Shown: positions 1-59,286 of the stretch, one piece after another
How positions within the stretch are numbered: the first letter of the stretch is position 1
How the letters are laid out: each line of letters starts with the position of its first letter
DNA from: Catajapyx aquilonaris
Lineage: Eukaryota
NCBI GenBank assembly: GCA_000934665.2
Contig: JYFJ02002321.1
Coordinates: 1 to 59,286 of the forward strand
Direction: 5' to 3'
Length of the DNA stretch: 59,286 nt
Notes under the pieces: generated by a model
Database searches by the model: none
What the model was told of the DNA's origin: nothing
The model's input: the letters and a program-made list of their open reading frames with translations, nothing else
Translations under genes and position numbers: made by a program

Positions 1-636
1 GTCACTTTCACATATTCATACCTGGACTACAATTGACCAGCCCTGTAATTTTGGGTCCGATCGGTGACATGTTGGTGCGGATCATTCCCTTGTAAGTGGT
101 ACACTACAACCACTCTAATTGATGTTTTGCCTCCACAAAAGCAAAAAGAATTTATATACTCGTATGTAGCCTAAGGCTCGTATTCATAATGGTATTCGAA
201 CGCGGGGTCGGGGTTGAACCCGGGGTTGAGGCGGAGTTGACCCCGGGTTCGTATTCATAATGGCCTTGAAACCCCGCGATCCGGGGTTGAGTCGGGCGGG
301 GAGTTGACTCCGGTCCTCGACCAGGGTTCAGTTCTGAACTCGGGGTTGAGGTTGATTGCAAATGGCGGAAGGGGTCGAAATTCATGCCGTTCTGAAGCGG
401 ATAGACCTCCGACGCGTGTGTCTGAGGGACCGGGAGAACCCGATGGAGGTGTACGACGACGCGACTTGTACTTCCGGCAACGGTACCGCCTGCGGAAAGA
501 CTGCGTGTTGAACCTGCTCGAAATGATCGCGGCAGACCTCGTTCTTCCTCTGCAGACAAGCGGGCCATTTCAGGGCCACTGATAAATTGACATCAGTCAT
601 GCAAAGACAGTGATTTTATTGGGTGGGCTACATATA

Positions 637-1047
637 CAGGGAGTCATCCCAAGTTCAAGTGACGATTTAACGGTTATAAATAGCAGTGATTTTGTGCCAT
701 TAATGTAGCAGCTACGTCTGAACTATTACCTCTTCGGCGTCATCGAAAATATTAGCTGCCAATAGCAGCATACATGTAATGAATCTGCTGGAACCACATG
801 CCACATGCGGCACCAATGCCAATCCGGGAGTCCGCAAAGAAGGCTGCCACTCCCGCGCCACACGCGGGGTAAAACAGGGCACTGTATTTTTTCCCGAGGT
901 CAACCCGACAGTCATTACATGCTTGATAACATGTATGCTGTTATTGGCAGCTAATATTTTCGATGAAGCCGATCTAGCTGCTACATGAATGGCGCAAATA
1001 ACTGCTATTTATAACTGTTAATTGTCACTTGAACTTGTGACGCCCTG
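637..1047. mobile_element. Tc1/mariner-type MITE nested in the Harbinger element
   Basis: TA|CAGGG...CCCTG|TA termini with long imperfect inverted arms (aagttcaagtgac..tataaatagcagt..aatattagctgccaat and its reverse complement). Confidence 0.75.
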
Positions 1048-1600
1048 TAGCTAGTAGGCTACATTAGTATTCTGATGTACAGTACACCTTCTACAATTTT
1101 TGCAGGAAAAGAATGCGTCTCGTACCACCCCGCCATGAAGTACACAAAATAATGGTCACTGTTGCTCGTCACCCAAAATCTTACCTCAACCAGCCCCCTG
1201 AGTTAATTATAGCTTATTCGGTACAATAGATGCTGGTCAGCACTTGCTATTTGGTCCAATAGTCAGCTCATTTACAGGCGCATATTTTACAATATACTGC
1301 AGAAGTTGGGTGACAATAATGCTAGTGATGGGTCTGAGATCAAAAGTGGCCAAGTCCACTTCAGAAATTATGCACTTTAATGTCATTGGGTATTAATTGC
1401 ACATTTGCTTATATGTAGCAGACGAGCTATGCGGCAATGTAATAATTATGGTCGTACAAGAGGTTAACGTAAACGCGCCCGATTAAATCCTATTAGCTTT
1501 AGCTATTTAGCAAAGGCGATTTTTTTAGTTAGCTTATTAGCTGTTAGAGAAGCTAATTTTGCGGATAGCTGTGCCCACCTCTGTTTTGTTAGTAAGTTAG

Positions 1601-1717
1601 GGTGGAATTTTTGTCGTACTACTAGTTACTTCTAACTTATAGCAGTACCAGTGTAGTGCAATACTGCAAATGTACTGCTAAGTTAGCAGTAACTCGTAGT
1701 ACGACGAAAATTCCACC
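1601..1717. repeat. Short foldback/MITE-like inverted repeat
   Basis: ggtggaatttttgtcgtactactagttact ... agtaactcgtagtacgacgaaaattccacc imperfect palindrome. Confidence 0.65.
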
Positions 1718-2497
1718 GTTCGAAATTAAATAGTAAGTTAGTCATCAGTTATTTTCACTCATTTGCCAAGAACAGGGCCGTTTCGAGACCCGTCCGCGTG
1801 AGAGTGCTAGCGTCGCGTCCGATACGGTACCGTATTGGGTAGTGTGACGTCACGAAATGGACGCCTGTTTCCAAGCCTGGTAAGCCCTGGGGTTGGAACG
1901 CGGAGTCGACTCAACCCCGCGGATGTTCGACATTATGCATACGGATCGGGCTCAACCCCGGGGTTAACCCCAACCCGCTCTCAACCCGGGGTTACTCAAC
2001 CCCGGGTTGAGAATGTTTATTATGAATACGGGCCTAAGGGTCAGTTGCATGAAAGAAAAATTGGAAAAAATGTCAAATAATGTACAGGTATTCACAATAC
2101 ATAATTCGTCATAACCATGAATGTTCTCGTTAATTTATATCAATGTAATCGGTTATCAAATCACGACCTTCTTGTTATTGTGTTATTATAATTAGTAGAT
2201 GGTGGAAAAAAGTGGTGGAAAAGCCTGCAGAGGCGCTGCCCCTGGGTTTAACCCTCACCTTCCCATAGAATACTCAGTTTTGTAACTATTCGGAAGTTCC
2301 TTTGCATAATTATGGACAGATATAGAGAAATACTGTGTGCGCTTTATGGCGGTGTATGGCTACAACTTTATTCTTATAATTATATACTCGATAAAGTACA
2401 CGCATCCCCCTGATTTATGTAGCCTCGACTCACGTGGACCGGGACCGGGACGTACTTTCTAATGATGTGGAGAAAGTGACCACAGTGTCAATGTATA

Positions 2498-2926
2498 CAG
2501 GATGTTCATGAAAAACACCGACAAACCTATATCACCCCCGACCTAGGGACCAGACGATCACATTATGTAGATGAGTGATTATTCCTGGACCGCCTCATTA
2601 CCGCGGAAATTGCCTTCAAACAGGTAGTATAAAATATCCTGGAAGTTAGGCCACCCAACGAACCCTTCCCCAGTCAGAAGGGTCTGGAAGGTCTGGGGGC
2701 CGGACTTTGTAGCCTGCAGTTATGGTAAGGCCTCTATGGCTAGTTACACCTGTAAATTCTATTTAAAAGTCAGAAGGAGCGATTAGGCAAAAATCGCTAA
2801 TCAGCAACGAGTCAATTATCTCAGTAATGAGGCGGTGTAGACATAATGACTCCTCTACATAAAATGACCCTCACGTTACCATTGGTCACTGGTATCAGTT
2901 TGTCGGTGTATTTCATGAACACCCCG
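2498..2926. mobile_element. Tc1/mariner-type MITE
   Basis: TA|CAGGATGTTCATGAAAAACACCGACAAAC ... GTTTGTCGGTGTATTTCATGAACACCCCG|TA inverted termini with TA flanks. Confidence 0.75.
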
Positions 2927-3136
2927 TATATATAAGATGGAGTACAGTGTAGGCCTACTGTATAATTTTAAGCGGTTCTTAGCTCCCGCAAAAATCGACT
3001 TATGTAATTATGCATGATGTTGCGGAACTACCCGCATACGTAAGTCTGGGACTATACCTGAACTGCATACTGTATAGAATTACATCCCAGTCATCGTCAC
3101 CTATACTCCAGAGTAACCACTGTGCAGATCATAACA

Positions 3137-3187
3137 TATCCTGCTCCTTAGGCAACCAACCACCTAAGTTGCCTAAGGAGCAGGATA
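3137..3187. repeat. Perfect 20-bp inverted repeat hairpin
   Basis: tatcctgctccttaggcaac + 11-nt loop + gttgcctaaggagcaggata. Confidence 0.85.
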
Positions 3188-5015
3188 AGTGATATTATGT
3201 GCACTTGTTCTGTTTGCCAACTGTCGAAATGTGGACTGTCGCGTGCGTCTAGGGTCAGGACAATGTGTCTCGTGTGTTGGTACTGTACTTCGACATTTCT
3301 CCCCCAGCTACAGATTAGGATCGTTTTGGGCTGACGTATATGTGAGGCTTGCACCGGCTGCAATGGATTCTTATACTATTGGCACAGTTCAAAATAATAG
3401 CAACCTTGCTGACTTATTTTGGCCTTTTCTGACCAATTCTTTTCATGTCACTGCAAATGGTTATTCCCATTGAGCGTATATAAACACTTGATTCTTGCAA
3501 TCAATCACCAAATTATATAGGATCTGGCACTGCCATGTCCATACCTGGTCATGTCTTTCACAATCTATTGATTTTCTAATCCGATGTCAGATTTTGTATA
3601 GTCTGCATAAGGCTGTCAACATTAGCATAGGCCAAAGTCAGTGGAACTTTAATGTGGGCCATGGGGGTTGGGCCCAAAATTAAGGGTCATCTAAGTTTTT
3701 TATTCGCTTTGATGTCGTTCTGATATCAACTGAACTTGATCACGAATAGATGAAACCTTACCCAAGATCCATATTTTCTTGACTCGTTTGCAGCTACTGT
3801 ATGTAGGTGTAATGTTGATTGATCTGGTTCAAGAATAATTAAATTTATCATTGTATCTGCAGTAGTAAGGAACACTCATGCTGTGTGTGGTTCTGGTGCA
3901 GTAGAGAGTAGACTACACACCTACACTATAGAGTTTATCCTGGCCGTTCAGAGCCACCCATGCGCCTCTTTTGTTCCACGGGCAGTCTGACATTCAGGAT
4001 AAATAGCGGCATGTCTATACAATCAAGAAAATGACGGTTTGAGTGGCGTATTTCACGTGCATTAATTATTTCATTCGAAATTAAGGAGTTGTGATTTGTA
4101 GGCCGATAAATGATAGGAAGCATGACAAGCATGCACGTAAGAAAATTTTTGCGAGCCACAGCATCAGTGTTCTTATTTGATCTGCATCATCTGAATGTCA
4201 TGCTACTTCTGTACCGCAGTTATTGTTGCTGCAAAATAATCAGATGGTGTGATCACTGTGATGGGCACAGGAAAAGAAAATAATTATTTTCGCACATATT
4301 CCATTTCCATAATAGAGGGAAACTGATGTATGAGTTCCGGGGAAATGAAATCCAGCACATTGTCCTGTACTCGGCGTTATTTTGTGAATTTGAAGTGATT
4401 AATGTTTTAAATATTAAAGCGCTGACATCGAGTCGGGTGTATAGCAATTATAATTATACTGAGCAGGATTTATTGTTCAATATTTACTACAATTAGTGCA
4501 ATATTAATATATGCAAATATAGCGTAGGCCGAACAAAGTAACTATGGGCGCAGGCCAGGTATATGCCTATCTCCAGCTGGAACATTTCTTTTATTTGAAA
4601 TTTAAAAAGCCAAAAGGCTGAAATTACGTAATTCCCTCGTGATGAATGACATTAGAATAGACAAAAGTGTTTGAAATAGTAATATATTAAAAATTGACGT
4701 GAGTTTTTTCCAGTAGGGTGGAACAATTAGATTTAATGTACATACGTAGTTGAGTATAGTTGCAAATGTATGCTTTGTTTTGGCTTAAATTATCAATCAG
4801 TGAGTTGTTTTCCAGTATAATAGTTCAACATTTTGCAGTTTTTTTCTTACCTGATGCACTTTGTTAGAAAAATACATTGGCCAAAAATAAGTAATCCCAT
4901 ATGAACATTTGTTTAAAAATAACGAGTATATAAACGAAAAAATGTCTTATGTTTGCTGATCTGCATGTTTTCACCTCTTGCTTCTGCGAGTTGAAATGAA
5001 GGTAACACGTGACAC

Positions 5016-6959
5016 TCATTTCCAGACATTAATCAATTTTGATCGAAAGCGCACGATTTCACCAATGAAACTGACGATGCTGGAGCCCAAAAGGACGGAG
5101 AGAAGCACGAAGGAGCCTTTCATCTGTCGCAGGTGCAGGGCCATGGAATAGGCGTAGAGGCGATTCTCTTTCCTGGCGTCCTTGAGTCCCATCATGAAAA
5201 AGGCGTGCAAGAACTGGCGCATGTAGTGGTCGTAAATGCCCGCTTCGGAGATGTACATCTGCATCCTGGCAATGGCAGGACCAATGGGCGCGTATTTCGG
5301 GAACCCAATTCCGCAAATGATCCGAAGGGAGTTGTCGTCGGCGATTTCCACCGGCAGCTTCCCCTCTTTGTCCACCTGCTGGTATGCCATGGCCTTCAGC
5401 AACTCGTCCACGGCCATGCAGCTGAAGTCCTCGTTGATGGTCCTCATCAGACAGGCCTTCATGTCCCCGCCGTTCTGAAGATTTGGCTTGATCTCGTGGT
5501 GGTAAGGTACCTCCGAGTCTGTTATGAACATGTCCATGAAAGGCTTGACCCAGTCCAGAGCACCCCACTGCCACCCATGCCAGTACACCATCTGTCGCAG
5601 GTCGTTAGGCAGAGATTCCATCTGAGGCGAGACCAGAAACCCGAAGAACTTGGCCTCGTAACCGCATATGATGACGTCGCATGCTATCCACCAAAACGCG
5701 ATCAGAACTCTCAGGGAGTGGGCTGTAGGCATCAGGTTGGGATTCTCCTCGATCAGGGCTGAGAAGACGCATCTGAGGGAATACAAGCCGAAGGACGAAG
5801 GCGGTTCGCCGTTGAAGGAAGGGGCGATCGAACCGTGCAGCTTCAGCATGATAAACAATATTACACTTATGAGTGTCGCCGCTGCGAATATGGCAGCCCA
5901 CATCCCTTTGGTGAAGGGCAATGCGATGGAGTAGAAGGAGAAGAGCCGACGTGGCGTCCGTCTCATGAAAGTGGTCTGCGCCTCGTAAAAGTTGAAAGGG
6001 ATGTCCACCACCCGGACGATGTCTGTCCTGGACATCCCGGAACCGATGTCCACTTCCCTCCTGATCATCTGTCCGGCCATCCCGGTGAAGTTCCCGTCCG
6101 GAAGCGCGATTTCCTGGTACTTCCCCGGTATTTCTGGAGGGGTGTCGATGTGCCAGTCGAAGTTCAACTGCTGTCCGGAGTCGGCGTACATCCGCAGGTA
6201 CGGATAAACGGGCAATCCGCTCTCCAGCATGAATTTGAGCTCATCCGGAGACGCGCCCAGTGGGAAGGTTCCGTTCAGATGTCTCCCATGAAAATCCAAG
6301 GTGAAGTCCGGATACAGCTCCAGATCCGCCGGATTCAAGCCTCTTGCTCCGTATTGACCTCGTCGAACCACTTTCGGGTTCCCTCCGTCGCAAAAGAGGC
6401 AGTTGTTTCTTATGACCAACTTTCCTGATTCAGATTGGTCGTAGTCAAGTGCCAGCTGGTACAGGAAGTTGTAATTCGGATTGAGCATCACGGGCTGGGC
6501 GTCCGAGTCGCGACTGATGTACACGAACCGGTCACGTCTCGGGTTCATCCTCACCAGGCTGGCGACGTACCTGATCAGAGGCGCAAAGTTGTCATTCTTG
6601 AACATCAGTACAAACAGGGCGTGGTTGCTGAGATGGCGAGACGATGGTCTTTCCAGCCACGAGAAAAAGTATTCAAAGTCTCCCGGTCCGGTGTTCCTGA
6701 AAGGTCTGGGTTCAGGAGTCGATGACGTCCACTTGACGACGGCTACCGAACCACCAGAGCTGATCGTTGCGTTCACCATGGCAGCCACGGACCTCGGAGT
6801 CACGTCGTAATCGTGACCAATCACTAGTAGACAGTCACTCAGCTCGCGATGCACCATTCCTATAAACGAGGCGACAAATCCCTCTTGCTGCTGGTTTGCT
6901 TGAAGATGAATCGCGCTGGCCACCAACGAGAGCGACAACAATGCAGGGACAGCAAACAT
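5016..6959 (-). CDS. Divergent ionotropic receptor (IR, iGluR-related chemoreceptor), single exon, 647 aa
   Basis: Signal-peptide-like N-terminus; S1-like GNFTGMAGQMIRREVDIG; pre-M1 PFTKGMWAAIF; M2/M3 region LRVLIAFWWIACDVIICGYEAKFFGFLVSP; S2 end GIGFPKYAPIGPAIARMQMYISEAGI; terminal TM ALHLRQMKGSFVLL. No introns. Confidence 0.9.
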   Translation of the reverse strand: MFAVPALLSLSLVASAIHLQANQQQEGFVASFIGMVHRELSDCLLVIGHDYDVTPRSVAAMVNATISSGGSVAVVKWTSSTPEPRPFRNTGPGDFEYFFSWLERPSSRHLSNHALFVLMFKNDNFAPLIRYVASLVRMNPRRDRFVYISRDSDAQPVMLNPNYNFLYQLALDYDQSESGKLVIRNNCLFCDGGNPKVVRRGQYGARGLNPADLELYPDFTLDFHGRHLNGTFPLGASPDELKFMLESGLPVYPYLRMYADSGQQLNFDWHIDTPPEIPGKYQEIALPDGNFTGMAGQMIRREVDIGSGMSRTDIVRVVDIPFNFYEAQTTFMRRTPRRLFSFYSIALPFTKGMWAAIFAAATLISVILFIMLKLHGSIAPSFNGEPPSSFGLYSLRCVFSALIEENPNLMPTAHSLRVLIAFWWIACDVIICGYEAKFFGFLVSPQMESLPNDLRQMVYWHGWQWGALDWVKPFMDMFITDSEVPYHHEIKPNLQNGGDMKACLMRTINEDFSCMAVDELLKAMAYQQVDKEGKLPVEIADDNSLRIICGIGFPKYAPIGPAIARMQMYISEAGIYDHYMRQFLHAFFMMGLKDARKENRLYAYSMALHLRQMKGSFVLLSVLLGSSIVSFIGEIVRFRSKLINVWK

Positions 6960-7710
6960 GTTTGCAAGATTAGCTTATGACGTCTTGGTCAAGTACGTAT
7001 TTTCCATCGAATGTCGTGTGCGATAAGCCTACAAGCCGTAACATATGAAGATTTATCTGTGATCTCTATGCGTGTAGAAATGCTGATGCACTATCGGTTT
7101 GGGTGGAATTACAGTAAAGCTGTGTTGTTAGTTTTCTAGACTCTAGACAGTCTAGAGAATGACTTCAAGGTCGTTTCAGCGACAATGTACGTGTCAATCC
7201 ACCTCAATAAGCATGGATTACTTTGACGGCAATGCCTTATCAGTGCTGATTGAAGTAAAGCACATGCCTGTGCTATTCTTTTCCATGAATGATCGACTTC
7301 AAAGGAAGAGGATATCTCGTCAGGTATATGGGAATAACAGTGGTTTTTGCATTATTGAATACCCGTATGTCAAAAGAGACGGATAAAAATGAGGCCCTCG
7401 ATTTGCCTCGCTCCTACAACTTACACGTTATCAGCTGTCATGACAAGCAGGTAAGAATCGCCTGACGACAACCTGTATACCTGATGTAGGTGCTTATTGT
7501 ATCTATACCCAGTTCAGAGACAGTCCATCATGCATAGACTACTTTTCATTGACTCAGGGATTGGACAACAGTCCATGCCTTCATTTTAATAATGTCTTGC
7601 CATTTTGAATTTTCAGAAAATATACCAGCTGCAATTTTTACACTGATGGAAATATCATTCTCCCTAGAGCAGTATAGTCTATCTATACTGTTCATTATAC
7701 GGCAAGGTGA

Positions 7711-7872
7711 CTCTAAAGTCTGAATACATATAGGTTGATAGGTAATTGGATTGTATTGTTGGCTGGCAGTTGTGCCAACTCATCCTTACTGACTGTCAGC
7801 AATCTGCTAGTTGGCACAACTGGAAACCAGCAATGCAATTATTCTAATTAGCTGTTTATCCAGACTTTAGAG
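7711..7872. mobile_element. Small MITE-like inverted repeat element
   Basis: ctctaaagtctg ... cagactttagag termini with internal cagttgtgccaact / agttggcacaactg arms. Confidence 0.6.
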
Positions 7873-8409
7873 TAAACATGTATCTTTAGCTGGTCATCCT
7901 GTCTGCAGTATAATCGTTGGCCCCACAAGTCAAAATGGAGGGGCGAGAAAATGATAACCACGACTTTGAACTAAAAAAAATAATTATAGAACCGTTGCGT
8001 GAAGCACCAATGCCGCATAGGCCTACTCCAGTAATGACCATATACTTAATCAATTATTATTCATTAAAAGCCATGTGTCAAAGTGGATATTTGTCCCGTG
8101 AATAATTGTTGTTTCTTATTCTTAATACAAGTACATGCTGACATTTGCGTGCCATCTGCTTCAGGCAAGGTGGAATGCTGCGTGCAACAAAATAATAACT
8201 CGACTTTTTAATTCTGGATCACTTAAAATTTTCTGAACATCTAATATGGGCATTGCTAAGCCGAATGGGCATTTTAAATGATGAAAGTTTCAGTCAGGAA
8301 AAACACACAACTAATGTAAAAGTATAATATTTTGCTCATGGGTACGCATTGAAAGGAGTTTTATGCAAAAGCCTGCCATTCGATAAAAGCAAATTGACGG
8401 CCAACTCAC

Positions 8410-9099
8410 CTCCAGGGACGCCTTGGTCATAAAAGGCATGTCGCAAAGTTGGCATTTGTGCGGCTTGACAAGAGGATTGCGCCCTCCCAGTAGTCGTCCT
8501 CCCGAATTGGTTGTTGCCCTGGCACGTCGTCCTTCTCCATCGGACACGTGAGCTTCGTCCAGATGCTTCACGTACTCGTTGGCAAGCCGGAAGCTCTGCC
8601 TGCACACGTCGCACCGGTACTCATCGTCAGACTGAGTAGAGGGCCCATCCAGTAACTGGCTCAGCAGACTCTGGTTGGGAATCTCGGGGTTCGACTCAGC
8701 ACCGACTGTTGCTTGTGATGTCCCCTCCTGAGTAGAGCTGCTTTGTCCAGACGAGTCGAGGCTGTACGTGTGATCTAGGTGGTGACCTTCACCAGTCAGG
8801 GCCCTCTCGTGGTTGATCCTGCAGGTGACATGGAATCTGTCTAGGATCTTCTTCCTCTCCAGCCTAACATCTCCCTCCATTTCAGCAAGGTTCTGAACCG
8901 ACTTGAAGCACTTTCGGCAAATCTTGGTGGTGGGCAAGCATCTTTCGGGCAAATCCACCTGCAGGATCTGTCTCAGCTTGTCAACAAGGGTGAGTCCTGA
9001 TCGGCCAGCCACCTTCGTACGTGTGTCGAACACGTCGCATGAGCCTCGTCTAGCAGCGTGATTGCAGATGAGGCAGATATCCCAACCGATGACATCCAT
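8410..9099 (-). CDS. ZAD-like domain + C2H2 zinc finger protein, first coding exon (3' continuation unresolved)
   Basis: CLIC...LVDKLRQILQVDLPERCLPTTKICRKC (C2-C2 ZAD pattern), linker, one full finger (YRCDVC..HLDEAH) and a second finger cut by a GAG|GTGAGT donor at 8410/8409. Confidence 0.8.
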
Positions 9100-9635
9100 C
9101 TTTCGTCTGCTCTGGTGAAGACAATGCGGGTGTGTTATATGCTACCAAGCGATTGGCTTGGGAGCACTTGCTAATTAGGATTATCTCACAATGCGACATC
9201 AAGAACTGATCAAAATGTGATAGGCTATTGGACCTGTAAATGAACGTCACACAGTGTATACACACACACAGCGTAATTATTGCGACGTGCGACCGGTTGA
9301 TGAATTAAATTAATCACAGTTAATTACCAAGTAAGCTGCTGCTGAAGTATGGTAGGTACACACTCTTGAATAATTGTCATCAGGCAACTTTTACGCGTTC
9401 GATTTCATCCCCAGCAGCATCGGTCAGCAGCACCAATTCGAACACTGAGCAGTTGGGCAGTGGTGCCAAAACAGTAAATAATAAACCCAAGGGGTGCCAA
9501 CAGTTCGAACGCGCGACCGAAATCAACAAGCGTTCCATTTTTTTATTTTTTAAATTTTTTGAAGTATATCTGGTTTACTCGCAAAAGCCGAATTCGATAT
9601 TAGTTTAGACCATAAGTTCTAATTAGCCCGACTAT

Positions 9636-10176
9636 AATTAGCCGGCCATTATAGTTTTAAAACATGGGTCGCGTACATGCGGCGTAGAGAGAAAACCGAA
9701 CTTGTCCTGGGNGTTCTAAGCCTTAGAACGCTTGTCCAGTCCGTTGCAACCGATCAAAAAAAGCCGGTACATTTCGGTTGCTAAAATGGAACGATTGTAC
9801 CGAGGTCATTGACCTTGCCCAGGACAAGTTCGGTCGGTCGGAGGAGTTCTAAGGCTTAGAACGTTTGTCCAGTCCGTTGCAACCGATCAAAAAAAGCAGG
9901 TACATTTCTGATGCTAAAATGGAACGATTGTACCGGCGGCTACCACGAGACTCGGTCTAGACCCGGTCCCGCGCTTTCAGTCTGACACCTAAAATAAGCG
10001 GACCGGGTCTAGTCCCGTAATTCGTGCACACAGTCGTTCCATTTTAGAAAAGGACATATTTTTGATCGGTTGCAACAGCCAGGACAATGTCATTGACCCT
10101 GGATAGAACAAAGTTCGGGTTTATTCTCTACTCCGCGCAGTGTACGTCATGTTTTAAAAGTAATTGCCGGCTAATT
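9636..10176. mobile_element. MITE-like element with internal ~130-bp tandem repeat, between divergently oriented genes
   Basis: aattagccggc..gttttaaaacatg / catgttttaaaa..gccggctaatt termini. Internal unit gttctaag(c/g)cttagaacg..gttgcaaccgatcaaaaaaagc..ctaaaatggaacgattgtaccg occurs at ~9713 and ~9847, with an inverted copy at ~10033-10087. Confidence 0.7.
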
Positions 10177-11069
10177 TGTATGTTATTGACCTACCTGCCA
10201 AAAAAAATAAACAACGCGACAACAACAATAATTTCATTTTCGAACAGAGGTCTCCTTACCTTTTACAGCTTATTCACACCACACAGAAATGTACCGCAGC
10301 CGCGCGACTTGTTATATACACTTCTTGCTTCTATGACCTGTGGCCGAAGATTCTTCTGCTCCTACAGAACAGCAGCCGATGCGATGTGCACGGAACCAAG
10401 TCCTGCTGCACACTGAGCTGGGAACCGAAGAGTTTGTTTACAATCTCCTCCGTCTCCATGGACACCGTGTCTATGACGACGGAGATGTCACCGTTGCCCA
10501 CAACAACGTAAACAAACAATGTTCCACAGGCAATGTTCCAGGAGCTGTTTGAAACAAATGAACATCAGTGTGTCTCTAGCTTCCGAGGAGGCAACACCTA
10601 TACTCTTGGAGCTTTTGCCCAGTAGCTTATGAAGGAACACACCCATGAGGGTCATTATGCGGCAATTGAGCGTCATATTGCCAACAATGGGGCGACGGAA
10701 CAACTTATAGTTAGTCACCCATGTTGTTCTGTTACAAAATTATTTACAGCAGCAGCCTCTCGTGGTCGTGCGTCTTCAGGTAATGATAGGTGTTGTATTT
10801 TGAGGCTGCAACAACTTGACAACAACAATGCCTTGCTTTTTTTTAAAAAGTCGACAATTAAACTAACAATTAAGTTGGTACAGTACTGTATCTTCAAACT
10901 CCCAGATGGTCAAGAGATAGCAGCACATGTGATTAAGAACAGTTCGGTGGGACGTCCGCTCGAATGCACCCCAAAGCCCACGGATAAAGATGGCCGACAT
11001 TTTGGTGAGAGAATTCGAAGGCGTTTGGAGGTGAGGTTTTTGGCTGTTTTGTGGGCTGAATCCTTTTGA

Positions 11070-14000
11070 ATGGTGTCTGGTATGGAAGCTGCGCTGATTG
11101 AGAAGAAGGCTGGCCGCCATCTGAATGCGGAGGAGATGGACTCGGAGGTGGGTGGACAGGTAGGCAGTGATGACCAACAAGTGGACATGTGCTCTATTCC
11201 TCTTTTATTCAGGCCCAGAGTTATGGAAACCACCAGGATGCTGATGGACCTGCTCGTTCTGTTCATGTTAAACAGGAAGATGCCGGACAAGACTGGGAAC
11301 CGTCAACGTCGGAGGTGCTCAAGGTGGACGTAAAGGTGGAGCCGGATCTTGCATATGACTTACACAATGCTGATCAGGTAGGTGATATCCCAGTTGATGT
11401 AGAGTGCGGAAATAACTGAATATTTATACTCCAGAGCATACTCGACGCGAGGGTTGGACCAATGGCACGCTGCAATTTGGATGAGGTGAAGATAGAGAAG
11501 ATAGAAGAAGATGAGGAGGAAGAGAATATGAATTACGATCCACTTGAAGTTATCAATTGCATTTCGGTTCAGGTGAGTGAACCAGCTTTCCTTAAGGTGA
11601 GCAATTTGATGAGCAAAATATTCGCTGAAGCTGTAATTAACAATCGATTTTCGCCTCACACAATATTGGTTACTTGGGTTACTTACTCTCGGCGAAGCAC
11701 TTCGCTCATCAAATCGCTCACATGTAAACACACCTGTTGAATTTTGTAAAGTTTGTATGCAATTTTGAAGGGGATTTCCATGGGAGGCATGCTACCTATT
11801 ACCCGGGACAATAAATCTGCTCACTACAGCACTGTTACTTTACGGGCCTGGGTTTAGACTGGCTCCTGACTGTTTATGAAAGGCCCACATCTGCTACCCA
11901 GCAGATCCAAATAACAAGGTGACATGCAGGCGAGGACGGAACTTGAGAGGGAGGGACCGGTAAAAGAAAGGGCCTAAACACTATTTTCAAGCAGCAGCAC
12001 TAAGTGCCATAACTTAACATAAGTCCCAGTCCTCTGTATTGTAATTTGCACTTGCGCAGCAGATCATCCTGAATAATTTCTTCATATTGATATTTCTTGT
12101 TAATTTCAGGATTCCATGATAGAGCTGCACCCAGTTGAGAATGCGGCAGGAAGTAGCTGGGGGCATTTGTCAACCTCTCTGGTATCAGATGCGGATGGAA
12201 AAGAGCAGACAAATGTCAGGAATTTCCGTCAGCAACGAAGGAAGACACCCAAGCAAAACAAGGGTCATTCTTTGGCGAGCAAAAAGGTGTGTGTAACATC
12301 ACTATCATCTTGGGTGAATTAGTGTTTCGACTCACTCTTAACCTGGTCACGTATGCCATCACACTTATATATGGTGTCACATTTTTGAAAAATATGTGAT
12401 GTGGCTTTTAGGCGTACATTGGTCACCATCTTCGATTGGTCGATATGTCAAGTTCATCATGTATAAGCTAGTTCCAAGTGGATCAGGTTGAGGACACTGT
12501 TGTTATGAGTGGTGTCCTTTATGCAGTTGCTGTGACTTATTTTGGCGTGTCCTGTCGCGAAAGGGTGAGTGGTTTTTTTTTGCTTGCAGTCTCCTGCATT
12601 CCAGTGCTCGGTGCGGCTAGTATGTCCAGAGGCAGGAGCACAGGGACATGGCAAAAGCTCAGAGTCAGACACGATGAACATAGACGTCAAAGGTGTGCGA
12701 AGGGGGGAATGCAAAGATGAAGGCTGTGACTGCCCACAGTTCGATAGAGATCTAGACAAAATTTCACCATCGGAAGGCAGCCGGAGGGACTGGTGCCAAT
12801 ACTGCGGCCATCCCCCGACAAAGCACCGGAAGATTGAGGAGATCGTACCTGGTATGATTATCGCAACTTACAAATACCAATGTTCACTCAAATTTGATCA
12901 ATCCGAAAGCCATCTTATCACTGTTGTTCCAAATGATATCACATTATTCTTGCCCTTATTTTGCCAAAATATTTGCAGAAAACATTGCCCTGTCAGTCCT
13001 TGATCTGCCAAGCACTAATGTGCATGCTACATCTGATGATGCACCAGTTCTGCTTCATTCAGGAGACGTACTGCACACTCAGGAGCCATCAGCGAGTGGC
13101 CTGCAATGTAATTCAGGCCAGAAAGGAGGGCAAGAGAGCATCGTGCATGACCCGACTAACAACTTGGTAAGTATTCGTTTAGTTGCAACTCGCAGCATTT
13201 TACACACAAAAAAATTGTGGGATTGTTTGTGTGATCAGTTCAGCTGTCTGACAGTGGTCGAAAGGTTTGTGCTGTGCCTCTGGTAATCTCGTTTTTAAAC
13301 AGTGTCATTACCATTGTCTCGTACTGTAATCCGTTGCAGCTTTGTGTTGGTGACACGACATTGCACCAATTATCAGGGATAGATATGGTGCCCACCTTTT
13401 CCTCATACTTGAACCCACTGCTGTTAGGAGACGACATTGATGAAGCTACCAGAAGCGCCCTGACTCAGCGGATGAAGATGGAGATAACAAGCCACTTGAA
13501 GTAAGCCTCACCAATTTTAATTCCACTCTTTGTATTTTACCAGAATTTCTTTTTGGTTTCATCATAATAATATCAGGGATTTATTACTACAAATCTTTTT
13601 AGTAGACAGTTTTGACAAGCGGTACTTTCATATTATGATGCAATTTGGCTAAATATTTCTGTCTTTTTTTTTCTGTTGATGCTGTAGCAAGAATGACCTG
13701 ATTGTCAAAGGGTCAACTGGCGACTTGCGGTGGGAGTACAACGCTCTTGGGAGGAGCATTGCTCAAAGGTATCCACATATGCAGTGGGAGGCAGATCACA
13801 CCAAAAGTAACAATAAGAAAGGACGTGGAAATGCATGGGTGAGTTTATTAATAATATAGTCTCAATTTTCAATAAATCGCATTACACAGCCAGTCAAAAT
13901 ATGGTATTAGAATGTATTTAAGTTCATTAATAGACGCAAATGTTGAACATTTGAGATATTTTGTGTCAATTACTGTAAGACTGCATATGTCAAATTTTGT

Positions 14001-16422
14001 AACTAAATTGCGGATATTGGTGCACTTATCGTTTTCAAGAGTAAGTAATTGATTGTTGAGAAGTTTCGTAAAATAAGCAGTAAAAATAAGACTGTAGGTT
14101 AACTCTTGATTGTATTTTTAGTCAACTTTCATGCAACGCTTGGCCCAATGTAGAAGAGCACAAAGATACAGAGAGAGAGTGAAGACGACATCCAAAGAAA
14201 AAAAAGATGATGCTGCCTGCGAAGACCTAATGCCTGAATAGAGACAGGCAAATGCCGCTGCTTGTCTTTCCCTGGAGGATGCCGCCAGAAATTGAAGGTT
14301 ATTAACATGGTGTGAATATCAACCTTATAATAGACCCACTTTTCCCACACAACTGACGCTTGCTTACTCTTGAAAGTATACAAATTCCCTTCTATGCCCA
14401 GGTTCCTATTGTCCTGAAAATTTATAGTTTGCAAATGTGATACTACACTGTATGATTCTATACATGAATAGAATCCAAGGAGAGTGCAGATCAGATTGAT
14501 GAAATGGATTTGGAGCATCCCCTGCAAAATCATTTACTGCCAGTGAAAACACGCTTCATATGAGACCATGTCAACCTACTTGACGTCTGAAAAATGAGTA
14601 AGTATCACATGTTTTATGTGTATGAGGCATTTTGTAGTGATAGATTAACCTAGATATGCCTGAAAGATTTTTTGTTTAAATTTTGGTTTTTGTTTGTTTT
14701 TATTAGTTCATAATAGTCCCCAAAACACAAGAAAAATGATTGAAAAAAATTGTAAAATCGAAATTGTAAAATCGAAATCGAAATTGTAAAAAGATTGCAA
14801 GAAAAGGGCCGTCCCCTGTAGGGGACACTCGGCATATCTGGGTTAATTGACATTTTTGTAAGAGGGAAACTGTTATGATGCAGCATGTGCAGGGGCTTTT
14901 ACTAACTGTAAGTACCGGTAAGTGATTATGGATAAGTTATGTTTGGTTTGAGGATGTCATAATGAATTCACTAGCAATAGTAGATCATAAAATGTAAGCC
15001 CTTTGCAATGTAAGACAGTGAGATTTTCACTTTTTATACGACAAGATCATAATTAGTAATGGCTTCCATGTAATCTGTGAGATTATGTTACTTGAAATGG
15101 TAACCATCAACAGATTATTATTATTGAAAAGACACCCACTTTCATTATGAACCACTTTCATGTAGTGCAAAATCCCTCTAGCGAAAAAATGAATGCCATT
15201 TATTTGTCCTTTTTTCCTCAGATGGACTTCTCGAAACAGACCCCCTTCTCCTCCTAGGCCGTCCATACATCCTGGAAAAGGAAATAATAACCATTGATTC
15301 ATCGTGCCAGGTGCCCTCAGATGATGGTGGCTTTCTGAAGAAAGCTTTCATTTTGTGCCTCGGCATATATTACAGGTAAAATCTAAGCTATCCCGCCTCT
15401 TCATGATGATGAGCCTGCTTCTACTCATGTTTATCATAGTGCTCATAAATTTTCAAACCAAATGAAACATTGAATTTTTCTACAGGGTGTGTCAGAAGTC
15501 GATATCTAATATTATTTCTGAATAACTTTCCAATGGATACAGTACCTACAGGCTAGATGTGATATTTTTTGTGACTTTGTCATGTACAAATATTGTATAC
15601 ATGACAAGCAATACTTGTGTGATGATATACGTGACGGTACAGGTGATCGGAGTGACTGCGTGGCATGGTACTTGACTGTACATGCGATATTTTTACGACT
15701 TTTTCCACATATTCCATGTATGACACGTACTCCTTCATAGAAACTACAGTTATGTTGTTACTGTCATTTTCAGGGAGATCCACTTGAAGATCCTGGCATA
15801 ACGACGCGCAATGCAGATCTGGTGCAACAAGTGAAGAAGATACTTCCTGTAGGGCAGAATTTCAGCTGCCAGGTTCATCAGAAAAAAGTTACTCGTACAC
15901 CTTACTTACAAATTCACCTGAGTAAATCTTACATTTGCCTAGTCTGCCATAAGAAATTTAATTGTACAAGAAATTTGAACAACCACATGGCGATGCATAG
16001 GGGTGAAAAGCCATACAGTTGTCCTCTATGCCAAAGGAAGTTTAGACAGTCAGGTCATATGAAAAGTCACATTCAAACACACTGATGAGAAACCATTCAT
16101 CTGCGATGTATGTCAGAAATCGTTTCGCGAGAAAAGTAGTTTAAGAGTGCATGAGAGAGTGCACACAGGCGAGAGACCGTATAGTTGCGAAATTTGCAAG
16201 AAAAGTTATACTGGTGCTCGCGCTTTGAGAGTGCATCGAAGATTGCATAAAGAGGAAAGACCGTTTAGTTGCTCAATTTGCCATAAAACTTACAGGTCTA
16301 ACGGCGGGTTAAATTATCATATGAGAACGCATGCAGAGGAGCAAGCTGTCAAAGTGAGCCAGAAAATATACTTTGCTAAAAAAAATGGCATGAGAAATCA
16401 TATGAAAAAATTTGTGGCATAA
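11070..16422 (+). pseudogene. Cassette copy 1: acidic-exon C2H2 zinc finger gene with a frameshift in the finger exon
   Basis: Phase-0 exons 11070-11159, 11213-11377, 11435-11572, 12110-12286, 15774-16422. Clear paralog of the gene at 24237. Apparent 2-bp loss in ACACAC near 16080 gives CAC TGA instead of CAC ACT GAT GAG AAA CCA; fingers continue in another frame (16147-16422 ORF). Could be an assembly error. Confidence 0.75.
12333..15654 (+). mobile_element. CACTA/EnSpm-like element in intron 4, carrying a degenerate multi-exon SAMD3-like ORF
   Basis: CACTC...GAGTG termini with 3-bp ACT duplication (12330-12332, 15655-15657) and subterminal IR gtcacgtatgccatcacac/gtgtgatgatatacgtgac. Internal GT-AG exons encode CxxxxCxCxxF..CQYCGHPPTKH, EYNALGRSIAQRYPHM and AFILCLGIYYR*NLSYP. 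Absent from the paralogous intron at 25348-25746. Confidence 0.7.
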
Positions 16423-16670
16423 AATTCAGCTCCGCAACTAGTGAAGCAATAATTAGCGATGACACCTGTTTCTAATCGTGCTAATTACTACCGTATATGT
16501 AAGCAATATGGCAGGGTCTTCAGTGCAGCAAGTATGTTTGGTGGTACCCTGCAATAAAATGATAAGTAAAGATTGACTTGATTTAATGAGTCATTATTTC
16601 ATATTTTTGTGCTCCTGTGATTTTTCTTTCTTTGGGCACGAGATGGCAGGGCAGGTTCTGAACTGTTTTT

Positions 16671-16710
16671 AGCCAGCGACTCGAACGCACCGAAACAAAG
16701 ATGGCCGCTC
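16671..16710 (+). promoter_or_regulatory. Conserved cassette promoter motif (representative copy)
   Basis: gaacWgtt..GCCAGCGACTCGAACGC..AAGATGGCCG recurs upstream of each cassette ATG at ~10956, 16671, 19511, 20921, 24128, 26908 and 30677. Confidence 0.65.
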
Positions 16711-16772
16711 TCGTCTGGTAATTTGATCGCATCTGATATCTTCAGTTTGTAGTTGAGAGACTTGGGATCAGG

Positions 16773-19129
16773 ATGGATACTAGGCGGACCACTAGGCGGA
16801 TTAAACAGGAGGTGGGTCATCCAGAGGCGGAGGACCAAGGCAGAAAGGTACGTGGACAAGTAGGCAGGCAGAAGATTCAGTTACAACCGATAATGACATG
16901 TGCTCAATTACAGTGTGCTCAAGACCAGCCTTTGGTTGATGGACGTGCTGCAGGCCAGGATGGGACAGGCGCAGATGTGGTCAAGACGGAGATCGAGACG
17001 GAAGAAGATGATGGTTATTGGGACGGCCGTGAGGAGGACCAAGAGCTAATAACTTGGATGGACTCTTTGTTGGAAAAACATACAGGTGTCCAAAGACAGG
17101 TGGGTACAAGCATTTGTGTTGCGCTAAAGTGCAGAATTCATTTCGTATTTTTTACTCCAGAGCACACGGGTCTGGAGGGCCGGACCAGTGGATGACAACG
17201 TCGCAGACTTCAAGTTGGACGATTTGGAGCTTGAGGAGGAAGATCAGTTAGTTGCGGATTCCATTTTAGCTGACAATCCAGTTCAGGTGAGTTAGCCAAC
17301 ATAACATTCTTGGGGGCTGAACTGTTGCTTTGATTTGACAATTTTGTCAAATTTGCATGCACTTTTACTGGTTGGTGACTTCCCAAGCATCTTCACGATG
17401 TTGTTAGCATACAAGAGAAATCCATTAAGTCCAGTCTGGACTGTTTTGAGTAATTTACTCCACATAGGGCCAGTTGCACTATAAAAAAATTCATATTAAT
17501 GTGCATGTCTAGCCTTGTTATTAATCATTGCAACAATTAACTGGCAATTAATAACAAGGGTATGCCTATGCCTGGACCTGTAGTATGTACCGTACACCCT
17601 TGTATTCTTCTACATGTATTTTTCCGGAAATTTGATGAAGAGTGATATTTTTAATGAATAATAATCCGCGGACTGCCCGGATTACCTATCGTTACCTGAT
17701 CAAAATGACCCTGTGACCCATTTTTGAGGGGGGCAGAGGCCAAGTCATAAAATTCCGACCTCACCGATTTTCTTGAAATTCGGTGCATTGGTAGCCCACC
17801 CCAAGGGATGAAAACGCACCTATAATTACCTGCTCGAAATTGACCCACATATGTCAATGCACCGAATTTCAAGATAAATCGGTGAGGTCGGAATTTCACC
17901 TCTGCCCCCCCTCCAATATGGGTCGCAGGGTCATTTTGTTCAAGTAACTACAGGGCGGCGTTTTTCATCCCTTGGGGTGGGCTACCAATGCACCGAATTT
18001 CAAGAAAATCGGTGAGGTCGGAATTTTATGACTTGGCCTCTGCCCCCCTCAAAAATGGGTCACAGGGTCATTTTGATCAGGTAACGATAGGTAATCCGGG
18101 CAGTCCGCGGAATTATTCATTAAAAATATCACTCTTCATCAAATTTCCGGAAAAGGGGAAAAAGAACTCAGGCTAAGGCAATGGCTCAAAAACTCCGTCG
18201 TCAAAAGGTTAAAAAAAGGATGTCTTTAGGACATCAATATATACACAAGTCGAACATCAATGGAAGCATCTTTGCATAAAATAATGGTTAACTATTCATA
18301 CTGTGCGGAAAACGAAACGACGATCTGACGTCATCGTCACACAACAATATGAGTAAACAGTTGTCAACAAAAGGAACATTGTTTACTTCCTATTGTTGCA
18401 TGAGAACAAAACGATGAGGTCGGATTGTCGTTTTGTTTACCGTAATGTAATTTTAATTTTTTTTAATGATCTTTTGATTGAAATTCTATCCCCACAATAT
18501 GTCTTCCGAGGACTGCAATGAAGGGTCAGTGCCACATTTCATCTAGTCTAATCTCTAGCCTTTTCATCCAGGTTATGGAGGCAGTGGAAGACATCACAGT
18601 TCCAGGTCCCTCTGGTGCAGGTGATGGAACCAATCCGACAGGTGCTGTGAATGAGAGAAACACGAGGGGAAAGAAACAAACAGTTGGAGAAATGCTGATG
18701 GAGTTTCAAGTGAAGATACGTAAGTTTAAGGAGATGTATGAGAAGAAGATGGATGAGCAGGCGGGACGCCACATTGATAGGGTAGTGGATGCGGATGTAC
18801 TCTTCAAGGAGAAGATAGGGGATCTGTCAACCGACTTGGGTAAGAATCAGCGGAAGCAGATTAAGATATTCGAATTGAAGATGCAGCGGCAGAAGAGACT
18901 ATTCAAAAGAAAGCTGCTGCAGGAAAAGATTTCCTTCACGGGTGAGATGAAGAAGCGATTGACATACTTGATCAATTGGAAGAAGGAGCAGGAGAAATTA
19001 TTCAAGGCTCATGTGCAGAAGCAGGATGAATGCTTCCTGGCGAGGAGGCATGCGCTTGTGGAGCTGTTCAAGGAGCAGCTGGAAGAACGGAACAAGCGAT
19101 GCAAGAAGAAGCAGCTGAAAAAGCGATGA
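16773..19129 (+). CDS. Cassette copy 2: acidic N-terminal exons spliced to a basic coiled-coil exon (predicted 318 aa, no zinc fingers)
   Basis: Phase-0 exons 16773-16859, 16914-17099, 17161-17286 and 18572-19129 (acceptor ttttcatccag) read through without stops. The last exon is K/E/Q/R-rich and heptad-like. Confidence 0.65.
17620..18154. mobile_element. Foldback element with ~200-bp near-identical inverted arms
   Basis: ttccggaaatttgatgaagagtgatatttttaatgaataa...ggtagcccaccccaagggatgaaaa repeated in reverse complement at ~17960-18154. Confidence 0.85.
18305..18443. repeat. Degenerate inverted repeat (MITE-like)
   Basis: aaacgaaacgacgatctgacgtcatcg..aacaata..agtaaaca / tgtttact..tattgtt..cgatgaggtcggattgtcgttttgttt. 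Confidence 0.5.
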
Positions 19130-19611
19130 GGCTGCATGTCAAATGATGTCTGCAGTATTTGATAATAAACGTTCTCATGTGAGCAGTTACTCAATGGCTT
19201 TTGTTTTCCAATAATACCACAAGTACTGGTACAGTAAAAAAATGCAGATAATCAACAAAAATCATCCCTATGGAATGATTTGATATGTCCTCTCCGAGGT
19301 TCTCTCAAAATGATTTGCAAGCGACACAGCGATCCCGACAAGAGTATCCTCTGGTTATTTAATTCACAGCTGCTTCGTCAGTGTACGAGGTGAAGCATAT
19401 TGTAAGGAAACACAGTTATTAAATGTTATTAGTAATGTTATTAATATCAATAAATTTTTTTTAGCACTTGTTGCTCTTGGGACATTTCTTTCAAATGTGG
19501 ACAACAGTTTAGCCAGCGACCGGAACGCACCGCAACAATGAATGCCGCTCTCTTCTGGTGATAGCGTCTGATTTGTTTGCTTCTAGTTGAAAGACTTGTG
19601 TTGGGATCAGG

Positions 19612-20307
19612 ATGGATGCTAGGCGGATTAAACATGAGGTGGGCCATCCAGAGGCAGAGGACCAAGACAGAAAGGTGGGTGGACAAGTAGGAAGGCAGAA
19701 GATTCAGTCGCAACCGGTCGCAACTGATGAGTACCAATAATGGCATGTGCTCTATTACAGTGTACTCAGGGCCAGCCTTTGGTTGGTGGACGCGCTGCAG
19801 GCCAGGACAGGACAGGCACGGGTGTGCTCAAGACGGAGATCAAGGTAAAGCCAGGAGAAGTAAATTATTGCTGCGATCAGTTGTATGTATGTGCATGTTG
19901 ACCAGGTGGGTACTACAACCATGTGTTGCGTATCAGGCGAATCAGAGTCTGACTCTGACGGAATAGTAGACGACAACCCACTGAGGGCGAGCAGACGCTT
20001 GCAAAGGCTAACCTCCCACTCAAACATTCAAATCAAACACATCATGAAGGTACTGAAATCGGGTTTATTAGGAGAGATAATCCCGACCGACCACAAAACG
20101 GTCGACGAACTGTTGAGTATCGTGCGGCTGCACGAGAAGCCGAGGTTCTTGGCGAGCTGTAGACAAATGGAAGATCAGACACAAGAACCGAAATGGAGGA
20201 AACGGCTAACTTACAGCTGCGTAACAGAAGCCAGCCACCAGGTAGCAGATGGACCAAGAGGGGGCAACCATGGAGGCGGAGAGTTTTATTTAGATCTTTT
20301 TTTTTAA
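19612..20307 (+). pseudogene. Cassette copy 3: exons 1-2 (frameshifted) running into a retroelement Gag-like fragment
   Basis: Exon 19612-19686, then an exon from 19761 with a 4-nt excess at 19884-19889 (TATGTA). The ancestral frame runs on into IKHIMKVLKSGLLGEIIPTDHKTVDELLSIVRLHE, resembling Ty3/gypsy Gag. No zinc finger exon. Confidence 0.55.
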
Positions 20308-21052
20308 AAAAAAAATCTGTTGTTATAAACCGCTCACGGTCATCGCTTTCTCCAGTTCTCCATTTGCTTTCTCCAGAGTATACGACTTGTCTGCTTCGTT
20401 CGGCCGTAAGTAAATAAAATGCTTGATGTTAGAAACTAAAGATTGTGCCTGGTTTTTTATTTATTCCTGACTATGACCGACTCGACTTTATTTCGGCACC
20501 GTCAGGTCTGCCGAGTTACGAACCTATTTTGCCGCCAAATTGGCGACAATCTAACAATATTCATGATGTTGTTAGCGTACAGGATAAATCTACCATGTCC
20601 AAGTTTGACAGGTATTTACACCATAATCCAATCCTATTCGAATTTTAAATGATGTATAGCCTTGTGAAGGCTTTTTGTGCTAAAGACTCATAATAAGCCA
20701 ACAATCCAGTATTTTTTTTTGTATTCATCGGCATGTTAAGCAGATGCAATGTCACATCTTTGCACTCAATTATCTGGAAACTTGTTTGTTGAATGCCTGT
20801 GATATGTGGTCATCGCTTAATTTCAGAAGCACTGACACATAAGATAAATATATGAGCCGAACGCCATTACCTGCCATTACTTTGCTTTCAAATAATGATA
20901 ACAGATTTGGAACTATTTTTAGCCAGCGACTCGAACGCACCGCAACAAAGCTTGCCGCTCTCTTCTGGTGATTTGATCTTTGGATTTTATAACCTCTGCA
21001 CGTGGCCTCTGATTTGTTTGTTTCTAGTTGAAAGACTTTGATTGGGGTCAGG

Positions 21053-21684
21053 ATGGATGCTGTGCGGATTAAACAGGAGGTGGGTCATCCAGAGGCGGAG
21101 AACCAAGACAGAAAGGTATGTGGACAAGTAAGAAGGCAGAAGATTCAGTCGCAACCAGTCGCAACTCATCAGTACCAATAATGGCATGGCATGGCTTTAT
21201 TACAGTGTACTCAAGGCCAGCCTTTGGTTGATGGACGTTCTGTAGACCAGGACAGGACACATACAATGTTGGAAGTGCTCAAGACGGAGAGCAAAATAGA
21301 GCAGGAACATGCGAGTGATTATGGTCCGCTGGACTTATATGGTGGAAATGCAGGTGATCAGGTGGGTGATACACAGTCTGTTGTGCTGGAGTGCAGAAAT
21401 CCGCCCCTAAAATATTCAATTAGGCTCGTAAAAATTACTGTTGCTAACTACTCAGAGCAGTAGGTAGGATTTTATTTTGGGGAACAAAACTAAATCCATC
21501 CTCACAGACATGGTCCAATCGAAAAAGACCCTCTAAAATTCACCAATAATTATTAACGTTTACATGTGAAAAATTAAACGTTCCAGTTAAAATCAGCATC
21601 TAAAAGAGGTATTATGTTTTATTGATACTGTACGTTTTGTGTGTTTTCTAGTTAATGAGTGAACTTCCACTTGATCTCAGCTGA
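21053..21684 (+). CDS. Cassette copy 4: short acidic protein ending in PLDLS (predicted 87 aa), or truncated pseudogene
   Basis: Phase-0 exons 21053-21127 and 21206-21361, then acceptor gtgttttctag at 21651 giving LMSELPLDLS* (21652-21684). No plus-strand finger exon before the convergent gene. Confidence 0.45.
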
Positions 21685-22507
21685 CTACATAGGGACAATC
21701 CGGTGAAGATGTTGCTGACAGGGAATCAATCATGCAAGCGAGCCACAGAGATTTTGCTTCAACTATTTATTAGTGTCACTAAATACGTCTGATTCGTTCC
21801 ACAAAATACAAACAGGTTCCATCTAAGAAAGAACAAAAATAATATCAGTCCCAGCGTACATTTTAACAAGTTGATCCCCACATGCACAACATGCATTCCT
21901 AAATATGCAAATATTGCAACTTATTATGTACACAGTACTGTACAAGACAATAATATGCAGCTGTCAGTGTTATGCACCACATTACGGAAGACAACATTTG
22001 TGGAGACAGAATGCTACCAATCACATGAGCAAGTTTGACGTGTGATTGTAAATTATTGCAAACTATGACGCAAAATCTGATATTATCTTTCACAGAAACA
22101 TTATGCTCTTGCATTTTTTAGCATGGTTTGGAAAGAATGTCACCAAAGCCATTATGAGTTACTTTGAAATTTTCAGGCTGAGGCCATGCTTGGCTAAATT
22201 TTCCATGGCACAGATCAGTAATTATTACGACAGGTAGTCCCCAGTCTACGAACAGGGTCATGTTCCTGAAAATGTCCATAAGTTGGATTTGCATGTAACT
22301 TTGGATCACTGAGGAACACAGGACAATACATATACTCTTATGGAGTGTAAAGATGCTGCTCCAATGATCTGCTTACCTCTTACGTGTTTGTTTACACGTG
22401 CGGCAGAAAGTAATTTCCCAATTACTTATCGTTCTGTTGAACTTGGTGTCAGTCTACATAATTATACAAAAGTGATTGAACGTGGAGGTGCACCTACTGT
22501 AATTATT

Positions 22508-23827
22508 ATCAATTATCCTTATAGAGAGCCTTGGGAGCCCGTTCGTAAGTCAGTCGGGTTGTTCGTAAACTGGGGGCTTCTTGTATTACATTCTGTGGTA
22601 AAGAATGAATTCCCATGTGACATTTCAAATAGTTTGACTGACTAAAACTTTTCTGGCACACCTAACAAATGAATGGATTTTCTCCCGTATGAGTTTGCAT
22701 GTGTTTCTTCAAAGCCTCTGAACGTCTAAAACTTTTCTGACACACCTCACAAATGAATGGCATTTCTCCCGTATGGATTCGCATGTGTTTCTTCTTAGCC
22801 TCTGAACGTCTAAAACTTTTCTGACACACCTCACAAACGAATGGCTTTTCTCCCGTATGAATTCGCATGTGCAGTTTCAAACTGCATGGATCCCTGACAC
22901 CTTTCTGGCACACGTCACAAATGAATGGCTTTTCTCCCGTATGAGTTCGCATGTGCTTTTTCAACGTCCCTGAACTACTAAAACTCTTCTGACACACCTC
23001 ACATACAAATGAATGGCTTTTCTCCCGTATGTGTTCGCATGTGGGTTTTCAAACTGCCTGAATGGCTCAATCTCTTCTGGCATACCTCACAATGAAATGG
23101 TCTCTCTGCGGTATGACTTCGCATGTGACATTTCAAATGGTTTGACTTATTAAAACTTTTCTGGCAAACATCACAAATGAATTGATTTTCTCCAGTATGA
23201 ATTCGCATGTGCTGTTTCAAACAACTTTGAGTAAGAAATTTGTTCTTGCACACCTCACAGTGAAATGGTCTCTCTCCTGTATGAGTTAGCATGTGAATTT
23301 TCAAATAATTTGTACGCTGCAATGTCTTCAGGCAAATATGGCAACGATGCTTTTCACTGTGAATTTCCAATTCATGCAGAGTACCACACAATTTCTGGCA
23401 TACTCTGCATGCATGTGGATTTCCTGTAGTGCTTCTTTTGTCCTGGGTTCCGCCCTTTCCTACTCCATCGTCAGCAGTCTGTTGCACAATCTGAAACGTG
23501 AATCATCAGTGCACAATTTATATGGCAATTACATCATGATTACATTAATCCTTCTGGATCCAGTTGCTAATGGGTCGTCTTCATCTTTGACCACAGTGGA
23601 TGTTGCCACCACCATCTCTTCCTCCTCCTCCGCGGCCTCCTCCTTGATCTCACGCAGCGTGTCTTCTGTGAAGAGTGTAGCGTCCCCGTGGAAGCATGCC
23701 GGGGTCTCCTCCTTGAGTCGCAGCCTCCAGGTCTCCTCCACCGTCACGTCTCCTTCCTCCAGCTCTCCTCCACCGTCACGTCTCCTTCCTCCAGCTCCTC
23801 CTCCTTCTTCACCACCAACGAGGTCAT
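22508..23827 (-). pseudogene. C2H2 zinc finger pseudogene (acidic first exon + ~9-finger exon)
   Basis: Exon 1 23827-23544 (MTSLVVKKEEE..IKEE..VKDEDDPLA) is broken by a 32-bp tandem duplication (23732-23795). The finger exon from 23490 has HTGEKPF-type linkers, a 4-nt insertion near 23003 and an in-frame TAG at 22662-22664. Confidence 0.85.
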
Positions 23828-24236
23828 GGCCCTGCAGGTCACTCAGTCACCAACGTTGGAGGGTCTGCCAAGAGGTACATTCAGATGTGCCCTACACTTC
23901 AAAACAAAGGCCTACTCTTGACTCTCACACATGAGCCGTCCTTTGACAGTACTGAGCAAGTGAGCATGCCCTGTACATCAACCCTAGTTACCTGTACTCA
24001 CCCTAGTGTAATTATACGTCTCATACACTTTAAAATTTGAAGATTCCAGAGCGTTCCAGAGCATGTGGGACTCATCACATATTATGGCGACAGATGGCAG
24101 CACTGGACGTTAAGAACTGTTCTCAATGCCAGCCGCTCGAACGGGCCCTGAGAAAATTAATCGAAGAAGATGGCCGTCAACTTCAGGAAATAAATCTGCG
24201 ATTTTTGGTGGTCATTTGTGCTTGTTTTCCGATCGA

Positions 24237-26682
24237 ATGGCTTCGAGGGTGGTCCAGATGGAAGCTGCGACGGATGGGCAGATGGACTCCCTCCATCTGG
24301 AGACGGTGGGTGGCCTACAAGGTCGGAAGATGGTCTGATCGATATTATATTTGCTCCATTTCTCTCAATTTATTCAGGGCCAGCCTCTGAGTGATGGACC
24401 ACTTCATGTTTATGTTAAAGAGGAAGCTGCTGGACAAGACTGGGAACCGTCCACTTCGGAGGTGCTGAAGGTGGAAGTAAAGGTGGAGCCGGACCTTTCA
24501 TTTCATTGCGATCAGTTCGACGTACACGGTGGGGATCATGTAGGTGATCAACCAGTTGCGCTAGAGCGCAAGGGCATTAATTGAATATTCATACTCTAGA
24601 CCACACCAGAGCTTGACAAGAGTGTCGGACCATTCAAGTTGGATGAGGTGAAGATAGAGGCGGCTGAGGAGGAAGAGGATGTGAATTACGATCCACTTGA
24701 AGTTATCAATTGCATTTCGGTTGGAAATGCAGTTCAAGTGAGTGAACCGCTGTGTTGATCTAATAATGCTGTCAAATTTCATCGGTTTTTACTTACTCGT
24801 AACTCTTGTTGTTCATTATAATTATGTGCACATGGCTTGAGAGGACTGTCATTGACATACCATTTGCACTACATGGGCACGGCCCTTTAAAAATGATCCA
24901 CGGATCATTTTTAAAGGGCCGTGCCCAAAACTGCAGTTTTTCCGTGTGTTAAGTGGCAGTGTTTTGAGTGTAGTTCGTTGGTTTAATGTAATTTTGATGC
25001 CACCTTCAGCAGTGCAAGCCTAGTGGCTGACACATAATTCGTGTTCCGGGAGTGATCACATTCATCTCTATCTCCTCCCTTGTGCAGTTGACCATTATGA
25101 ATGGGTTTTTTTCATGTCGATGTTGTTCCTCATTCCGTAACAGGGATATAATCTTTCCTCTTAATTTTAGGATTCCATGATAGAGCCGCATGTAATTGAG
25201 AGTATGGCTGGAGATAGCTGGGGGCATTTGTCAACCTCTCTGGTATCAGAAGTGGATGAAGAGGAGCAGATGCATGTCAGGAACTTTCTGATGCAACCGA
25301 GGGACACACTCAAACCTGACAAAAGTGACTCCTTGGCAAGTGAAAAGGTGGGTGTAGTGTCATTATAATGTTAGCTGAATAAGTGTATGGGTATAATGTA
25401 TGACGAGCAATGATTTTCATTGAGTATGAAGTACACATGCTGTACGCATGATTCCCCATCATAATATGGTTCAACCGGATTTTATATTTGTGAAATGCTG
25501 TATAGATTTAACCCTGTACCGCACGTTGTGACCCTCATCCATCATTATGGAGTGGTCCTAGTGCACTTGTGCAGGTAATGAACCCAACTGATTTGATTTG
25601 TACATTACATGTAGAGTTTACTGCACAATTATTCATTGATGAGCATCTGTTACTGTTCTAATCTTTTAAGTACTTTCCATTACAAGAGAGGTGAACAATG
25701 TCATTTACTTGAGGAAACTGAAGTTATGTTTTAATTGATCTTTCAGGGAGAGCCACGGAAACCTGATGACATCAATACGCAGAATTCAGACCTGGTGCAA
25801 AGAATCAGGAAGATACTTCCTGAAGGGCATCAGTTTAGTTGTGAAGTTCTTCGTAAAAAATCTAGTCATACACCTTTTTTCCAAATTTATGTGAAAGAAA
25901 AATGCAAAAAAGCCCACTTTTGCGACGTCTGCCATAAAGAATTTAAATCTGCACATAATATGAAACAACATGTGAAAGTTCACACGGGCGAGAAACCATA
26001 TAGTTGCCCAATATGCCAGAGAACATTTACTCACTCGAGTCATGTGAAAAGACACCTACAAACGCACTCAGCGGAGAAACCATTCGGTTGTGATATGTGC
26101 CAGAAATCTTTTCGCGAAGAAAGTAGTTTGAGATTGCATGTGAAAGTACACACAGGCAACAAGCCATATGTTTGCAAAATTTGCAATAAAAGTTACACCC
26201 ACAGAAGTGGTTTATCTGTGCACCGGAGAATGCACACAGGTGAGAAACCTTTCAGTTGCGAATACTGCTTTAAAAAGTTCCCATTGTCAAGTAATTTGAA
26301 AACGCACATTATGAGTATGCACACTAAAACAAAACCTTACAGTTGCCAACTTTGCCCTAGGAAGTTCGCCACACTAGGTTCATTGAATTCTCACATTAAA
26401 GATCACAATGGAGTTAAACGATTCACCTGTGAACATTGCCTGAAGAAGTTCAGCCTTCCAGGTCTTCTGAGAGCTCATATGAGAACTCACACTGAAGAAA
26501 AGCCATTTCATTGCACGGTTTGCGATGAAAGGTTCATTCGTGAAATCAACTTAAATTGGCACATGAACAAGCACACGGGGAAAATGACGTTTAACTGCCA
26601 CGATTGCCATAAAAAGTTTGCTTCCCTCAATTCGTTGGAAGATCACAGACGAATACATCTTGAGGAGAAATTGAGCGTATAG
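24237..26682 (+). CDS. Cassette copy 5: intact acidic-exon C2H2 zinc finger protein, 9 fingers, predicted 493 aa
   Basis: Phase-0 exons 24237-24305, 24378-24539, 24600-24737, 25171-25347, 25747-26682; no stops; HTGEKP-type linkers. Confidence 0.88.
24874..24927. repeat. Perfect 26-bp-arm palindrome in intron
   Basis: tgggcacggccctttaaaaatgatcc-ac-ggatcatttttaaagggccgtgccca. Confidence 0.9.
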
Positions 26683-27007
26683 GCAATTCACGGAGAGCGT
26701 TACGACGTATAAAACGTATTGTAAGGAAATTGTGATTATTAAATGCTAAAATGTATAAATAATGGGTCCACATTTTTGTGCCATTATTTCCCCACTATTT
26801 CAGCAATATATTGTGCACATTATTGTTACAATAATAAAAGTCATTTATTGTAGGTGTGACAACAATGGAACTGTAATGCAGGGAATACAGTAGAACAGTT
26901 CTTTGAGAGCCAGCGACTCGAACGCGTCCCAAACAGCTGAGCAAAAATGGCCGCCTTTTGAGTAGGAAGCAGCCTTTTTGTGGTACTTTCCTCTGGTTGA
27001 TTTGGAC

Positions 27008-27808
27008 ATGGATGCTGGACCGGTGCAGGAGGATGGCCTGATCCATCCGGATGAGATGAAGATTGAAATCAAGATTGAGGAGGAGGAGGAAATGTATGAT
27101 TATGATCAGCTGGGCGGTGCGGCTGAATCAGGTGATCAAGATCAGGTGAGATTGTCTCTTGCGCTGAAGATTGACTGTCATAATTAATTAAAATTTTTTT
27201 GCTCTAGGCCATTCAAGATCATGATCAGATGAACCTGTCACCAGCACGCAGCGGGACGGACTCGGAGTTAGACGAGGTGAAGATTGAGGTTACGGAAGAG
27301 GAGGAAGAGCAGATATTTGCTGATCCTCTGAATGTTGATTACAGCAGTTTAACAAGTGATCAAGTTCAGGTGAGTGCATCACCATAACCCTGGAACCGTG
27401 ACGTGGGGTCTTTTAAAGGAATTAAAGTGCAATGATAATTACAATGAATTTTTGCCGTTTAAAAAAGTATATAACAGGAAGTGCATATTTATTTTGAATT
27501 AGCGATCATTTTAGGCATTGTTCAAAGAATAATTGCAAATAGTGTATTTGATAACTGATGCCGATTAGATCAAATTGTGAGCCACCACAGATAAGTCCAT
27601 TTGAGCTTATGATGTGTGTATGATGAAGGGACCATAGGTTACCATAATTACTAATAGCCTTGCTCAAAATTGTTTCAGATTTTAACACCACCGCTATCAA
27701 ATGTCGTTGATTAACTCTAATTCACATTTAAGGGTGTGCAACATGAATCTGGTGAGGGTTTGAAGAAGGCAGTCCCTGTGCAAGAAAGGAGGAAGTCAGC
27801 TAAACGAG
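27008..27808 (+). CDS. Cassette copy 6: acidic exons and start of the former zinc finger exon (finger array lost)
   Basis: Exons 27008-27145, 27208-27369 and from 27733, co-linear with copy 7 (30803). The finger exon is interrupted by a hairpin at ~27842 and truncated after EKCFSCPVCQE at ~28005. Confidence 0.7.
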
Positions 27809-27841
27809 GTAATTTGAGGAAAGGCCTGCAGACATGCACAG

Positions 27842-27966
27842 CGCTGCCGTCGGATGTAAGAAGAACGTAACTCGAAAACTTTGAAGGGTGAATGTCGCAT
27901 GGCATGAATGCGACTTTCACCCCTTTTAGTTTTTGAGTTACGGTCTTCTTACATCTGACGGCAGGG
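27842..27966. mobile_element. ~125-bp hairpin insertion in the first zinc finger linker
   Basis: ctgccgtcggatgtaagaagaacgtaactcgaaaac / gtttttgagttacggtcttcttacatctgacggcag arms. Removal restores ACA GCG GAG AAG TGC TTC, matching ACA GTG GAG AAG CGC TTT in copy 7. Confidence 0.8.
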
Positions 27967-28005
27967 CGGAGAAGTGCTTCAGTTGCCCTGTTTGTCAGGA
28001 AAACG

Positions 28006-30540
28006 AGGTGAAATTGTGCCACTGTTGTTTTATGTCATTTCATTGATTTTCATGTGTTGCAGTGACGGGAAGAGTTTACCAGAAGAAGATCGATGGGAGG
28101 CCTTATAAAAACTGGTCAGAAGACACTTTAGAACTGGCTTTAGAAGAAATCAAGGCTAAAAAGATCTCGCTTCGGGAAGCAGCGGTTAAGTAAGTGCAGG
28201 TTAAATGCTTTCCTTTTTGTTTTGACTTACAAAATATGAGCATGTTTGTTATGTATTTCGATTGTAGTGTAACATTTGCCACTTCTTCTGTAGTGTTTAT
28301 GTGACCAATTTGGTGTCTTTTCTCCAGATATGGAATCCACCGAAATACTCTAAACAACAGACTACATGGGCGATGTACAAGGAAGACAGGTGGGCAGACA
28401 GCACTTTCAGCTGACGAGGAGAAGATAATTGTGTCACATGTGATCACATTATCAACTTTCGGCTTCCCTGTTACTGCTCTTGATCTGCGCTTATTCATAA
28501 AATCTTACCTTACAAGGATAGATCGTACAGTAAAACAGTTTAACAACAACTTACCTGGAAAGGAATGGGCTACTCTGTTTCTCAAGAGGCATGAAAAAGA
28601 ATTAACCGCTAGAGTGCCTCAGGTCATTTCGCGCTCACGAGCTGCTCTTGATAGCACATATATCGATGACTTTTTTGATGTTATTGTGAAGGAGCTTGAG
28701 GGAATCCCCCCTGATAACATTTGGAACTATGATGAGTCCAATCTTCAGGACAATCCTGGCTTAAAGAAATTTATAGTGAAGAGGGGTGTTAAACATCCTG
28801 AAATGATAAAAAACTCCACAAAAGTGTCAATGTCCGTCATGATGTGTGGGAATGCAGCAGGAAGTTTGGCTCCCCTTTACGTTACCTATCAGGCAGAGAG
28901 TTTGTACAACTGCTGGATGGAAGGCGGGCCTCCGGGAACACGTTATAACCGATCAAGAAGCGGTTGGTTTGACGCTGCAGTGTTTGAAGATTGGTTTGAG
29001 TTCCTATTGCTGCCGATTTTGAAGAAACAGACCGGCCAAAAGGTGTTGGTCGGGGACAATCTAAGCTCCCACCTTAACTATCATGTGATTTCCCTTTGCC
29101 ATGAGAATAACGTAAAGTTTATAGCCCTTCCACCTCACTCAACGTGTTTGCAACCACTGGGTGTGGCCTTTTCTCGCCACATGAAAGGGGCATGGAAGTC
29201 TATTTTGACACGATGGAAGAAAACAGACGAAGGAATTAAAAAGCCGACCCTTCCCAAGACTGTATTCCCTCGTTTGCTAAATGATTTGATGGTGAAGTTG
29301 CTAGACAGAAGTTCTGCAAATTTGATATATGGATTCCAAACTTGTGGAATTTATCCGCAGGATCGAACAGTTATTCAAAATAAACTGTGCAACAGTGTCA
29401 GTGAATCATCAGGTAACCACGTTCAAAATGTAAGTGAGGCTTTTTTGGATGAAATGAGCAGAAAAACCTGCTCAACACTAGGGAGGAAAAGGAAAAAAGT
29501 GAATGTGCCGCCAGGTAAAGGCATTACAGCCGAAGATGTAGCACCACTATCATCTGAACAATCTCAACCCTCCACTTCGAAGAAGAGCAACTCTAAAAAA
29601 CATCCACCGACAGGAAAAGACACTAGGAAGAAGAAAAAGCATTTGAACCACTTTGAAGACTTTTCAGATGATGAGTTTGAGTTCCCATGTGCGGATGTGG
29701 GTGCACTAATGAATTTCCTGCAAGATGACGTTGGGGATCCACCAGCAGTTGAGAATGGATAACACCTCCAACCCATGAGTGCCATTGAAGAACTTAAACC
29801 AAACCATGGCCAACAGGAATGAACCAACTTACCAGTGGAGCAAGGACTGATGGACAGTGATATCGGTATTACCGAAGAACCAACAGTTGCTGTCTAATAT
29901 GGCGGATGTTTGTACAGTATTCAGGAAATTTTTTGACAATATTGGATGAGACAGGTGAGGCCAACTATTTCGGACGGACACACACACAAAAAAAGGGAAA
30001 ATACATAAAAGATCTAGTGAAAAGGAATATAATTCCATTTTTAAAAAGTGGTAGTAACGTCCTCATAGTAGGCATGAACCCAGCATGAACCATTAGATTT
30101 CAAAGTTTTGCTGACTTTTTTGCATTTAATTTTTACCCATGTAGCCATCTTCATAGGTTTCCACAATTTCTATTGCCTTCAGTTAGTAGCATTGTTAATA
30201 TTTCGTTTCAAATTGTTGTCAGTTCCTATATTTTGTTCTCGTACCATTGTCCGTTCCGTAAAGGTTGTTAAAAGTTTATTTCATTGTTGATTCCTTAATA
30301 AAATTAAATGAAGTGTCTTGAATTATTATCATTGTCGTACCGGTCGTACTACCTATCCTCAATATTTTAAAACAATATTTTTTTCTTCTTCGTATTTTTC
30401 TTTAACAATTTTTTTTTCATGCTGATGATGCTCATTTTTTCTACAGGAAGACTGGTGAGAATGTGCCAAAAACGCAATTTCTCTTCATTTCAAGCTAGTC
30501 TGGCACAATCTCACCCCACTCGATGGGATGATGTGCTACA
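28006..30540 (+). mobile_element. Truncated pogo-like transposon body
   Basis: Subterminal-type motif gtga(a/g)a(t/a)tgtgcca at ~28008 and ~30455, and inverted (tggcacaatctcac) at 30501; TA|CAGGAAGACTGGTGAGAATGTGCCA end-like fragment at ~30444. No intact TIR pair found, so boundaries are approximate. Confidence 0.55.
28063..29762 (+). CDS. pogo/Tigger-family (HTH_psq + CENP-B HTH + DDE_1) transposase, own start lost, catalytic Asp mutated
   Basis: Exon 28063-28189 (ACG in place of ATG, GRVYQKK..YKNWSEDTLELALEEIKAKKISLREAAVK); intron GTAAGT..TCTCCAG; exon 28328-29762 (YGIHRNTL, FGFP, PGKEW, WNYDES, LVGDNLSSH, and LQPLGVAF where QPLDV is expected). Confidence 0.9.
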
Positions 30541-30802
30541 AAGAAAATAATGTCTCCCCTCTCTTTAGCATGTAATACATCTTTATTTGAAAAAATATAT
30601 ACAGTGTTTCGTTTATTCAAATAATTACCTACTGTATCGGAGAATACGGTAGATTTCACTGTGAACTGTTCATTCTGCCAGCGACTCGAACGCACCCCCA
30701 AACAGCTGAGCAAAGATGGCCGCCGTCTCCTCTTTGGAGTGAGATCATCTTAGCCGCTTTTGTCGTCTTCTCCTGGTTGATTGCGGTTGAGTGTGATCGG
30801 AC

Positions 30803-32605
30803 ATGGATGCTGAGCCGGTGCAGGAGGATGCCTTGCTTCATCCGAAAGCGGAAATCAAGATGGAGGAGGAAGAACTGTATGATTATGATCAGCTGGGCCT
30901 AGGAGGTGGAACTGAATCAGATGATCAAGATCAGGTGGGACTGTCTGTTGCGCTGAAGAGCTGCAATTATTGAGTGTCATAAATTTTTTATTCTAGCCCA
31001 TGCAAAGTCATGATCTGATGCTACCGTCACCAGCACACAGCGGGACGGACTTAGATGAGGTGAAGATTGAAGTTCGGGAAGAGGAGGAAGAGCTGATATG
31101 TGATGATCCGCTGAATGTTGACTATTGTAATCAGGTTCAGGTGAGTGCATCACAAGGAGAAGGGGAAGAGAGAAGGAGTCGTAAAGGACTTGGGTCACTG
31201 TAATGCCTTTTGAGAAATCAGTATGTTATGAAATTATGCCATATATTCAATTTGACAGAAAGTTGTTGTACAGTACCTGATACATCAAATTTCTGGAGAT
31301 TAAAAAGGGAGCATGGTGGCCATTTTAAAAATGTGACCATAAAGTAGCATAATAATTGCTGAGGCACATCATTTACCGCCAAAAGCGAAAACACAGTAAC
31401 TCCGTAGAAAAGGAGTGAGACTAAAGCTGCGTTTACATGTGAGCAATTTGACGAGTGAAATCTTCGCCGAGGCTGATTTTCGCCTCAAATTGGCTGAGAT
31501 TTTGCTCGTCAAATCGCTCACATGTAAATAGAGCTTTAGTCTCATTGCTTGCCTATGGAGTTACTCTCTTTCGCTTTTTGCGGCAGACATGTACTCGTCT
31601 GTTCAATGTATCCCGGAGTCCTAATGAACTCCCCTCCTTGTGCTGGGGCACGGCACTGACCTTGGTTCCCAGCCATGAATCATCATTTAACACTGCCTGT
31701 ATCAAAATGTCAATGATGAGCTTCGATTCATCTTTAAGGGTGCACAACAGCAAGCTGATGAGAATTTGAAGAAGACAGTCCATGTGCAAATAAGCAGGAG
31801 AGAGTCTACTCAGCCAGATAATTTGAAGGAAGGTCTGCAGCCACACACAGTGGAGAAGCGCTTTAAAAAATGTAGTCAAGCATGTGAAGTTGAAATTCAT
31901 ATGATAACACATGCTGCGGAAAAACCATTTAGTTGTCATTATTGCCAGGAAAAATTTAACCAGGAAGGTGATATGAAAACTCACATGAGGACGCACACTG
32001 AGGAAAAACCATTTAGTTGCCCTCTTTGCAATAAAAAATTTAGTCGACCACACGATGTTAAAATTCATATGAGAACGCATACTGGGGAAAAACCATATAG
32101 TTGTTATATTTGTCAGAAGAAATTTAGCCACACTGGTAATATGAATATCCACATGAAAACACATACTGGGGAAAAGCCATTTAGTTGTCACTTTTGCCGG
32201 AAAAAATTTATCCAGGAGGCTCACATGAAAGCTCACCTGACGACGCACACTGGGGAAAAACCGTATAGTTGTCATTTTTGCCAGAAAAGATTTAGTCAAG
32301 AAAAAGGTGTTAAAACTCACCTGAGAACCCACACTGGGGAAAAACCATATAGTTGTCACCTTTGCAATAAAAAATTTAGCCAGATTGGTCATGTGAAATC
32401 TCACCTGAAGATACATACTGGGGAAAAACCATTTAGTTGTCATGTTTGCCAGAAAAGATTTACTGAAGAAAATAGTATTAAGACTCACATGAGAACCCAT
32501 ACTGGAGAAAAACCATATACTTGTCACCTTTGCAATAAAAAATTTAGCCAGCTAGGTCATGCGAAAGCTCACCTGAAGACACATACTGAGGAAAAAAACA
32601 TGTAG
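30803..32605 (+). CDS. Cassette copy 7: intact acidic-exon C2H2 zinc finger protein, 8 fingers, predicted 380 aa
   Basis: Phase-0 exons 30803-30934, 30997-31140, 31739-32605; highly homogeneous HTGEKP(F/Y)SCHxC repeats. Confidence 0.9.
31425..31535. mobile_element. Harbinger-like MITE in intron (related copy at ~11597-11735)
   Basis: agctgcgtttacatgtgagcaatttgacgag / ctcgtcaaatcgctcacatgtaaatagagct termini, flanked by TAA/TTA. Confidence 0.7.
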
Positions 32606-33130
32606 TTGCCCGTTGAAAGACAAACTTTAGTCACACATGTGATATTTTAAATTCAAATGAGAACACCAACTGGTGAAAAACCATAAGGATACCAATGCTT
32701 GCCGGCAGTGAGATAATTTTTTAAACCTCGTGTATTTTAACACATGAAATGGAAAGTGGCAGAAAAGAAAGAAAAATCACATGAAAACTCACACTGGTGT
32801 GAAACCACAGAGTTTCCATATTTGCCAGAGAAGATTTAGTGTGTCAGGGAGTCTAAAAATTCATATCCAAACCCACACTCAGAGACCATTTGACTCCAGC
32901 AATACTTGCCAGAAAAGGTTTGCCCACAGAAGTAATGGATAACTCATACATATTGACATTCCAATGGCACCAATTAGGTGCATCAGTAGCATCACTAACA
33001 ATTTAGACGTTGTGTAAAATGAGGATCAGCTTGGGAAATATGTACGTAACTTTACTATTTGGGGAAGCACAGTAATTTTGGCCAACAAAATGATCTTGAG
33101 AATTTAAAAAAAAAAAAAGTCACTGTAAGG

Positions 33131-33294
33131 CAGCCGTTCTTAACCTTGGGTGCCCGCACCCCCAGGTGGTGCGAGCAAGGTGCACCTCTGGACTTAGTCT
33201 AACTATGAACTTAATCTATCCTGGTATAGGGGGTGCGCCAAGTACCAACTGTCTTCAAAGGGGTGCGGAGGCACGAAAAGGTTAAGAACCACTG
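33131..33294. mobile_element. hAT (Charlie-like) MITE
   Basis: CAGCCGTTCTTAACCT ... AGGTTAAGAACCACTG termini typical of hAT non-autonomous elements; TSD imperfect. Confidence 0.7.
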
Positions 33295-34032
33295 CTAAGG
33301 TCATTAATATAGGTGTAACTTGTGTGACTTAGAAACACCTGCCATTGTTGACTTTCCACTGGGAAGAATGTTGGTCACTTGTAACTGTATCACTGTAATG
33401 TTGTATAGCACCAAAATTGTGCCCTCTTTCAGTGTTGGATTGAGCACCATTCAATAAACACTTTATAATTTTCTCTGCTTTTTCTCTTTATATGATAAGT
33501 ACACAGTGACTGTAATAATGGCTGTGGCCACATCTGGAAAGAGGAGTGACATATTGCATCTTCTGTAAGACTGTTCAGATTCAGCATCCAACTCTCTCTG
33601 TGTGTGATGTGATTCCATCTTTCCCCCTAACTAGGAACACCAAAATATAAATAATTATTCGGGGGGAAATGAAAACAAACTTAGGTTATGCAATGGAGTG
33701 GTTTATTGAAACGAAATTATAATTGAGAACAAGTGTGCAGAAAGGTGAACTTTGCATGGTAATAAGAGTCGATGTTCTACCAACCTGATGGAATATTTTC
33801 CTCGAGCACTTTCCCATTTTGACGAATCCCGTGCAGTTTGGTATCCTCCTGTTCACCTTAGCTGATTAACCAACAATTGGTAACAGCAGCTCTTGACCCC
33901 ACTAATATGCAACCCCGATATGAAGATGGTGCAGGCAAGGGTGGTGAGTATTGAAGGGTGACAAGTGCAAAAAGTCATTGCTGGTAGTTTATCTGGGTCT
34001 GATCATCATGGCTGCACTTTGGGTGGTTCCAC

Positions 34033-36718
<2,686 letters not shown>

Positions 36719-37858
36719 ATACAAGGGGAGGGGGGGAGGTCTAGTCATTGAGGTTATTTAATTTCGTCACAGGCCGAAATGTAGCCTACCATCTTATAAA
36801 ATGTGTCAAATAATTATATAATGTGACAAAATTTACTATGCGTTAATATGGTATCGACATGCCTCTACCCACTCTGTGATTTTTGCCAGAGTTACCGGAA
36901 CCACATAACTTGACATGTAGCCTACTGTACTGAGTTTTATTTTGTCATCACAGAGTAATATATTGTGTGATTGGAAATGACATAACCAGAAAAAAAGGTG
37001 TTGCAAAGAACAACAACACGTGGTACTACAGTACTAATGTAAATATGCCATCCCCTCTGAATGTTTGTGATTAACACATCATGCCTAAAGCAGCATGATG
37101 TGGTATCACAAACATTCAGACATTTCAGAGGGGGTGACATATTTACAACTTGTATTAACAGAAAACTACTAAACCTTACCCGTGTACACTCACAAATGTT
37201 TCCTCTCTAAAACCCCCAAATTTTTTCTCTAAATTGTTGGTCTGGGGTTTAGGGTTGAAAATTACCTGAAAATAGCGCAAAACTTTTTTTTACCTAATTA
37301 CTGTTTAATTAAGTCCATAAATTTCGACCGTATTTTGGTACATCCTGTAATAATAACTTTAAGATCGAAATAAGTGACTGCGAACCTCATTAAATTAGCG
37401 CCATAGTTTTCAATCTCATTTTTGTCTCTCGATTATACGTATAGTTTATAGACGCATTGTTGGCAATGGAAGCTGACTTTTTGTTGGGAAAATCCTGATG
37501 GACTGGTCCGAAAGTGACGCAGCGTCCCCTTGTGACGCCGTTTGTATGTTTTATAAAAGGTCTTCCGGGGCTGTGGGGGACAAGAAGGAAAAAGGAGGGC
37601 TGGAGCTGTACCTCTGCCAAAAATCCTGTAATAGCCGGGCTGCCCTCGAGGACAGGTCTTGGCACACGAGCCAGAAACTACTATCTCTTTGTGCGTATCG
37701 CGTGTCAAAGCATTTACGGGCCTTCTGCACACTCGGCGTATATTGTTCGTCATACACACCTTATTTATTTTCTTAAAAAAAAGCGTATAGGCCCAAGTGG
37801 GAGGCCACCTGGAGCACCAGGCGATTATTATTATTTTTGCTGGCAACCTTTAAGAGAT

Positions 37859-40739
37859 ATGTCATCTAAAATTCCATCTGCCAATGGGAAGGCCACGTGC
37901 TGGGAGGAGCTGGACCTGATGTCGGTTGTTGAACTCTCGCTTCAAGGAAGGTACTGTAAACCGAACGAAATTTATTGCTTTTTTATTTTTGAAAAATTCG
38001 GTTTTAGAGGTCGGTTTTTTTTATATCGCACTCGTGATCTAGACGCAACGTACTGTGTTATTGTGGTCTCGTGAATGTTACGGCAACAGTGACATAACAG
38101 TTAAAGCCCACGCAAACAGATTTTTGTGTGTGAATTGGTCAAATATTTACAACATCGATCTATAATTATTAAGCAAGAGTCAAATACATTCTGATATTGC
38201 TTGCTGGATGAGATTTGTGTACGTTGATGTGTTCATTTAAGAGTGGGAATTGCCTCCTATTTTCATTACGCATATTTTCAATTACGTATTAATTGTTTGT
38301 AAAAAAAAAGAGTGGAAATGGTGTCTCGTTGCGACCAATGAGCTCTCGTCGTTTTTTTTGTTTGTTTGAAAAATGTACTAAAGTTGTGAGGTATAATTTT
38401 CATGTCTTTTTGCACATTTTTGTCCGGAAAGTACACTTACTCATCAATAGTCTTTTTTTGTCACTGTGATTTTATTAGAATGGAAGGGAATCAGGGGGAA
38501 AACCACCCAACAGCTGTGCAGACGTTTGACCCAAAATTCTTTAGCCTATATTTGTGTCACTGCAGGAACCTCCTGGACATGGACGTGTTCTCAAAGTCCG
38601 ATCCTGTGTGCATAGTGTACCACCAGCCTTTCGGACAGACCCAATGGAAGGAGCTGACAAGGACCGAGTGCATCATCAACACGCTGAACCCCGATTGGCA
38701 GACCAAGGTGACCATCACATACCGGTTTGAGGAGCTGCAGATTCTCAAGTTCGACCTGTACGACTTGGACAGCGACAGTCCGGACCTGTCCCGACACGAC
38801 TTCCTGGGTACGGCCGAGTGTACCCTGAGCCGCATGGTGACCGCTGGAGTGCTGGTCCTGCAGCTGAAGAACCCGAAGCTGGGGTTGTACGACGGTGCGG
38901 CCGGTTCGTTGGTCATTACCTGCGAGGAGATGGGTTCGTCCAAGGATGACGTGGAGCTCAGGTTTGCCGGACGAGGCATCGACCAAAAGGAGGTGTCCTG
39001 CTGGGGGTCGTCGGTCAGTCCCTTCCTGGCCATACTCAAAGGGAACGAGTCCAGCCAGTACACCCTGGTCAGGCGAACCGACCCGGCCAAACGGAGCTGC
39101 AATCCAAACTGGAAGATGATGACCATACCGGTACGAAGCCTGTGCAACGGAGACTACGAGCGGCCTCTGAAGGTCGAGTGTTACCACTGGAAACGAAACG
39201 GAAACCACCGGTACATCGGAGAGTTCCACGTCACCCTCTTGCGTCTCGCACTCGGACCTGGATCCAACAACATCTTCCACGTCGTTGATCCAAAGAAACA
39301 GGTTCGTTATCAGCATAATAAATAAATAAATGGGCTCTTTCTACAGAATAATTGGTACACGAATGGAAATTCACACCAACAGCAACAAGTGGAAAGTAAT
39401 TTTTTTCCTAATAGGCTTATTCTCTCCGTCGGATGTTTGTCCGACCTGCTAGTATCGCTATTTCTCGCACGACCTGAGAGTGGCGGGAGTGTGCGCCATC
39501 TGTGACTGTAGAACTGTACTACGTGGTAAATCGGCGGGCCATCTCATTAAATTGGTTAATTGTCACTGTGATACTGATTATTATAGGTTTTGCCCAATTT
39601 TGGCAACAGGTTTATGATATGCCAGTTGACTTATTATTTTGTGCTTCCAGGGTAAATCAGGGTACACCCACTCGGGCGTGGTGCACCTGACGCACTTCAA
39701 TCTGCAGCCCAAGTACTCTTTCTTGGATTACGTCAGAGGCGGTACACAGATCAACTGCACCTTTGCCATCGATTTTACATGTTAGTGACTGACATCTTTT
39801 CTTCCTAGCAGGGAGACATTTTGCTGATAACTGATCTGTGTTGTTGTTTATCAGCATCGAATGGCGACCCGTTGGACCCAGCATCGTTGCATTACATCCA
39901 CCCTACCTTGCTGAACACATACGAGAAGGCCCTGTGCGCTGTAGGTGAGATCATCCAGGACTACGATTCGGACAAGCTCTTCCCGGTGCTTGGGTTCGGT
40001 GCCCGGATACCACCGGACGGACGGGTGAACCACGAGTTCTTCGTCAACATGAACCCGGAGTCTCCATACTGCGACAGGATCCAAGGAGTTCTCAAGGCCT
40101 ACAGACTCTGCATCAGGCAGATCAAGCTGCACGGGCCTACAAACTTCTCTCCAGTCATAAACCATGTGTCCAGGATAGCGTCCAACGTCACAGACGGATC
40201 AGAGTACTTCATACTGCTCATCATAACCGACGGCATCATCAACGACATGGAGATGACCAAGGAGGTACAGTACATACACATGATGTAGCAGGTCATTTTG
40301 CCATAGAACGTACGGCTCTGTTTCTGTCCGTTCGTGACCGGTACACATTTTGCACGAAAATATTTACTTCGTTATACAAGAGTAAAAACTCTGTAATTTC
40401 CAGGCCATAGTGAAGGCATCGGTGCTTCCACTGTCCATCATCATAATCGGAGTCGGCAGCACGGATTTTACGGCCATGGAAGAGCTGGACGGAGACATTG
40501 TGCCCATTTCGTACAGGGGAAAGAAAGTGGCCCGAGACATAGTTCAGTTCGTGCCCTTCCGAAACTTCGAGCAGAACTACGAAGGTCAAGCGGTCAGGCG
40601 TCGGCTGGCCAAAGAGGTGCTGCAGGAGATACCTGACCAGTTCCTCAGCTACATGAAGTCCATGAACATCAAGCCCAAACCACCTACATACAAGCCGGTC
40701 GTGCTGCCCCCTGACCCGGAGGTCATCGTGCTCGGGTGA
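37859..40739 (+). CDS. Copine (C2A-C2B-vWA), predicted 567 aa
   Basis: Exons 37859-37950, 38566-39301, 39651-39780, 39855-40264, 40404-40739 join in frame. Motifs VELSLQGRNLLDMDVFSKSDP, YSFLDYVRGG..AIDFTSSNGDP, DYDSDKLFPVLGFGA, GPTNFSPVI, ITDG, RDIVQFVPF. Confidence 0.95.
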
Positions 40740-42570
40740 CCTCTCACCCGACAATTGACCGGGACCTGCACTAAATTGGAATGGACCGCACATGCTGGAC
40801 TCTGTGAGAGTTTTTGTGGTTGGTGATGCAAATGACGACAGGAAAATTATGTGTGACCAGTCTTGTTCGGTGATGAATAAATTCGAATGTCCATTTTTGT
40901 CTGGCAACTTTTTTTATTCGGGTCACGTTGTACTCAAACGTGTGTTTCAGAATTTAGCTCACATCCGCGTAGATTGAATTTTTGCGATTCACGTCACCTC
41001 ACCACTGGCATATTGGTTGGCATAGGCAACGCATACATAATTAGATTTATAGGTAGAGTTTGAAATATTTCTGCCTCCATTATTGGGACAACTTTATTGC
41101 CATTTTTTTCGGCTTATTTTTCTTCCGTCGTCATCCCTTTTGAACTGAGGATTTGGATAGGCAAATTTCCTTCTAAGCAAATTGTTTTAAATTGCGAAGA
41201 AACTATATGCGACTAGTTGGTTCAAAATTGATTTTTATTAGGCTGTATTTGCGTCCTTTGAAAAATATACTAATCAAATTGGGATAAAATATTTAGCAGC
41301 TATCCTTCTTAGAGTATAAAATGTGTCACGATCGAACAGGCCAGCCCCAGGTAATCCTTCCTACAGGGGAAAAAAAAAGTTCCTATGAGCCTCTGCATGT
41401 CACGTGACTCGAGCCTCGCTTTGGGCTTATCTTCCTCCTGAAGGCATAAAAATGGGCTGGTCAGCGTGACTTCTCTTTATTCGCCAGATTGTTGTCGGGG
41501 TGATCGGAAGGTCCACCAGCGAGAACACTTCCCACCCATCAAGTCAGTGGTGAGTGATACAGGGTGTTTCACGATGTCCATCATTTTCACGTACTTTTTC
41601 CTCCCTATACAGAGTGCCATCCTAAAGGAGACGATCATCTGCCTGCCCCATCTGACCCCCCATTTGATGTCAACCACCGCTGGAGTGTAAGGTGACTTGC
41701 AGACGAGAAAGGCCCCACTCGGACAATGGTCCAACACAAGACACTTCCAGGTTCCCACACACTCGTCTTGTGAGAGGTTTGGTAATATGGCATCGGTGGG
41801 TCGGACCCTCGGACCGATGCTCCAAACGTGTCTCTTGCAGACGTGTTGTGTCAATATTAATTACACTTTTTTTCTGGTTATCGTACACCAATCGGCCAAA
41901 TATTGCGGACATATATAGGTCATGAACAATTGTCCGTACTGGCATGCGGTGGCATGCTTGGCTGAGTGTGTACTACGTGATAGGGATGTGGGGAGGAAGT
42001 GCATATGGCGTGGAGGTCGTCTGGCTGCAGTCATTTTTGGTGGGTTTAGTGTTCAAGGCAGGTCAAGTCAGGTCAAGGTCAATCAGACGGCAGCTGAAGA
42101 GGCGGCTGAGGAAACGCAGCACTTCCGCCTGGGAAGGACTTGGGGTCAAAAGGTCAGAGGAGCTGTTTTGGTCTCCTCCGATCAGATCCGAGGCCTTCCC
42201 AGGGTGATATGTTATGAGTGGAGCCTTTCTAATAAATTCAGGGGGGGAGGGACGCGTTATTTGAGCAGTCCGGCCATTGTTGATGGGAATGGCATTGTTG
42301 GATCAGACATGCCGAAAGTAATGTCATGTAAGGCCGACTAGGGGGTGGGGGGTTGGATGGGTGGGGGGTCCATTTGACAAAAAAAAGCATTTTTCTAATT
42401 TGGTTCCTGTCTTTCCAGTTTACTGGTGCCTGACATCCCATTGTTGCAAATCCGGTACGAGGAGACCTTTTGTGAGATTGCCATCAGTAACTGTGGGCCA
42501 GTCTAATTGGAAGTGGGATTCACGGCCTGACGTGTCCGTGAATTCTATTGCAATTATTGAACGGCCAAAA

Positions 42571-42711
42571 GGGGCTTTTTTTGTCATATTGCGGTTGCAG
42601 TTATGGTTGAACGAGACGAATATTTGTCGCGTACGTGTTAGGTTAGGCGTTAGGTCATATTCGCCTCGATTAGCCAAACTGCAACACGGAAATGTGACAA
42701 AAAAAGCCCTG
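42571..42711. repeat. MITE-like imperfect inverted repeat
   Basis: gggcttttttgtcatatt..gttgcagtt..cgagacgaata / tattcgcctcg..aactgcaac..aatgtgacaaaaaaagccc. Confidence 0.6.
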
Positions 42712-44254
42712 TAACTATAGTTGTAGCAATTTATTTTGATGATTACGGTATTTGAAAATGTGCTAATATTGCTAGTTGAATTTTTCAGGTGCAGTTGGTC
42801 CTAGCTGGACGTATAGCGTAGGCCCTACGTAATGTATCCTTTTATTAGTAACTCATTTTGCCGACTTGGGTGTATAATTTCTTCTTTTTTTTGCAGAATG
42901 TCTTCAGTGCAGAAATCATTCCGGATATGAGAGCTAAAAAAATGTGCCGGAATCCATAAATCTGACCAAGGACAACGCTCTCGGCGAGATGACTAGCATG
43001 GTAAGTGATAATCTCGTGTATGATTTATTTCTACTAATGTCGATTCACTTTCAGAAACTGCAATAAATGATGGAATTAGAGGTCGGTGGTGATGCAGCAA
43101 GTGAAAGCTCCGTATCCCGTTTGATCGTATCTGGCTATACAACTCTCAACAAATGCAGCACGTGGGAACAAGGCAGCATGCTTCATAAGAGGTATGTAAA
43201 TAACGAGCAATTATGCATGGTCACTCATACACTTTTGCATTTTCAGATGGCAGTGGCTGCTAGACCTACTACGACGCCATTTCCACCATACGTTGGATAA
43301 TGTACCAGAATAATTACAATTCTGCAGTGCCTCTTAGGTAAGATAACTACTGTGGAGGGAAGGGTTGGGTCCATTGAACAAATGTTTCTGATTGGAAGGA
43401 AAGGGGGAGGAAGTTGAGCGCTCGACTTTCACTGCCTTCCTTTGCTTATCAGTCACATTTGCTGCTTTGTAATAATTGGGAATAATTACTCATGTAAAGG
43501 CACTTATTGCAGTCACCTGTGTTATGAGCAACTGTCAATAAATTGACTTGAAAATATTTGATTTTTGTTAATCAGAATCAGCGGCATTGCTGGTCAGTCC
43601 TGTGATGTAAAAAAAATTTGTGCAATAAATACTAATATTGGCATAATGTTTTCTGCAATGAAACCCTCTGCTTCACATGTGGCATCATGCGAGGGTGTTA
43701 GTACAACCCACTTGTCTCCTGCATTACTTGGTCGTAATGCAAACTGAATTCCACAGGCTACATCAAATAACTAGTAGCGCACTTAAAAAGTAGGTCAGAA
43801 AAAAACTGGACATAATTATGATCACCAGTGCGTTTAATTCCAATCCTGTTTGTTTCCCGCCCGCACTGAAATAAACGCATGCGCATTGTCTAAAAATCTT
43901 CTGCATGTAAGCCGCCATATTGGAGCTCTGTCCTGTTCCGCCATCTGATTGGTCACTTGAGAGGTCGGCACGACGACCAAGGTACGCTATACGCATCTCA
44001 ACTGTTATTTTGTCTGTCACCCTGATTAGTGTGTTTACTTATTCCAGCTTCACTACATGAGTAGCCAATCACATTCGTGTTTACAATGAGCGCATGCGTA
44101 GTGAGTAGCAAGCTGGCGCGTGTAAACATTTTATCTCCCCTAGCGCCGCTAGCGGCGTTGGAGTGAAGCTCGTGAGAAGTGAAGGAGAAAAAAAGGAGAG
44201 AGAAAGAAAAAAATCTGGTTTGGAACACGGCTGGAAAATTCGGCCTGAAAAATC

Positions 44255-45411
44255 ATGGCGTCTTCTGCAGGGTCTTCGTTCCTTCGAGGGGTGAGGCAGG
44301 TCAAGCCCATCCTCTCCGTGGACCGAGGGGAGGCCAGGAGGAGGGTGCTCAACCTCTACAAGGCCTGGTACAGGCAGATACCACACATTGGTAAGGATGC
44401 TGCTGGTCGAAGGAGCACAGGGAATTGTTAGAATGTAAGGTGTTTGATGCTGACCCCAAGTGCAGGGTCATACATGGACTGGTACTAGGCAGAACGGGAG
44501 ACGGCCCAGCTGAAGTTGCGTAATGATGGTTTGGTCATGTAAACACTCATTCTTAACGAAACACTTCAAATGGCCCATCTGTTCGCTTCATTGTTGATAT
44601 TGGTCGGCTAGACAAACAGTGTTCCTGACTCCCATCATAATTAGAATGAAACACATGTTATTGTCGGCATTGTTGGCAACTTTTGCAGATAGCTTTCGAC
44701 CAATTGCTCCCAAGCGTGGAAGTAGCGTAGTTATGGTGTCACGTAGTAGCTCCTTTTTCCGCACTAATCCGCTGTTTGTTTTGCCAGTGATGGACTACGA
44801 CATCCCCAAATCTATTGAGCAGTGTAGAGAAAAGCTGCGGGAAGAGTTTCTGCGCAACAAGAGTGTGACTGACATACGTGTCATAGACATGCTGGTTGTT
44901 AAGGTAATTATCTCAAATTTTGTGGGATGTGATCTGGTTCAGACCAATTCGAGAAGTGAAAATCATTTCATGCAGTTAATTAAAGAATGTAATATGCAGT
45001 TACTTTCTGGTCATGACATGAAGAGTAAAGATTTTAATTGCGGTACTTCACAAGTGAATGAAGTAATAATAAATGTAAATTGTTGACTGATTGATTGAAG
45101 GACCTCGGTTATAGCAGACTTTTTTCCGCGGTCCTGTGAAGACTGTTATATCTGGAATCAGCTGGATTTGATTTTATGAAAAGTAATGCGTAGGTTTTGA
45201 GAGAGAAGTCCCATGTTTTTGACACCGTTAGCATGAGACGTGATGTCCGTTTTTAATCGTAATCAATTTCTGAATGATCCAGGGTCAGATGGAGCTGAAA
45301 GAGACTGTTCAGATCTGGAAGCAGAAGGGTCACGTGATGATGTACTTCAAGGACTACATTGAGCCCAAACCAAAGGACTTCCTATCCAAGTTCTACTCAG
45401 GACAAGAATAG
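44255..45411 (+). CDS. NDUFA6: NADH dehydrogenase [ubiquinone] 1 alpha subcomplex subunit 6 (LYR family), predicted 126 aa
   Basis: Exons 44255-44390, 44788-44903, 45283-45411: [75 protein letters not shown]. Confidence 0.95.
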
Positions 45412-45845
45412 GCTTGAAAAAAAAAAAAAAGGGAAGAGTCATTGTTGCATAGGATTGTACAGTAGAGAAAGGTTATTAAAACATTATTTACCATTCACTG
45501 CCTGCCATTACAAAAATCATGCCTTGTCATTTTTATTCCTCACTAGTGTTAATATGGGACAATTGCATGACTCCGTTGTAGCTGTGGATTATTAGCCTCG
45601 GTATAGTTAAAGTACAAAATTTGTAATGAAGTGGTACTTAATGAACTCATTAGCGCATTTTTTATTATAATTAAGTTTGAAGGCATAACTCATGTCTATT
45701 TCTTTTCGTTCATTTGAAAACAATTTGTATAATCAATAGGCTGTTGCATTACGGGCACTCATGAGCTCTTGCTTTGTTGGTTACATCACAAACCTGTGTA
45801 TGAAAAGTCCTGCAATTAATTATTATTGTAGATATGATGTAGGCC

Positions 45846-48706
45846 CTATTTAGGCAGTAGTGGCTCCAATGGGATATACAGGTCTCTGCACAAGGTGGAA
45901 TACGACATTGGCATTTGCTTCCCACCATCCTGTGATCTGCAGGAAGATCTTGCCTCATAGTCCAAGGCAATTGTTCGAACCACTTGGGTCATCACTTGTT
46001 GGTACTCGAGACCACTGGATCTCCTCATGATGGAGCACAGGGCCTGGATGAAGACGGAACCTCCTCCTTCATCTCTAAATGAGCGGTATCCAAGCATTGT
46101 AGCAAATGTGACGTGCAAGTCTGGTTGCGTGAATTGCAAGATGGTGCCATTATAGCCGGCTGTGGTGGACAAAGGACCAATATCATGTGGCTCAGGAAAC
46201 TGGGAGGTCTCATAGGTTGGTTGGAAATCAACGTTGCCATGTGCTACCAACTGTCCCTGGTCTACAGCACTTCCGCGACAAGCCTGCGTAAAAAAGAGAA
46301 GCCTTATTTCATCATCATCAGCAAGACACTGTAAAAGTAGGGTAACTCTGTGATATAAATTCTACACAGGTAATGCATAACATGGAGTGTAAGTAGACTT
46401 CTCTTACATGATAAGCCTCTCTCTAATCCTTTCAAATGCCTTGCAGGACATCACTTACCTGGATTAAGAATAGCTTGGGTTTCCCTGCTAGCGTTGGGCA
46501 GAGATGATCCGCAAATGGCACCCAGAGCTCCTCCGGCCTGTACACTCCGTCACTAGCACAGAGCCAGTCTTCTGCACCATGTGTAAGGACAACCACTACT
46601 AGCAAGTCATAGGACGAATGGTCATCGAGCGACTCTGTGGGTGACGAGGAATATGTGGCATGTGAGTAAACGAGCCACTGAACTTCATTGTGCTTCCAAG
46701 CTCGTAACGCAGCACCTTCTAATGCCACCCACTGCCCAAACGTGATAACTTGGGGAAGTAAGGTGCAGCGTTATCATCTCTATATATAAGAGCAATACCT
46801 GTCAGAAGTGCATCTGAGATCCATTCACGGTCCATGTTGTTAAGGATTTGTATGTTCATTCTCATGCTCTTGAATAGCTTTTGTAATGCGACCACATCTG
46901 CTCTTGATTCTCGCTGATCAAAAGTGTTGTTGATGATCAGAGCCTTTCCTCTCCTCTTGCCCGGGGCTAGGTCTCTCATATGGTAGGGAGAGAAGTCGAG
47001 GCATTTGTCTTCCCTCTGAGCACTTTCTTTTTCCACTATTGGTGCCTTTGTATTGTTTCTGGACCTGTCTGCATAAGCATATAGACATTATGTTATGCCC
47101 TTGTTGGACTAGTTCTGCATTTATTAGCACCAGTAATGCTTTAAGTTGCACATAATTGTGACGGATTGTAGACAACTATAATACCTCGAATTGGCCCAGT
47201 AATGTGTCGCCTGCCTTTATTGTTTAATTTTATTGTTGAAAGTCACTTGTTGCCATTGGGGCATCAGTACCAAAGTACTGTTGACGCTATTATAAACAGC
47301 TTTTGGTCACTAAACTGCATGCATTTACATTTTTATTGGGCCTCTTATCCTTTTGTGTTCTGGAGGCAGGTACAATAGGAAAGTCTTTTTCGCTAGGAGG
47401 ACAGTGGCACTAATTCAAGTACGTATATTTCACAGGTCATCAGTAGCGACTCACTTTTCTTCTGGCGAGAATTGCTCGATGTTGACAACAGGCACAGCCT
47501 CTTCCACACAGAAACATTTCGACGCTCTGGATGAACCACCTGTTAATGAGTAATGAGTAAGTTGAGTTTAAATATAGTTAAGTCCGTCAAGAAGCAGCAG
47601 ATGAAAACATACACAAGAAGTACCTTGCATGCATCCAGATTCTAGTAAGAGATTTGCACAAATAGTAATCACACACAAGAACACTTGGGTAATTAATTTC
47701 ATCTTCATTTAATTTTTTTTGCAGGGAGAAATGTCTCAAAAGCAATACAAGGAAAGAGTAGGAAAGAAAATAGAGCTCTAATTTGTATAACAATAACTTC
47801 ACCTTGTGTTCTTGTGTTGTGATTTGACTTGTGTTTTCTGGTTCCATGCAGTATTTTTCTATGGACACTGCTGTATTTGTCACGACCAACTCTTCTGTAT
47901 TGTTTGGTTACCGGGCATATGTGAGGTGAGGTGAGGGAGGGCATAAATGACGGATGATAATTTTTGTAAAGGGGCCAATATAGCAGTTTGCGTCATGCCC
48001 ACATTTGATATGTTATCGCCATAGCAAACTGAAACTGGGCTATGTCGCACTTTTTTGAAATACTGTGCAACATCTGGTGTAGACTTTGAACACTTTTTAT
48101 TCGTGGGATTATTTTGAAGGTCATAATAAGTTACTCAAATAAATTAGGGTGTGCATGCAAGTGTGACTTGCAAAGAAGGGGCACTGTTTTTCAAAAGCCT
48201 TTCACTATGACCCACTCTGGTCAACTTTGGAACCTTCTCCCATGATTGTATTATTTGCCAGAAAATATTTAATGGCCTACTACTTGAATTTTTAATCAGT
48301 TTTTTGTGGTTCATTTTGAGAGTCACTGATATATAGGGAGACAGTTATACTGGTATTTTCCAGATAATTCTACCTTATCATCATGATAATAACTAGCGAA
48401 ATATGTTCTCGGTATTGGACTAGTGGAATGTTAATGGTTTTCCCCATATGCGTACATAGACAGTATTGGACATAAGGCCATTTATTTTTTGTAGGCTATT
48501 ATATCCAACAGCACTGGCTATGCCTGCAAGTAAATCACTACCTTAATAACAGCTACTTATCTGGTATAATATGCTAATAGTTCATCCACTGTGTTATCAG
48601 GACTTGATTAATGTACAAAGGAAAGTGAAAATATCGTTTGAATTATTTAAAAGTAATATCATGTATCTAGAGTTGAATATGATCTTACCTCGGCCTTACT
48701 AGTCAT
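45846..48706 (-). CDS. Short-prodomain caspase A, catalytic dyad intact, predicted 328 aa
   Basis: Exons 48706-48689, 47539-47455, 47068-46799, 46634-46459, 46283-45846 join in frame. Motifs RRGKALIINN, VLTHG, LAGKPKLFLIQ|ACRG, SFR..GSVFIQALC, KQMP..STL. The first two exons are less certain. Confidence 0.88.
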
Positions 48707-49667
48707 GATGGGATCCACAGCCAAACAAGCTGTTATCAGGAGTAGGCCTGAACTTTAAGCTTCTTTGACATGTGATAAGTTTAATCATTGGGGTTAGCAA
48801 TATCTTCTAATTTATAATTTTAGCAATCTAGCTATACTTAATTTATAATACAGTGTGACTGAAATTTTGATATTTAAAATGCACTAGTTAAGAACATCAG
48901 AAGTAGTATGTGCAGATTAATTCAGTTTGAGAAACCTTGTGTTCCAGGAATTGGGTCTGGCGTAGTTATCATAGCGATAGTGAGATTAGATATATTTGAA
49001 GGAGAGTTCATATTGATTCAACTTTATCAGTTACTGCCAGGTGGCATGAGAAGGTTAAAAAATTCATGTCAATTTTTCAAAGCGATGCACCATAAGTAGG
49101 ATTTTTGTGTAGCATACATTGAAAGCCAAAACAATCTCCCAGGTTCACATCTCATTAGTCAAAGAGTTATCCTGATGCCTCAATGTGAACTTTACGCCCC
49201 AACTTGTCGTCACCAGCAGAGGTCTCTGAAAGCTATGCGAATGGAGGGTCTGGGTGTGACGAAAAGTTTGCAGATTGCGTGTCGTTAGTCTAGTGGCGAT
49301 AGTGGCAGCTTCTATACTAGCAGGTGGAATACTACCATCCACATTTCGAGTGATTGAGACTGAATTTTAAGAAAACCCTTAGTGGAATAATCCTGGCCAA
49401 CCAAATTCACAAGAATTTAATGCCTCATTGTTCAACATGGTTCATCTTTTGAAAGAGAAGCCTAGAGTTTAGAATCATCGTAATTGGTGTAAAGTACCTC
49501 ATCAAGTGAGTTTCTTGGGTTTGTTTGCTTCTGTAGATATATGACATGCAATAACATCATTCGTAGTTTTTATGGTGTACAGTTTATATTTGAATGGAGC
49601 AAAAATAAAAATGCAAATTTACCTTTTGATTTGCCATTTCAGAGCTGCCATTTGTCAAGAGGACAGC

Positions 49668-50955
49668 ATGAGCAAGAACCATGAGGCAAGCAGCAAAGGC
49701 AGTGCTGGCGGAGGAGAAGATAGGTGGGGTTGCAAAGGAATCTTAATTTTTGTTCTTGTCAAAGACCATCTGCATGCTAACAATATGCCTACTTACAGTT
49801 AGCCTGCAATTTGTCTGAATTTGGGTTGATGCAAAATCAGATCTAAAGATGTTGACTGAGGCATTTAATCTTATTATACCAATTGTTGTCAATGATAAGC
49901 GTATTTGACATTGCACCATTTTAAAATATAAATAATGGGTGATTATTGTTTTAGATTTTAATTTGTGTGGATTCCTGATAAGTTGTATTACAAGCAGTGA
50001 CTCTTACTTCAGTGTTGATGGTGGTCAAAATATTCAGCATGTGCCAGGGACTATAAATTCAGACAAGTATGACATGCCTGGGCATCGCAAGGGGCGTGTA
50101 CTAATACTGTGCAAGAGGGACAGTGCTGGTCGCCTTGCATGCCAACTGGAAATAAGACTGAAGCGTCTGGGATTTAAAGTCAAGGTGTGCCACGACTTGT
50201 CAGCAGCGAAAGTGAAAGAAATGGTTGAAAATTGTGAGTTGGAACATGTGACTTCACATTAATTTCATAATCATTTAGTTTTTTTTTCTGATTGATTTTT
50301 TGTTCATATGTTACAGTGTCTAGGAAGGACTTCAGGAAATGGGGGTGTGTGCTTGTGGCAGTATTAACTTCAGGGAGGGGTGAGCATCTTCGTGCCAGCG
50401 ACTGTTCGTACAAACCATCCATTCTGTGGGATCCGTTCCTGCCTGGCAACTGTCCCTCGCTTACTGGAAAGCCAAAATTATTCCTGATATGTGTGAGTCT
50501 GAAATGTAAGTGTTGGGGCTAATTTTTCTTAGTATTAAATATTGTTTGTTTACAGACTCTTCAAGAAAATGTGCCCTGTGATGCAGTGGATGGCAGGAAC
50601 AGCCGCATCTCTAACGGCACTATTGAGTGTAAGCTGCCGACACACGCTGACTTCATGACGCTTTATTCAGCCAACTTAGGTAAGAACCTTTCACTTTATT
50701 CAAATGCCAGCGTCATTGTTATCATACTTGTTTTGGGTCACATCAGATGACAAACGCTGGTCTTGGCCAGTGAAGGCCTTGTGCATGCTTCTTGGTTACA
50801 ACCAGATGTCCCAAGAGGAAGACCTGCTGAGCATGCTGTCGGTTGCACAACGTATGATGGATCACTGGGCCGCAGGCAGTGGCACTACTCCGGCTGTGCC
50901 ATTCTGTGTGAGCTCCATGCTCACTAGGGATTTGGTTTTCGCTAAGAGCAGATAG
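49668..50955 (+). CDS. Catalytically inactive caspase homolog (pseudo-caspase B), predicted 261 aa
   Basis: Exons 49668-49723, 50013-50233, 50317-50492, 50556-50679, 50747-50955 join without stops. Fold motifs YDM..RKGRVLI, LGFKV, CPSLTGKPKLFLI, LPTHADF and SMLTRDLVF are kept, but THG is TSG and QACRG is CTLQE. Confidence 0.85.
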
Positions 50956-51498
50956 GGGTAAAAAACAAAAAGGACTCGGAATTTTTCTGCACTCACTCCC
51001 TCACTAATGAATATTTGGCCTTGGAACTTTACCTATATTTACAGTATTAAATTTTTTGCTCAGTGCAGAAAGGTCAAAATCATACTTTTTTCTGGTATCT
51101 TTGGCAAGAAGGAGACGGCCAAAGTGTGCTCCACGAAGCTTCTCCAAGCGATTCTCGAACTCCAGTCTAGACTCCACACAAAGTTCAGGCGTACCTGTAC
51201 ACTAATAAATAATGACTATACTTCCTGCACATATTCATTTATTCGATTCATTTACTTTGATGCCATTTTCATTCCAGTCCTTTCTCTTGAAAAATTATCA
51301 AATAATAAACGGCATATGAAAAGTTGGACATGGAAATCACAGGTGCAAGTGTCTGACTTTTTTTTTGTGAACCTGGTTCAGCTGGGATTGAAAGAAGACG
51401 AGAAATTACTTTTACAGTAACTGAGCAGCGTTAGGGAAGTGACAAATTTTCTGAATATTAATGTGGCAAAAAAGCTACTTGTCCTTGCTTCCCTGAGT

Positions 51499-53179
51499 TT
51501 ACTTGAGCTTTGTTGGATCAAAGATTTTGTTCACAGGCACACACAGCTTCTTCTTGAGGGTTGAGAATGAGTTACACATTTGTTTTTCCCCCGTTGCATT
51601 CTCATACTCGATGGCCACTTTACGTTTCACCACCGTCATCAGCTTCTGATAGTCACTTCCATTTGGAGCTTCACCAAACACACGACAGAAGGTCTGCACA
51701 AAAATTGAGCCAGTGTTTGGATCCCTGTAGGACACACAGTTATATGTGGTGGAGTGTGCTACGTGCACATCTGGTTGAGTCAGGCGACCAACCACGTCGT
51801 GTGAGATGTCAGGCGCAGGATTCTTCCTGAAGTGAGGAGTATAATGTGAGAACTGCTCATACCTCAAGTGCAGGTTATGACATTCATATTGAACAATGAG
51901 AAGTGGTTCAACTATATTTAACACAATTTCTCAACAGAATTGCTGAGCAGATGAATCATGTATTTTGAATGCACGGCCCTTACCTTGTGTCCTGAGAGTT
52001 GCCATGAGGAGCTGATGATGTACTGTCACCCTGCATGCTTCCATTGTTTGCGGTGAAAGAAACAGGCTGACCCTGATCATGTTGTTCACCACGACATGCC
52101 TGAAATTTTGTAGTGCATAAGTAATGCAACGTGGATCACTTTATGAAGTCCTGTAATCAAACTGTCATTTCAGCCTGCGGACATACACACCTGAAGAATA
52201 AAAAGTTTTGGAGTCCCTGCCAGAGTTGGACATAAGTTGTCAGCGAAGGGAGCCCACAGCTCTTGTGGGTTGTATGGATGGTCCCAAGCCTGCAGCTTAT
52301 CTTCCATGCCATGAGTCAGGACCACAACCACCAACAGGTCATAGGAAGAGTGCTCCTTGGTTGTCACAGCAACTAGATCAAGAGGTCATCATTATGAAAG
52401 TGTACTGTTATGGCTGCTTTACTTTGATTTCGGACCCTTTGTGAGTTCCTACCATGTGATTTGTCCCTGGTGGAAAGCCACTCTAAAAGTTTCTGAACTC
52501 ACCAGTCCTCAGCTCATTCTTAATGCTTGCATAGGTTCTGTCTCTTAGGCGATCATTGACAGATAGACCCATGCGTTGAAACAGATTCTTGAGAGCTGCC
52601 ACATCCTGTTCAGTTCCATGACGTACTTTTAACTCTGGGTTTGGATGATATTTGAAAGTGAAGTTGAAGATGAGTGCTTTTCCCCTCCTCTTGGACCATG
52701 GCTGAAGATCTCTCATCGAGTAAGCTGAGGGTTCACTCATAATGGACTGAAGGACTGGGTCATTGCGTAATTCTTCATCCAGTTCATCTTCCGACACATC
52801 TCCTAGTAGAAATTATAAGCAGGGTATGCAGTAAAGTCAACATCTGACACTTCATATATGTTATTTCATGGTATTTGCCAGCATTATGTAGGAGCATGGT
52901 TTTCGCATGCTTTTATTGCTAGTCACCACCTTCGAAGCAGGTCAATCTTCTTAATGACCGGCGAAATGAAGAGGTTCGTGAAAATGAGCTTTCCATCTGT
53001 ACGCCTCTTCCTGTAAAGTTCAATTACAGAACACTCATATTGGGGCATGTGGTGGGATGGATGGATGGATTGGACTTAGTGATCTAAGAAGTGTATTAAG
53101 GGCTATAGTGCAATAGTTATAACTAACATCATATGCAGAAAAATATTGCAGTGATTGAGTCGGTACCTGTAATTTTCAT
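51499..53179 (-). CDS. Short-prodomain caspase C, catalytic dyad intact, predicted 339 aa
   Basis: Exons 53179-53167, 53010-52930, 52802-52503, 52372-52191, 52099-51984, 51826-51499 join in frame. Motifs RRGKALIFN..RHGTEQD, VLTHG, LAGTPKLFILQ|ACRG, SYRDPNTGSIFVQ, KQMC..STLKKKL. Confidence 0.9.
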
Positions 53180-54408
53180 CTGTATTGGCCACCAATTATC
53201 TTGATGCCTGGAGCACAGAATAAGTAGTGTTGTTGGGCCGAGTTCATAAGACTAACTAACCTAAGTATACAGATAGCAATGGTCAAAGTGTGGAGGTTTA
53301 TGAAGATTAGATATGAGTTTCATTGAAAAAAAACATTTGATTGTGAAATCATAAGGTGATTCACTGGCATTGAACTGATAAAAATTGATAAATGATTCAT
53401 TTCCGCAGTATGTGGGTTGCAGTCCTGTTAGGTGTGACCACACATAGTGCTTCCGACAATAAATAATGCAGTGTCTGGGTTGAGAAAATGTTAATAGAAT
53501 ACATTCCAATAAAATGCATGAGATCGTTCACAGCAGCGTATGTTTTAACTAAGCAGCCTTTTTGAGTTGTGCATGGATTGACTTGGTATTGTTACAGCTT
53601 CGCCTGCTTTGATGAATCAGGCAACATCTCTGCAAATGGCGACTTGAACACCGGATGGTTTCACCTGAATGCTACAATGTTCCTACATGAGCCAACTCCT
53701 GGCCTCCTCCACCACCTGCCAATGACCCAGGATCAAGGATGCACATGAGATGGTATGTAATGCAAGATGTGGCCAATTTCTTGGTATTTTATGTCATCTG
53801 ACAAAGATGGTGCTACTAGCTAAAATCTCCATTCCTTGCATACCAAAGCCGCTCTTGTGCTTCGTCAAGACCAAATGCCATTGGTCTGGACCTGCACGAA
53901 TAGTTTGTATTGTTGCAAGGGGATGAACTGCATTTGTTGTGTCCGCCATTTACATTGACATTTCTAGTTCATGCAGCAAAGCTGGCGCATGACACATCCC
54001 CATTGCCAGGTCTCTCTCTCCCATATGATGCCCACAGATCGGTGTACTTGCACACCTATGTTTGGAATTGTTGAATTGCAGTTGAAAATGCCCTCCTTGG
54101 AATGCCCCGAACAAACGCTTCCCATATTTTTCCAATTTTCTACTTCTTCGAGATTCACGACACTTGCATCACCACACACTGAAACGTGTTTTATATCATT
54201 TCATACAAAATCATAAAATTCAGAATTTATGCGGAAAAAAATTTCATGCGAAAGAAATTTTATGCGAAAGATGGATATTTTCATGCCACAGGAATTTTTA
54301 TACCAGGGAAATTTTTATACCACGATTTTTTTTACATATCACATGAAAAGAAATCATAACAGGATTTTTTTTTGTTTTTGCCACACGAATATTTTTTAAG
54401 AATATTTT

Positions 54409-54665
54409 GAGGGAAAAGGGAAAATATTAGAACAAAAAATATTGATGGGTAAATCGTAAAAATTCTCTGGGATAACATTTTTTCCAAATTCGAAAGAAAT
54501 TTCATGCGAAAGAAATTTCTTTCGAATGATATTTCTTACGAATGATATTTTTTTCGCATGAATTTTTCATCGCATTAAATTTATACCATGAAAAAATGTT
54601 ATCCCAGAGAATTTTTACGATTCACCCATCAATATCTTTTGTTCTAATATTTTTCCTTTTCCCTC
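54409..54665. repeat. AT-rich foldback inverted repeat within a larger repetitive element (~54230-54790)
   Basis: gagggaaaagggaaaatattagaacaaaa..atcgtaaaaattctctgggataacattttt mirrored at 54590-54665. Confidence 0.75.
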
Positions 54666-54983
54666 CCCATGATGTAGGCCTATGGAATTTTTAATGAATG
54701 GGCATAAATTTTGAGGGAAAAAAACGATATAACATGTGCAAAAATAATTCCGGGGAGTAGCCTGAAAATTAGTATGAATTTGCATATTACCCAAGCAGGT
54801 AGACCTACAGAGAAGAGATGGTTTAGTAGACAGTAGAGGCATCCCTCGTATGTGAAAGGTGATAGTTGGTCCTGATATTGTGTATGCTGTGCACATGGGC
54901 AACACTAGTCAGAAACAGGATAGTGCTGGCTAGAGCATGTGCCTGTCCCCATTACTCCAGGAGACAGGTGAACAGACGACATA

Positions 54984-55240
54984 TCGAGGGTGATAGATCA
55001 GAAGGGCGTATGAGCCTGTAAGGGAATTTTACATGAGAGGGAAAAAAGTTTCATTATTTCAATATTCATTATAATTTTGCAACTTTTTTGTGCAGCACAC
55101 ATCTTATCTGCATTGAAACGTGTGTTTGCTGCACAAAAAAGTTGCAAAATTATAATGAATATTGAAATAATGAAACTTTTTTCTCTCTCATGTAAAATTC
55201 CTTTACAGGCTCATACGCCCTTCTGATCTATCACCCTCGA
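54984..55240. mobile_element. Mariner-like palindromic MITE, ~115-bp near-perfect arms
   Basis: TA|TCGAGGGTGATAGATCAGAAGGGCGTATGAGCCTGTAA ... TTACAGGCTCATACGCCCTTCTGATCTATCACCCTCGA|TA. Confidence 0.85.
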
Positions 55241-56391
55241 TATTGCAAACCTGGATAAAGGATGAAGTGTGGGCAGTGGTACCATAGTGTAAGCGGCTGG
55301 TGAAGGCGTGTAGTTCAGACATAAGGCTAGAGCAATTGATTTGGATCTTGGCATTGCTTTCACACTCGCATGCCAATAATGCATCTTCGCTGTACCAGTC
55401 ACTTACAGGTTATGGTACCACAGAGCCACGTGCACATTTGCAGTAGACAACTGTCTGCACTTCATTTGTTGCCCTGGTTTGCAGTATATGCCTATTTGCC
55501 ATTATCTCTCCTGCAGTAATCAAGATGGGCATGCTCTAGCCAGGACGTGCCTGTTTCCGGCCAGTGGATGCAACATGCATGATTATGGCCAATCATCACA
55601 TCACAATAGGTGGATGCCTCAACCAGTTTTTTTAATGACCTGTAAGTCCATCAGCTTCGAATATGCAGATATGCAACACTTATTTTCATATTACCCAAAG
55701 GAGCAGGGGGCTCCTACGGTATCATTACATGTGGTGATGCACATTTTAGAAAATAATTTAAGACTTTGGCCTGCTTTGGCCAGTACAGCCAAAATTGCAA
55801 TGTTTAACATCAAATATCTTCCTGACTTTAAAATTCTTTACCGCACTCAATGAAGTTTTAAAATAGGTTTGCAATGGCACAAAGATTTCCTGCACTGCAG
55901 CCAGAAATCGATGAATGAAGCGTATCAATAATGATAATAATATTAATATTTTGATGCAAGGCCACCTCTTACTGATCTCTACATACTATCATAAAGCATG
56001 CATTATAAAATATATTGTGACATTCAAATAATTGCGCATGGTGTATTTGTGCGGAGTTTGAAACAGTTGCTTGACCTTGATGTTTTAATGCTGTGTTTCT
56101 TCAATTAAACTGACTGTTCAATTAAACAATTAAACTTTATGTTCCACAACAGCACAGCAAGATAGCAGCATGCTATCTGCAAAACCGTTAGAGTCGACTT
56201 TCCCACTCTAGAGCACTGGAAACTCGACTCCAACGGTTTTGCAGATACGGCTTTTTTCCGTGGGACTTGCCCGGTTCACCGGCAATTAAATTAGCTTGTT
56301 TAGATGGCGACATGGGCGGCATTCTTAAACTAATTAACGGACTGGCCGTGCTATGAAACATAGTTGGATACACGGAACAAAATATCTAAAC

Positions 56392-56488
56392 CAAGGGGTT
56401 ATTAACCACTCCACTGTGTCAAATGTACACTGGAGTACCAGGATCCACTGCAGGTGTATGCCTGAGTACTGAAGTGGTTAACCCCTTG
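56392..56488. mobile_element. 97-bp MITE with 8-bp target-site duplication (P- or hAT-superfamily)
   Basis: CAAGGGGTTA...TAACCCCTTG termini flanked by an exact ATCTAAAC direct repeat (56384-56391, 56489-56496). Confidence 0.85.
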
Positions 56489-58207
56489 ATCTAAACCTTG
56501 AAAGACACTAGAAAATTTGGTTCACTCATTGTCCAAAAGCTCAAAATTTGTACATATATTTATTTATCACGCCTACTTAAGCCACTTCCTGGGTACGGAG
56601 AGCGCTCAAATTTCGCAGAGCCATGTCTTACATATCACTGACCCCTAGAAAAGTCCCAAACCCGAACTTTAAAAAATAAAAAAATAAACCTATTGTTTCA
56701 ACTTGACCCCATTCTGCAAAAAAAAATAATAAATCACCCTCTAATATAATTAGCCAGCATAAACTAGACGTGGCTGTGTCCCAGAGACTGTCTTTTTCCC
56801 CCATGTTTGAGTATTAATTCACATCCATGTGTTTCATGTTATGTTAAAAAGTTACCCATTGGGCCTAAAATTCTTACATTTTTTTCTCCATTCTATGGGC
56901 TACATGGGCATGTTATCACGAGGCTAATTGAGAGGTGCTTATGAAGGAGATGTAACAAGATTTGACCACTTTGTTTTGAAATTCCAACACTTGTTTGTCA
57001 GGGTGACATTCTGAGATGTAATATGGAAACGGGGTGGAGTTTGGTCATAGTATTTTTTGTACAGGTACACCCGCGAGCATAAAGATGGAGACGGCAGGTC
57101 CTCACCTTCGGCAGGCTGCTCTACCAATTGCAGCTATTACGGTATCAAATATACGGTCATAAATACATGAACACACGCCTGATGCAGCAAACTCGGTCCA
57201 AAAAGAGTTCATTAACTTGAGTCGGATAAAGAAAGGTGAAAAAAGGGCCTGCCGTCGCCATCATTATGCTCGCCATGAACTAACTGGGAATCTGGGATCA
57301 ACCATAAAGTGCATTTCGTATTTTTTGCTGTTGGGCCCTTTCTCGTCATGCCTGTTCAATTTCCAAATGTAATTATACGTAGGACTGTCTTTTGGCTGAT
57401 CACCTGCAATGAAATGGTTGAACCATGATTGCAGAGCAATGTGTCACTTGCTTGTGACAATTGCTTAAGATTGGATATTGTAATTTAACCATTATTTATG
57501 CAGCCAGAGACTGGTACTGATTGAAAAATAATAATGCCTTTCAACAGTGTAGTCGACAGGTTTACATTCATTTACATGTGAGGGATTTGATTAACAATGT
57601 TGCAGTGATCACATCGTTGAGAGAAAGTAACAATCATGGTATAACAATCTGTTTGGGACCCAAACAATATATTGGTCTCACAGGATCTATGGGATCAGTA
57701 ATTCCATTGGTGCAATCAGACACGAGTGAAAGAGACCAAGATTAATTTATTTTATACCGTATTACCTCACATAAAGCGGCATGCCGGTATAAAACGAGGT
57801 CGACCAGCATGCCGCAATAACCGACGTGGATTTCCGTGATTTTGATCCTTGCCAATTTTTTAGGAATGCTTCTGGCACCATACTAAATAATGTTACAATG
57901 AAAATGGGTGAGTGTACAGGCTGTGAGAATATGTCAGTTCTGTTGCACAGTGCATTTAAAAAATGTAGAGTGAATGACCAATCCCATCGTCAGCCTGCTC
58001 TAGCATACTGTTTAAATATAGATTATTGCCAAACACTGCAATTGAAAACAACAATATGGTATGGGTACCCTATTTGGAAAATGCGCCTTTTCGATAGCCT
58101 TTCCGTGAATTTCGATTTTCAGGCAAATGTAAGTTCAGAAATCCAATGATCACATTTTATTGTATGGTACGTAGTTAATGACATTTTCCAGCATTATGGG
58201 TATAGTA

Positions 58208-58847
58208 CAGTAAAACTTCTATAAGTCGAATCTCCATGGGACCGGGAAAAAACTTCGAGTTATAGAAGATTCGAGATAGAGAAGTTTGGGTTTTTTTGAG
58301 CACCTAACTCTATAAGGAAGCCTATACTTTTATATCCAGCTACAAAAGGTGTTCAAAACTTAAAAATAACTGTCACTATCACACTTACAATGTTCCTCAC
58401 TGTTTTGTTGTGAAAAAATGTACTTTATGGACATTTGCCTACTCTTAGATTCAAGGATTCAATTGTTACAATCGAGTCAAACACTTCTTTCGGTATGTCT
58501 GGTAGACGGAGATCAGGAAATTGAGCCTTTCTGTACATGTGGCCTACTCTGTACCCTTCGGCTGGGAAATGAGACAATTTTCCGTACTCGCCAACATGAA
58601 CTTGGACTTAGGGAGACTGAATACGCATTGATATCCCATCGTAAAGGGCCTTACAATGGGATATCAATGCATTTTCAGCAGTTCAGCATTAATTTTTCAG
58701 TGCCTGCACTTCGATCAGTTATGGAGAAATTCGAGCTAGGGAAGTTTATTTCCAATTATTTTACATTGTGACCAACCAAGCTCATCATTTTCTTCGACTT
58801 GTAGAGATCTTCGACTTAGGGAAGTTCGACTTATAGAAGTTTTACTG
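58208..58847. mobile_element. Tigger/pogo-like non-autonomous element
   Basis: Perfect 23-bp TIR CAGTAAAACTTCTATAAGTCGAA / TTCGACTTATAGAAGTTTTACTG with TA flanks; subterminal ttcgaSttat repeats. Confidence 0.9.
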
Positions 58848-59074
58848 TATTTCCTCCACCTGTTAAAGCCCGTTTCCACCAGCATAATTTTTGTACTGGA
58901 CAAAATGCAAGCTAGAACAATTGTTTTTGTTGCTAGGGATTAATATTGAAGAAACCAAGTAATAATAATAATAACGTTGGTTTGATTTTGTAATCCATTT
59001 TTGGGCTCGAAAATAAATTATGGCGGTGGAAACGGCCTTAACAGGCCTGGGCAAAGGTGAACCGCATTTTTTAA

Positions 59075-59131
<57 letters not shown>

Positions 59132-59228
59132 TATTATTATTATTATTATTATTATAAATTAATAAATAATTATTATTATTATTATTATTATAAATTAATA
59201 AATAATAATAATAATAATAATAATAATA

Positions 59229-59270
<42 letters not shown>
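59075..59270. repeat. (TAA)n/(TTA)n microsatellite with orientation switches
   Basis: Alternating blocks of taataa and tattat. Confidence 0.95.
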
Positions 59271-59286
59271 TTCCTCCCTGCCTCCA

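Follow-up and report, generated by a model that had tools for sequence, protein, structure and literature searches.

A tandem cluster of C2H2 zinc-finger genes with an acidic N-terminal cassette, probably shaped by birth-and-death evolution

In KRAB zinc-finger clusters, effector exons are followed by a single array exon; the clusters grow in tandem and contain frameshifted and partial copies. ZAD, also an N-terminal module of C2H2 proteins, is a fold in which four cysteines bind zinc. In cyprinid fish, the available text of Wells et al. (2023; PMC10547256) describes FiNZ as a short acidic N-terminal sequence without similarity to known domains, encoded as 28 residues on an exon of its own upstream of the zinc-finger-array exon, with a repressive role shown by knock-down. 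Fusions of host genes with transposases, KRABINER and POGK among them, are described in the available portion of Cosby et al. (bioRxiv 10.1101/2020.05.07.082677).

The stretch of DNA analysed here (the window; 59,286 nucleotides) contains seven plus-strand units, which start near positions 10959, 16680, 19520, 20930, 24136, 26917 and 30685. Common to them are an upstream box of 40-50 bp and two to four short acidic exons with AG/GT borders, an arrangement that the original prediction had described and that is indeed present. Sequence comparison suggests, with reasonable probability, that the units are a tandem birth-and-death cluster of one lineage-specific C2H2 zinc-finger transcription-factor subfamily, in an animal whose genome has short introns. 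Three parts would have made up the ancestral gene. A conserved box of ~45 bp would have stood directly before the coding exons. The N-terminal region, disordered and acidic, would have been spread over two to four short phase-0 exons, with two to four psi-K-x-E lysines, putative SUMO-acceptor sites of the NDSM type, ahead of acidic runs. A single terminal exon would have carried both linker and finger array. The groups (1,5), (2,3,4) and (6,7) would then have arisen by local duplication, with some events taking the 5' end only. Copies 5 and 7 would be the intact members, copy 1 and a minus-strand member freshly frameshifted, copies 3 and 4 decaying pieces of 5' ends, copy 6 a gene that breaks off in its first finger beside a dead pogo transposase, and copy 2 an intact cassette without an array. 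The sequences other than zinc fingers that lie downstream would be neighbours, not captured payloads. The shared anatomy and its SIGNIFICANCE were counted in favour of birth-and-death evolution.

The C2H2 arrays expected at copies 1, 5 and 7 are all present, and those of copies 5 and 7 are intact. Copy 5 (24237..26682, plus strand) has exons E2 (24237-24305), E3 (24378-24539), E4 (24600-24737) and E5 (25171-25347), followed by a zinc-finger exon (25747-26682) with nine zf-C2H2 stretches; copy 7 (30803..32605, plus strand) has two cassette exons (30803-30934, with the ATG, and 30997-31140) and a zinc-finger exon (31739-32605). All junctions in both gene models are phase 0, and both genes are presumably expressed. 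In copy 1 (plus strand) the array is frameshifted. Its first coding cassette exon (11082..11147; ATG at 11082 or 11070) ends in a phase 0 donor and is followed by E3 (11213..11377; 55 aa, with VKQE and VKVE), E4 (11435..11572; 46 aa, DEVKIE..EEEE..DPL) and E5 (12110..12286; 59 aa), which has a counterpart in copy 5 only. The zinc-finger exon (15774..16422) has lost 2 bp that copy 5 keeps; as a result it encodes two fingers and then meets a stop at 16085, and three further fingers are open in another frame (16063-16422). An eighth, divergent member lies on the minus strand (22662..23846), where an acidic N-terminus bearing VKKE, LKEE, IKEE, VKDE and DPL precedes a C2H2 array. Two changes break this member: ~31 nt are duplicated in the N-terminal part, and 4 bp are inserted within the array. 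The frameshifts in this member and in copy 1 could be assembly errors.

Self-BLASTN joins copies 1 and 5 over 11260-11569 and 24407-24722 (75%), 12090-12325 and 25151-25386 (76%), and 15740-16211 and 25714-26198 (71%). Copy 3 (19508-19844) matches copy 2 (16668-16997) at 77%, and a slightly longer stretch of it (19508-19856) matches copy 4 (20918-21306) at 79%. Copies 6 and 7 are joined over 26909-27382 and 30677-31153 (74%), and again over 27681-27841 and 31686-31850 (75%).

Only decaying 5' ends are left of copies 3 and 4, which cannot be working members. Copy 3 (19508..19905, plus strand) has a degenerate box, an open E2 (19612-19674) and an E3 (19761-19905) of 145 nt with a TGA. Copy 4 (20918..21361, plus strand) has E2 (21053-21115), E3 (21206-21361) and an E4 remnant (acceptor near 21454) with a stop at the fourth codon. 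Both boxes have lost their ATGG core, neither copy has a last cassette exon that could be used, E4 being degenerate, and between them the intron is as similar (0.91) as the exons (0.90 and 0.86). The payloads assigned to these copies fare no better. An insertion of ~400 nt in intron 3 of copy 3 (19906..20320, plus strand), with a T9/A10 run at its end, houses a 147-aa ORF that had been called 'Gag-like'; searches of Pfam (best E 0.086, to an unrelated family), PDB (none) and the Atlas (none) lend that identity no support. Behind copy 4, the proposed mini-exon (21650..21682, plus strand) does contain PLDLS, at 21667. Across the six frames of the window the pattern P[LIVM]DL[ST] has a single occurrence, with 0.52 expected, which is chance level, and the identity of this payload fails as well.

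The original prediction had gone further and proposed a gene nursery with swapped C-termini, which does not stand in that form. As an alternative to birth and death, the promoter and cassette would be a reusable effector module that captures C-terminal exons, and the chimeras at copies 2 and 6 would be real, expressed genes. We regard this as doubtful: two of the four non-zinc-finger payloads, those of copies 3 and 4, follow decayed cassettes in copies that cannot be working members, their identities fail, and copy 6 is a truncated zinc-finger gene. The case for capture is made by copies 2 and 6 themselves.

The three cassette exons of copy 2 (E2 16773-16847, E3 16914-17099, E4 17161-17286; plus strand) are intact, open and phase 0, and the DEVKIE site of E4 is without its lysine. 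A 535-bp palindrome 3' of E4 (17620..18154; 85% over 556 columns) is a foldback or MITE-like element. Further downstream lies an ORF (18572..19129, plus strand; stop 19127-29) for which no relatives were found. Its product is basic (pI 9.9), as had been proposed, and mostly helical, and its acceptor at 18570-71 is phase 0 like the donor of E4; a poly(A) signal (AATAAA ~37 nt after the stop) also suits capture. Against this, the ORF has its own ATG at 18575, one codon past the acceptor and in good context, which, with the AATAAA, weakens its claim to be an exon of copy 2, and a TGACGTCA palindrome lies ~250 nt upstream; the ORF may belong to a gene of its own.

In copy 6, the two cassette exons (27008-27145, with the ATG, and 27208-27369; plus strand) are likewise open and phase 0. 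They are followed by a zinc-finger exon remnant (27733..27870, plus strand) of 45 codons and a stop, homologous to 31686-31850 of copy 7 (75%) and interrupted by a 157-bp palindrome (27826..27982), beyond which a remnant of the first finger (EKCFSCPVCQENE) can be recognized. The pogo-type transposase gene (28063..29762, plus strand) comprises exon A (28063-28189), encoding the first half of the HTH, and, across an intron, exon B (28328-29762; DDE_1). It has no start codon, with GTG at the position of its relatives' start Met, and a splice acceptor (tgtgttgcag) ends at 28062, directly before the frame. The third catalytic Asp, invariant in 120/120 relatives listed, is replaced by Gly; no terminal inverted repeats were found; and of 118 columns with conservation of 85% or more, the transposase departs from its relatives at 17, the median relative at six. 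Copy 6 is best described as a truncated zinc-finger gene adjoining a disabled transposase gene.

If capture were correct, copy 6 would be a host-transposase fusion comparable to the tetrapod KRAB-transposase genes, for which the published fusions (available portion of bioRxiv 10.1101/2020.05.07.082677) offer a precedent. Consistent with this, the cassette is intact, with pN lower than pS relative to copy 7 (see below), the acceptor immediately precedes the start-less frame, and the transposase is open over exons A and B in spite of its missing Asp and terminal inverted repeats. A parallel is seen in a stink bug relative of the transposase, which bears an acidic N-terminal extension of its own, not related to the cassette; it contains IKKE and VKHE and is joined just upstream of the usual transposase start. 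The splice paths stand in the way. A DDE_1 ORF does follow copy 6 as predicted, yet joining the phase-0 cassette donor directly to the transposase acceptor gives an immediate TGA, and use of the remnant-exon acceptor gives a stop after 45 codons, so that a fusion needs a cryptic donor, as yet unproven. Arithmetic alone gives two candidates within the remnant exon, after 27751 and 27808, whose phase 1 would keep the junction in frame. The excess of changes at conserved positions in the transposase also argues against capture. Nevertheless, two features sit uneasily with birth-and-death evolution. The cassette exons of copies 2 and 6 are still open and in frame and have good splice sites, which is unexpected for old neutral debris, and the transposase frame runs for 532 codons without a stop despite its changed conserved sites. 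Copy 6 and the transposase might represent a young or nascent host-transposase fusion, which would be a side issue beside birth-and-death evolution of the cluster.

Both readings so far take the cassette exons as coding, and their anatomy bears on this. Phase 0 at both ends, with a length that is a multiple of three, is found in 18 of 19 cassette exons, although borders were placed by the analyst at AG/GT beside open frames, which favours such calls; the uniformity that had been claimed is broken by E3 of copy 3 (145 nt, in-frame TGA). DPL, which had been noted before, occupies one homologous position in copies 1, 5, 6 and 7, within the last cassette exon, and no cassette exon has more than two cysteines. 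It could be supposed that the exons are a non-coding leader or enhancer, conserved as such, whose frames and motifs are by-products of purine-rich sequence. The plus strand of the region is indeed purine-rich, no protein relatives of the cassette were found, and only one of five pairs has a dN/dS clearly below 1, the other four giving 0.67 for copies 1/5 (p 0.25), 0.50 for 2/3 (p 0.22), 0.43 for 3/4 (p 0.08) and 1.46 for 2/4 (p 0.41) over the short exons. As these values are mostly indistinguishable from 1, constraint on the cassette is weakly shown. We nonetheless hold a non-coding role to be very improbable. Eight homologous exon pairs (four of copies 1/5, two of 6/7, two of 2/4) differ in length only by multiples of three, six of them by non-zero amounts (3, 3, 6, 18, 12 and 30 nt), whereas introns and leaders differ otherwise (65/72, 66/90, 91/118). 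The AG/GT borders, phase continuity into the long C2H2 frames of copies 5 and 7, and a pN (0.121) lower than pS (0.296) between copies 6 and 7 (Fisher p 0.0025) speak for coding, as does the motif content.

In 17 exons with 689 residues in all, psi-K-x-E is found 18 times, against 0.96 in within-exon shuffles (~19-fold; 18 reached in 0/5000), although the counts are not independent because the copies are related by descent. The richness seen earlier is thus confirmed. These sites contain 18 of the 32 cassette lysines, and 17 of the 18 are followed by at least two acidic residues within the next eight. Such motifs fit SUMO acceptor sites with acidic surroundings, and the region may act as an effector that is SUMOylated and recruits co-repressors. 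An AlphaFold2 model (pLDDT 63.8, pTM 0.17, one 4-residue helix) predicts that the cassette is disordered. In agreement with the claim that it is neither KRAB nor ZAD, Pfam holds no family for eight cassette stretches at E up to 1; nor did a profile search of 1.84 billion representative proteins return any credible relative, the two hits being chance repeat proteins. The cassette is not unique in kind, since acidic, psi-K-x-E-rich N-termini on separate exons are common in other non-KRAB zinc-finger proteins: 40 of 113 generic matches listed have at least three such motifs before the first finger.

That the units are copies of a mobile element, with the cassette part of a transposon gene, is hardly credible at all: homology between copies begins sharply at the box and stops at the last cassette donor, with flanks at 0.59-0.72, the level of unrelated sequence (control mean 0.57-0.62, maximum 0.74), and transposon fragments are frequent in the region, but the seven units share a strand and fit into 20 kb, pairs share longer blocks that include a further exon and the start of the zinc-finger exon, no terminal repeats flank the units, the window holds no tRNA or Rfam family that would indicate a SINE, and cassette profiles match none of 120 listed relatives of the neighbouring transposase (best E 0.075), which marks the cassette as host sequence.

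The upstream box is found at 10959..10998 in copy 1 (CTCGAATGCACC ... AAAGATGGCCG), 16668..16710 in copy 2, 24124..24176 in copy 5, 26905..26955 in copy 6 and 30673..30725 in copy 7, all on the plus strand. The 12-mer CTCGAAYGSRCC, with up to one mismatch allowed, marks six of seven unit starts and one unrelated site (47185) in the whole window (seven matches against 0.79 expected; seven reached in 0/100 shuffles), while copy 3 has a degenerate form. AGATGGCCG is exact in four of seven units (0.24 expected), and an alignment of all seven boxes has 21 invariant columns. The box may act as a core promoter. Its 3' half, AAAGATGGCCGC or a close variant, resembles the TISU/YY1 core-promoter element, which the accessible text of PMC9658832 prints as SAASATGGCGGC. 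Five of seven units agree with the printed element at 9-10 of 12 positions and contain an ATG, whereas position 10 is C in all units and G in the element. The ATG of the box opens only an upstream ORF of 4-14 codons and not the main frame; TISU is defined in mammals.

How, then, does a birth-and-death cluster of this kind compare with the known systems? Like KRAB clusters, it combines effector exons with an array exon, tandem duplication and broken copies; it differs in lacking a KRAB match and in its predicted disorder, where KRAB is a folded box. Arthropod ZAD genes share a lineage-expanded N-terminal module on C2H2 proteins, whereas the cassette exons have no ZAD match, at most two cysteines each and predicted disorder. 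With KRABINER and POGK, as far as the available text describes them, copy 6 shares effector exons upstream of a same-strand transposase ORF with an acceptor directly before it, and a transposase that has lost what transposition needs. In contrast to them, the splice path that suggests itself in copy 6 either leaves the frame or stops, and the whole transposase, DDE core included, is kept, with the zinc-finger array gone. Around the cluster, a minus-strand gene 2 kb upstream (8311-9141) has a sub-threshold ZAD match (25.7 bits against a cut-off of 28), and the window also contains a single-exon Lig_chan gene. These neighbours and the short introns give no hint of a fish, the home of FiNZ. When the two main exons of copy 1 were compared by phmmer with 120 zinc-finger matches listed, a cyprinid protein included, the best E was 0.073, so that no sequence similarity was detected; the cyprinid protein begins with four psi-K-x-E motifs in 86 residues (IKEE, MKIE, VKQE, LKEE). 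In the available text FiNZ is 28 residues on one exon, compared with two to four exons of 21-62 residues each in the cassette. By analogy, FiNZ is nevertheless the described counterpart of the cassette, and the cluster is comparable to the FiNZ genes: as far as that text goes, both have an acidic N-terminal module encoded apart from a single finger-array exon, and both form large or tandem lineage-specific families.

This locus is best explained as a cluster in which one lineage-specific subfamily of zinc-finger (ZNF) genes has evolved by birth and death. Seven units on the plus strand, copies 1 to 7, start at about 10959, 16680, 19520, 20930, 24136, 26917 and 30685, each with an upstream box (a shared motif of 40-50 bp) and a cassette of short acidic exons (E2, E3 and E4); the eighth member, at 22662-23846 on the minus strand, is divergent. 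As far as is known, new repressors in animals, which often act against transposons, evolve mainly from ZNF genes that lie in clusters and have a lineage-specific N-terminal module (KRAB, ZAD or FiNZ). To our knowledge, the effector modules of such genes are poorly catalogued outside tetrapods, insects and cyprinid fish. The original prediction of seven boxed units with phase-0 acidic exons carrying psi-K-x-E motifs was largely right as an observation. Its interpretation, in which one cassette is joined to swapped C-terminal payloads, stands only in part: the payloads of copies 3 and 4 fail, and copy 6 is a ZNF gene that has been truncated and adjoins a dead transposase.

Reading of the sequence and tabulation of borders across the seven copies gave 19 cassette exons with AG/GT borders. 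In 18 of these the length is a multiple of three and they are therefore in phase 0 at both ends; E3 of copy 3 is 145 nt long and contains an in-frame TGA. Introns within the cluster measure 57-90 nt. The exons are acidic, with aspartate and glutamate making up 16-31% of residues, and hold 0-2 cysteines each. The psi-K-x-E motif occurs 18 times in 689 residues against 0.96 by within-exon shuffling, a count that none of 5000 shuffles reaches, although these are not independent events, the copies being related. Eighteen of the 32 cassette lysines sit in such motifs, which recur at corresponding positions in every one of the three subgroups of copies while the residues around them vary. At least two acidic residues fall within the next eight positions in 17 of the 18 motifs, and at least five in nine. 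The abstract of PMC5727262 defines the NDSM as psi-K-x-E/D followed by an acidic stretch, and on sequence the cassette motifs fit this definition as putative SUMO acceptor sites. The minus-strand member carries VKKE, LKEE, IKEE and VKDE, with DPL, ahead of its finger array.

Across eight pairs of homologous exons every length difference is a multiple of three, six of them being non-zero, unlike introns and leaders, which differ in length freely. The dN/dS ratio, estimated by the Nei-Gojobori method for five pairs of copies, is 0.35 for copies 6 and 7 (pN 0.121 against pS 0.296; Fisher p 0.0025), 0.43 for 3 and 4 (p 0.08), 0.50 for 2 and 3 (p 0.22), 0.67 for 1 and 5 (p 0.25) and 1.46 for 2 and 4 (p 0.41). 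Because of this set of values the case for purifying selection on the cassette is a modest one, and it applies to a pair as a whole, its two members not being separable by such a ratio.

The core of the box is AAGATGGCC, and alignment of all seven copies gives 21 invariant columns with the consensus GCCAGCGACTCGAACGCACC...AACAAAGATGGCCGC. With at most one mismatch, the pattern CTCGAAYGSRCC has seven matches in the window, where 0.79 are expected. Six of these are unit starts and the seventh is an unrelated site at 47185; the box of copy 3 is a weaker version that the pattern misses. The sequence AGATGGCCG is exact in four units against 0.24 expected. The position of the box, its conservation and the loss of its ATGG core in two decayed copies, 3 and 4, suggest that it has a promoter function. 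The TISU / YY1 element SAASATGGCGGC, taken in the form printed in PMC9658832, agrees with the 3' half of the box at 9-10 of 12 positions in copies 1, 2, 5, 6 and 7; TISU acts in both transcription and translation, according to that paper. Assuming no splice within the frame, the ATG of the box opens an upstream frame of only 4-14 codons in six of the seven units. An origin of the box from a tRNA or SINE, raised by its B-box-like reverse complement, was dropped, as the window holds no tRNA genes and no Rfam family. Copy 5 and the minus-strand pseudogene are arranged head to head, with some 400 nt separating their starts, and the interval between them (23870-24180) holds further GCCAT/ATGGC cores; it may be a bidirectional promoter.

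Self-comparison and a repeat finder place the copies in three groups. In copies 1 and 5 the shared sequence comprises the cassette, an additional exon of 59 residues (12110-12286 and 25171-25347) and the beginning of the finger exon. Copies 2, 3 and 4 share the box together with E2 and E3. In copies 6 and 7 the homology covers the box, the two cassette exons and about 160 nt at the start of the finger exon. Identity in the flanks of the shared blocks is 0.59-0.72, the level of unrelated DNA (control means 0.57-0.62, maximum 0.74). Copies 5 and 7 give unbroken gene models ending in about nine fingers. Copy 1 has, relative to copy 5, a 2-bp deletion at about 16070, in a finger linker, which leads to a stop after two fingers; a different frame remains open across three further ones. 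In the minus-strand gene a duplication of ~31 nt shifts the frame within the N-terminus, and 4 bp are inserted into the array.

Copies 3 and 4, of the second group, are decayed. Intron 3 of copy 3 contains an insertion of ~400 nt ending in a T/A run, and E4 is degenerate; the open frame in this insertion, which had been called Gag-like, has no detectable relative in Pfam, PDB sequences or the Atlas. The E4 remnant of copy 4 has a stop at its fourth codon. The PLDLS motif that had been proposed as its payload lies 290 nt past this remnant and is found once in the window against 0.52 expected, a chance level. Between copies 3 and 4 the similarity of the intron (0.91) is as high as that of the exons (0.90 and 0.86), as expected of neutral copies.

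Other features lie in and around these units. The 3.4-kb intron of copy 1 holds a 144-codon frame (12569-13003, plus strand) with a Cys/His-rich stretch, CKDEGCDCPQFD ... WCQYCGHPPTKH; its only match, to DUF7576, is weak (E 0.015), and copy 5 lacks a counterpart. A small palindromic element has a shared 19-nt end at 11710-11728, 31432-31450 / 31510-31528 and 57571-57589, four sites where 0.02 are expected. The element is complete at 31376-31583, within the final intron of copy 7, and is present as a half in intron 4 of copy 1. G+C content across the window is 36-47%. On the minus strand, an unbroken 652-codon frame at 5016-6974 (Lig_chan, 39.6 bits) is a single-exon ionotropic-receptor-like gene, and a 276-codon frame at 8311-9141 combines a sub-threshold ZAD (25.7 bits against a cut-off of 28) with a C2H2 finger; the latter gene belongs to a different ZNF subfamily adjoining the cluster, a hint that the genome is arthropod-like. 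A copine gene, with C2 and Copine domains, lies at 38390-40740 on the plus strand. There are three caspase-domain frames, and the two loci that hold such frames, at 45846-47087 and 51499-51930, both on the minus strand, look like paralogues. With this gene content and the short introns of the cluster, the window belongs to an animal genome, probably not that of a vertebrate. The window ends in a dense A/T-rich simple and inverted repeat (59066-59271).

The cassette of copy 6 (27008-27369) has two intact exons, with in-frame indels of 6 and 18 nt relative to copy 7. The acceptor of its finger exon is conserved (27733), and homology of the frame with copy 7 extends over ~36 codons before the frame enters a 157-bp palindrome (27826-27982, ~80%) and a stop. 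A remnant of the first finger lies 3' of the palindrome, with no fingers beyond. Further 3' are the two exons of a pogo-type transposase, A (28063-28189) and B (28328-29762), which scores 58.2 bits for Pfam DDE_1 (cut-off 22) and has 447 relatives with E values no higher than 1e-5, of which the best is 60% identical; named relatives are mostly from insects, with Hydra and a tunicate too. At the position of the start methionine of the relatives the window has GTG, and the intron splits the HTH where the models of two unnamed relatives begin. Of three Asp columns, those at 143 and 251 are kept, and at column 286 the window has Gly where 120 of the 120 listed relatives have Asp. Invariance and spacing suggest that these three columns are the catalytic triad, and that of the window copy would thus be incomplete. 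At 118 columns conserved to at least 85% it has 17 mismatches, 11 of them in the DDE core; the median of the 120 listed relatives is six and only three of these reach 17. No convincing pair of terminal inverted repeats was found for the pogo copy. A 15-nt pair with one mismatch (28007-28021 / 30501-30515) was rejected, as by a rough estimate ~0.25 would be expected by chance in 3.4 kb, and it is without a flanking TA duplication.

It might be supposed that the cassette is part of the transposon's own gene, yet none of the 120 listed transposase relatives matches the cassette profiles. Copy 6 is arranged like a host-transposase fusion gene, in that host exons precede the transposase exon in the same orientation and an acceptor lies immediately before the transposase frame. 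This acceptor, tgtgttgcag, ends at 28062, one base inside the first codon of the transposase frame (frame from 28063). As a matter of arithmetic, which says nothing of use, joining the phase-0 donor of the cassette to this acceptor reads TGA, and two phase-1 GT sites in the remnant exon (after 27751 and after 27808) would join the transposase in frame. The anatomy of copy 6 matches the route to host-transposase fusions laid out in a preprint (10.1101/2020.05.07.082677). A stink-bug pogo transposase model (listed as P0125), of 654 residues, begins with an acidic extension of 99 residues that contains IKKE and VKHE. This unrelated extension is attached a little ahead of the usual start of the transposase, at the same spot as the putative junction in copy 6; the model is possibly an independent fusion of the same type.

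The three cassette exons of copy 2 are open, and the lysine of the conserved DEVKIE site has been lost. They are followed by a 535-bp palindrome (17620-18154, 85%) and then by a 186-codon basic ORF (pI 9.9), mostly helical and with a phase-0 acceptor. The ORF has its own ATG one codon past the acceptor, AATAAA beyond its stop and a TGACGTCA palindrome ~250 nt upstream. It has no Pfam match; its best Atlas score, 0.82, is in the range of shuffled sequences, and a single-sequence model (pLDDT 58.7) is too weak for a fold search. The 535-bp and 157-bp palindromes sit exactly where copies 2 and 6 lose the downstream parts of the gene, and foldback elements may have been involved in these truncations.

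A more ambitious reading takes the cassette to be the effector module of an undescribed invertebrate ZNF subfamily and copy 6 to be a young host-transposase fusion; we consider the two together rather improbable. The cassette would then be functionally analogous to KRAB and FiNZ, recruiting co-repressors in a SUMO-dependent manner. In copy 6, a catalytically dead pogo transposase would have been captured by splicing from a cryptic donor within what is left of the finger exon to an acceptor supplied by the transposon, and copy 2 may be a second capture. Were this reading true, the route to KRAB-transposase genes would be shown outside vertebrates. Expression of the cassette-transposase arrangement of copy 6 would offer a rare view of a transposase being captured; without expression, the locus is an ordinary gene cluster, of value mainly as the seed for a genome-wide cassette profile. 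The window is a clean, compact example of another lineage-specific N-terminal ZNF module, with a conserved promoter-side box, a strikingly regular grammar of putative SUMO sites and all stages of gene birth and death together.

The cassette had been proposed to be independent of KRAB and ZAD, and database comparison agrees. Pfam returned no family at E up to 1 for eight cassette stretches (from copies 1, 2, 4, 5, 6 and 7 and the minus-strand member). A search of 1.84 billion representatives with a profile built from five E4-type exons had two hits at E up to 0.001; both are long, internally repetitive proteins matched over 5-9 short stretches and were judged to be chance. A word-based search with one exon (E3 of copy 1) against longer proteins found no relative. 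The zinc-finger exon of copy 5 matches 763 proteins at E up to 1e-10, and identity is 31-45% among the 120 listed, which include neither a close orthologue nor an annotated model from the same species. None of these 120 generic ZNF proteins matches the cassette as represented by E3 and E4 of copy 1.

KRAB-ZNF genes are defined by an N-terminal KRAB box (PF01352), which Pfam does not find in the eight cassette stretches. The ZAD of ZAD-ZNF genes is a cysteine-coordinated zinc-binding fold, whereas the cassette is poor in cysteine, has no match to zf-AD (PF07776) and no predicted fold: an AlphaFold2 model from a five-sequence alignment of the last cassette exon has a pLDDT of 63.8, a pTM of 0.17 and a single four-residue helix. 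In this model the cassette behaves as a disordered region with short motifs rather than a folded domain. According to PMC10547256, the FiNZ sequence is N-terminal, short and acidic, has an exon to itself and resembles no known domain. Repression of transposable elements in the early embryo is also characteristic of FiNZ-ZNF genes. As in FiNZ-ZNF genes, the models of copies 5 and 7 have an acidic N-terminus on exons apart from a single finger-array exon. Similarity in sequence was not detected by phmmer with E3 and E4 of copy 1 alone against the 120 listed ZNF hits (best E 0.073), which include a cyprinid protein with a FiNZ-like start. Among these hits 113 have at least 40 residues ahead of the first finger, and 40 of the 113 N-termini have at least three psi-K-x-E motifs; the median is 0.5 per 100 residues, compared with 2.6 in the window cassettes and 4.7 in the cyprinid protein. 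The cassette is best read as a new, non-homologous version of an already known kind of N-terminal module.

Follow-up and report, generated by a model that had tools for sequence, protein, structure and literature searches.

A decayed pogo-superfamily transposon in a fingerless zinc-finger paralogue of Catajapyx aquilonaris and a predicted host-transposase chimera

The zinc-finger paralogue and the transposon within it

The window analysed here, the whole 59,286-nt stretch of contig JYFJ02002321.1 from the Catajapyx aquilonaris assembly GCA_000934665.2, contains a tandem family of zinc-finger (ZNF) genes that have in common a 16-nt motif upstream of the start codon. This motif, which is probably promoter-proximal, occurs in five copies, all on the plus strand, at positions 16672, 20922, 24128 (a variant), 26909 and 30677. 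The gene copy behind the motif at 26909, copy 6, carries inserted DNA, and its intact neighbour, copy 7, was used for comparison. The features of the region are as follows:

26909..26924, plus strand: 16-nt motif of the tandem family, 5' of the ZNF start codon
27008..27145, plus strand: coding exon 1 of ZNF copy 6 (46 aa, acidic; donor CAG/GTGAGA)
27208..27369, plus strand: exon 2 of ZNF copy 6 (54 aa; family motif LDEVKIE...EEEEE)
27733..27808, plus strand: exon 3 of the predicted chimera, the start of the former finger exon, ending in a cryptic phase-1 donor
27826..27982, no strand assigned: MITE-like hairpin in the former finger exon, within the predicted intron 27809-28062
27966..27992, plus strand: last remnant of the first zinc finger (..EKCFSCPV..), aligned with copy 7 (weak in tblastn, E>=4)
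28007..28021, plus strand: core of the left terminal inverted repeat (TIR), a 15-nt inverted repeat with 30501-30515 (14/15 matching)
28061..28062, plus strand: predicted acceptor AG (TTGCAG/TG) inside the transposon; the TG (28063-28064) is followed by the former start codon
28063..28189, plus strand: transposase exon A, with the N-terminal half of a putative HTH_psq domain and ACG in place of ATG
28190..28327, plus strand: the transposase's own intron (138 nt, GT..AG)
28328..29762, plus strand: transposase exon B, which completes the DNA-binding region and adds the DDE_1 core and a basic tail (stop 29760-29762)
30501..30528, minus strand: right TIR, about 28 nt, with a further inverted copy of the core at 30454-30468
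30677..32605, plus strand: intact paralogue copy 7 (motif, exons 1-2 and finger exon 31691-32605)

The first two exons of copy 6 closely resemble those of copy 7, with 111 of 126 aligned nucleotides identical in exon 1 and 126 of 143 in exon 2, and homology to copy 7 extends through exons 1-3 and ends just before the left TIR. Copies 5 and 7 possess C2H2 arrays (zf-C2H2, E=4.5e-43 and 4.2e-34), whereas copy 6 retains the linker and one Cys pair and has no C2H2 finger array. A search of positions 26900-30700 with the copy 7 finger ORF recovered the pre-finger linker only (27700-27831, E=3.9e-7), the remaining matches having E>=4, which bears out the earlier claim that the finger array of copy 6 was lost. 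The hairpin has arms of 75 nt that are 79% complementary, and folding of the predicted intron 27809-28062 yields -119.4 kcal/mol (z=-12.3). Copy 6 carries the MITE and, as a second and separate lesion, the transposon with its adjoining deletion, a pattern that fits a plain pseudogene. Elsewhere in the region, the stretch of 160 nt that separates the right TIR from the copy 7 motif has no homology to other parts of the window, no known RNA family was found between 26000 and 32000 at E<=0.1, and the minus-strand and downstream ORFs of the region gave no Pfam match.

The 3' part of the predicted chimera is assigned by its sequence to the pogo-superfamily transposases. It matches DDE_1 (PF03184) with E=1e-15 and 58.2 bits at a cut-off of 22, and a near-length search returned 448 homologues at E<=0.001, the best with 60% identity. 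The protein collections searched held no relative above 64% identity, a value reached in a shorter-length search, and a first scan of metagenome contigs found no close locus. In separate Pfam scans of the chimera exons, exon A alone matches positions 1-23 of the 45 in HTH_psq (E=0.016; 15.3 bits, under the 20.4 cut-off); the transposase intron splits this putative domain, and the sequence can be aligned across the junction with relatives having PF05225. The ORFs of the relatives P0001 and P0002 begin at the corresponding point.

The element's TIR cores are homologous to TIRs of 27-31 nt in metagenome relatives. On the left, the core agrees with the L001 TIR in 18 of 22 positions, and the outer half of the left TIR is unrecognisable. 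The right TIR agrees with that of L006 in 20 of 22 positions and also aligns with those of L008, L010 and L022. Since the inverted-repeat cores match the TIRs of relatives, a real transposon of about 2.5 kb (approximately 27995-30528) lies in the finger exon of copy 6. The transposase is on the same strand as the ZNF gene, and the element is thus a sense insertion into an existing host gene. No TA target-site duplication was found at either inferred end, the ends being uncertain by about 5 nt and the element being adjoined by a deletion.

The transposase frame still runs for 519 codons without a stop or frameshift. Two catalytic residues are present (D1 at 28731-28733, GAT; D2 at 29055-29057, GAC), and the third Asp is replaced by Gly at 29160-29162 (GGT), a column that holds Asp in 120/120 relatives. 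Beside it, a one-residue deletion at the Cys codon 29145-29147 accompanies a D2-D3 spacing of 34 residues, compared with 35 in all 120 relatives. The start position reads ACG at 28065-28067, just 3' of the predicted acceptor, in a column with Met in 97 of the 120 relatives, a gap in 19 and another residue in 4. Both the missing start codon and the Asp-to-Gly change had been read from the letters in the first-pass annotation and were recovered in these alignments. Given the damaged left TIR, the lack of a TA duplication, the lost ATG, the Gly at the third Asp and the one-residue deletion, the transposon, to judge from its sequence, cannot move. With its ATG lost, an in-frame uORF of 4 codons from 28032 and an out-of-frame ATG at 28052, the transposase by itself is also out of reach of normal scanning.

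Many relatives have a C-terminal domain that is undetectable in this copy. Tblastn with four relatives matched nothing beyond 29747, an HMM built from the C-termini of 87 relatives touched just about 11 residues, and the frame past 29760 is random-like, with 4 stops in 80 codons. Decay of this domain in place was considered and dropped, since several relatives also lack it.

Predicted splicing of the chimera and RNA-like contigs

The five exons proposed for the chimera (27008-27145, 27208-27369, 27733-27808, 28063-28189 and 28328-29762) have a total length of 1938 nt and encode 645 aa plus a stop, all four introns have GT and AG ends, and the exon end phases are 0, 0, 1, 2 and 0. The uninterrupted frame claimed earlier for these exons is hence borne out, as is the sequence of its two central splice sites. 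The cryptic donor at 27808/27809 reads GAG/GTAATT, and the aligned site of copy 7 is CCAGATAAT; for the A/G difference that creates this donor, copy 7 is the only copy that can be aligned there. The acceptor at 28061-28062 (TTGCAG/TG, then ACG) leads into the transposase frame. The hairpin lies entirely inside the predicted intron and would be skipped by this splice, as had been proposed, whereas the unspliced frame of exon 3 reaches a stop within it at 27868-27870. The host part of the chimera comprises 125 aa and is very acidic (34 D+E versus 11 K+R), and the host exons, scanned separately, show no Pfam domain at E<=1.

Upstream, the transposase frame stays open no further than 28047. After the in-frame stop at 28044-28046, the only AG before the transposase ORF is that at 28061-28062; it is therefore the single usable acceptor and needs a phase-1 donor. 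Among the 11 GT dinucleotides of exon 3, four are in phase 1, and those at 27751 and 27808 each fit seven of nine consensus positions, so an in-frame path is roughly a one-in-a-few event and not a rare one. In addition, acceptor-like sites at 27930, 27938 and 27999 have 15-16 pyrimidines in 20 nt versus 13 in 20 at the predicted acceptor, and splicing to any of these three would lead to out-of-frame products.

Transcription of the locus was assessed in X1, the sole public sequencing run with the locus; the kind of run is not recorded, and its contigs are RNA-like. One contig covers 26955-27131 of ZNF exon 1 without a differing letter and begins just downstream of the 16-nt motif. Because exon 1 is present among these RNA-like contigs, the ZNF promoter is active. 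A second contig, of 170 nt, joins 28114-28189 to 28328-28421, again without a differing letter, and further contigs lie on exon B (29021-29171 and 29350-30083); these RNA-like contigs show that the 519-codon transposase frame is transcribed and that the intron inside the transposase is spliced out. For the intact paralogue, a 950-nt contig carries the exon 1-2 joint of copy 7 (30932 to 30995). Of the chimera exons, X1 contigs lie on ZNF exon 1 and the transposase and are absent from the bins of exons 2-3 (27196-27369 and 27544-27891), and the joint 27808 to 28063 is not among the X1 joints listed for this run, which has no contigs on exons 2-3. The bin 27892-28065, which overlaps the 3' half of the hairpin, has a summed contig depth of 17.7, as expected for a repeat. 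Additionally, one contig has an extra A in an A-run at 29492..29493 (plus strand), with which the frame would end 88 codons before the stop; this letter may be an error, since the contig has a depth of 4.72.

Rates of change and the readings of the locus

The reading favoured here, with a probability of roughly 45%, is that the locus represents a proto-fusion, i.e. raw material like that behind KRABINER and not an established gene. Transcripts from the ZNF promoter would run into the transposon, and in a fraction of them splicing would link the cryptic donor at 27808 to the acceptor at 28062 that the transposon supplies, with removal of the hairpin. The product would be a 645-aa chimera in which the acidic 125-aa ZNF front is followed by the DNA-binding HTH region of pogo and a dead DDE core. 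If made, this protein would most plausibly bind the TIR-like sites of the family without cutting them; that it acts as transcription factor or as repressor of TEs is speculation. On balance, the locus is a credible, though unproven, candidate for a KRABINER-type fusion at an early stage in an arthropod. The first-pass annotation had predicted a host-transposase fusion: the dead pogo transposase, its sense orientation and the fingerless ZNF gene all hold, while the joint, selection on the product and a regulatory role are predictions.

Somewhat unlikely is the alternative that the locus is plain wreckage, a ZNF pseudogene with a decaying, immobile pogo element whose RNA stems from read-through or its own promoter and whose in-frame path is a coincidence. 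Several observations fit this alternative. The transposase deviates at 13 of the 106 columns that are conserved at >=90%, which places it at rank 5 of 121 sequences with a median of 2.9%. Its unique changes are also about twice as numerous as those of the transposon-like P0001 and P0002 (e.g. 63 versus 26, p=9e-5), an excess with p<0.05 in six of eight trios. The damaged left TIR and the missing target-site duplication, the presence of both the MITE and the deletion in the gene and the possible frameshift allele in one X1 contig point in the same direction. The same holds for the predicted joint, which is not among the X1 joints of a run that has no contigs on exons 2-3, for the number of phase-1 donors on offer (four of 11, two of them good) and for the better pyrimidine tracts of the competing acceptors. 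Against wreckage stands the open transposase frame. The excess changes correspond to about 3% neutral divergence, at which 519 codons would remain free of stops with P of about 0.11 under a rough model, and free of both stops and frameshifts with a joint P of about 0.003, a value that depends on the assumed indel rate. Furthermore, the host start codon is undamaged, as is each of the four splice-site pairs, and the host promoter is still active.

An established, selected fusion gene, in which the acidic ZNF module and a constrained pogo DNA-binding domain (DBD) act as a sequence-specific regulator at pogo-derived sites, is considered improbable. In support of such a gene, the frame has stayed open despite the faster change, and the acceleration falls mainly outside the DBD: relative to P0001, with P0007 as outgroup, the unique changes number 7 versus 6 in the DBD, 23 versus 11 in the DDE core and 21 versus 9 in the C-terminal part. 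None of the 17 conserved columns in the DBD is altered, compared with 10 of 74 in the DDE core. Around the lost Asp, residues 315-332 hold a cluster of five unique changes. The overall rate equals that of the fusion-type gene P0003 of Halyomorpha, none of four trios being significant, and precedents are available in POGK, POGZ and KRABINER. The regional contrast in conserved columns is, however, not significant (Fisher p=0.20), so that the earlier expectation of a retained HTH and lost catalysis stands in direction and fails in significance. In some trios the DBD also changed faster (10 versus 3 and 14 versus 6), with small counts and trios that are not independent. Moreover, the joint from 27808 to 28063 is a prediction, one contig has a possible truncating variant, and no known effector domain is present in the host part.

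A version of the selected gene that is placed near its birth is likewise improbable. In it, the acidic N-terminal module of a tandem ZNF family that evolves fast would have swapped its fingers for the pogo HTH, selection would keep the 645-aa frame and the DBD while the catalytic site and the element ends decay, and the protein would be aimed at pogo TIR-like sites throughout the genome.

Very improbable is expression of the transposon by itself, from an internal transcript start with translation from the ACG or an internal Met into a dead transposase without a host part: the summed depth of the transposase contigs is at least that of the exon 1 contig (depth cannot rank the genes) and the ACG, a codon able to act as a weak start, is in good context (G at -3, G at +4), but only 44-70 nt with two upstream ATGs separate the ORF from the element's left end, which is damaged and of uncertain placement, the first in-frame Met lies past the DNA-binding region, and contigs cannot show transcript starts.

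Comparison with known host-transposase fusions

For the favoured proto-fusion reading, the closest known system is KRABINER of vespertilionid bats, in which the mariner Mlmar1 is joined to ZNF112, together with the class of host-transposase fusions described by Cosby et al. (10.1101/2020.05.07.082677). KRABINER likewise derives from a DNA transposon in a ZNF-family gene, and in both cases the DNA-binding domain of a transposase replaces the fingers, in the Catajapyx chimera by prediction. The two differ in transposon, host and module, with mariner, a tetrapod and a KRAB module in KRABINER and pogo, an arthropod and an acidic module without a known domain at the present locus. In addition, the donor of the chimera is, unlike that of KRABINER, a cryptic site in the former last exon, and the fusion transcript and its function are predictions.

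POGK and POGZ, two vertebrate chimeric genes, trace back to pogo transposases of the Passer family (Gao et al., 2020; PMC7386202). They share with the predicted chimera a pogo DDE_1 transposase preceded by N-terminal host domains. The catalytic triad is partly lost in POGK (DN35D) as well as in the Catajapyx copy (DD34G), where another residue, D3, is affected. POGK and POGZ are old and conserved in many species with Ka/Ks well below 1, whereas the present observation concerns one locus in one genome, and their DNA-binding motif is of the BrkDBD/HTH_Tnp_Tc5 type (PMC7386202) as opposed to a putative HTH_psq here. Autonomous DD35D pogo elements (Passer and Fot-like; PMC7386202; PMC9976928) and the metagenome relatives L001-L080 share with the inserted element a DDE_1 domain behind an HTH that is putative in the latter, short TIRs and a length of about 2.5-3 kb; homologous TIR cores link it to L001, L006, L008, L010 and L022 among these. 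The Catajapyx copy differs from these elements in its lost ATG, its DD34G triad, the damage to its left TIR and the lack of a TA duplication.

Two predicted insect gene models also resemble the chimera. Halyomorpha halys LOC106679171 (P0003 and six further predicted isoforms) has 57% identity to the transposase, and isoform X2 of Manduca sexta LOC115456161 (P0101) has 49%. In both models, alternatively spliced acidic N-terminal exons are joined at or beside a non-Met first residue of the transposase, and P0003 retains the third Asp, unlike the Catajapyx copy. A common origin of the N-terminal extension in Halyomorpha and the ZNF exons was rejected because their similarity is not significant (E=0.25 and 3.6), so that the two would be independent events. 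If the selected near-birth version were true, it would, together with the Halyomorpha and Manduca models, suggest that this pogo clade has been captured repeatedly through its start-codon site.

Host-transposase fusions are a documented path to new transcription factors in tetrapods, and very young examples are rare and reveal the order of insertion, splicing, loss of mobility and loss of the parental domain. The Catajapyx locus displays several of these steps together, namely sense insertion, finger loss, a candidate acceptor at the transposase start, loss of the start codon and the Asp, TIR decay and transcription. Confirmation of a chimeric mRNA and of constraint on it would mean that the KRABINER-type mechanism also operates in arthropods and with transposons of the pogo superfamily, and would provide a testable model for the exchange of DNA-binding modules by ZNF families; failing that, the locus is an ordinary dead transposon within a dead paralogue.

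Three relatives were also considered as candidates for a non-ATG start with an adjacent acceptor and proved to be artefacts of extrapolated start positions. L059 and L009 were rejected because an ATG follows one codon later, and L050 because it has an in-frame ATG eight codons upstream. Acceptor-like sites no more than 15 nt from the ATG are marginally enriched among the relatives: the count was 5 of 28 before start positions were corrected (p=0.18) and, after this correction, 8 of 39 distinct relatives compared with 10.6% of random positions (p=0.05).

Predicted chimeric frame at copy 6

The predicted chimera links exons of copy 6, a member of the tandem C2H2-ZNF family, to a pogo-type transposase, with the 27808 to 28063 junction as the key joint:

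27008-27145, +, copy 6 exon 1
27208-27369, +, copy 6 exon 2
27733-27808, +, copy 6 exon 3
28063-28189, +, transposase exon A
28328-29762, +, transposase exon B

The five exons sum to 1938 nt and encode 645 aa, with GT/AG at four of four introns, in agreement with the uninterrupted frame proposed in the first-pass annotation. The donor described there was also recovered, reading GAG|GTAATT at 27808/9 vs CCAGATAAT at the aligned site of copy 7, the intact comparison paralogue; the acceptor at 28062/3 reads TTGCAG|TG, and ACG comes next. A hairpin (27826-27982) lies inside the predicted 254-nt intron, whose fold is -119.4 kcal/mol (z=-12.3), and would be skipped, as first described; the unspliced host frame ends within the hairpin, at a stop at 27868-27870. 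Comparison with copy 7 confirms that no finger array is left in copy 6, where a pre-finger linker and one Cys pair are all that remains of that region.

Because a TGA at 28044-46 closes the transposase frame upstream, the AG at 28061-62 is the sole usable acceptor and a phase-1 donor is required. Exon 3 contains 11 GT dinucleotides, four of them in phase 1, two of which (27751, 27808) match 7/9 consensus positions, and three further acceptor-like sites with better pyrimidine tracts lie upstream of 28061-62. Taken alone, the in-frame path is therefore unremarkable; its weight comes from its position, not its mere existence. Among relatives, 8 of 39 distinct contexts have an acceptor-like site no more than 15 nt from the ATG, vs 10.6% of random positions (p=0.05), a marginal enrichment that before correction of start positions stood at 5 of 28 (p=0.18).

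Transposase defects and element ends

The ORF at 28305-29762 matches DDE_1 (E=1e-15) and has 448 homologues (best 60% identity), mostly proteins of 560-680 aa that combine HTH_psq with DDE_1 and come from insects, Hydra, a tunicate and many ~3-kb contigs; the 3' part is a real pogo-type transposon. Its HTH_psq domain is interrupted by a 138-nt intron, and exon A by itself reaches E=0.016, under the cut-off, against the profile's first half. In the two closest relatives the ORF begins at this same point, which suggests that the intron is a subfamily feature. The relatives' start, M-P-R-x-Y-x-R-K, aligns exactly to T-G-R-V-Y-Q-K-K in the window; the column of the ACG noted at first reading is Met in 97 of 120 relatives and gapped in 19, the other four having a different residue. 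The first two catalytic Asp residues (Asp in 119/120 and 120/120 relatives) are present, and the reported replacement of the third by Gly (29160-29162) falls in a column that is Asp in 120/120 relatives. The spacing of the second and third positions is 34 in the window vs 35 in 120/120 relatives; DD35D spacing is reported for Passer and Fot-like pogo families in Gao et al. (2020, PMC7386202).

A 15-nt inverted repeat brackets the ORF (28007-28021 with 30501-30515, 14/15 matching), with a third copy at 30454-30468; on its own it is weak evidence of element ends, ~0.2 such pairs being expected by chance in 3.2 kb by estimate. Relatives' DNA was taken from metagenome contigs (380 pattern-matching stretches, 146 encoding a relative, 80 loci kept), and terminal inverted repeats (TIRs) were searched in 10 of the 80 loci, picked for room on both sides. 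Several of these 10 carry near-perfect 27-31-nt TIRs of the form TACCGT...GGGGTGAYTTTG..CC. Alignment to relatives' TIRs (right end 20/22 to locus L006, left end 18/22 to L001) settles that the window repeats are the TIRs of the element. The right TIR can be traced over ~28 nt, to 30528; in these alignments the left TIR has no recognisable outer half, the element ends show no TA duplication, and the 160-nt stretch from the right TIR to the copy 7 motif matches nothing elsewhere in the window. The damaged left end and the missing array imply that at least one deletion or rearrangement took the finger array, and probably the left TIR's outer half as well. We infer that the element is immobile through both its ends and its own enzyme. 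Loci L001, L008, L010, L017, L022 and L023, full-length relatives whose near-perfect 27-31-nt TIRs have the common core GGGGTGAYTTTG, look like intact elements of this pogo clade, and the ends of L010 suggest a TA duplication adjoining CAGTACCGT.

Transcription, decay and competing readings

A single public run, X1, matches the stretch (kind unrecorded; stored as contigs; 0.27 of sampled words), and it behaves as RNA-derived because its two listed joints there each remove a GT..AG intron. A 177-nt contig equals 26955-27131, the copy 6 5' leader and exon 1, and one of 170 nt runs from 28189 straight into 28328, without the transposase intron, both with 0 differences; more contigs lie over 29021-29171 and 29350-30083, and one of 950 nt shows the copy 7 exon 1-2 joint. 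Neither exon 2 nor exon 3 of copy 6 is covered by X1 contigs, and none extends from the right to 28063. In a 735-nt contig 29492 is followed by one extra A, a variant that would end the frame 88 codons early and may be an error (depth 4.72).

The reading preferred here, with a probability of about 0.45, is a predicted proto-fusion: transcripts from the ZNF promoter would run into the element, and some would be spliced from 27808 to 28063 into a chimera of acidic module, pogo HTH and dead DDE, selection aside. The locus may show transposase capture at its earliest stages, which gives it moderate interest.

That the locus is plain wreckage, its in-frame path a coincidence, is somewhat unlikely.

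Of 106 columns with ≥90% conservation in 120 relatives, the window transposase deviates at 13 (rank 5th of 121; median 2.9%); nine deviations are private, the six nearest relatives all retaining the consensus residue, and five of the nine sit at residues 315-332, in the vicinity of the lost Asp. Relative-rate tests give ~2x unique changes vs the transposon-like relatives P0001 and P0002 (e.g. 63 vs 26, p=9e-5; p<0.05 in 6/8 trios), and part of this excess may be older than the insertion.

Unique changes by region, window transposase vs P0001 (outgroup, relative P0007)
DNA-binding part: 7 vs 6, p 1.0
DDE core: 23 vs 11, p 0.058
C-terminal part: 21 vs 9, p 0.043

The regional contrast is less clean in other trios, and conserved columns are changed at 0/17 in the DNA-binding part vs 10/74 in the core (Fisher p=0.20); taken together, the tests show relaxed constraint, with the clearest signal outside the DNA-binding region, a pattern that is not decisive. 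Under neutral decay (~3%, from the excess changes), a frame of 519 codons would acquire no stop with P ~0.11, and with an assumed indel rate it would escape stops and frameshifts with a joint P ~0.003, as inferred from this rough model; this hints, again not decisively, at retention of the frame.

An established, selected fusion gene is doubtful; in its favour, relative-rate tests vs the Halyomorpha halys fusion-type gene P0003 find no rate difference (0/4 trios significant).

The locus is a candidate host-transposase fusion that fails no test of class membership, its two class-defining features, a fusion transcript and purifying selection, being as yet putative. The predicted chimera would work like KRABINER and its fusion class as presented in Cosby et al. 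(10.1101/2020.05.07.082677), and like POGK and POGZ in Gao et al. (2020, PMC7386202). Predicted models of Halyomorpha LOC106679171 (seven isoforms) and Manduca sexta LOC115456161 X2 have the same join at the transposase first residue. They place acidic, alternatively spliced N-terminal exons onto a same-clade pogo transposase, joined at or adjoining its first, non-Met residue; the Halyomorpha isoforms (P0003, P0241-P0246) differ in N-terminal exons only. Their N-terminal sequences are unrelated, that of Halyomorpha showing no significant similarity to the ZNF exons of the window (E=0.25 and 3.6), and the models look like independent host-transposase fusions. No ZNF-pogo fusion from crustaceans surfaced in a non-exhaustive literature search.

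Transposon-autonomous expression is very improbable: the transposase has lost its ATG, and on its 5' side lie a 4-codon in-frame uORF from 28032 and, at 28052, an ATG out of frame, features under which normal scanning could not yield the transposase by itself.

The sequence observation of the first-pass annotation thus holds, and its interpretation as a fusion factor is supported in part, the key splice and selection being still predicted. Its suggestion of a repressor is unsupported, since the host part has no Pfam domain and is strongly acidic. Such composition is more typical of activation regions.

ZNF family and neighbouring genes

The tandem C2H2-ZNF family occupies ~16.6-32.6 kb of the window on the + strand. 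A conserved 16-nt motif, ~85-125 nt 5' of each copy's start codon, is probably a common core-promoter or transcription-start element of the family; its five copies are:

16672, +
20922, +
24128, +, variant
26909, +, copy 6
30677, +, copy 7

The genes have two short acidic N-terminal exons with a recurring LDEVKIE..EEEE motif, and their fingers are encoded in the last exon. Copies 6 and 7 are the sole close pair (aligned nucleotide identity 111/126 in exon 1, 126/143 in exon 2, 46/58 in intron 1). Finger-like coding similarity runs on for ~330 nt past the copy 7 stop (32606-32936), and this array may be cut by a premature stop. A same-family finger array lies on the opposite strand (22581-23502, -), with an acidic N-terminal motif at ~23604-23684, so the orientation of the cluster is not uniform. 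Other ORFs in the window are copine, caspase, ionotropic-receptor-like and ZAD-like:

5016-6974, -, single-exon ligand-gated channel ORF, 652 aa
8311-9141, -, ZAD-like ORF with C2H2, weak, under the Pfam cut-off
38390-39325, +, copine exon, best matches crustacean
45846-46361, -, caspase exon

A copepod protein gives the top score for the copine exon, and the highest identities (~50-51%) include decapod copine-8 and metagenome contigs. The window is animal DNA, and these matches place its source no more closely than a crustacean-like arthropod.

Two MITE-like hairpins, at 27826-27982 (former finger exon of copy 6) and 31380-31580 (copy 7 intron 2), would form long dsRNA stems in pre-mRNA. Summed X1 contig depth is high in the bins overlapping them (17.7 and 87.7, respectively), indicating that the hairpin repeats are transcribed somewhere. 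Part of copy 6 intron 2 (27370-27543), with an X1 contig depth of 31.9, a rearranged joint and loose ends, is probably a further dispersed repeat.

What the first reader, a model, noticed from the sequence alone, without database searches (positions are those of the whole stretch)
49668..50955. Intact pseudo-caspase with two DxVD/G sites, wedged between two catalytically intact caspases
Seen: the five-exon ORF is fully open. The catalytic His (THG to TSG) and Cys (QACRG to CTLQE) are both lost, and the R-x-G-T and S-W/Y/F-R substrate-pocket segments are not recognisable. Yet DSVD/G (end of prodomain) and DAVD/G (inter-subunit linker) are present. It lies head-to-head with caspase A (~1 kb between start codons) and tail-to-tail with caspase C, and shares the 176-nt core exon size with A. 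Established: DxxD/G is the effector-caspase cleavage consensus, and inactive paralogs (c-FLIP, nematode CSP-2/CSP-3, insect caspase-like decoys) regulate caspases. Inference: a co-regulated decoy, bait or heterodimer partner forming a local caspase-regulator module.
Basis: partly seen in the sequence, partly recalled or inferred. Interest (0 to 1): 0.75.

Follow-up and report, generated by a model that had tools for sequence, protein, structure and literature searches.

The report
Expressed pseudo-caspase between two caspase genes
A spliced, transcribed arthropod gene encodes a caspase look-alike that keeps the enzyme's structural core but has lost its catalytic and substrate-binding parts; such likely caspase regulators are already known from insects.

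Summary
The gene is real. Five GT-AG exons (49668-50955, +) give an open 266-aa frame. Spliced contigs of run X1 join two of its four introns and run to a poly(A) signal. The catalytic His is Ser. QACRG is CTLQE, anchored by an intron shared with caspases A and C. DAVD|G lies in the linker, but the reported DSVD/G does not exist: the sequence is DSDSYFSVD|G. The S1 Arg of R-x-G-T is in fact kept.

B keeps 63 of 71 conserved core columns, as many as active caspases, but only 5 of 29 conserved active-site-loop columns. This points to selection on the fold, not on catalysis.

Its nearest relatives are arthropod caspase-1/Drice-like effectors, at most 33% identical. No orthologue was found. Ten of 42 related arthropod proteins also lack His or Cys, so dead paralogs are common.

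Whether B arose from the A/C lineage is unresolved.

Most likely B is a non-catalytic partner or regulator of active caspases, like Aedes CASPS18. Binding, cleavage and co-regulation were not tested. It is a new member of a known kind, of modest interest.

The parts
49668..49723 (+). B exon 1: ATG (A at -3) and 18 codons plus 2 nt of the short N-terminal region.
   Evidence: Gene model, with GT donor at 49724. No RNA contig was reported over this exon or intron 1, so the start is predicted only. An acceptor-like pyrimidine tract plus AG ends at 49642, which hints at an untranslated upstream exon.
49998..50233 (+). B exon 2: end of the short prodomain (…SYFSVD|GG…) and the first part of the p20-like region. 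The S1 Arg is kept (KRDSAG). About 11 residues of the loop before it are missing.
   Evidence: The RNA joint 50233->50317 (GT..AG) confirms the donor. Pfam finds no CARD or DED here: 0 families at E<=1.
50317..50492 (+). B exon 3: the 176-nt core exon (…CVLVAVLTSG…GKPKLFLIC), with Ser in place of the catalytic His.
   Evidence: Pfam Peptidase_C14 E 2.7e-4, 21.1 bits against a cut-off of 21.4. Best PDB matches are Spodoptera caspase-1 (1m72/2nn3, E 3e-10) and chains 3sip/3sir. Depth arithmetic places an RNA contig at about 50317-50425, which includes the Ser codon 50370-50372, and no differing letters were reported.
50556..50679 (+). B exon 4: TLQE in place of ACRG, the linker with DAVD|G, and the start of the p10-like part (KLPTHADFMTLYSANL).
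   Evidence: The joint 50679->50747 is confirmed by an RNA contig (listed as 50677->50745, cut +2). No contig was reported across intron 3 (50493-50555).
50747..50955 (+). B exon 5: p10-like helices and the C-terminal strand VPFCVSSMLTRDLVF. The SWR loop is absent and the following loop is shortened. Stop TAG at 50953-50955.
   Evidence: RNA contig record 3 covers 50745-51228 without differences.
50956..51228 (+). B 3' UTR with AATAAA at 51204-51209. The RNA contig ends at 51228.
45846..48706 (-). Caspase A, 328 aa. Exons 45846-46283, 46459-46634, 46799-47068, 47455-47539 and 48689-48706. LTHG, QACRG and SFR are present.
   Evidence: All four introns are joined by RNA contigs. Splice dinucleotides, translations. 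The p10 part matches caspase-3/7 (E 5e-13).
48707..49667 (.). 961-bp divergent intergenic region between the A and B start codons (GC 0.37). It may act as a shared promoter.
   Evidence: Shared regulation is inferred from the arrangement only.
51499..53179 (-). Caspase C, 339 aa. Exons 51499-51826, 51984-52099, 52191-52372, 52503-52802, 52930-53010 and 53167 to about 53179. LTHG, QACRG, RHGT and SYR are present.
   Evidence: Five introns are joined by RNA contigs. The poly(A) signal on the minus strand is at 51243-51238.

Best explanation
B is a real, transcribed, selectively maintained pseudo-caspase. It is a short-prodomain member of the arthropod effector (caspase-1/Drice-like) caspase family.

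It keeps the caspase core and the C-terminal strand. From recalled caspase-3/7 structures, that strand forms the dimer interface. B cannot cut or even hold a substrate:
- His is replaced by Ser and Cys by Leu.
- The Gln and the second Arg of the S1 pocket are gone.
- The loops that build the substrate groove are deleted or rewritten.

The most likely mode of action is as a non-catalytic dimer partner that changes the activity or activation of an active effector caspase. Candidates are its neighbours A and C. This is what the Aedes decoy CASPS18 does for CASPS19. The linker site DAVD|G could let an active caspase process B like a normal zymogen.

Shown here: the gene model, splicing and transcription, loss of the catalytic apparatus, and scaffold conservation. 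Inferred: dimerisation, the identity of the partner, cleavage, and the direction of the effect.
For: - Open five-exon frame with canonical splice sites. Stops per frame are 0/14/17 forward and 8/7/14 reverse. 0 of 20000 shuffles were open. 3.9% of point substitutions would create a stop.
- Exon GC is 0.50 against intron GC of 0.27-0.37.
- Contigs of run X1 join 50233->50317 and 50679->50747 and cover exon 5 up to 19 nt past an AATAAA. The same run joins all 4 introns of A and 5 of C, so it behaves as RNA.
- B matches 63 of 71 conserved core columns. A matches 64, C matches 61, and the mean of 34 active rows is 87%.
- B matches only 5 of 29 conserved active-site-loop columns. A matches 24 and C matches 26. 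Fisher p = 9e-12.
- All five residues of QACRG are changed (>= 8 nucleotide changes by my count from the codons), yet the other 261 codons stay open.
- The C-terminal strand is nearly identical to that of the active relative P0101 and aligns to the caspase-6/7 p10.
- Precedent: decoys are described as inactive duplicated caspases that regulate other caspases (passages in PMC7768685 and PMC3141678). CASPS18 is described as an enhancer of CASPS19 with a similar expression profile (passage in PMC4840389).
Against: - No orthologue was found, so there is no dN/dS and no test of conservation across species.
- Transcript evidence comes from one small run of unrecorded kind. It covers 2 of 4 introns. 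Exon 1, intron 1, intron 3 and the CTLQE codons are not shown in RNA.
- I drew the core/loop column classes from recalled caspase anatomy after I had seen B's alignment.
- No binding, fold or complex prediction could be made, because the spliced protein cannot be handed to those tools.
- B is only 27-28% identical to A and C, so a specific fit to them is not evident.
- B sits on a long branch (2.4 against a median of 1.1), which also fits partial relaxation.
- Recalled knowledge: the neo-N-termini after FSVD|G or DAVD|G start with Gly, which is not the Ala typical of IAP-binding motifs.
Confidence: 0.5

Rival explanations
1. B is a decoy substrate or bait. It acts mainly as a competing substrate, cleaved at DAVD|G (and perhaps FSVD|G), that soaks up active effector caspases or their inhibitors. 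It does not act as a dimer partner.
For: - DAVD|G lies in the linker, roughly where relatives carry their large/small-subunit cleavage Asp.
- Only 2.7% of shuffles place a DxxD[GSA] in that 30-residue window.
- P4 Asp is the effector-caspase preference (recalled knowledge).
Against: - There is only one DxxD|small site.
- A stoichiometric substrate sink would not need 63 of 71 core columns and the C-terminal strand conserved.
- A linker Asp followed by a small residue is inherited from the family.
- The neo-N-termini begin with Gly, not the Ala usual for IAP-binding motifs (recalled knowledge).
Confidence: 0.15
2. B is a neofunctionalised scaffold. It keeps the caspase fold for a job unrelated to caspase regulation, for example binding another protein through the remodelled groove.
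For: - The scaffold is conserved while every groove loop is rewritten or shortened.
- B is very distant from all known caspases, at most 33% identical.
- No evidence ties it functionally to A or C.
- Dead caspase-1-like paralogs are frequent and lineage-specific: 10 of 42 representatives. P0062 is itself an orphan. This could reflect varied new uses.
Against: - The one functionally studied arthropod case that I could see cited acts on a paralogous caspase (passages in PMC4840389 and PMC7768685).
- The strand that makes caspase dimers (recalled knowledge) is the best-kept segment.
- B sits between two caspase genes.
Confidence: 0.2
3. B is a transcribed relic: a dead duplicate that is still spliced and transcribed from the divergent promoter shared with A but has no selected function.
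For: - The catalytic apparatus is lost, the branch is long, and no orthologue was found.
- The transcript evidence is thin: one run and short contigs.
Against: - 266 codons stay open across four introns, while 0 of 20000 shuffles are open and the other frames hold 7-17 stops.
- The indels relative to the family are all in frame.
- Core columns are kept at the level of active enzymes: 63 of 71.
- Exon and intron composition still contrast sharply.
- Only a very recent death would fit. That is hard to square with five of five QACRG residues changed and three loops removed.
Confidence: 0.1

Closest known systems
Aedes aegypti CASPS18, the caspase-like decoy of CASPS19 (Bryant et al. 2010). The original paper, PMC2902568, is not held. 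I saw it only as cited in passages of PMC3141678, PMC7768685 and PMC4840389.
   Same: Both are arthropod, short-prodomain, effector-type caspase homologs without the catalytic Cys. Both lie in a genome that also holds active paralogs. CASPS18 is said to regulate (enhance) a paralogous caspase and to share its expression profile.
   Different: - CASPS18 is called a Decay homolog (PMC4840389). B's placement among caspase-1/Drice-like proteins is unresolved.
- By my recollection CASPS18 has substitutions at two critical positions. B has lost far more: the dyad, two of three S1 residues and three loops.
- No activity, binding or co-expression data exist for B.
Unstudied dead caspase-1-like paralogs of insects. 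Examples: Apis mellifera 'caspase-1 isoform X1' cluster (P0079), Achroia grisella (P0112), Blattella germanica (P0139), Aquatica leii (P0024), Schistocerca nitens (P0076) and Condylostylus longicornis (P0135).
   Same: They belong to the same family and the same kind of loss. 10 of 42 representatives lack His and/or Cys at the aligned columns (names). Several also lose loop columns while keeping core columns.
   Different: None is an orthologue of B: best identity is 29-33%. Their grouping with B in the tree (88/62) joins long branches and may be an artefact. Each seems lineage-specific: P0062's best relative is 36-39% identical.
Vertebrate c-FLIP(L), the pseudo-caspase partner of caspase-8 (abstract of PMC7586951 seen in a search listing).
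   Same: Both are catalytically dead caspase-like domains. c-FLIP(L) works by heterodimerising with an active paralog, can activate or inhibit it, and is encoded beside its paralogs (the last point is recalled).
   Different: FLIP has tandem death-effector domains and belongs to the initiator (caspase-8/10) lineage. B has a prodomain of about 40 residues with no Pfam domain and effector-type relatives.
Caenorhabditis elegans CSP-2 and CSP-3 (recalled, no call).
   Same: They are inactive caspase homologs that restrain CED-3 autoactivation by binding its zymogen.
   Different: As I recall, CSP-3 is essentially a small-subunit-only protein. B has both p20-like and p10-like halves.

Membership tests
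Caspase fold / Peptidase C14 (Pfam PF00656) | Significant sequence homology to the caspase domain across p20 and p10. | tested here: met
   The spliced B (joined only inside scripts) aligns to active caspase P0101 over 257 residues: 33.5% identity, blastp E 4e-36 against the 150 fetched representatives. Exons 2, 3 and 5 each align to solved caspases.
Caspase fold / Peptidase C14 (Pfam PF00656) | Pfam gathering score reached. | tested here: inconclusive
   Only single exons could be submitted. Exon 3 scores 21.1 bits against a cut-off of 21.4. Exons 2, 4 and 5 give no hit at E<=1.
Active caspase (enzyme) | Catalytic His-Cys dyad (xxHG and QACxG). | tested here: not met
   The dyad columns hold Ser and Leu (VLTSG; CTLQE), anchored by the shared intron position. 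No alternative exon with QACxG exists in 48800-51500.
Active caspase (enzyme) | S1 pocket of Arg (RxGT), Gln (QACxG) and Arg (SWR), plus the groove loops. The residue roles are recalled. | tested here: not met
   The first Arg is kept. Gln became Cys. The SWR segment is deleted. B matches 5 of 29 conserved loop columns.
Caspase-like decoy / pseudo-caspase (functional class) | Caspase homolog lacking catalytic residues but otherwise intact and expressed. | tested here: met
   Open 266-aa frame. Two introns are joined in RNA-like contigs and the 3' end is covered. 63 of 71 core columns are kept.
Caspase-like decoy / pseudo-caspase (functional class) | Arose by duplication of an active caspase paralog. 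| tested here: inconclusive
   B is adjacent to A and C and shares the two introns around the core exon. The careful tree puts B elsewhere (88/62, long branches). The AU test does not reject an A+B+C clade (p 0.54).
Caspase-like decoy / pseudo-caspase (functional class) | Binds and regulates an active caspase. | not testable with these tools
   The spliced protein cannot be given to the fold or complex tools. No experiment was possible.
c-FLIP family | Tandem death-effector domains before the caspase-like domain. | tested here: not met
   About 40 residues precede the caspase core. Pfam finds nothing in exon 2 at E<=1.

The most novel reading that the evidence does not exclude
B is a FLIP-like switch for effector caspases rather than initiator caspases, in a non-insect arthropod. 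It would be transcribed from a divergent promoter shared with caspase A. It would cap A or C as a half-dead heterodimer through its conserved C-terminal strand, and be cut by them at DAVD|G. The three-gene cluster would then be a self-contained feedback module that sets the threshold of executioner activity.
Probability: 0.2. Interest if true: 0.55.

Novelty: new member of a known kind. Interest (0 to 1): 0.35.

Why it matters
Dead caspase paralogs are one of the few known ways to tune caspases at the protein level. Only one arthropod case has been studied functionally: CASPS18, which I saw only through citing passages.

This locus offers a compact, experimentally tractable example. A pseudo-caspase has an intact scaffold and a fully dismantled active site, and it is flanked by two candidate partners.

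The tally of 10 of 42 related arthropod proteins lacking His or Cys suggests such paralogs arise again and again, yet are annotated simply as 'caspase-1'. That matters for counting functional caspases in arthropod genomes.

By itself the finding does not overturn anything.

Tried and rejected
- Whole-genome search: no genome is held for this window.
- Word-based protein search with B exon 2 and with A's last exon, both with 'longer' lengths: nothing. The proteome of this organism and its close kin is evidently not in that collection, so the blank says nothing about B.
- Exhaustive HMMER search with B exon 3: 357 hits at E<=1e-3. None is above 59% identity and none is an orthologue.
- Third word-based search, with the dead relative P0062: P0062 is itself an orphan, and no family links it to B.
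- Metagenome scans with exon 2 (none) and exon 3 (two loci). Both loci are short chance matches of 25 and 37 residues.
- The look-up of sequencing runs: no RNA holder is listed. The one holder, X1, is of unrecorded kind. I call it RNA-like only because its contigs carry 12 joints at GT..AG or CT..AC borders.
- Parts of B without reported cover: 49505-50038, intron 3 and the CTLQE codons. I take these as no evidence either way.
- Depth was not used to compare expression of A, B and C.
- The quick tree seemed to exclude B from the A/C lineage. The AU test did not uphold this, so I dropped the claim that B is not a local duplicate.
- Pairwise dN/dS among A, B and C was not attempted: 27-28% protein identity means saturated synonymous sites.
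- Earlier findings of this scan: nothing to show.
- Bryant et al. 2010 (PMC2902568) is not held. What I say of it comes from citing passages and from recall.
- One literature search was badly framed and gave only general arthropod papers.
- Structure and complex prediction were not run. The full protein exists only as joined exons, and single exons would not be meaningful.

Full report
WHAT IS THERE

The window is eukaryotic and no genome is held for it. At 45.8-53.2 kb it carries three caspase-family genes and no others (six-frame motif scan and tblastn). The finding is the middle gene, B.

B's exons are 49668-49723, 49998-50233, 50317-50492, 50556-50679 and 50747-50955. All introns are GT-AG, and the 801-nt CDS gives 266 residues.

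The open frame is not chance:
- The other two forward frames of the CDS hold 14 and 17 stops, and the reverse frames hold 8, 7 and 14.
- Composition predicts 13.8 stops.
- 0 of 20000 shuffles were open.
- Exons are 50% GC and the four introns are 27-37% GC.

TRANSCRIPT EVIDENCE

The one public run that holds the region, X1, has no recorded kind. When laid, its contigs carry 12 joints at GT..AG or CT..AC borders across the three genes, so it behaves as RNA.

For B:
- The contigs join 50233->50317 and 50679->50747 (listed as 50677->50745, cut +2).
- One 505-nt contig runs from exon 5 to 51228. That is 19 nt beyond an AATAAA at 51204-51209.
- By depth arithmetic the first contig spans about 50141-50233 plus 50317-50425. 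This includes the Ser codon that replaces the catalytic His, and no differing letters were reported.
- Exon 1, intron 1, intron 3 and the CTLQE codons are not covered by any reported contig. I draw nothing from that.

The same joints define A and C:
- A, minus strand: exons 45846-46283, 46459-46634, 46799-47068, 47455-47539 and 48689-48706; 328 aa.
- C, minus strand: exons 51499-51826, 51984-52099, 52191-52372, 52503-52802, 52930-53010 and 53167 to about 53179; 339 aa.
- The A and B start codons are 962 bp apart, head to head.
- The B and C stops are 543 bp apart. Their poly(A) signals face each other within 40 bp.

Correct:
- His to Ser (VLTSG).
- QACRG to CTLQE. This alignment is fixed by a phase-0 intron at the same place in all three genes.
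- The S-W/F/Y-R segment is deleted.
- DAVD|G lies at residues 165-169 in the linker.
- The core exon is 176 nt in both A and B; it is 182 nt in C.

Wrong or overstated:
- There is no DSVD/G. The sequence is E-D-S-D-S-Y-F-S-V-D|G, so P4 is Phe. The only other DxxD is DKYD|M.
- The Arg of R-x-G-T is retained. B's RDSAGRLACQLE aligns with RNGTDKDRDNLE of reconstructed effector caspases in the PDB, and the Arg falls in the family's R column.

No alternative exon could restore QACxG: a loose motif scan of all six frames of 48800-51500 gave three hits, none in a caspase context, and one of them is antisense inside exon 2.

FAMILY AND RELATIVES

Exon 3 matches Pfam Peptidase_C14 just under the cut-off, 21.1 against 21.4 bits. 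Its best solved relatives are Spodoptera caspase-1 (1m72/2nn3, E 3e-10) and chains 3sip/3sir, which I recall as Drosophila DrICE.

A full HMMER scan of 1.84 billion representatives with exon 3 gave 357 hits at E<=1e-3, none above 59% identity. Against the 150 listed hits, the spliced B (joined only in scripts) is closest to P0101, an unnamed active caspase. Identity is 33.5% over 257 residues, E 4e-36.

Every named relative I looked up is an arthropod caspase-1/Drice-like protein. They come from Gryllus, Cloeon, Anabrus, Mythimna, Carabus, Bombus, a millipede, a mite and a springtail. A zf-AD zinc-finger gene elsewhere in the window fits an arthropod.

No orthologue of B turned up in the protein collections or in two metagenome scans.

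IS IT MAINTAINED?

I aligned A, B and C with 42 of the 150 representatives. These were the ones 225-420 aa long. The other 108, fragments or fused multi-domain predictions, were dropped. I took the 100 columns that are conserved by residue group in at least 70% of the 34 rows with both His and Cys.

I split these columns by recalled caspase anatomy into 29 active-site-loop columns and 71 core columns. The loop class covers the loop before and around the first Arg, the His turn, QACxG plus the linker, the SWR loop, and the last loop.

Results:

| Row | Core columns (of 71) | Loop columns (of 29) |
|---|---|---|
| B | 63 | 5 |
| A | 64 | 24 |
| C | 61 | 26 |
| Mean of 34 active rows | 87% | 86% |

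Fisher p for B is 9e-12.

The C-terminal strand VPFCVSSMLTRDLVF is almost the same as in P0101 (IPCITSMLTRDLVF). I recall this strand as the dimer interface of caspase-3/7.

A sequence drifting without constraint long enough to change all five QACRG residues and lose three loops would not keep 261 other codons open, every indel in frame, and its core at the level of working enzymes. I conclude that the fold is under selection and catalysis is not.

Caveats:
- I drew the column classes after seeing the alignment.
- There is no cross-species test.

ORIGIN

A and C are 45.5% identical and are sisters (100/95 in the careful tree). B is 27-28% identical to each.

The careful tree places B with four other dead caspases at 88/62. 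These are all long branches and the tool warns about such joins.

An AU test does not reject a clade of A+B+C: p = 0.54, and the constrained tree was 3.7 log-likelihood units better than the quick free tree.

So B may be an old local duplicate that branched before the A/C split, or a separate lineage. The data do not say which.

HOW COMMON IS THIS?

In the same 42 representatives, 10 lack His and/or Cys at the aligned columns. Six have names:
- Apis mellifera 'caspase-1 isoform X1'
- Achroia grisella
- Blattella germanica
- Aquatica leii
- Schistocerca nitens
- Condylostylus longicornis

The set is biased by having been fished with B's exon 3, and single-column misalignment could misclassify a few. 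The dead relative P0062 is itself an orphan: its best match is 36-39% identical. Dead caspase-1-like paralogs thus look frequent, lineage-specific and fast-evolving.

MECHANISM

The groove is dismantled, so substrate trapping is unlikely. The core and the C-terminal strand are kept. The best reading is therefore a non-catalytic dimer partner that modulates an active effector caspase.

This is the role the literature gives to caspase-like decoys. They are described as inactive duplicated caspases that regulate other caspases, found in several insects (passage in PMC7768685; also PMC3141678). Aedes CASPS18 is described as a decoy that enhances CASPS19 and shares its expression profile (passage in PMC4840389). 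The original paper is not held.

DAVD|G could allow processing like a normal zymogen, or use as a competing substrate. Only 2.7% of shuffles place such a site in the linker window, but a linker Asp followed by a small residue is ancestral.

That A or C is the partner, and that A and B are co-regulated from the 961-bp divergent region, rests on arrangement alone.

VERDICT

The errors are one invented cleavage site and one overlooked retained Arg.

The gene is a genuine, expressed, scaffold-conserved pseudo-caspase. It belongs functionally with the known caspase-like decoys, but it is not a member of the FLIP family (no DEDs) and not an orthologue of any named decoy.

It is a new member of a known kind. 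Interest is modest, and it would rise if heterodimers with A or C and a regulatory effect were shown.

Noticed in passing
window 51204-51243: The B and C genes converge so closely that their poly(A) signals face each other within 40 bp: AATAAA on + at 51204-51209 and on - at 51243-51238. B's RNA contig ends at 51228, so the two 3' ends probably abut or overlap by a few bases.
   Followed up: partly
window 46238-46530 and 45976-46033: Run X1 holds a second spliced contig over caspase A. It has 7 differing letters (46238-46530) and the same intron (joint 46283->46459, depth 3.9). A much deeper contig (depth about 184) matches only about 45976-46033 and then runs on as unlike sequence. These may be an allele or a close paralog of A, and a more abundant transcript sharing a short stretch.
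   Followed up: no
window 28305-29759 (+): A single 485-aa open frame with a DDE_1 endonuclease domain (E 1e-15). It is probably a pogo/Tigger-type transposase and possibly intact.
   Followed up: no
window 8314-9141 (-), 15741-16419 (+), 22665-23502 (-), 25735-26679 (+), 31691-32602 (+): A cluster of C2H2 zinc-finger genes. One has an N-terminal zf-AD domain (E 1.4e-5, below the Pfam cut-off), a domain typical of arthropods.
   Followed up: no
window 5019-6974 (-): A 652-aa intronless open frame with a ligand-gated ion channel domain (Lig_chan, E 6e-10). It is probably an ionotropic (IR-type) receptor.
   Followed up: no
window 38390-40736 (+) and 35214-35537 (-): A copine gene (C2 plus Copine domains over three long exons) and a fibrinogen C-terminal domain exon lie upstream of the caspase cluster.
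   Followed up: no
window 46799-47068 (caspase A exon 3): Caspase A, although it has the His-Cys dyad, departs from the family at the R-x-G-T segment (QRESRAD, one residue shorter). It matches 24 of 29 conserved loop columns, so its specificity or activity may be atypical.
   Followed up: partly
window 49600-49667: A pyrimidine-rich tract ending in AG at 49642, just upstream of B's ATG, looks like a splice acceptor. B may therefore have an untranslated first exon nearer to A's start.
   Followed up: no
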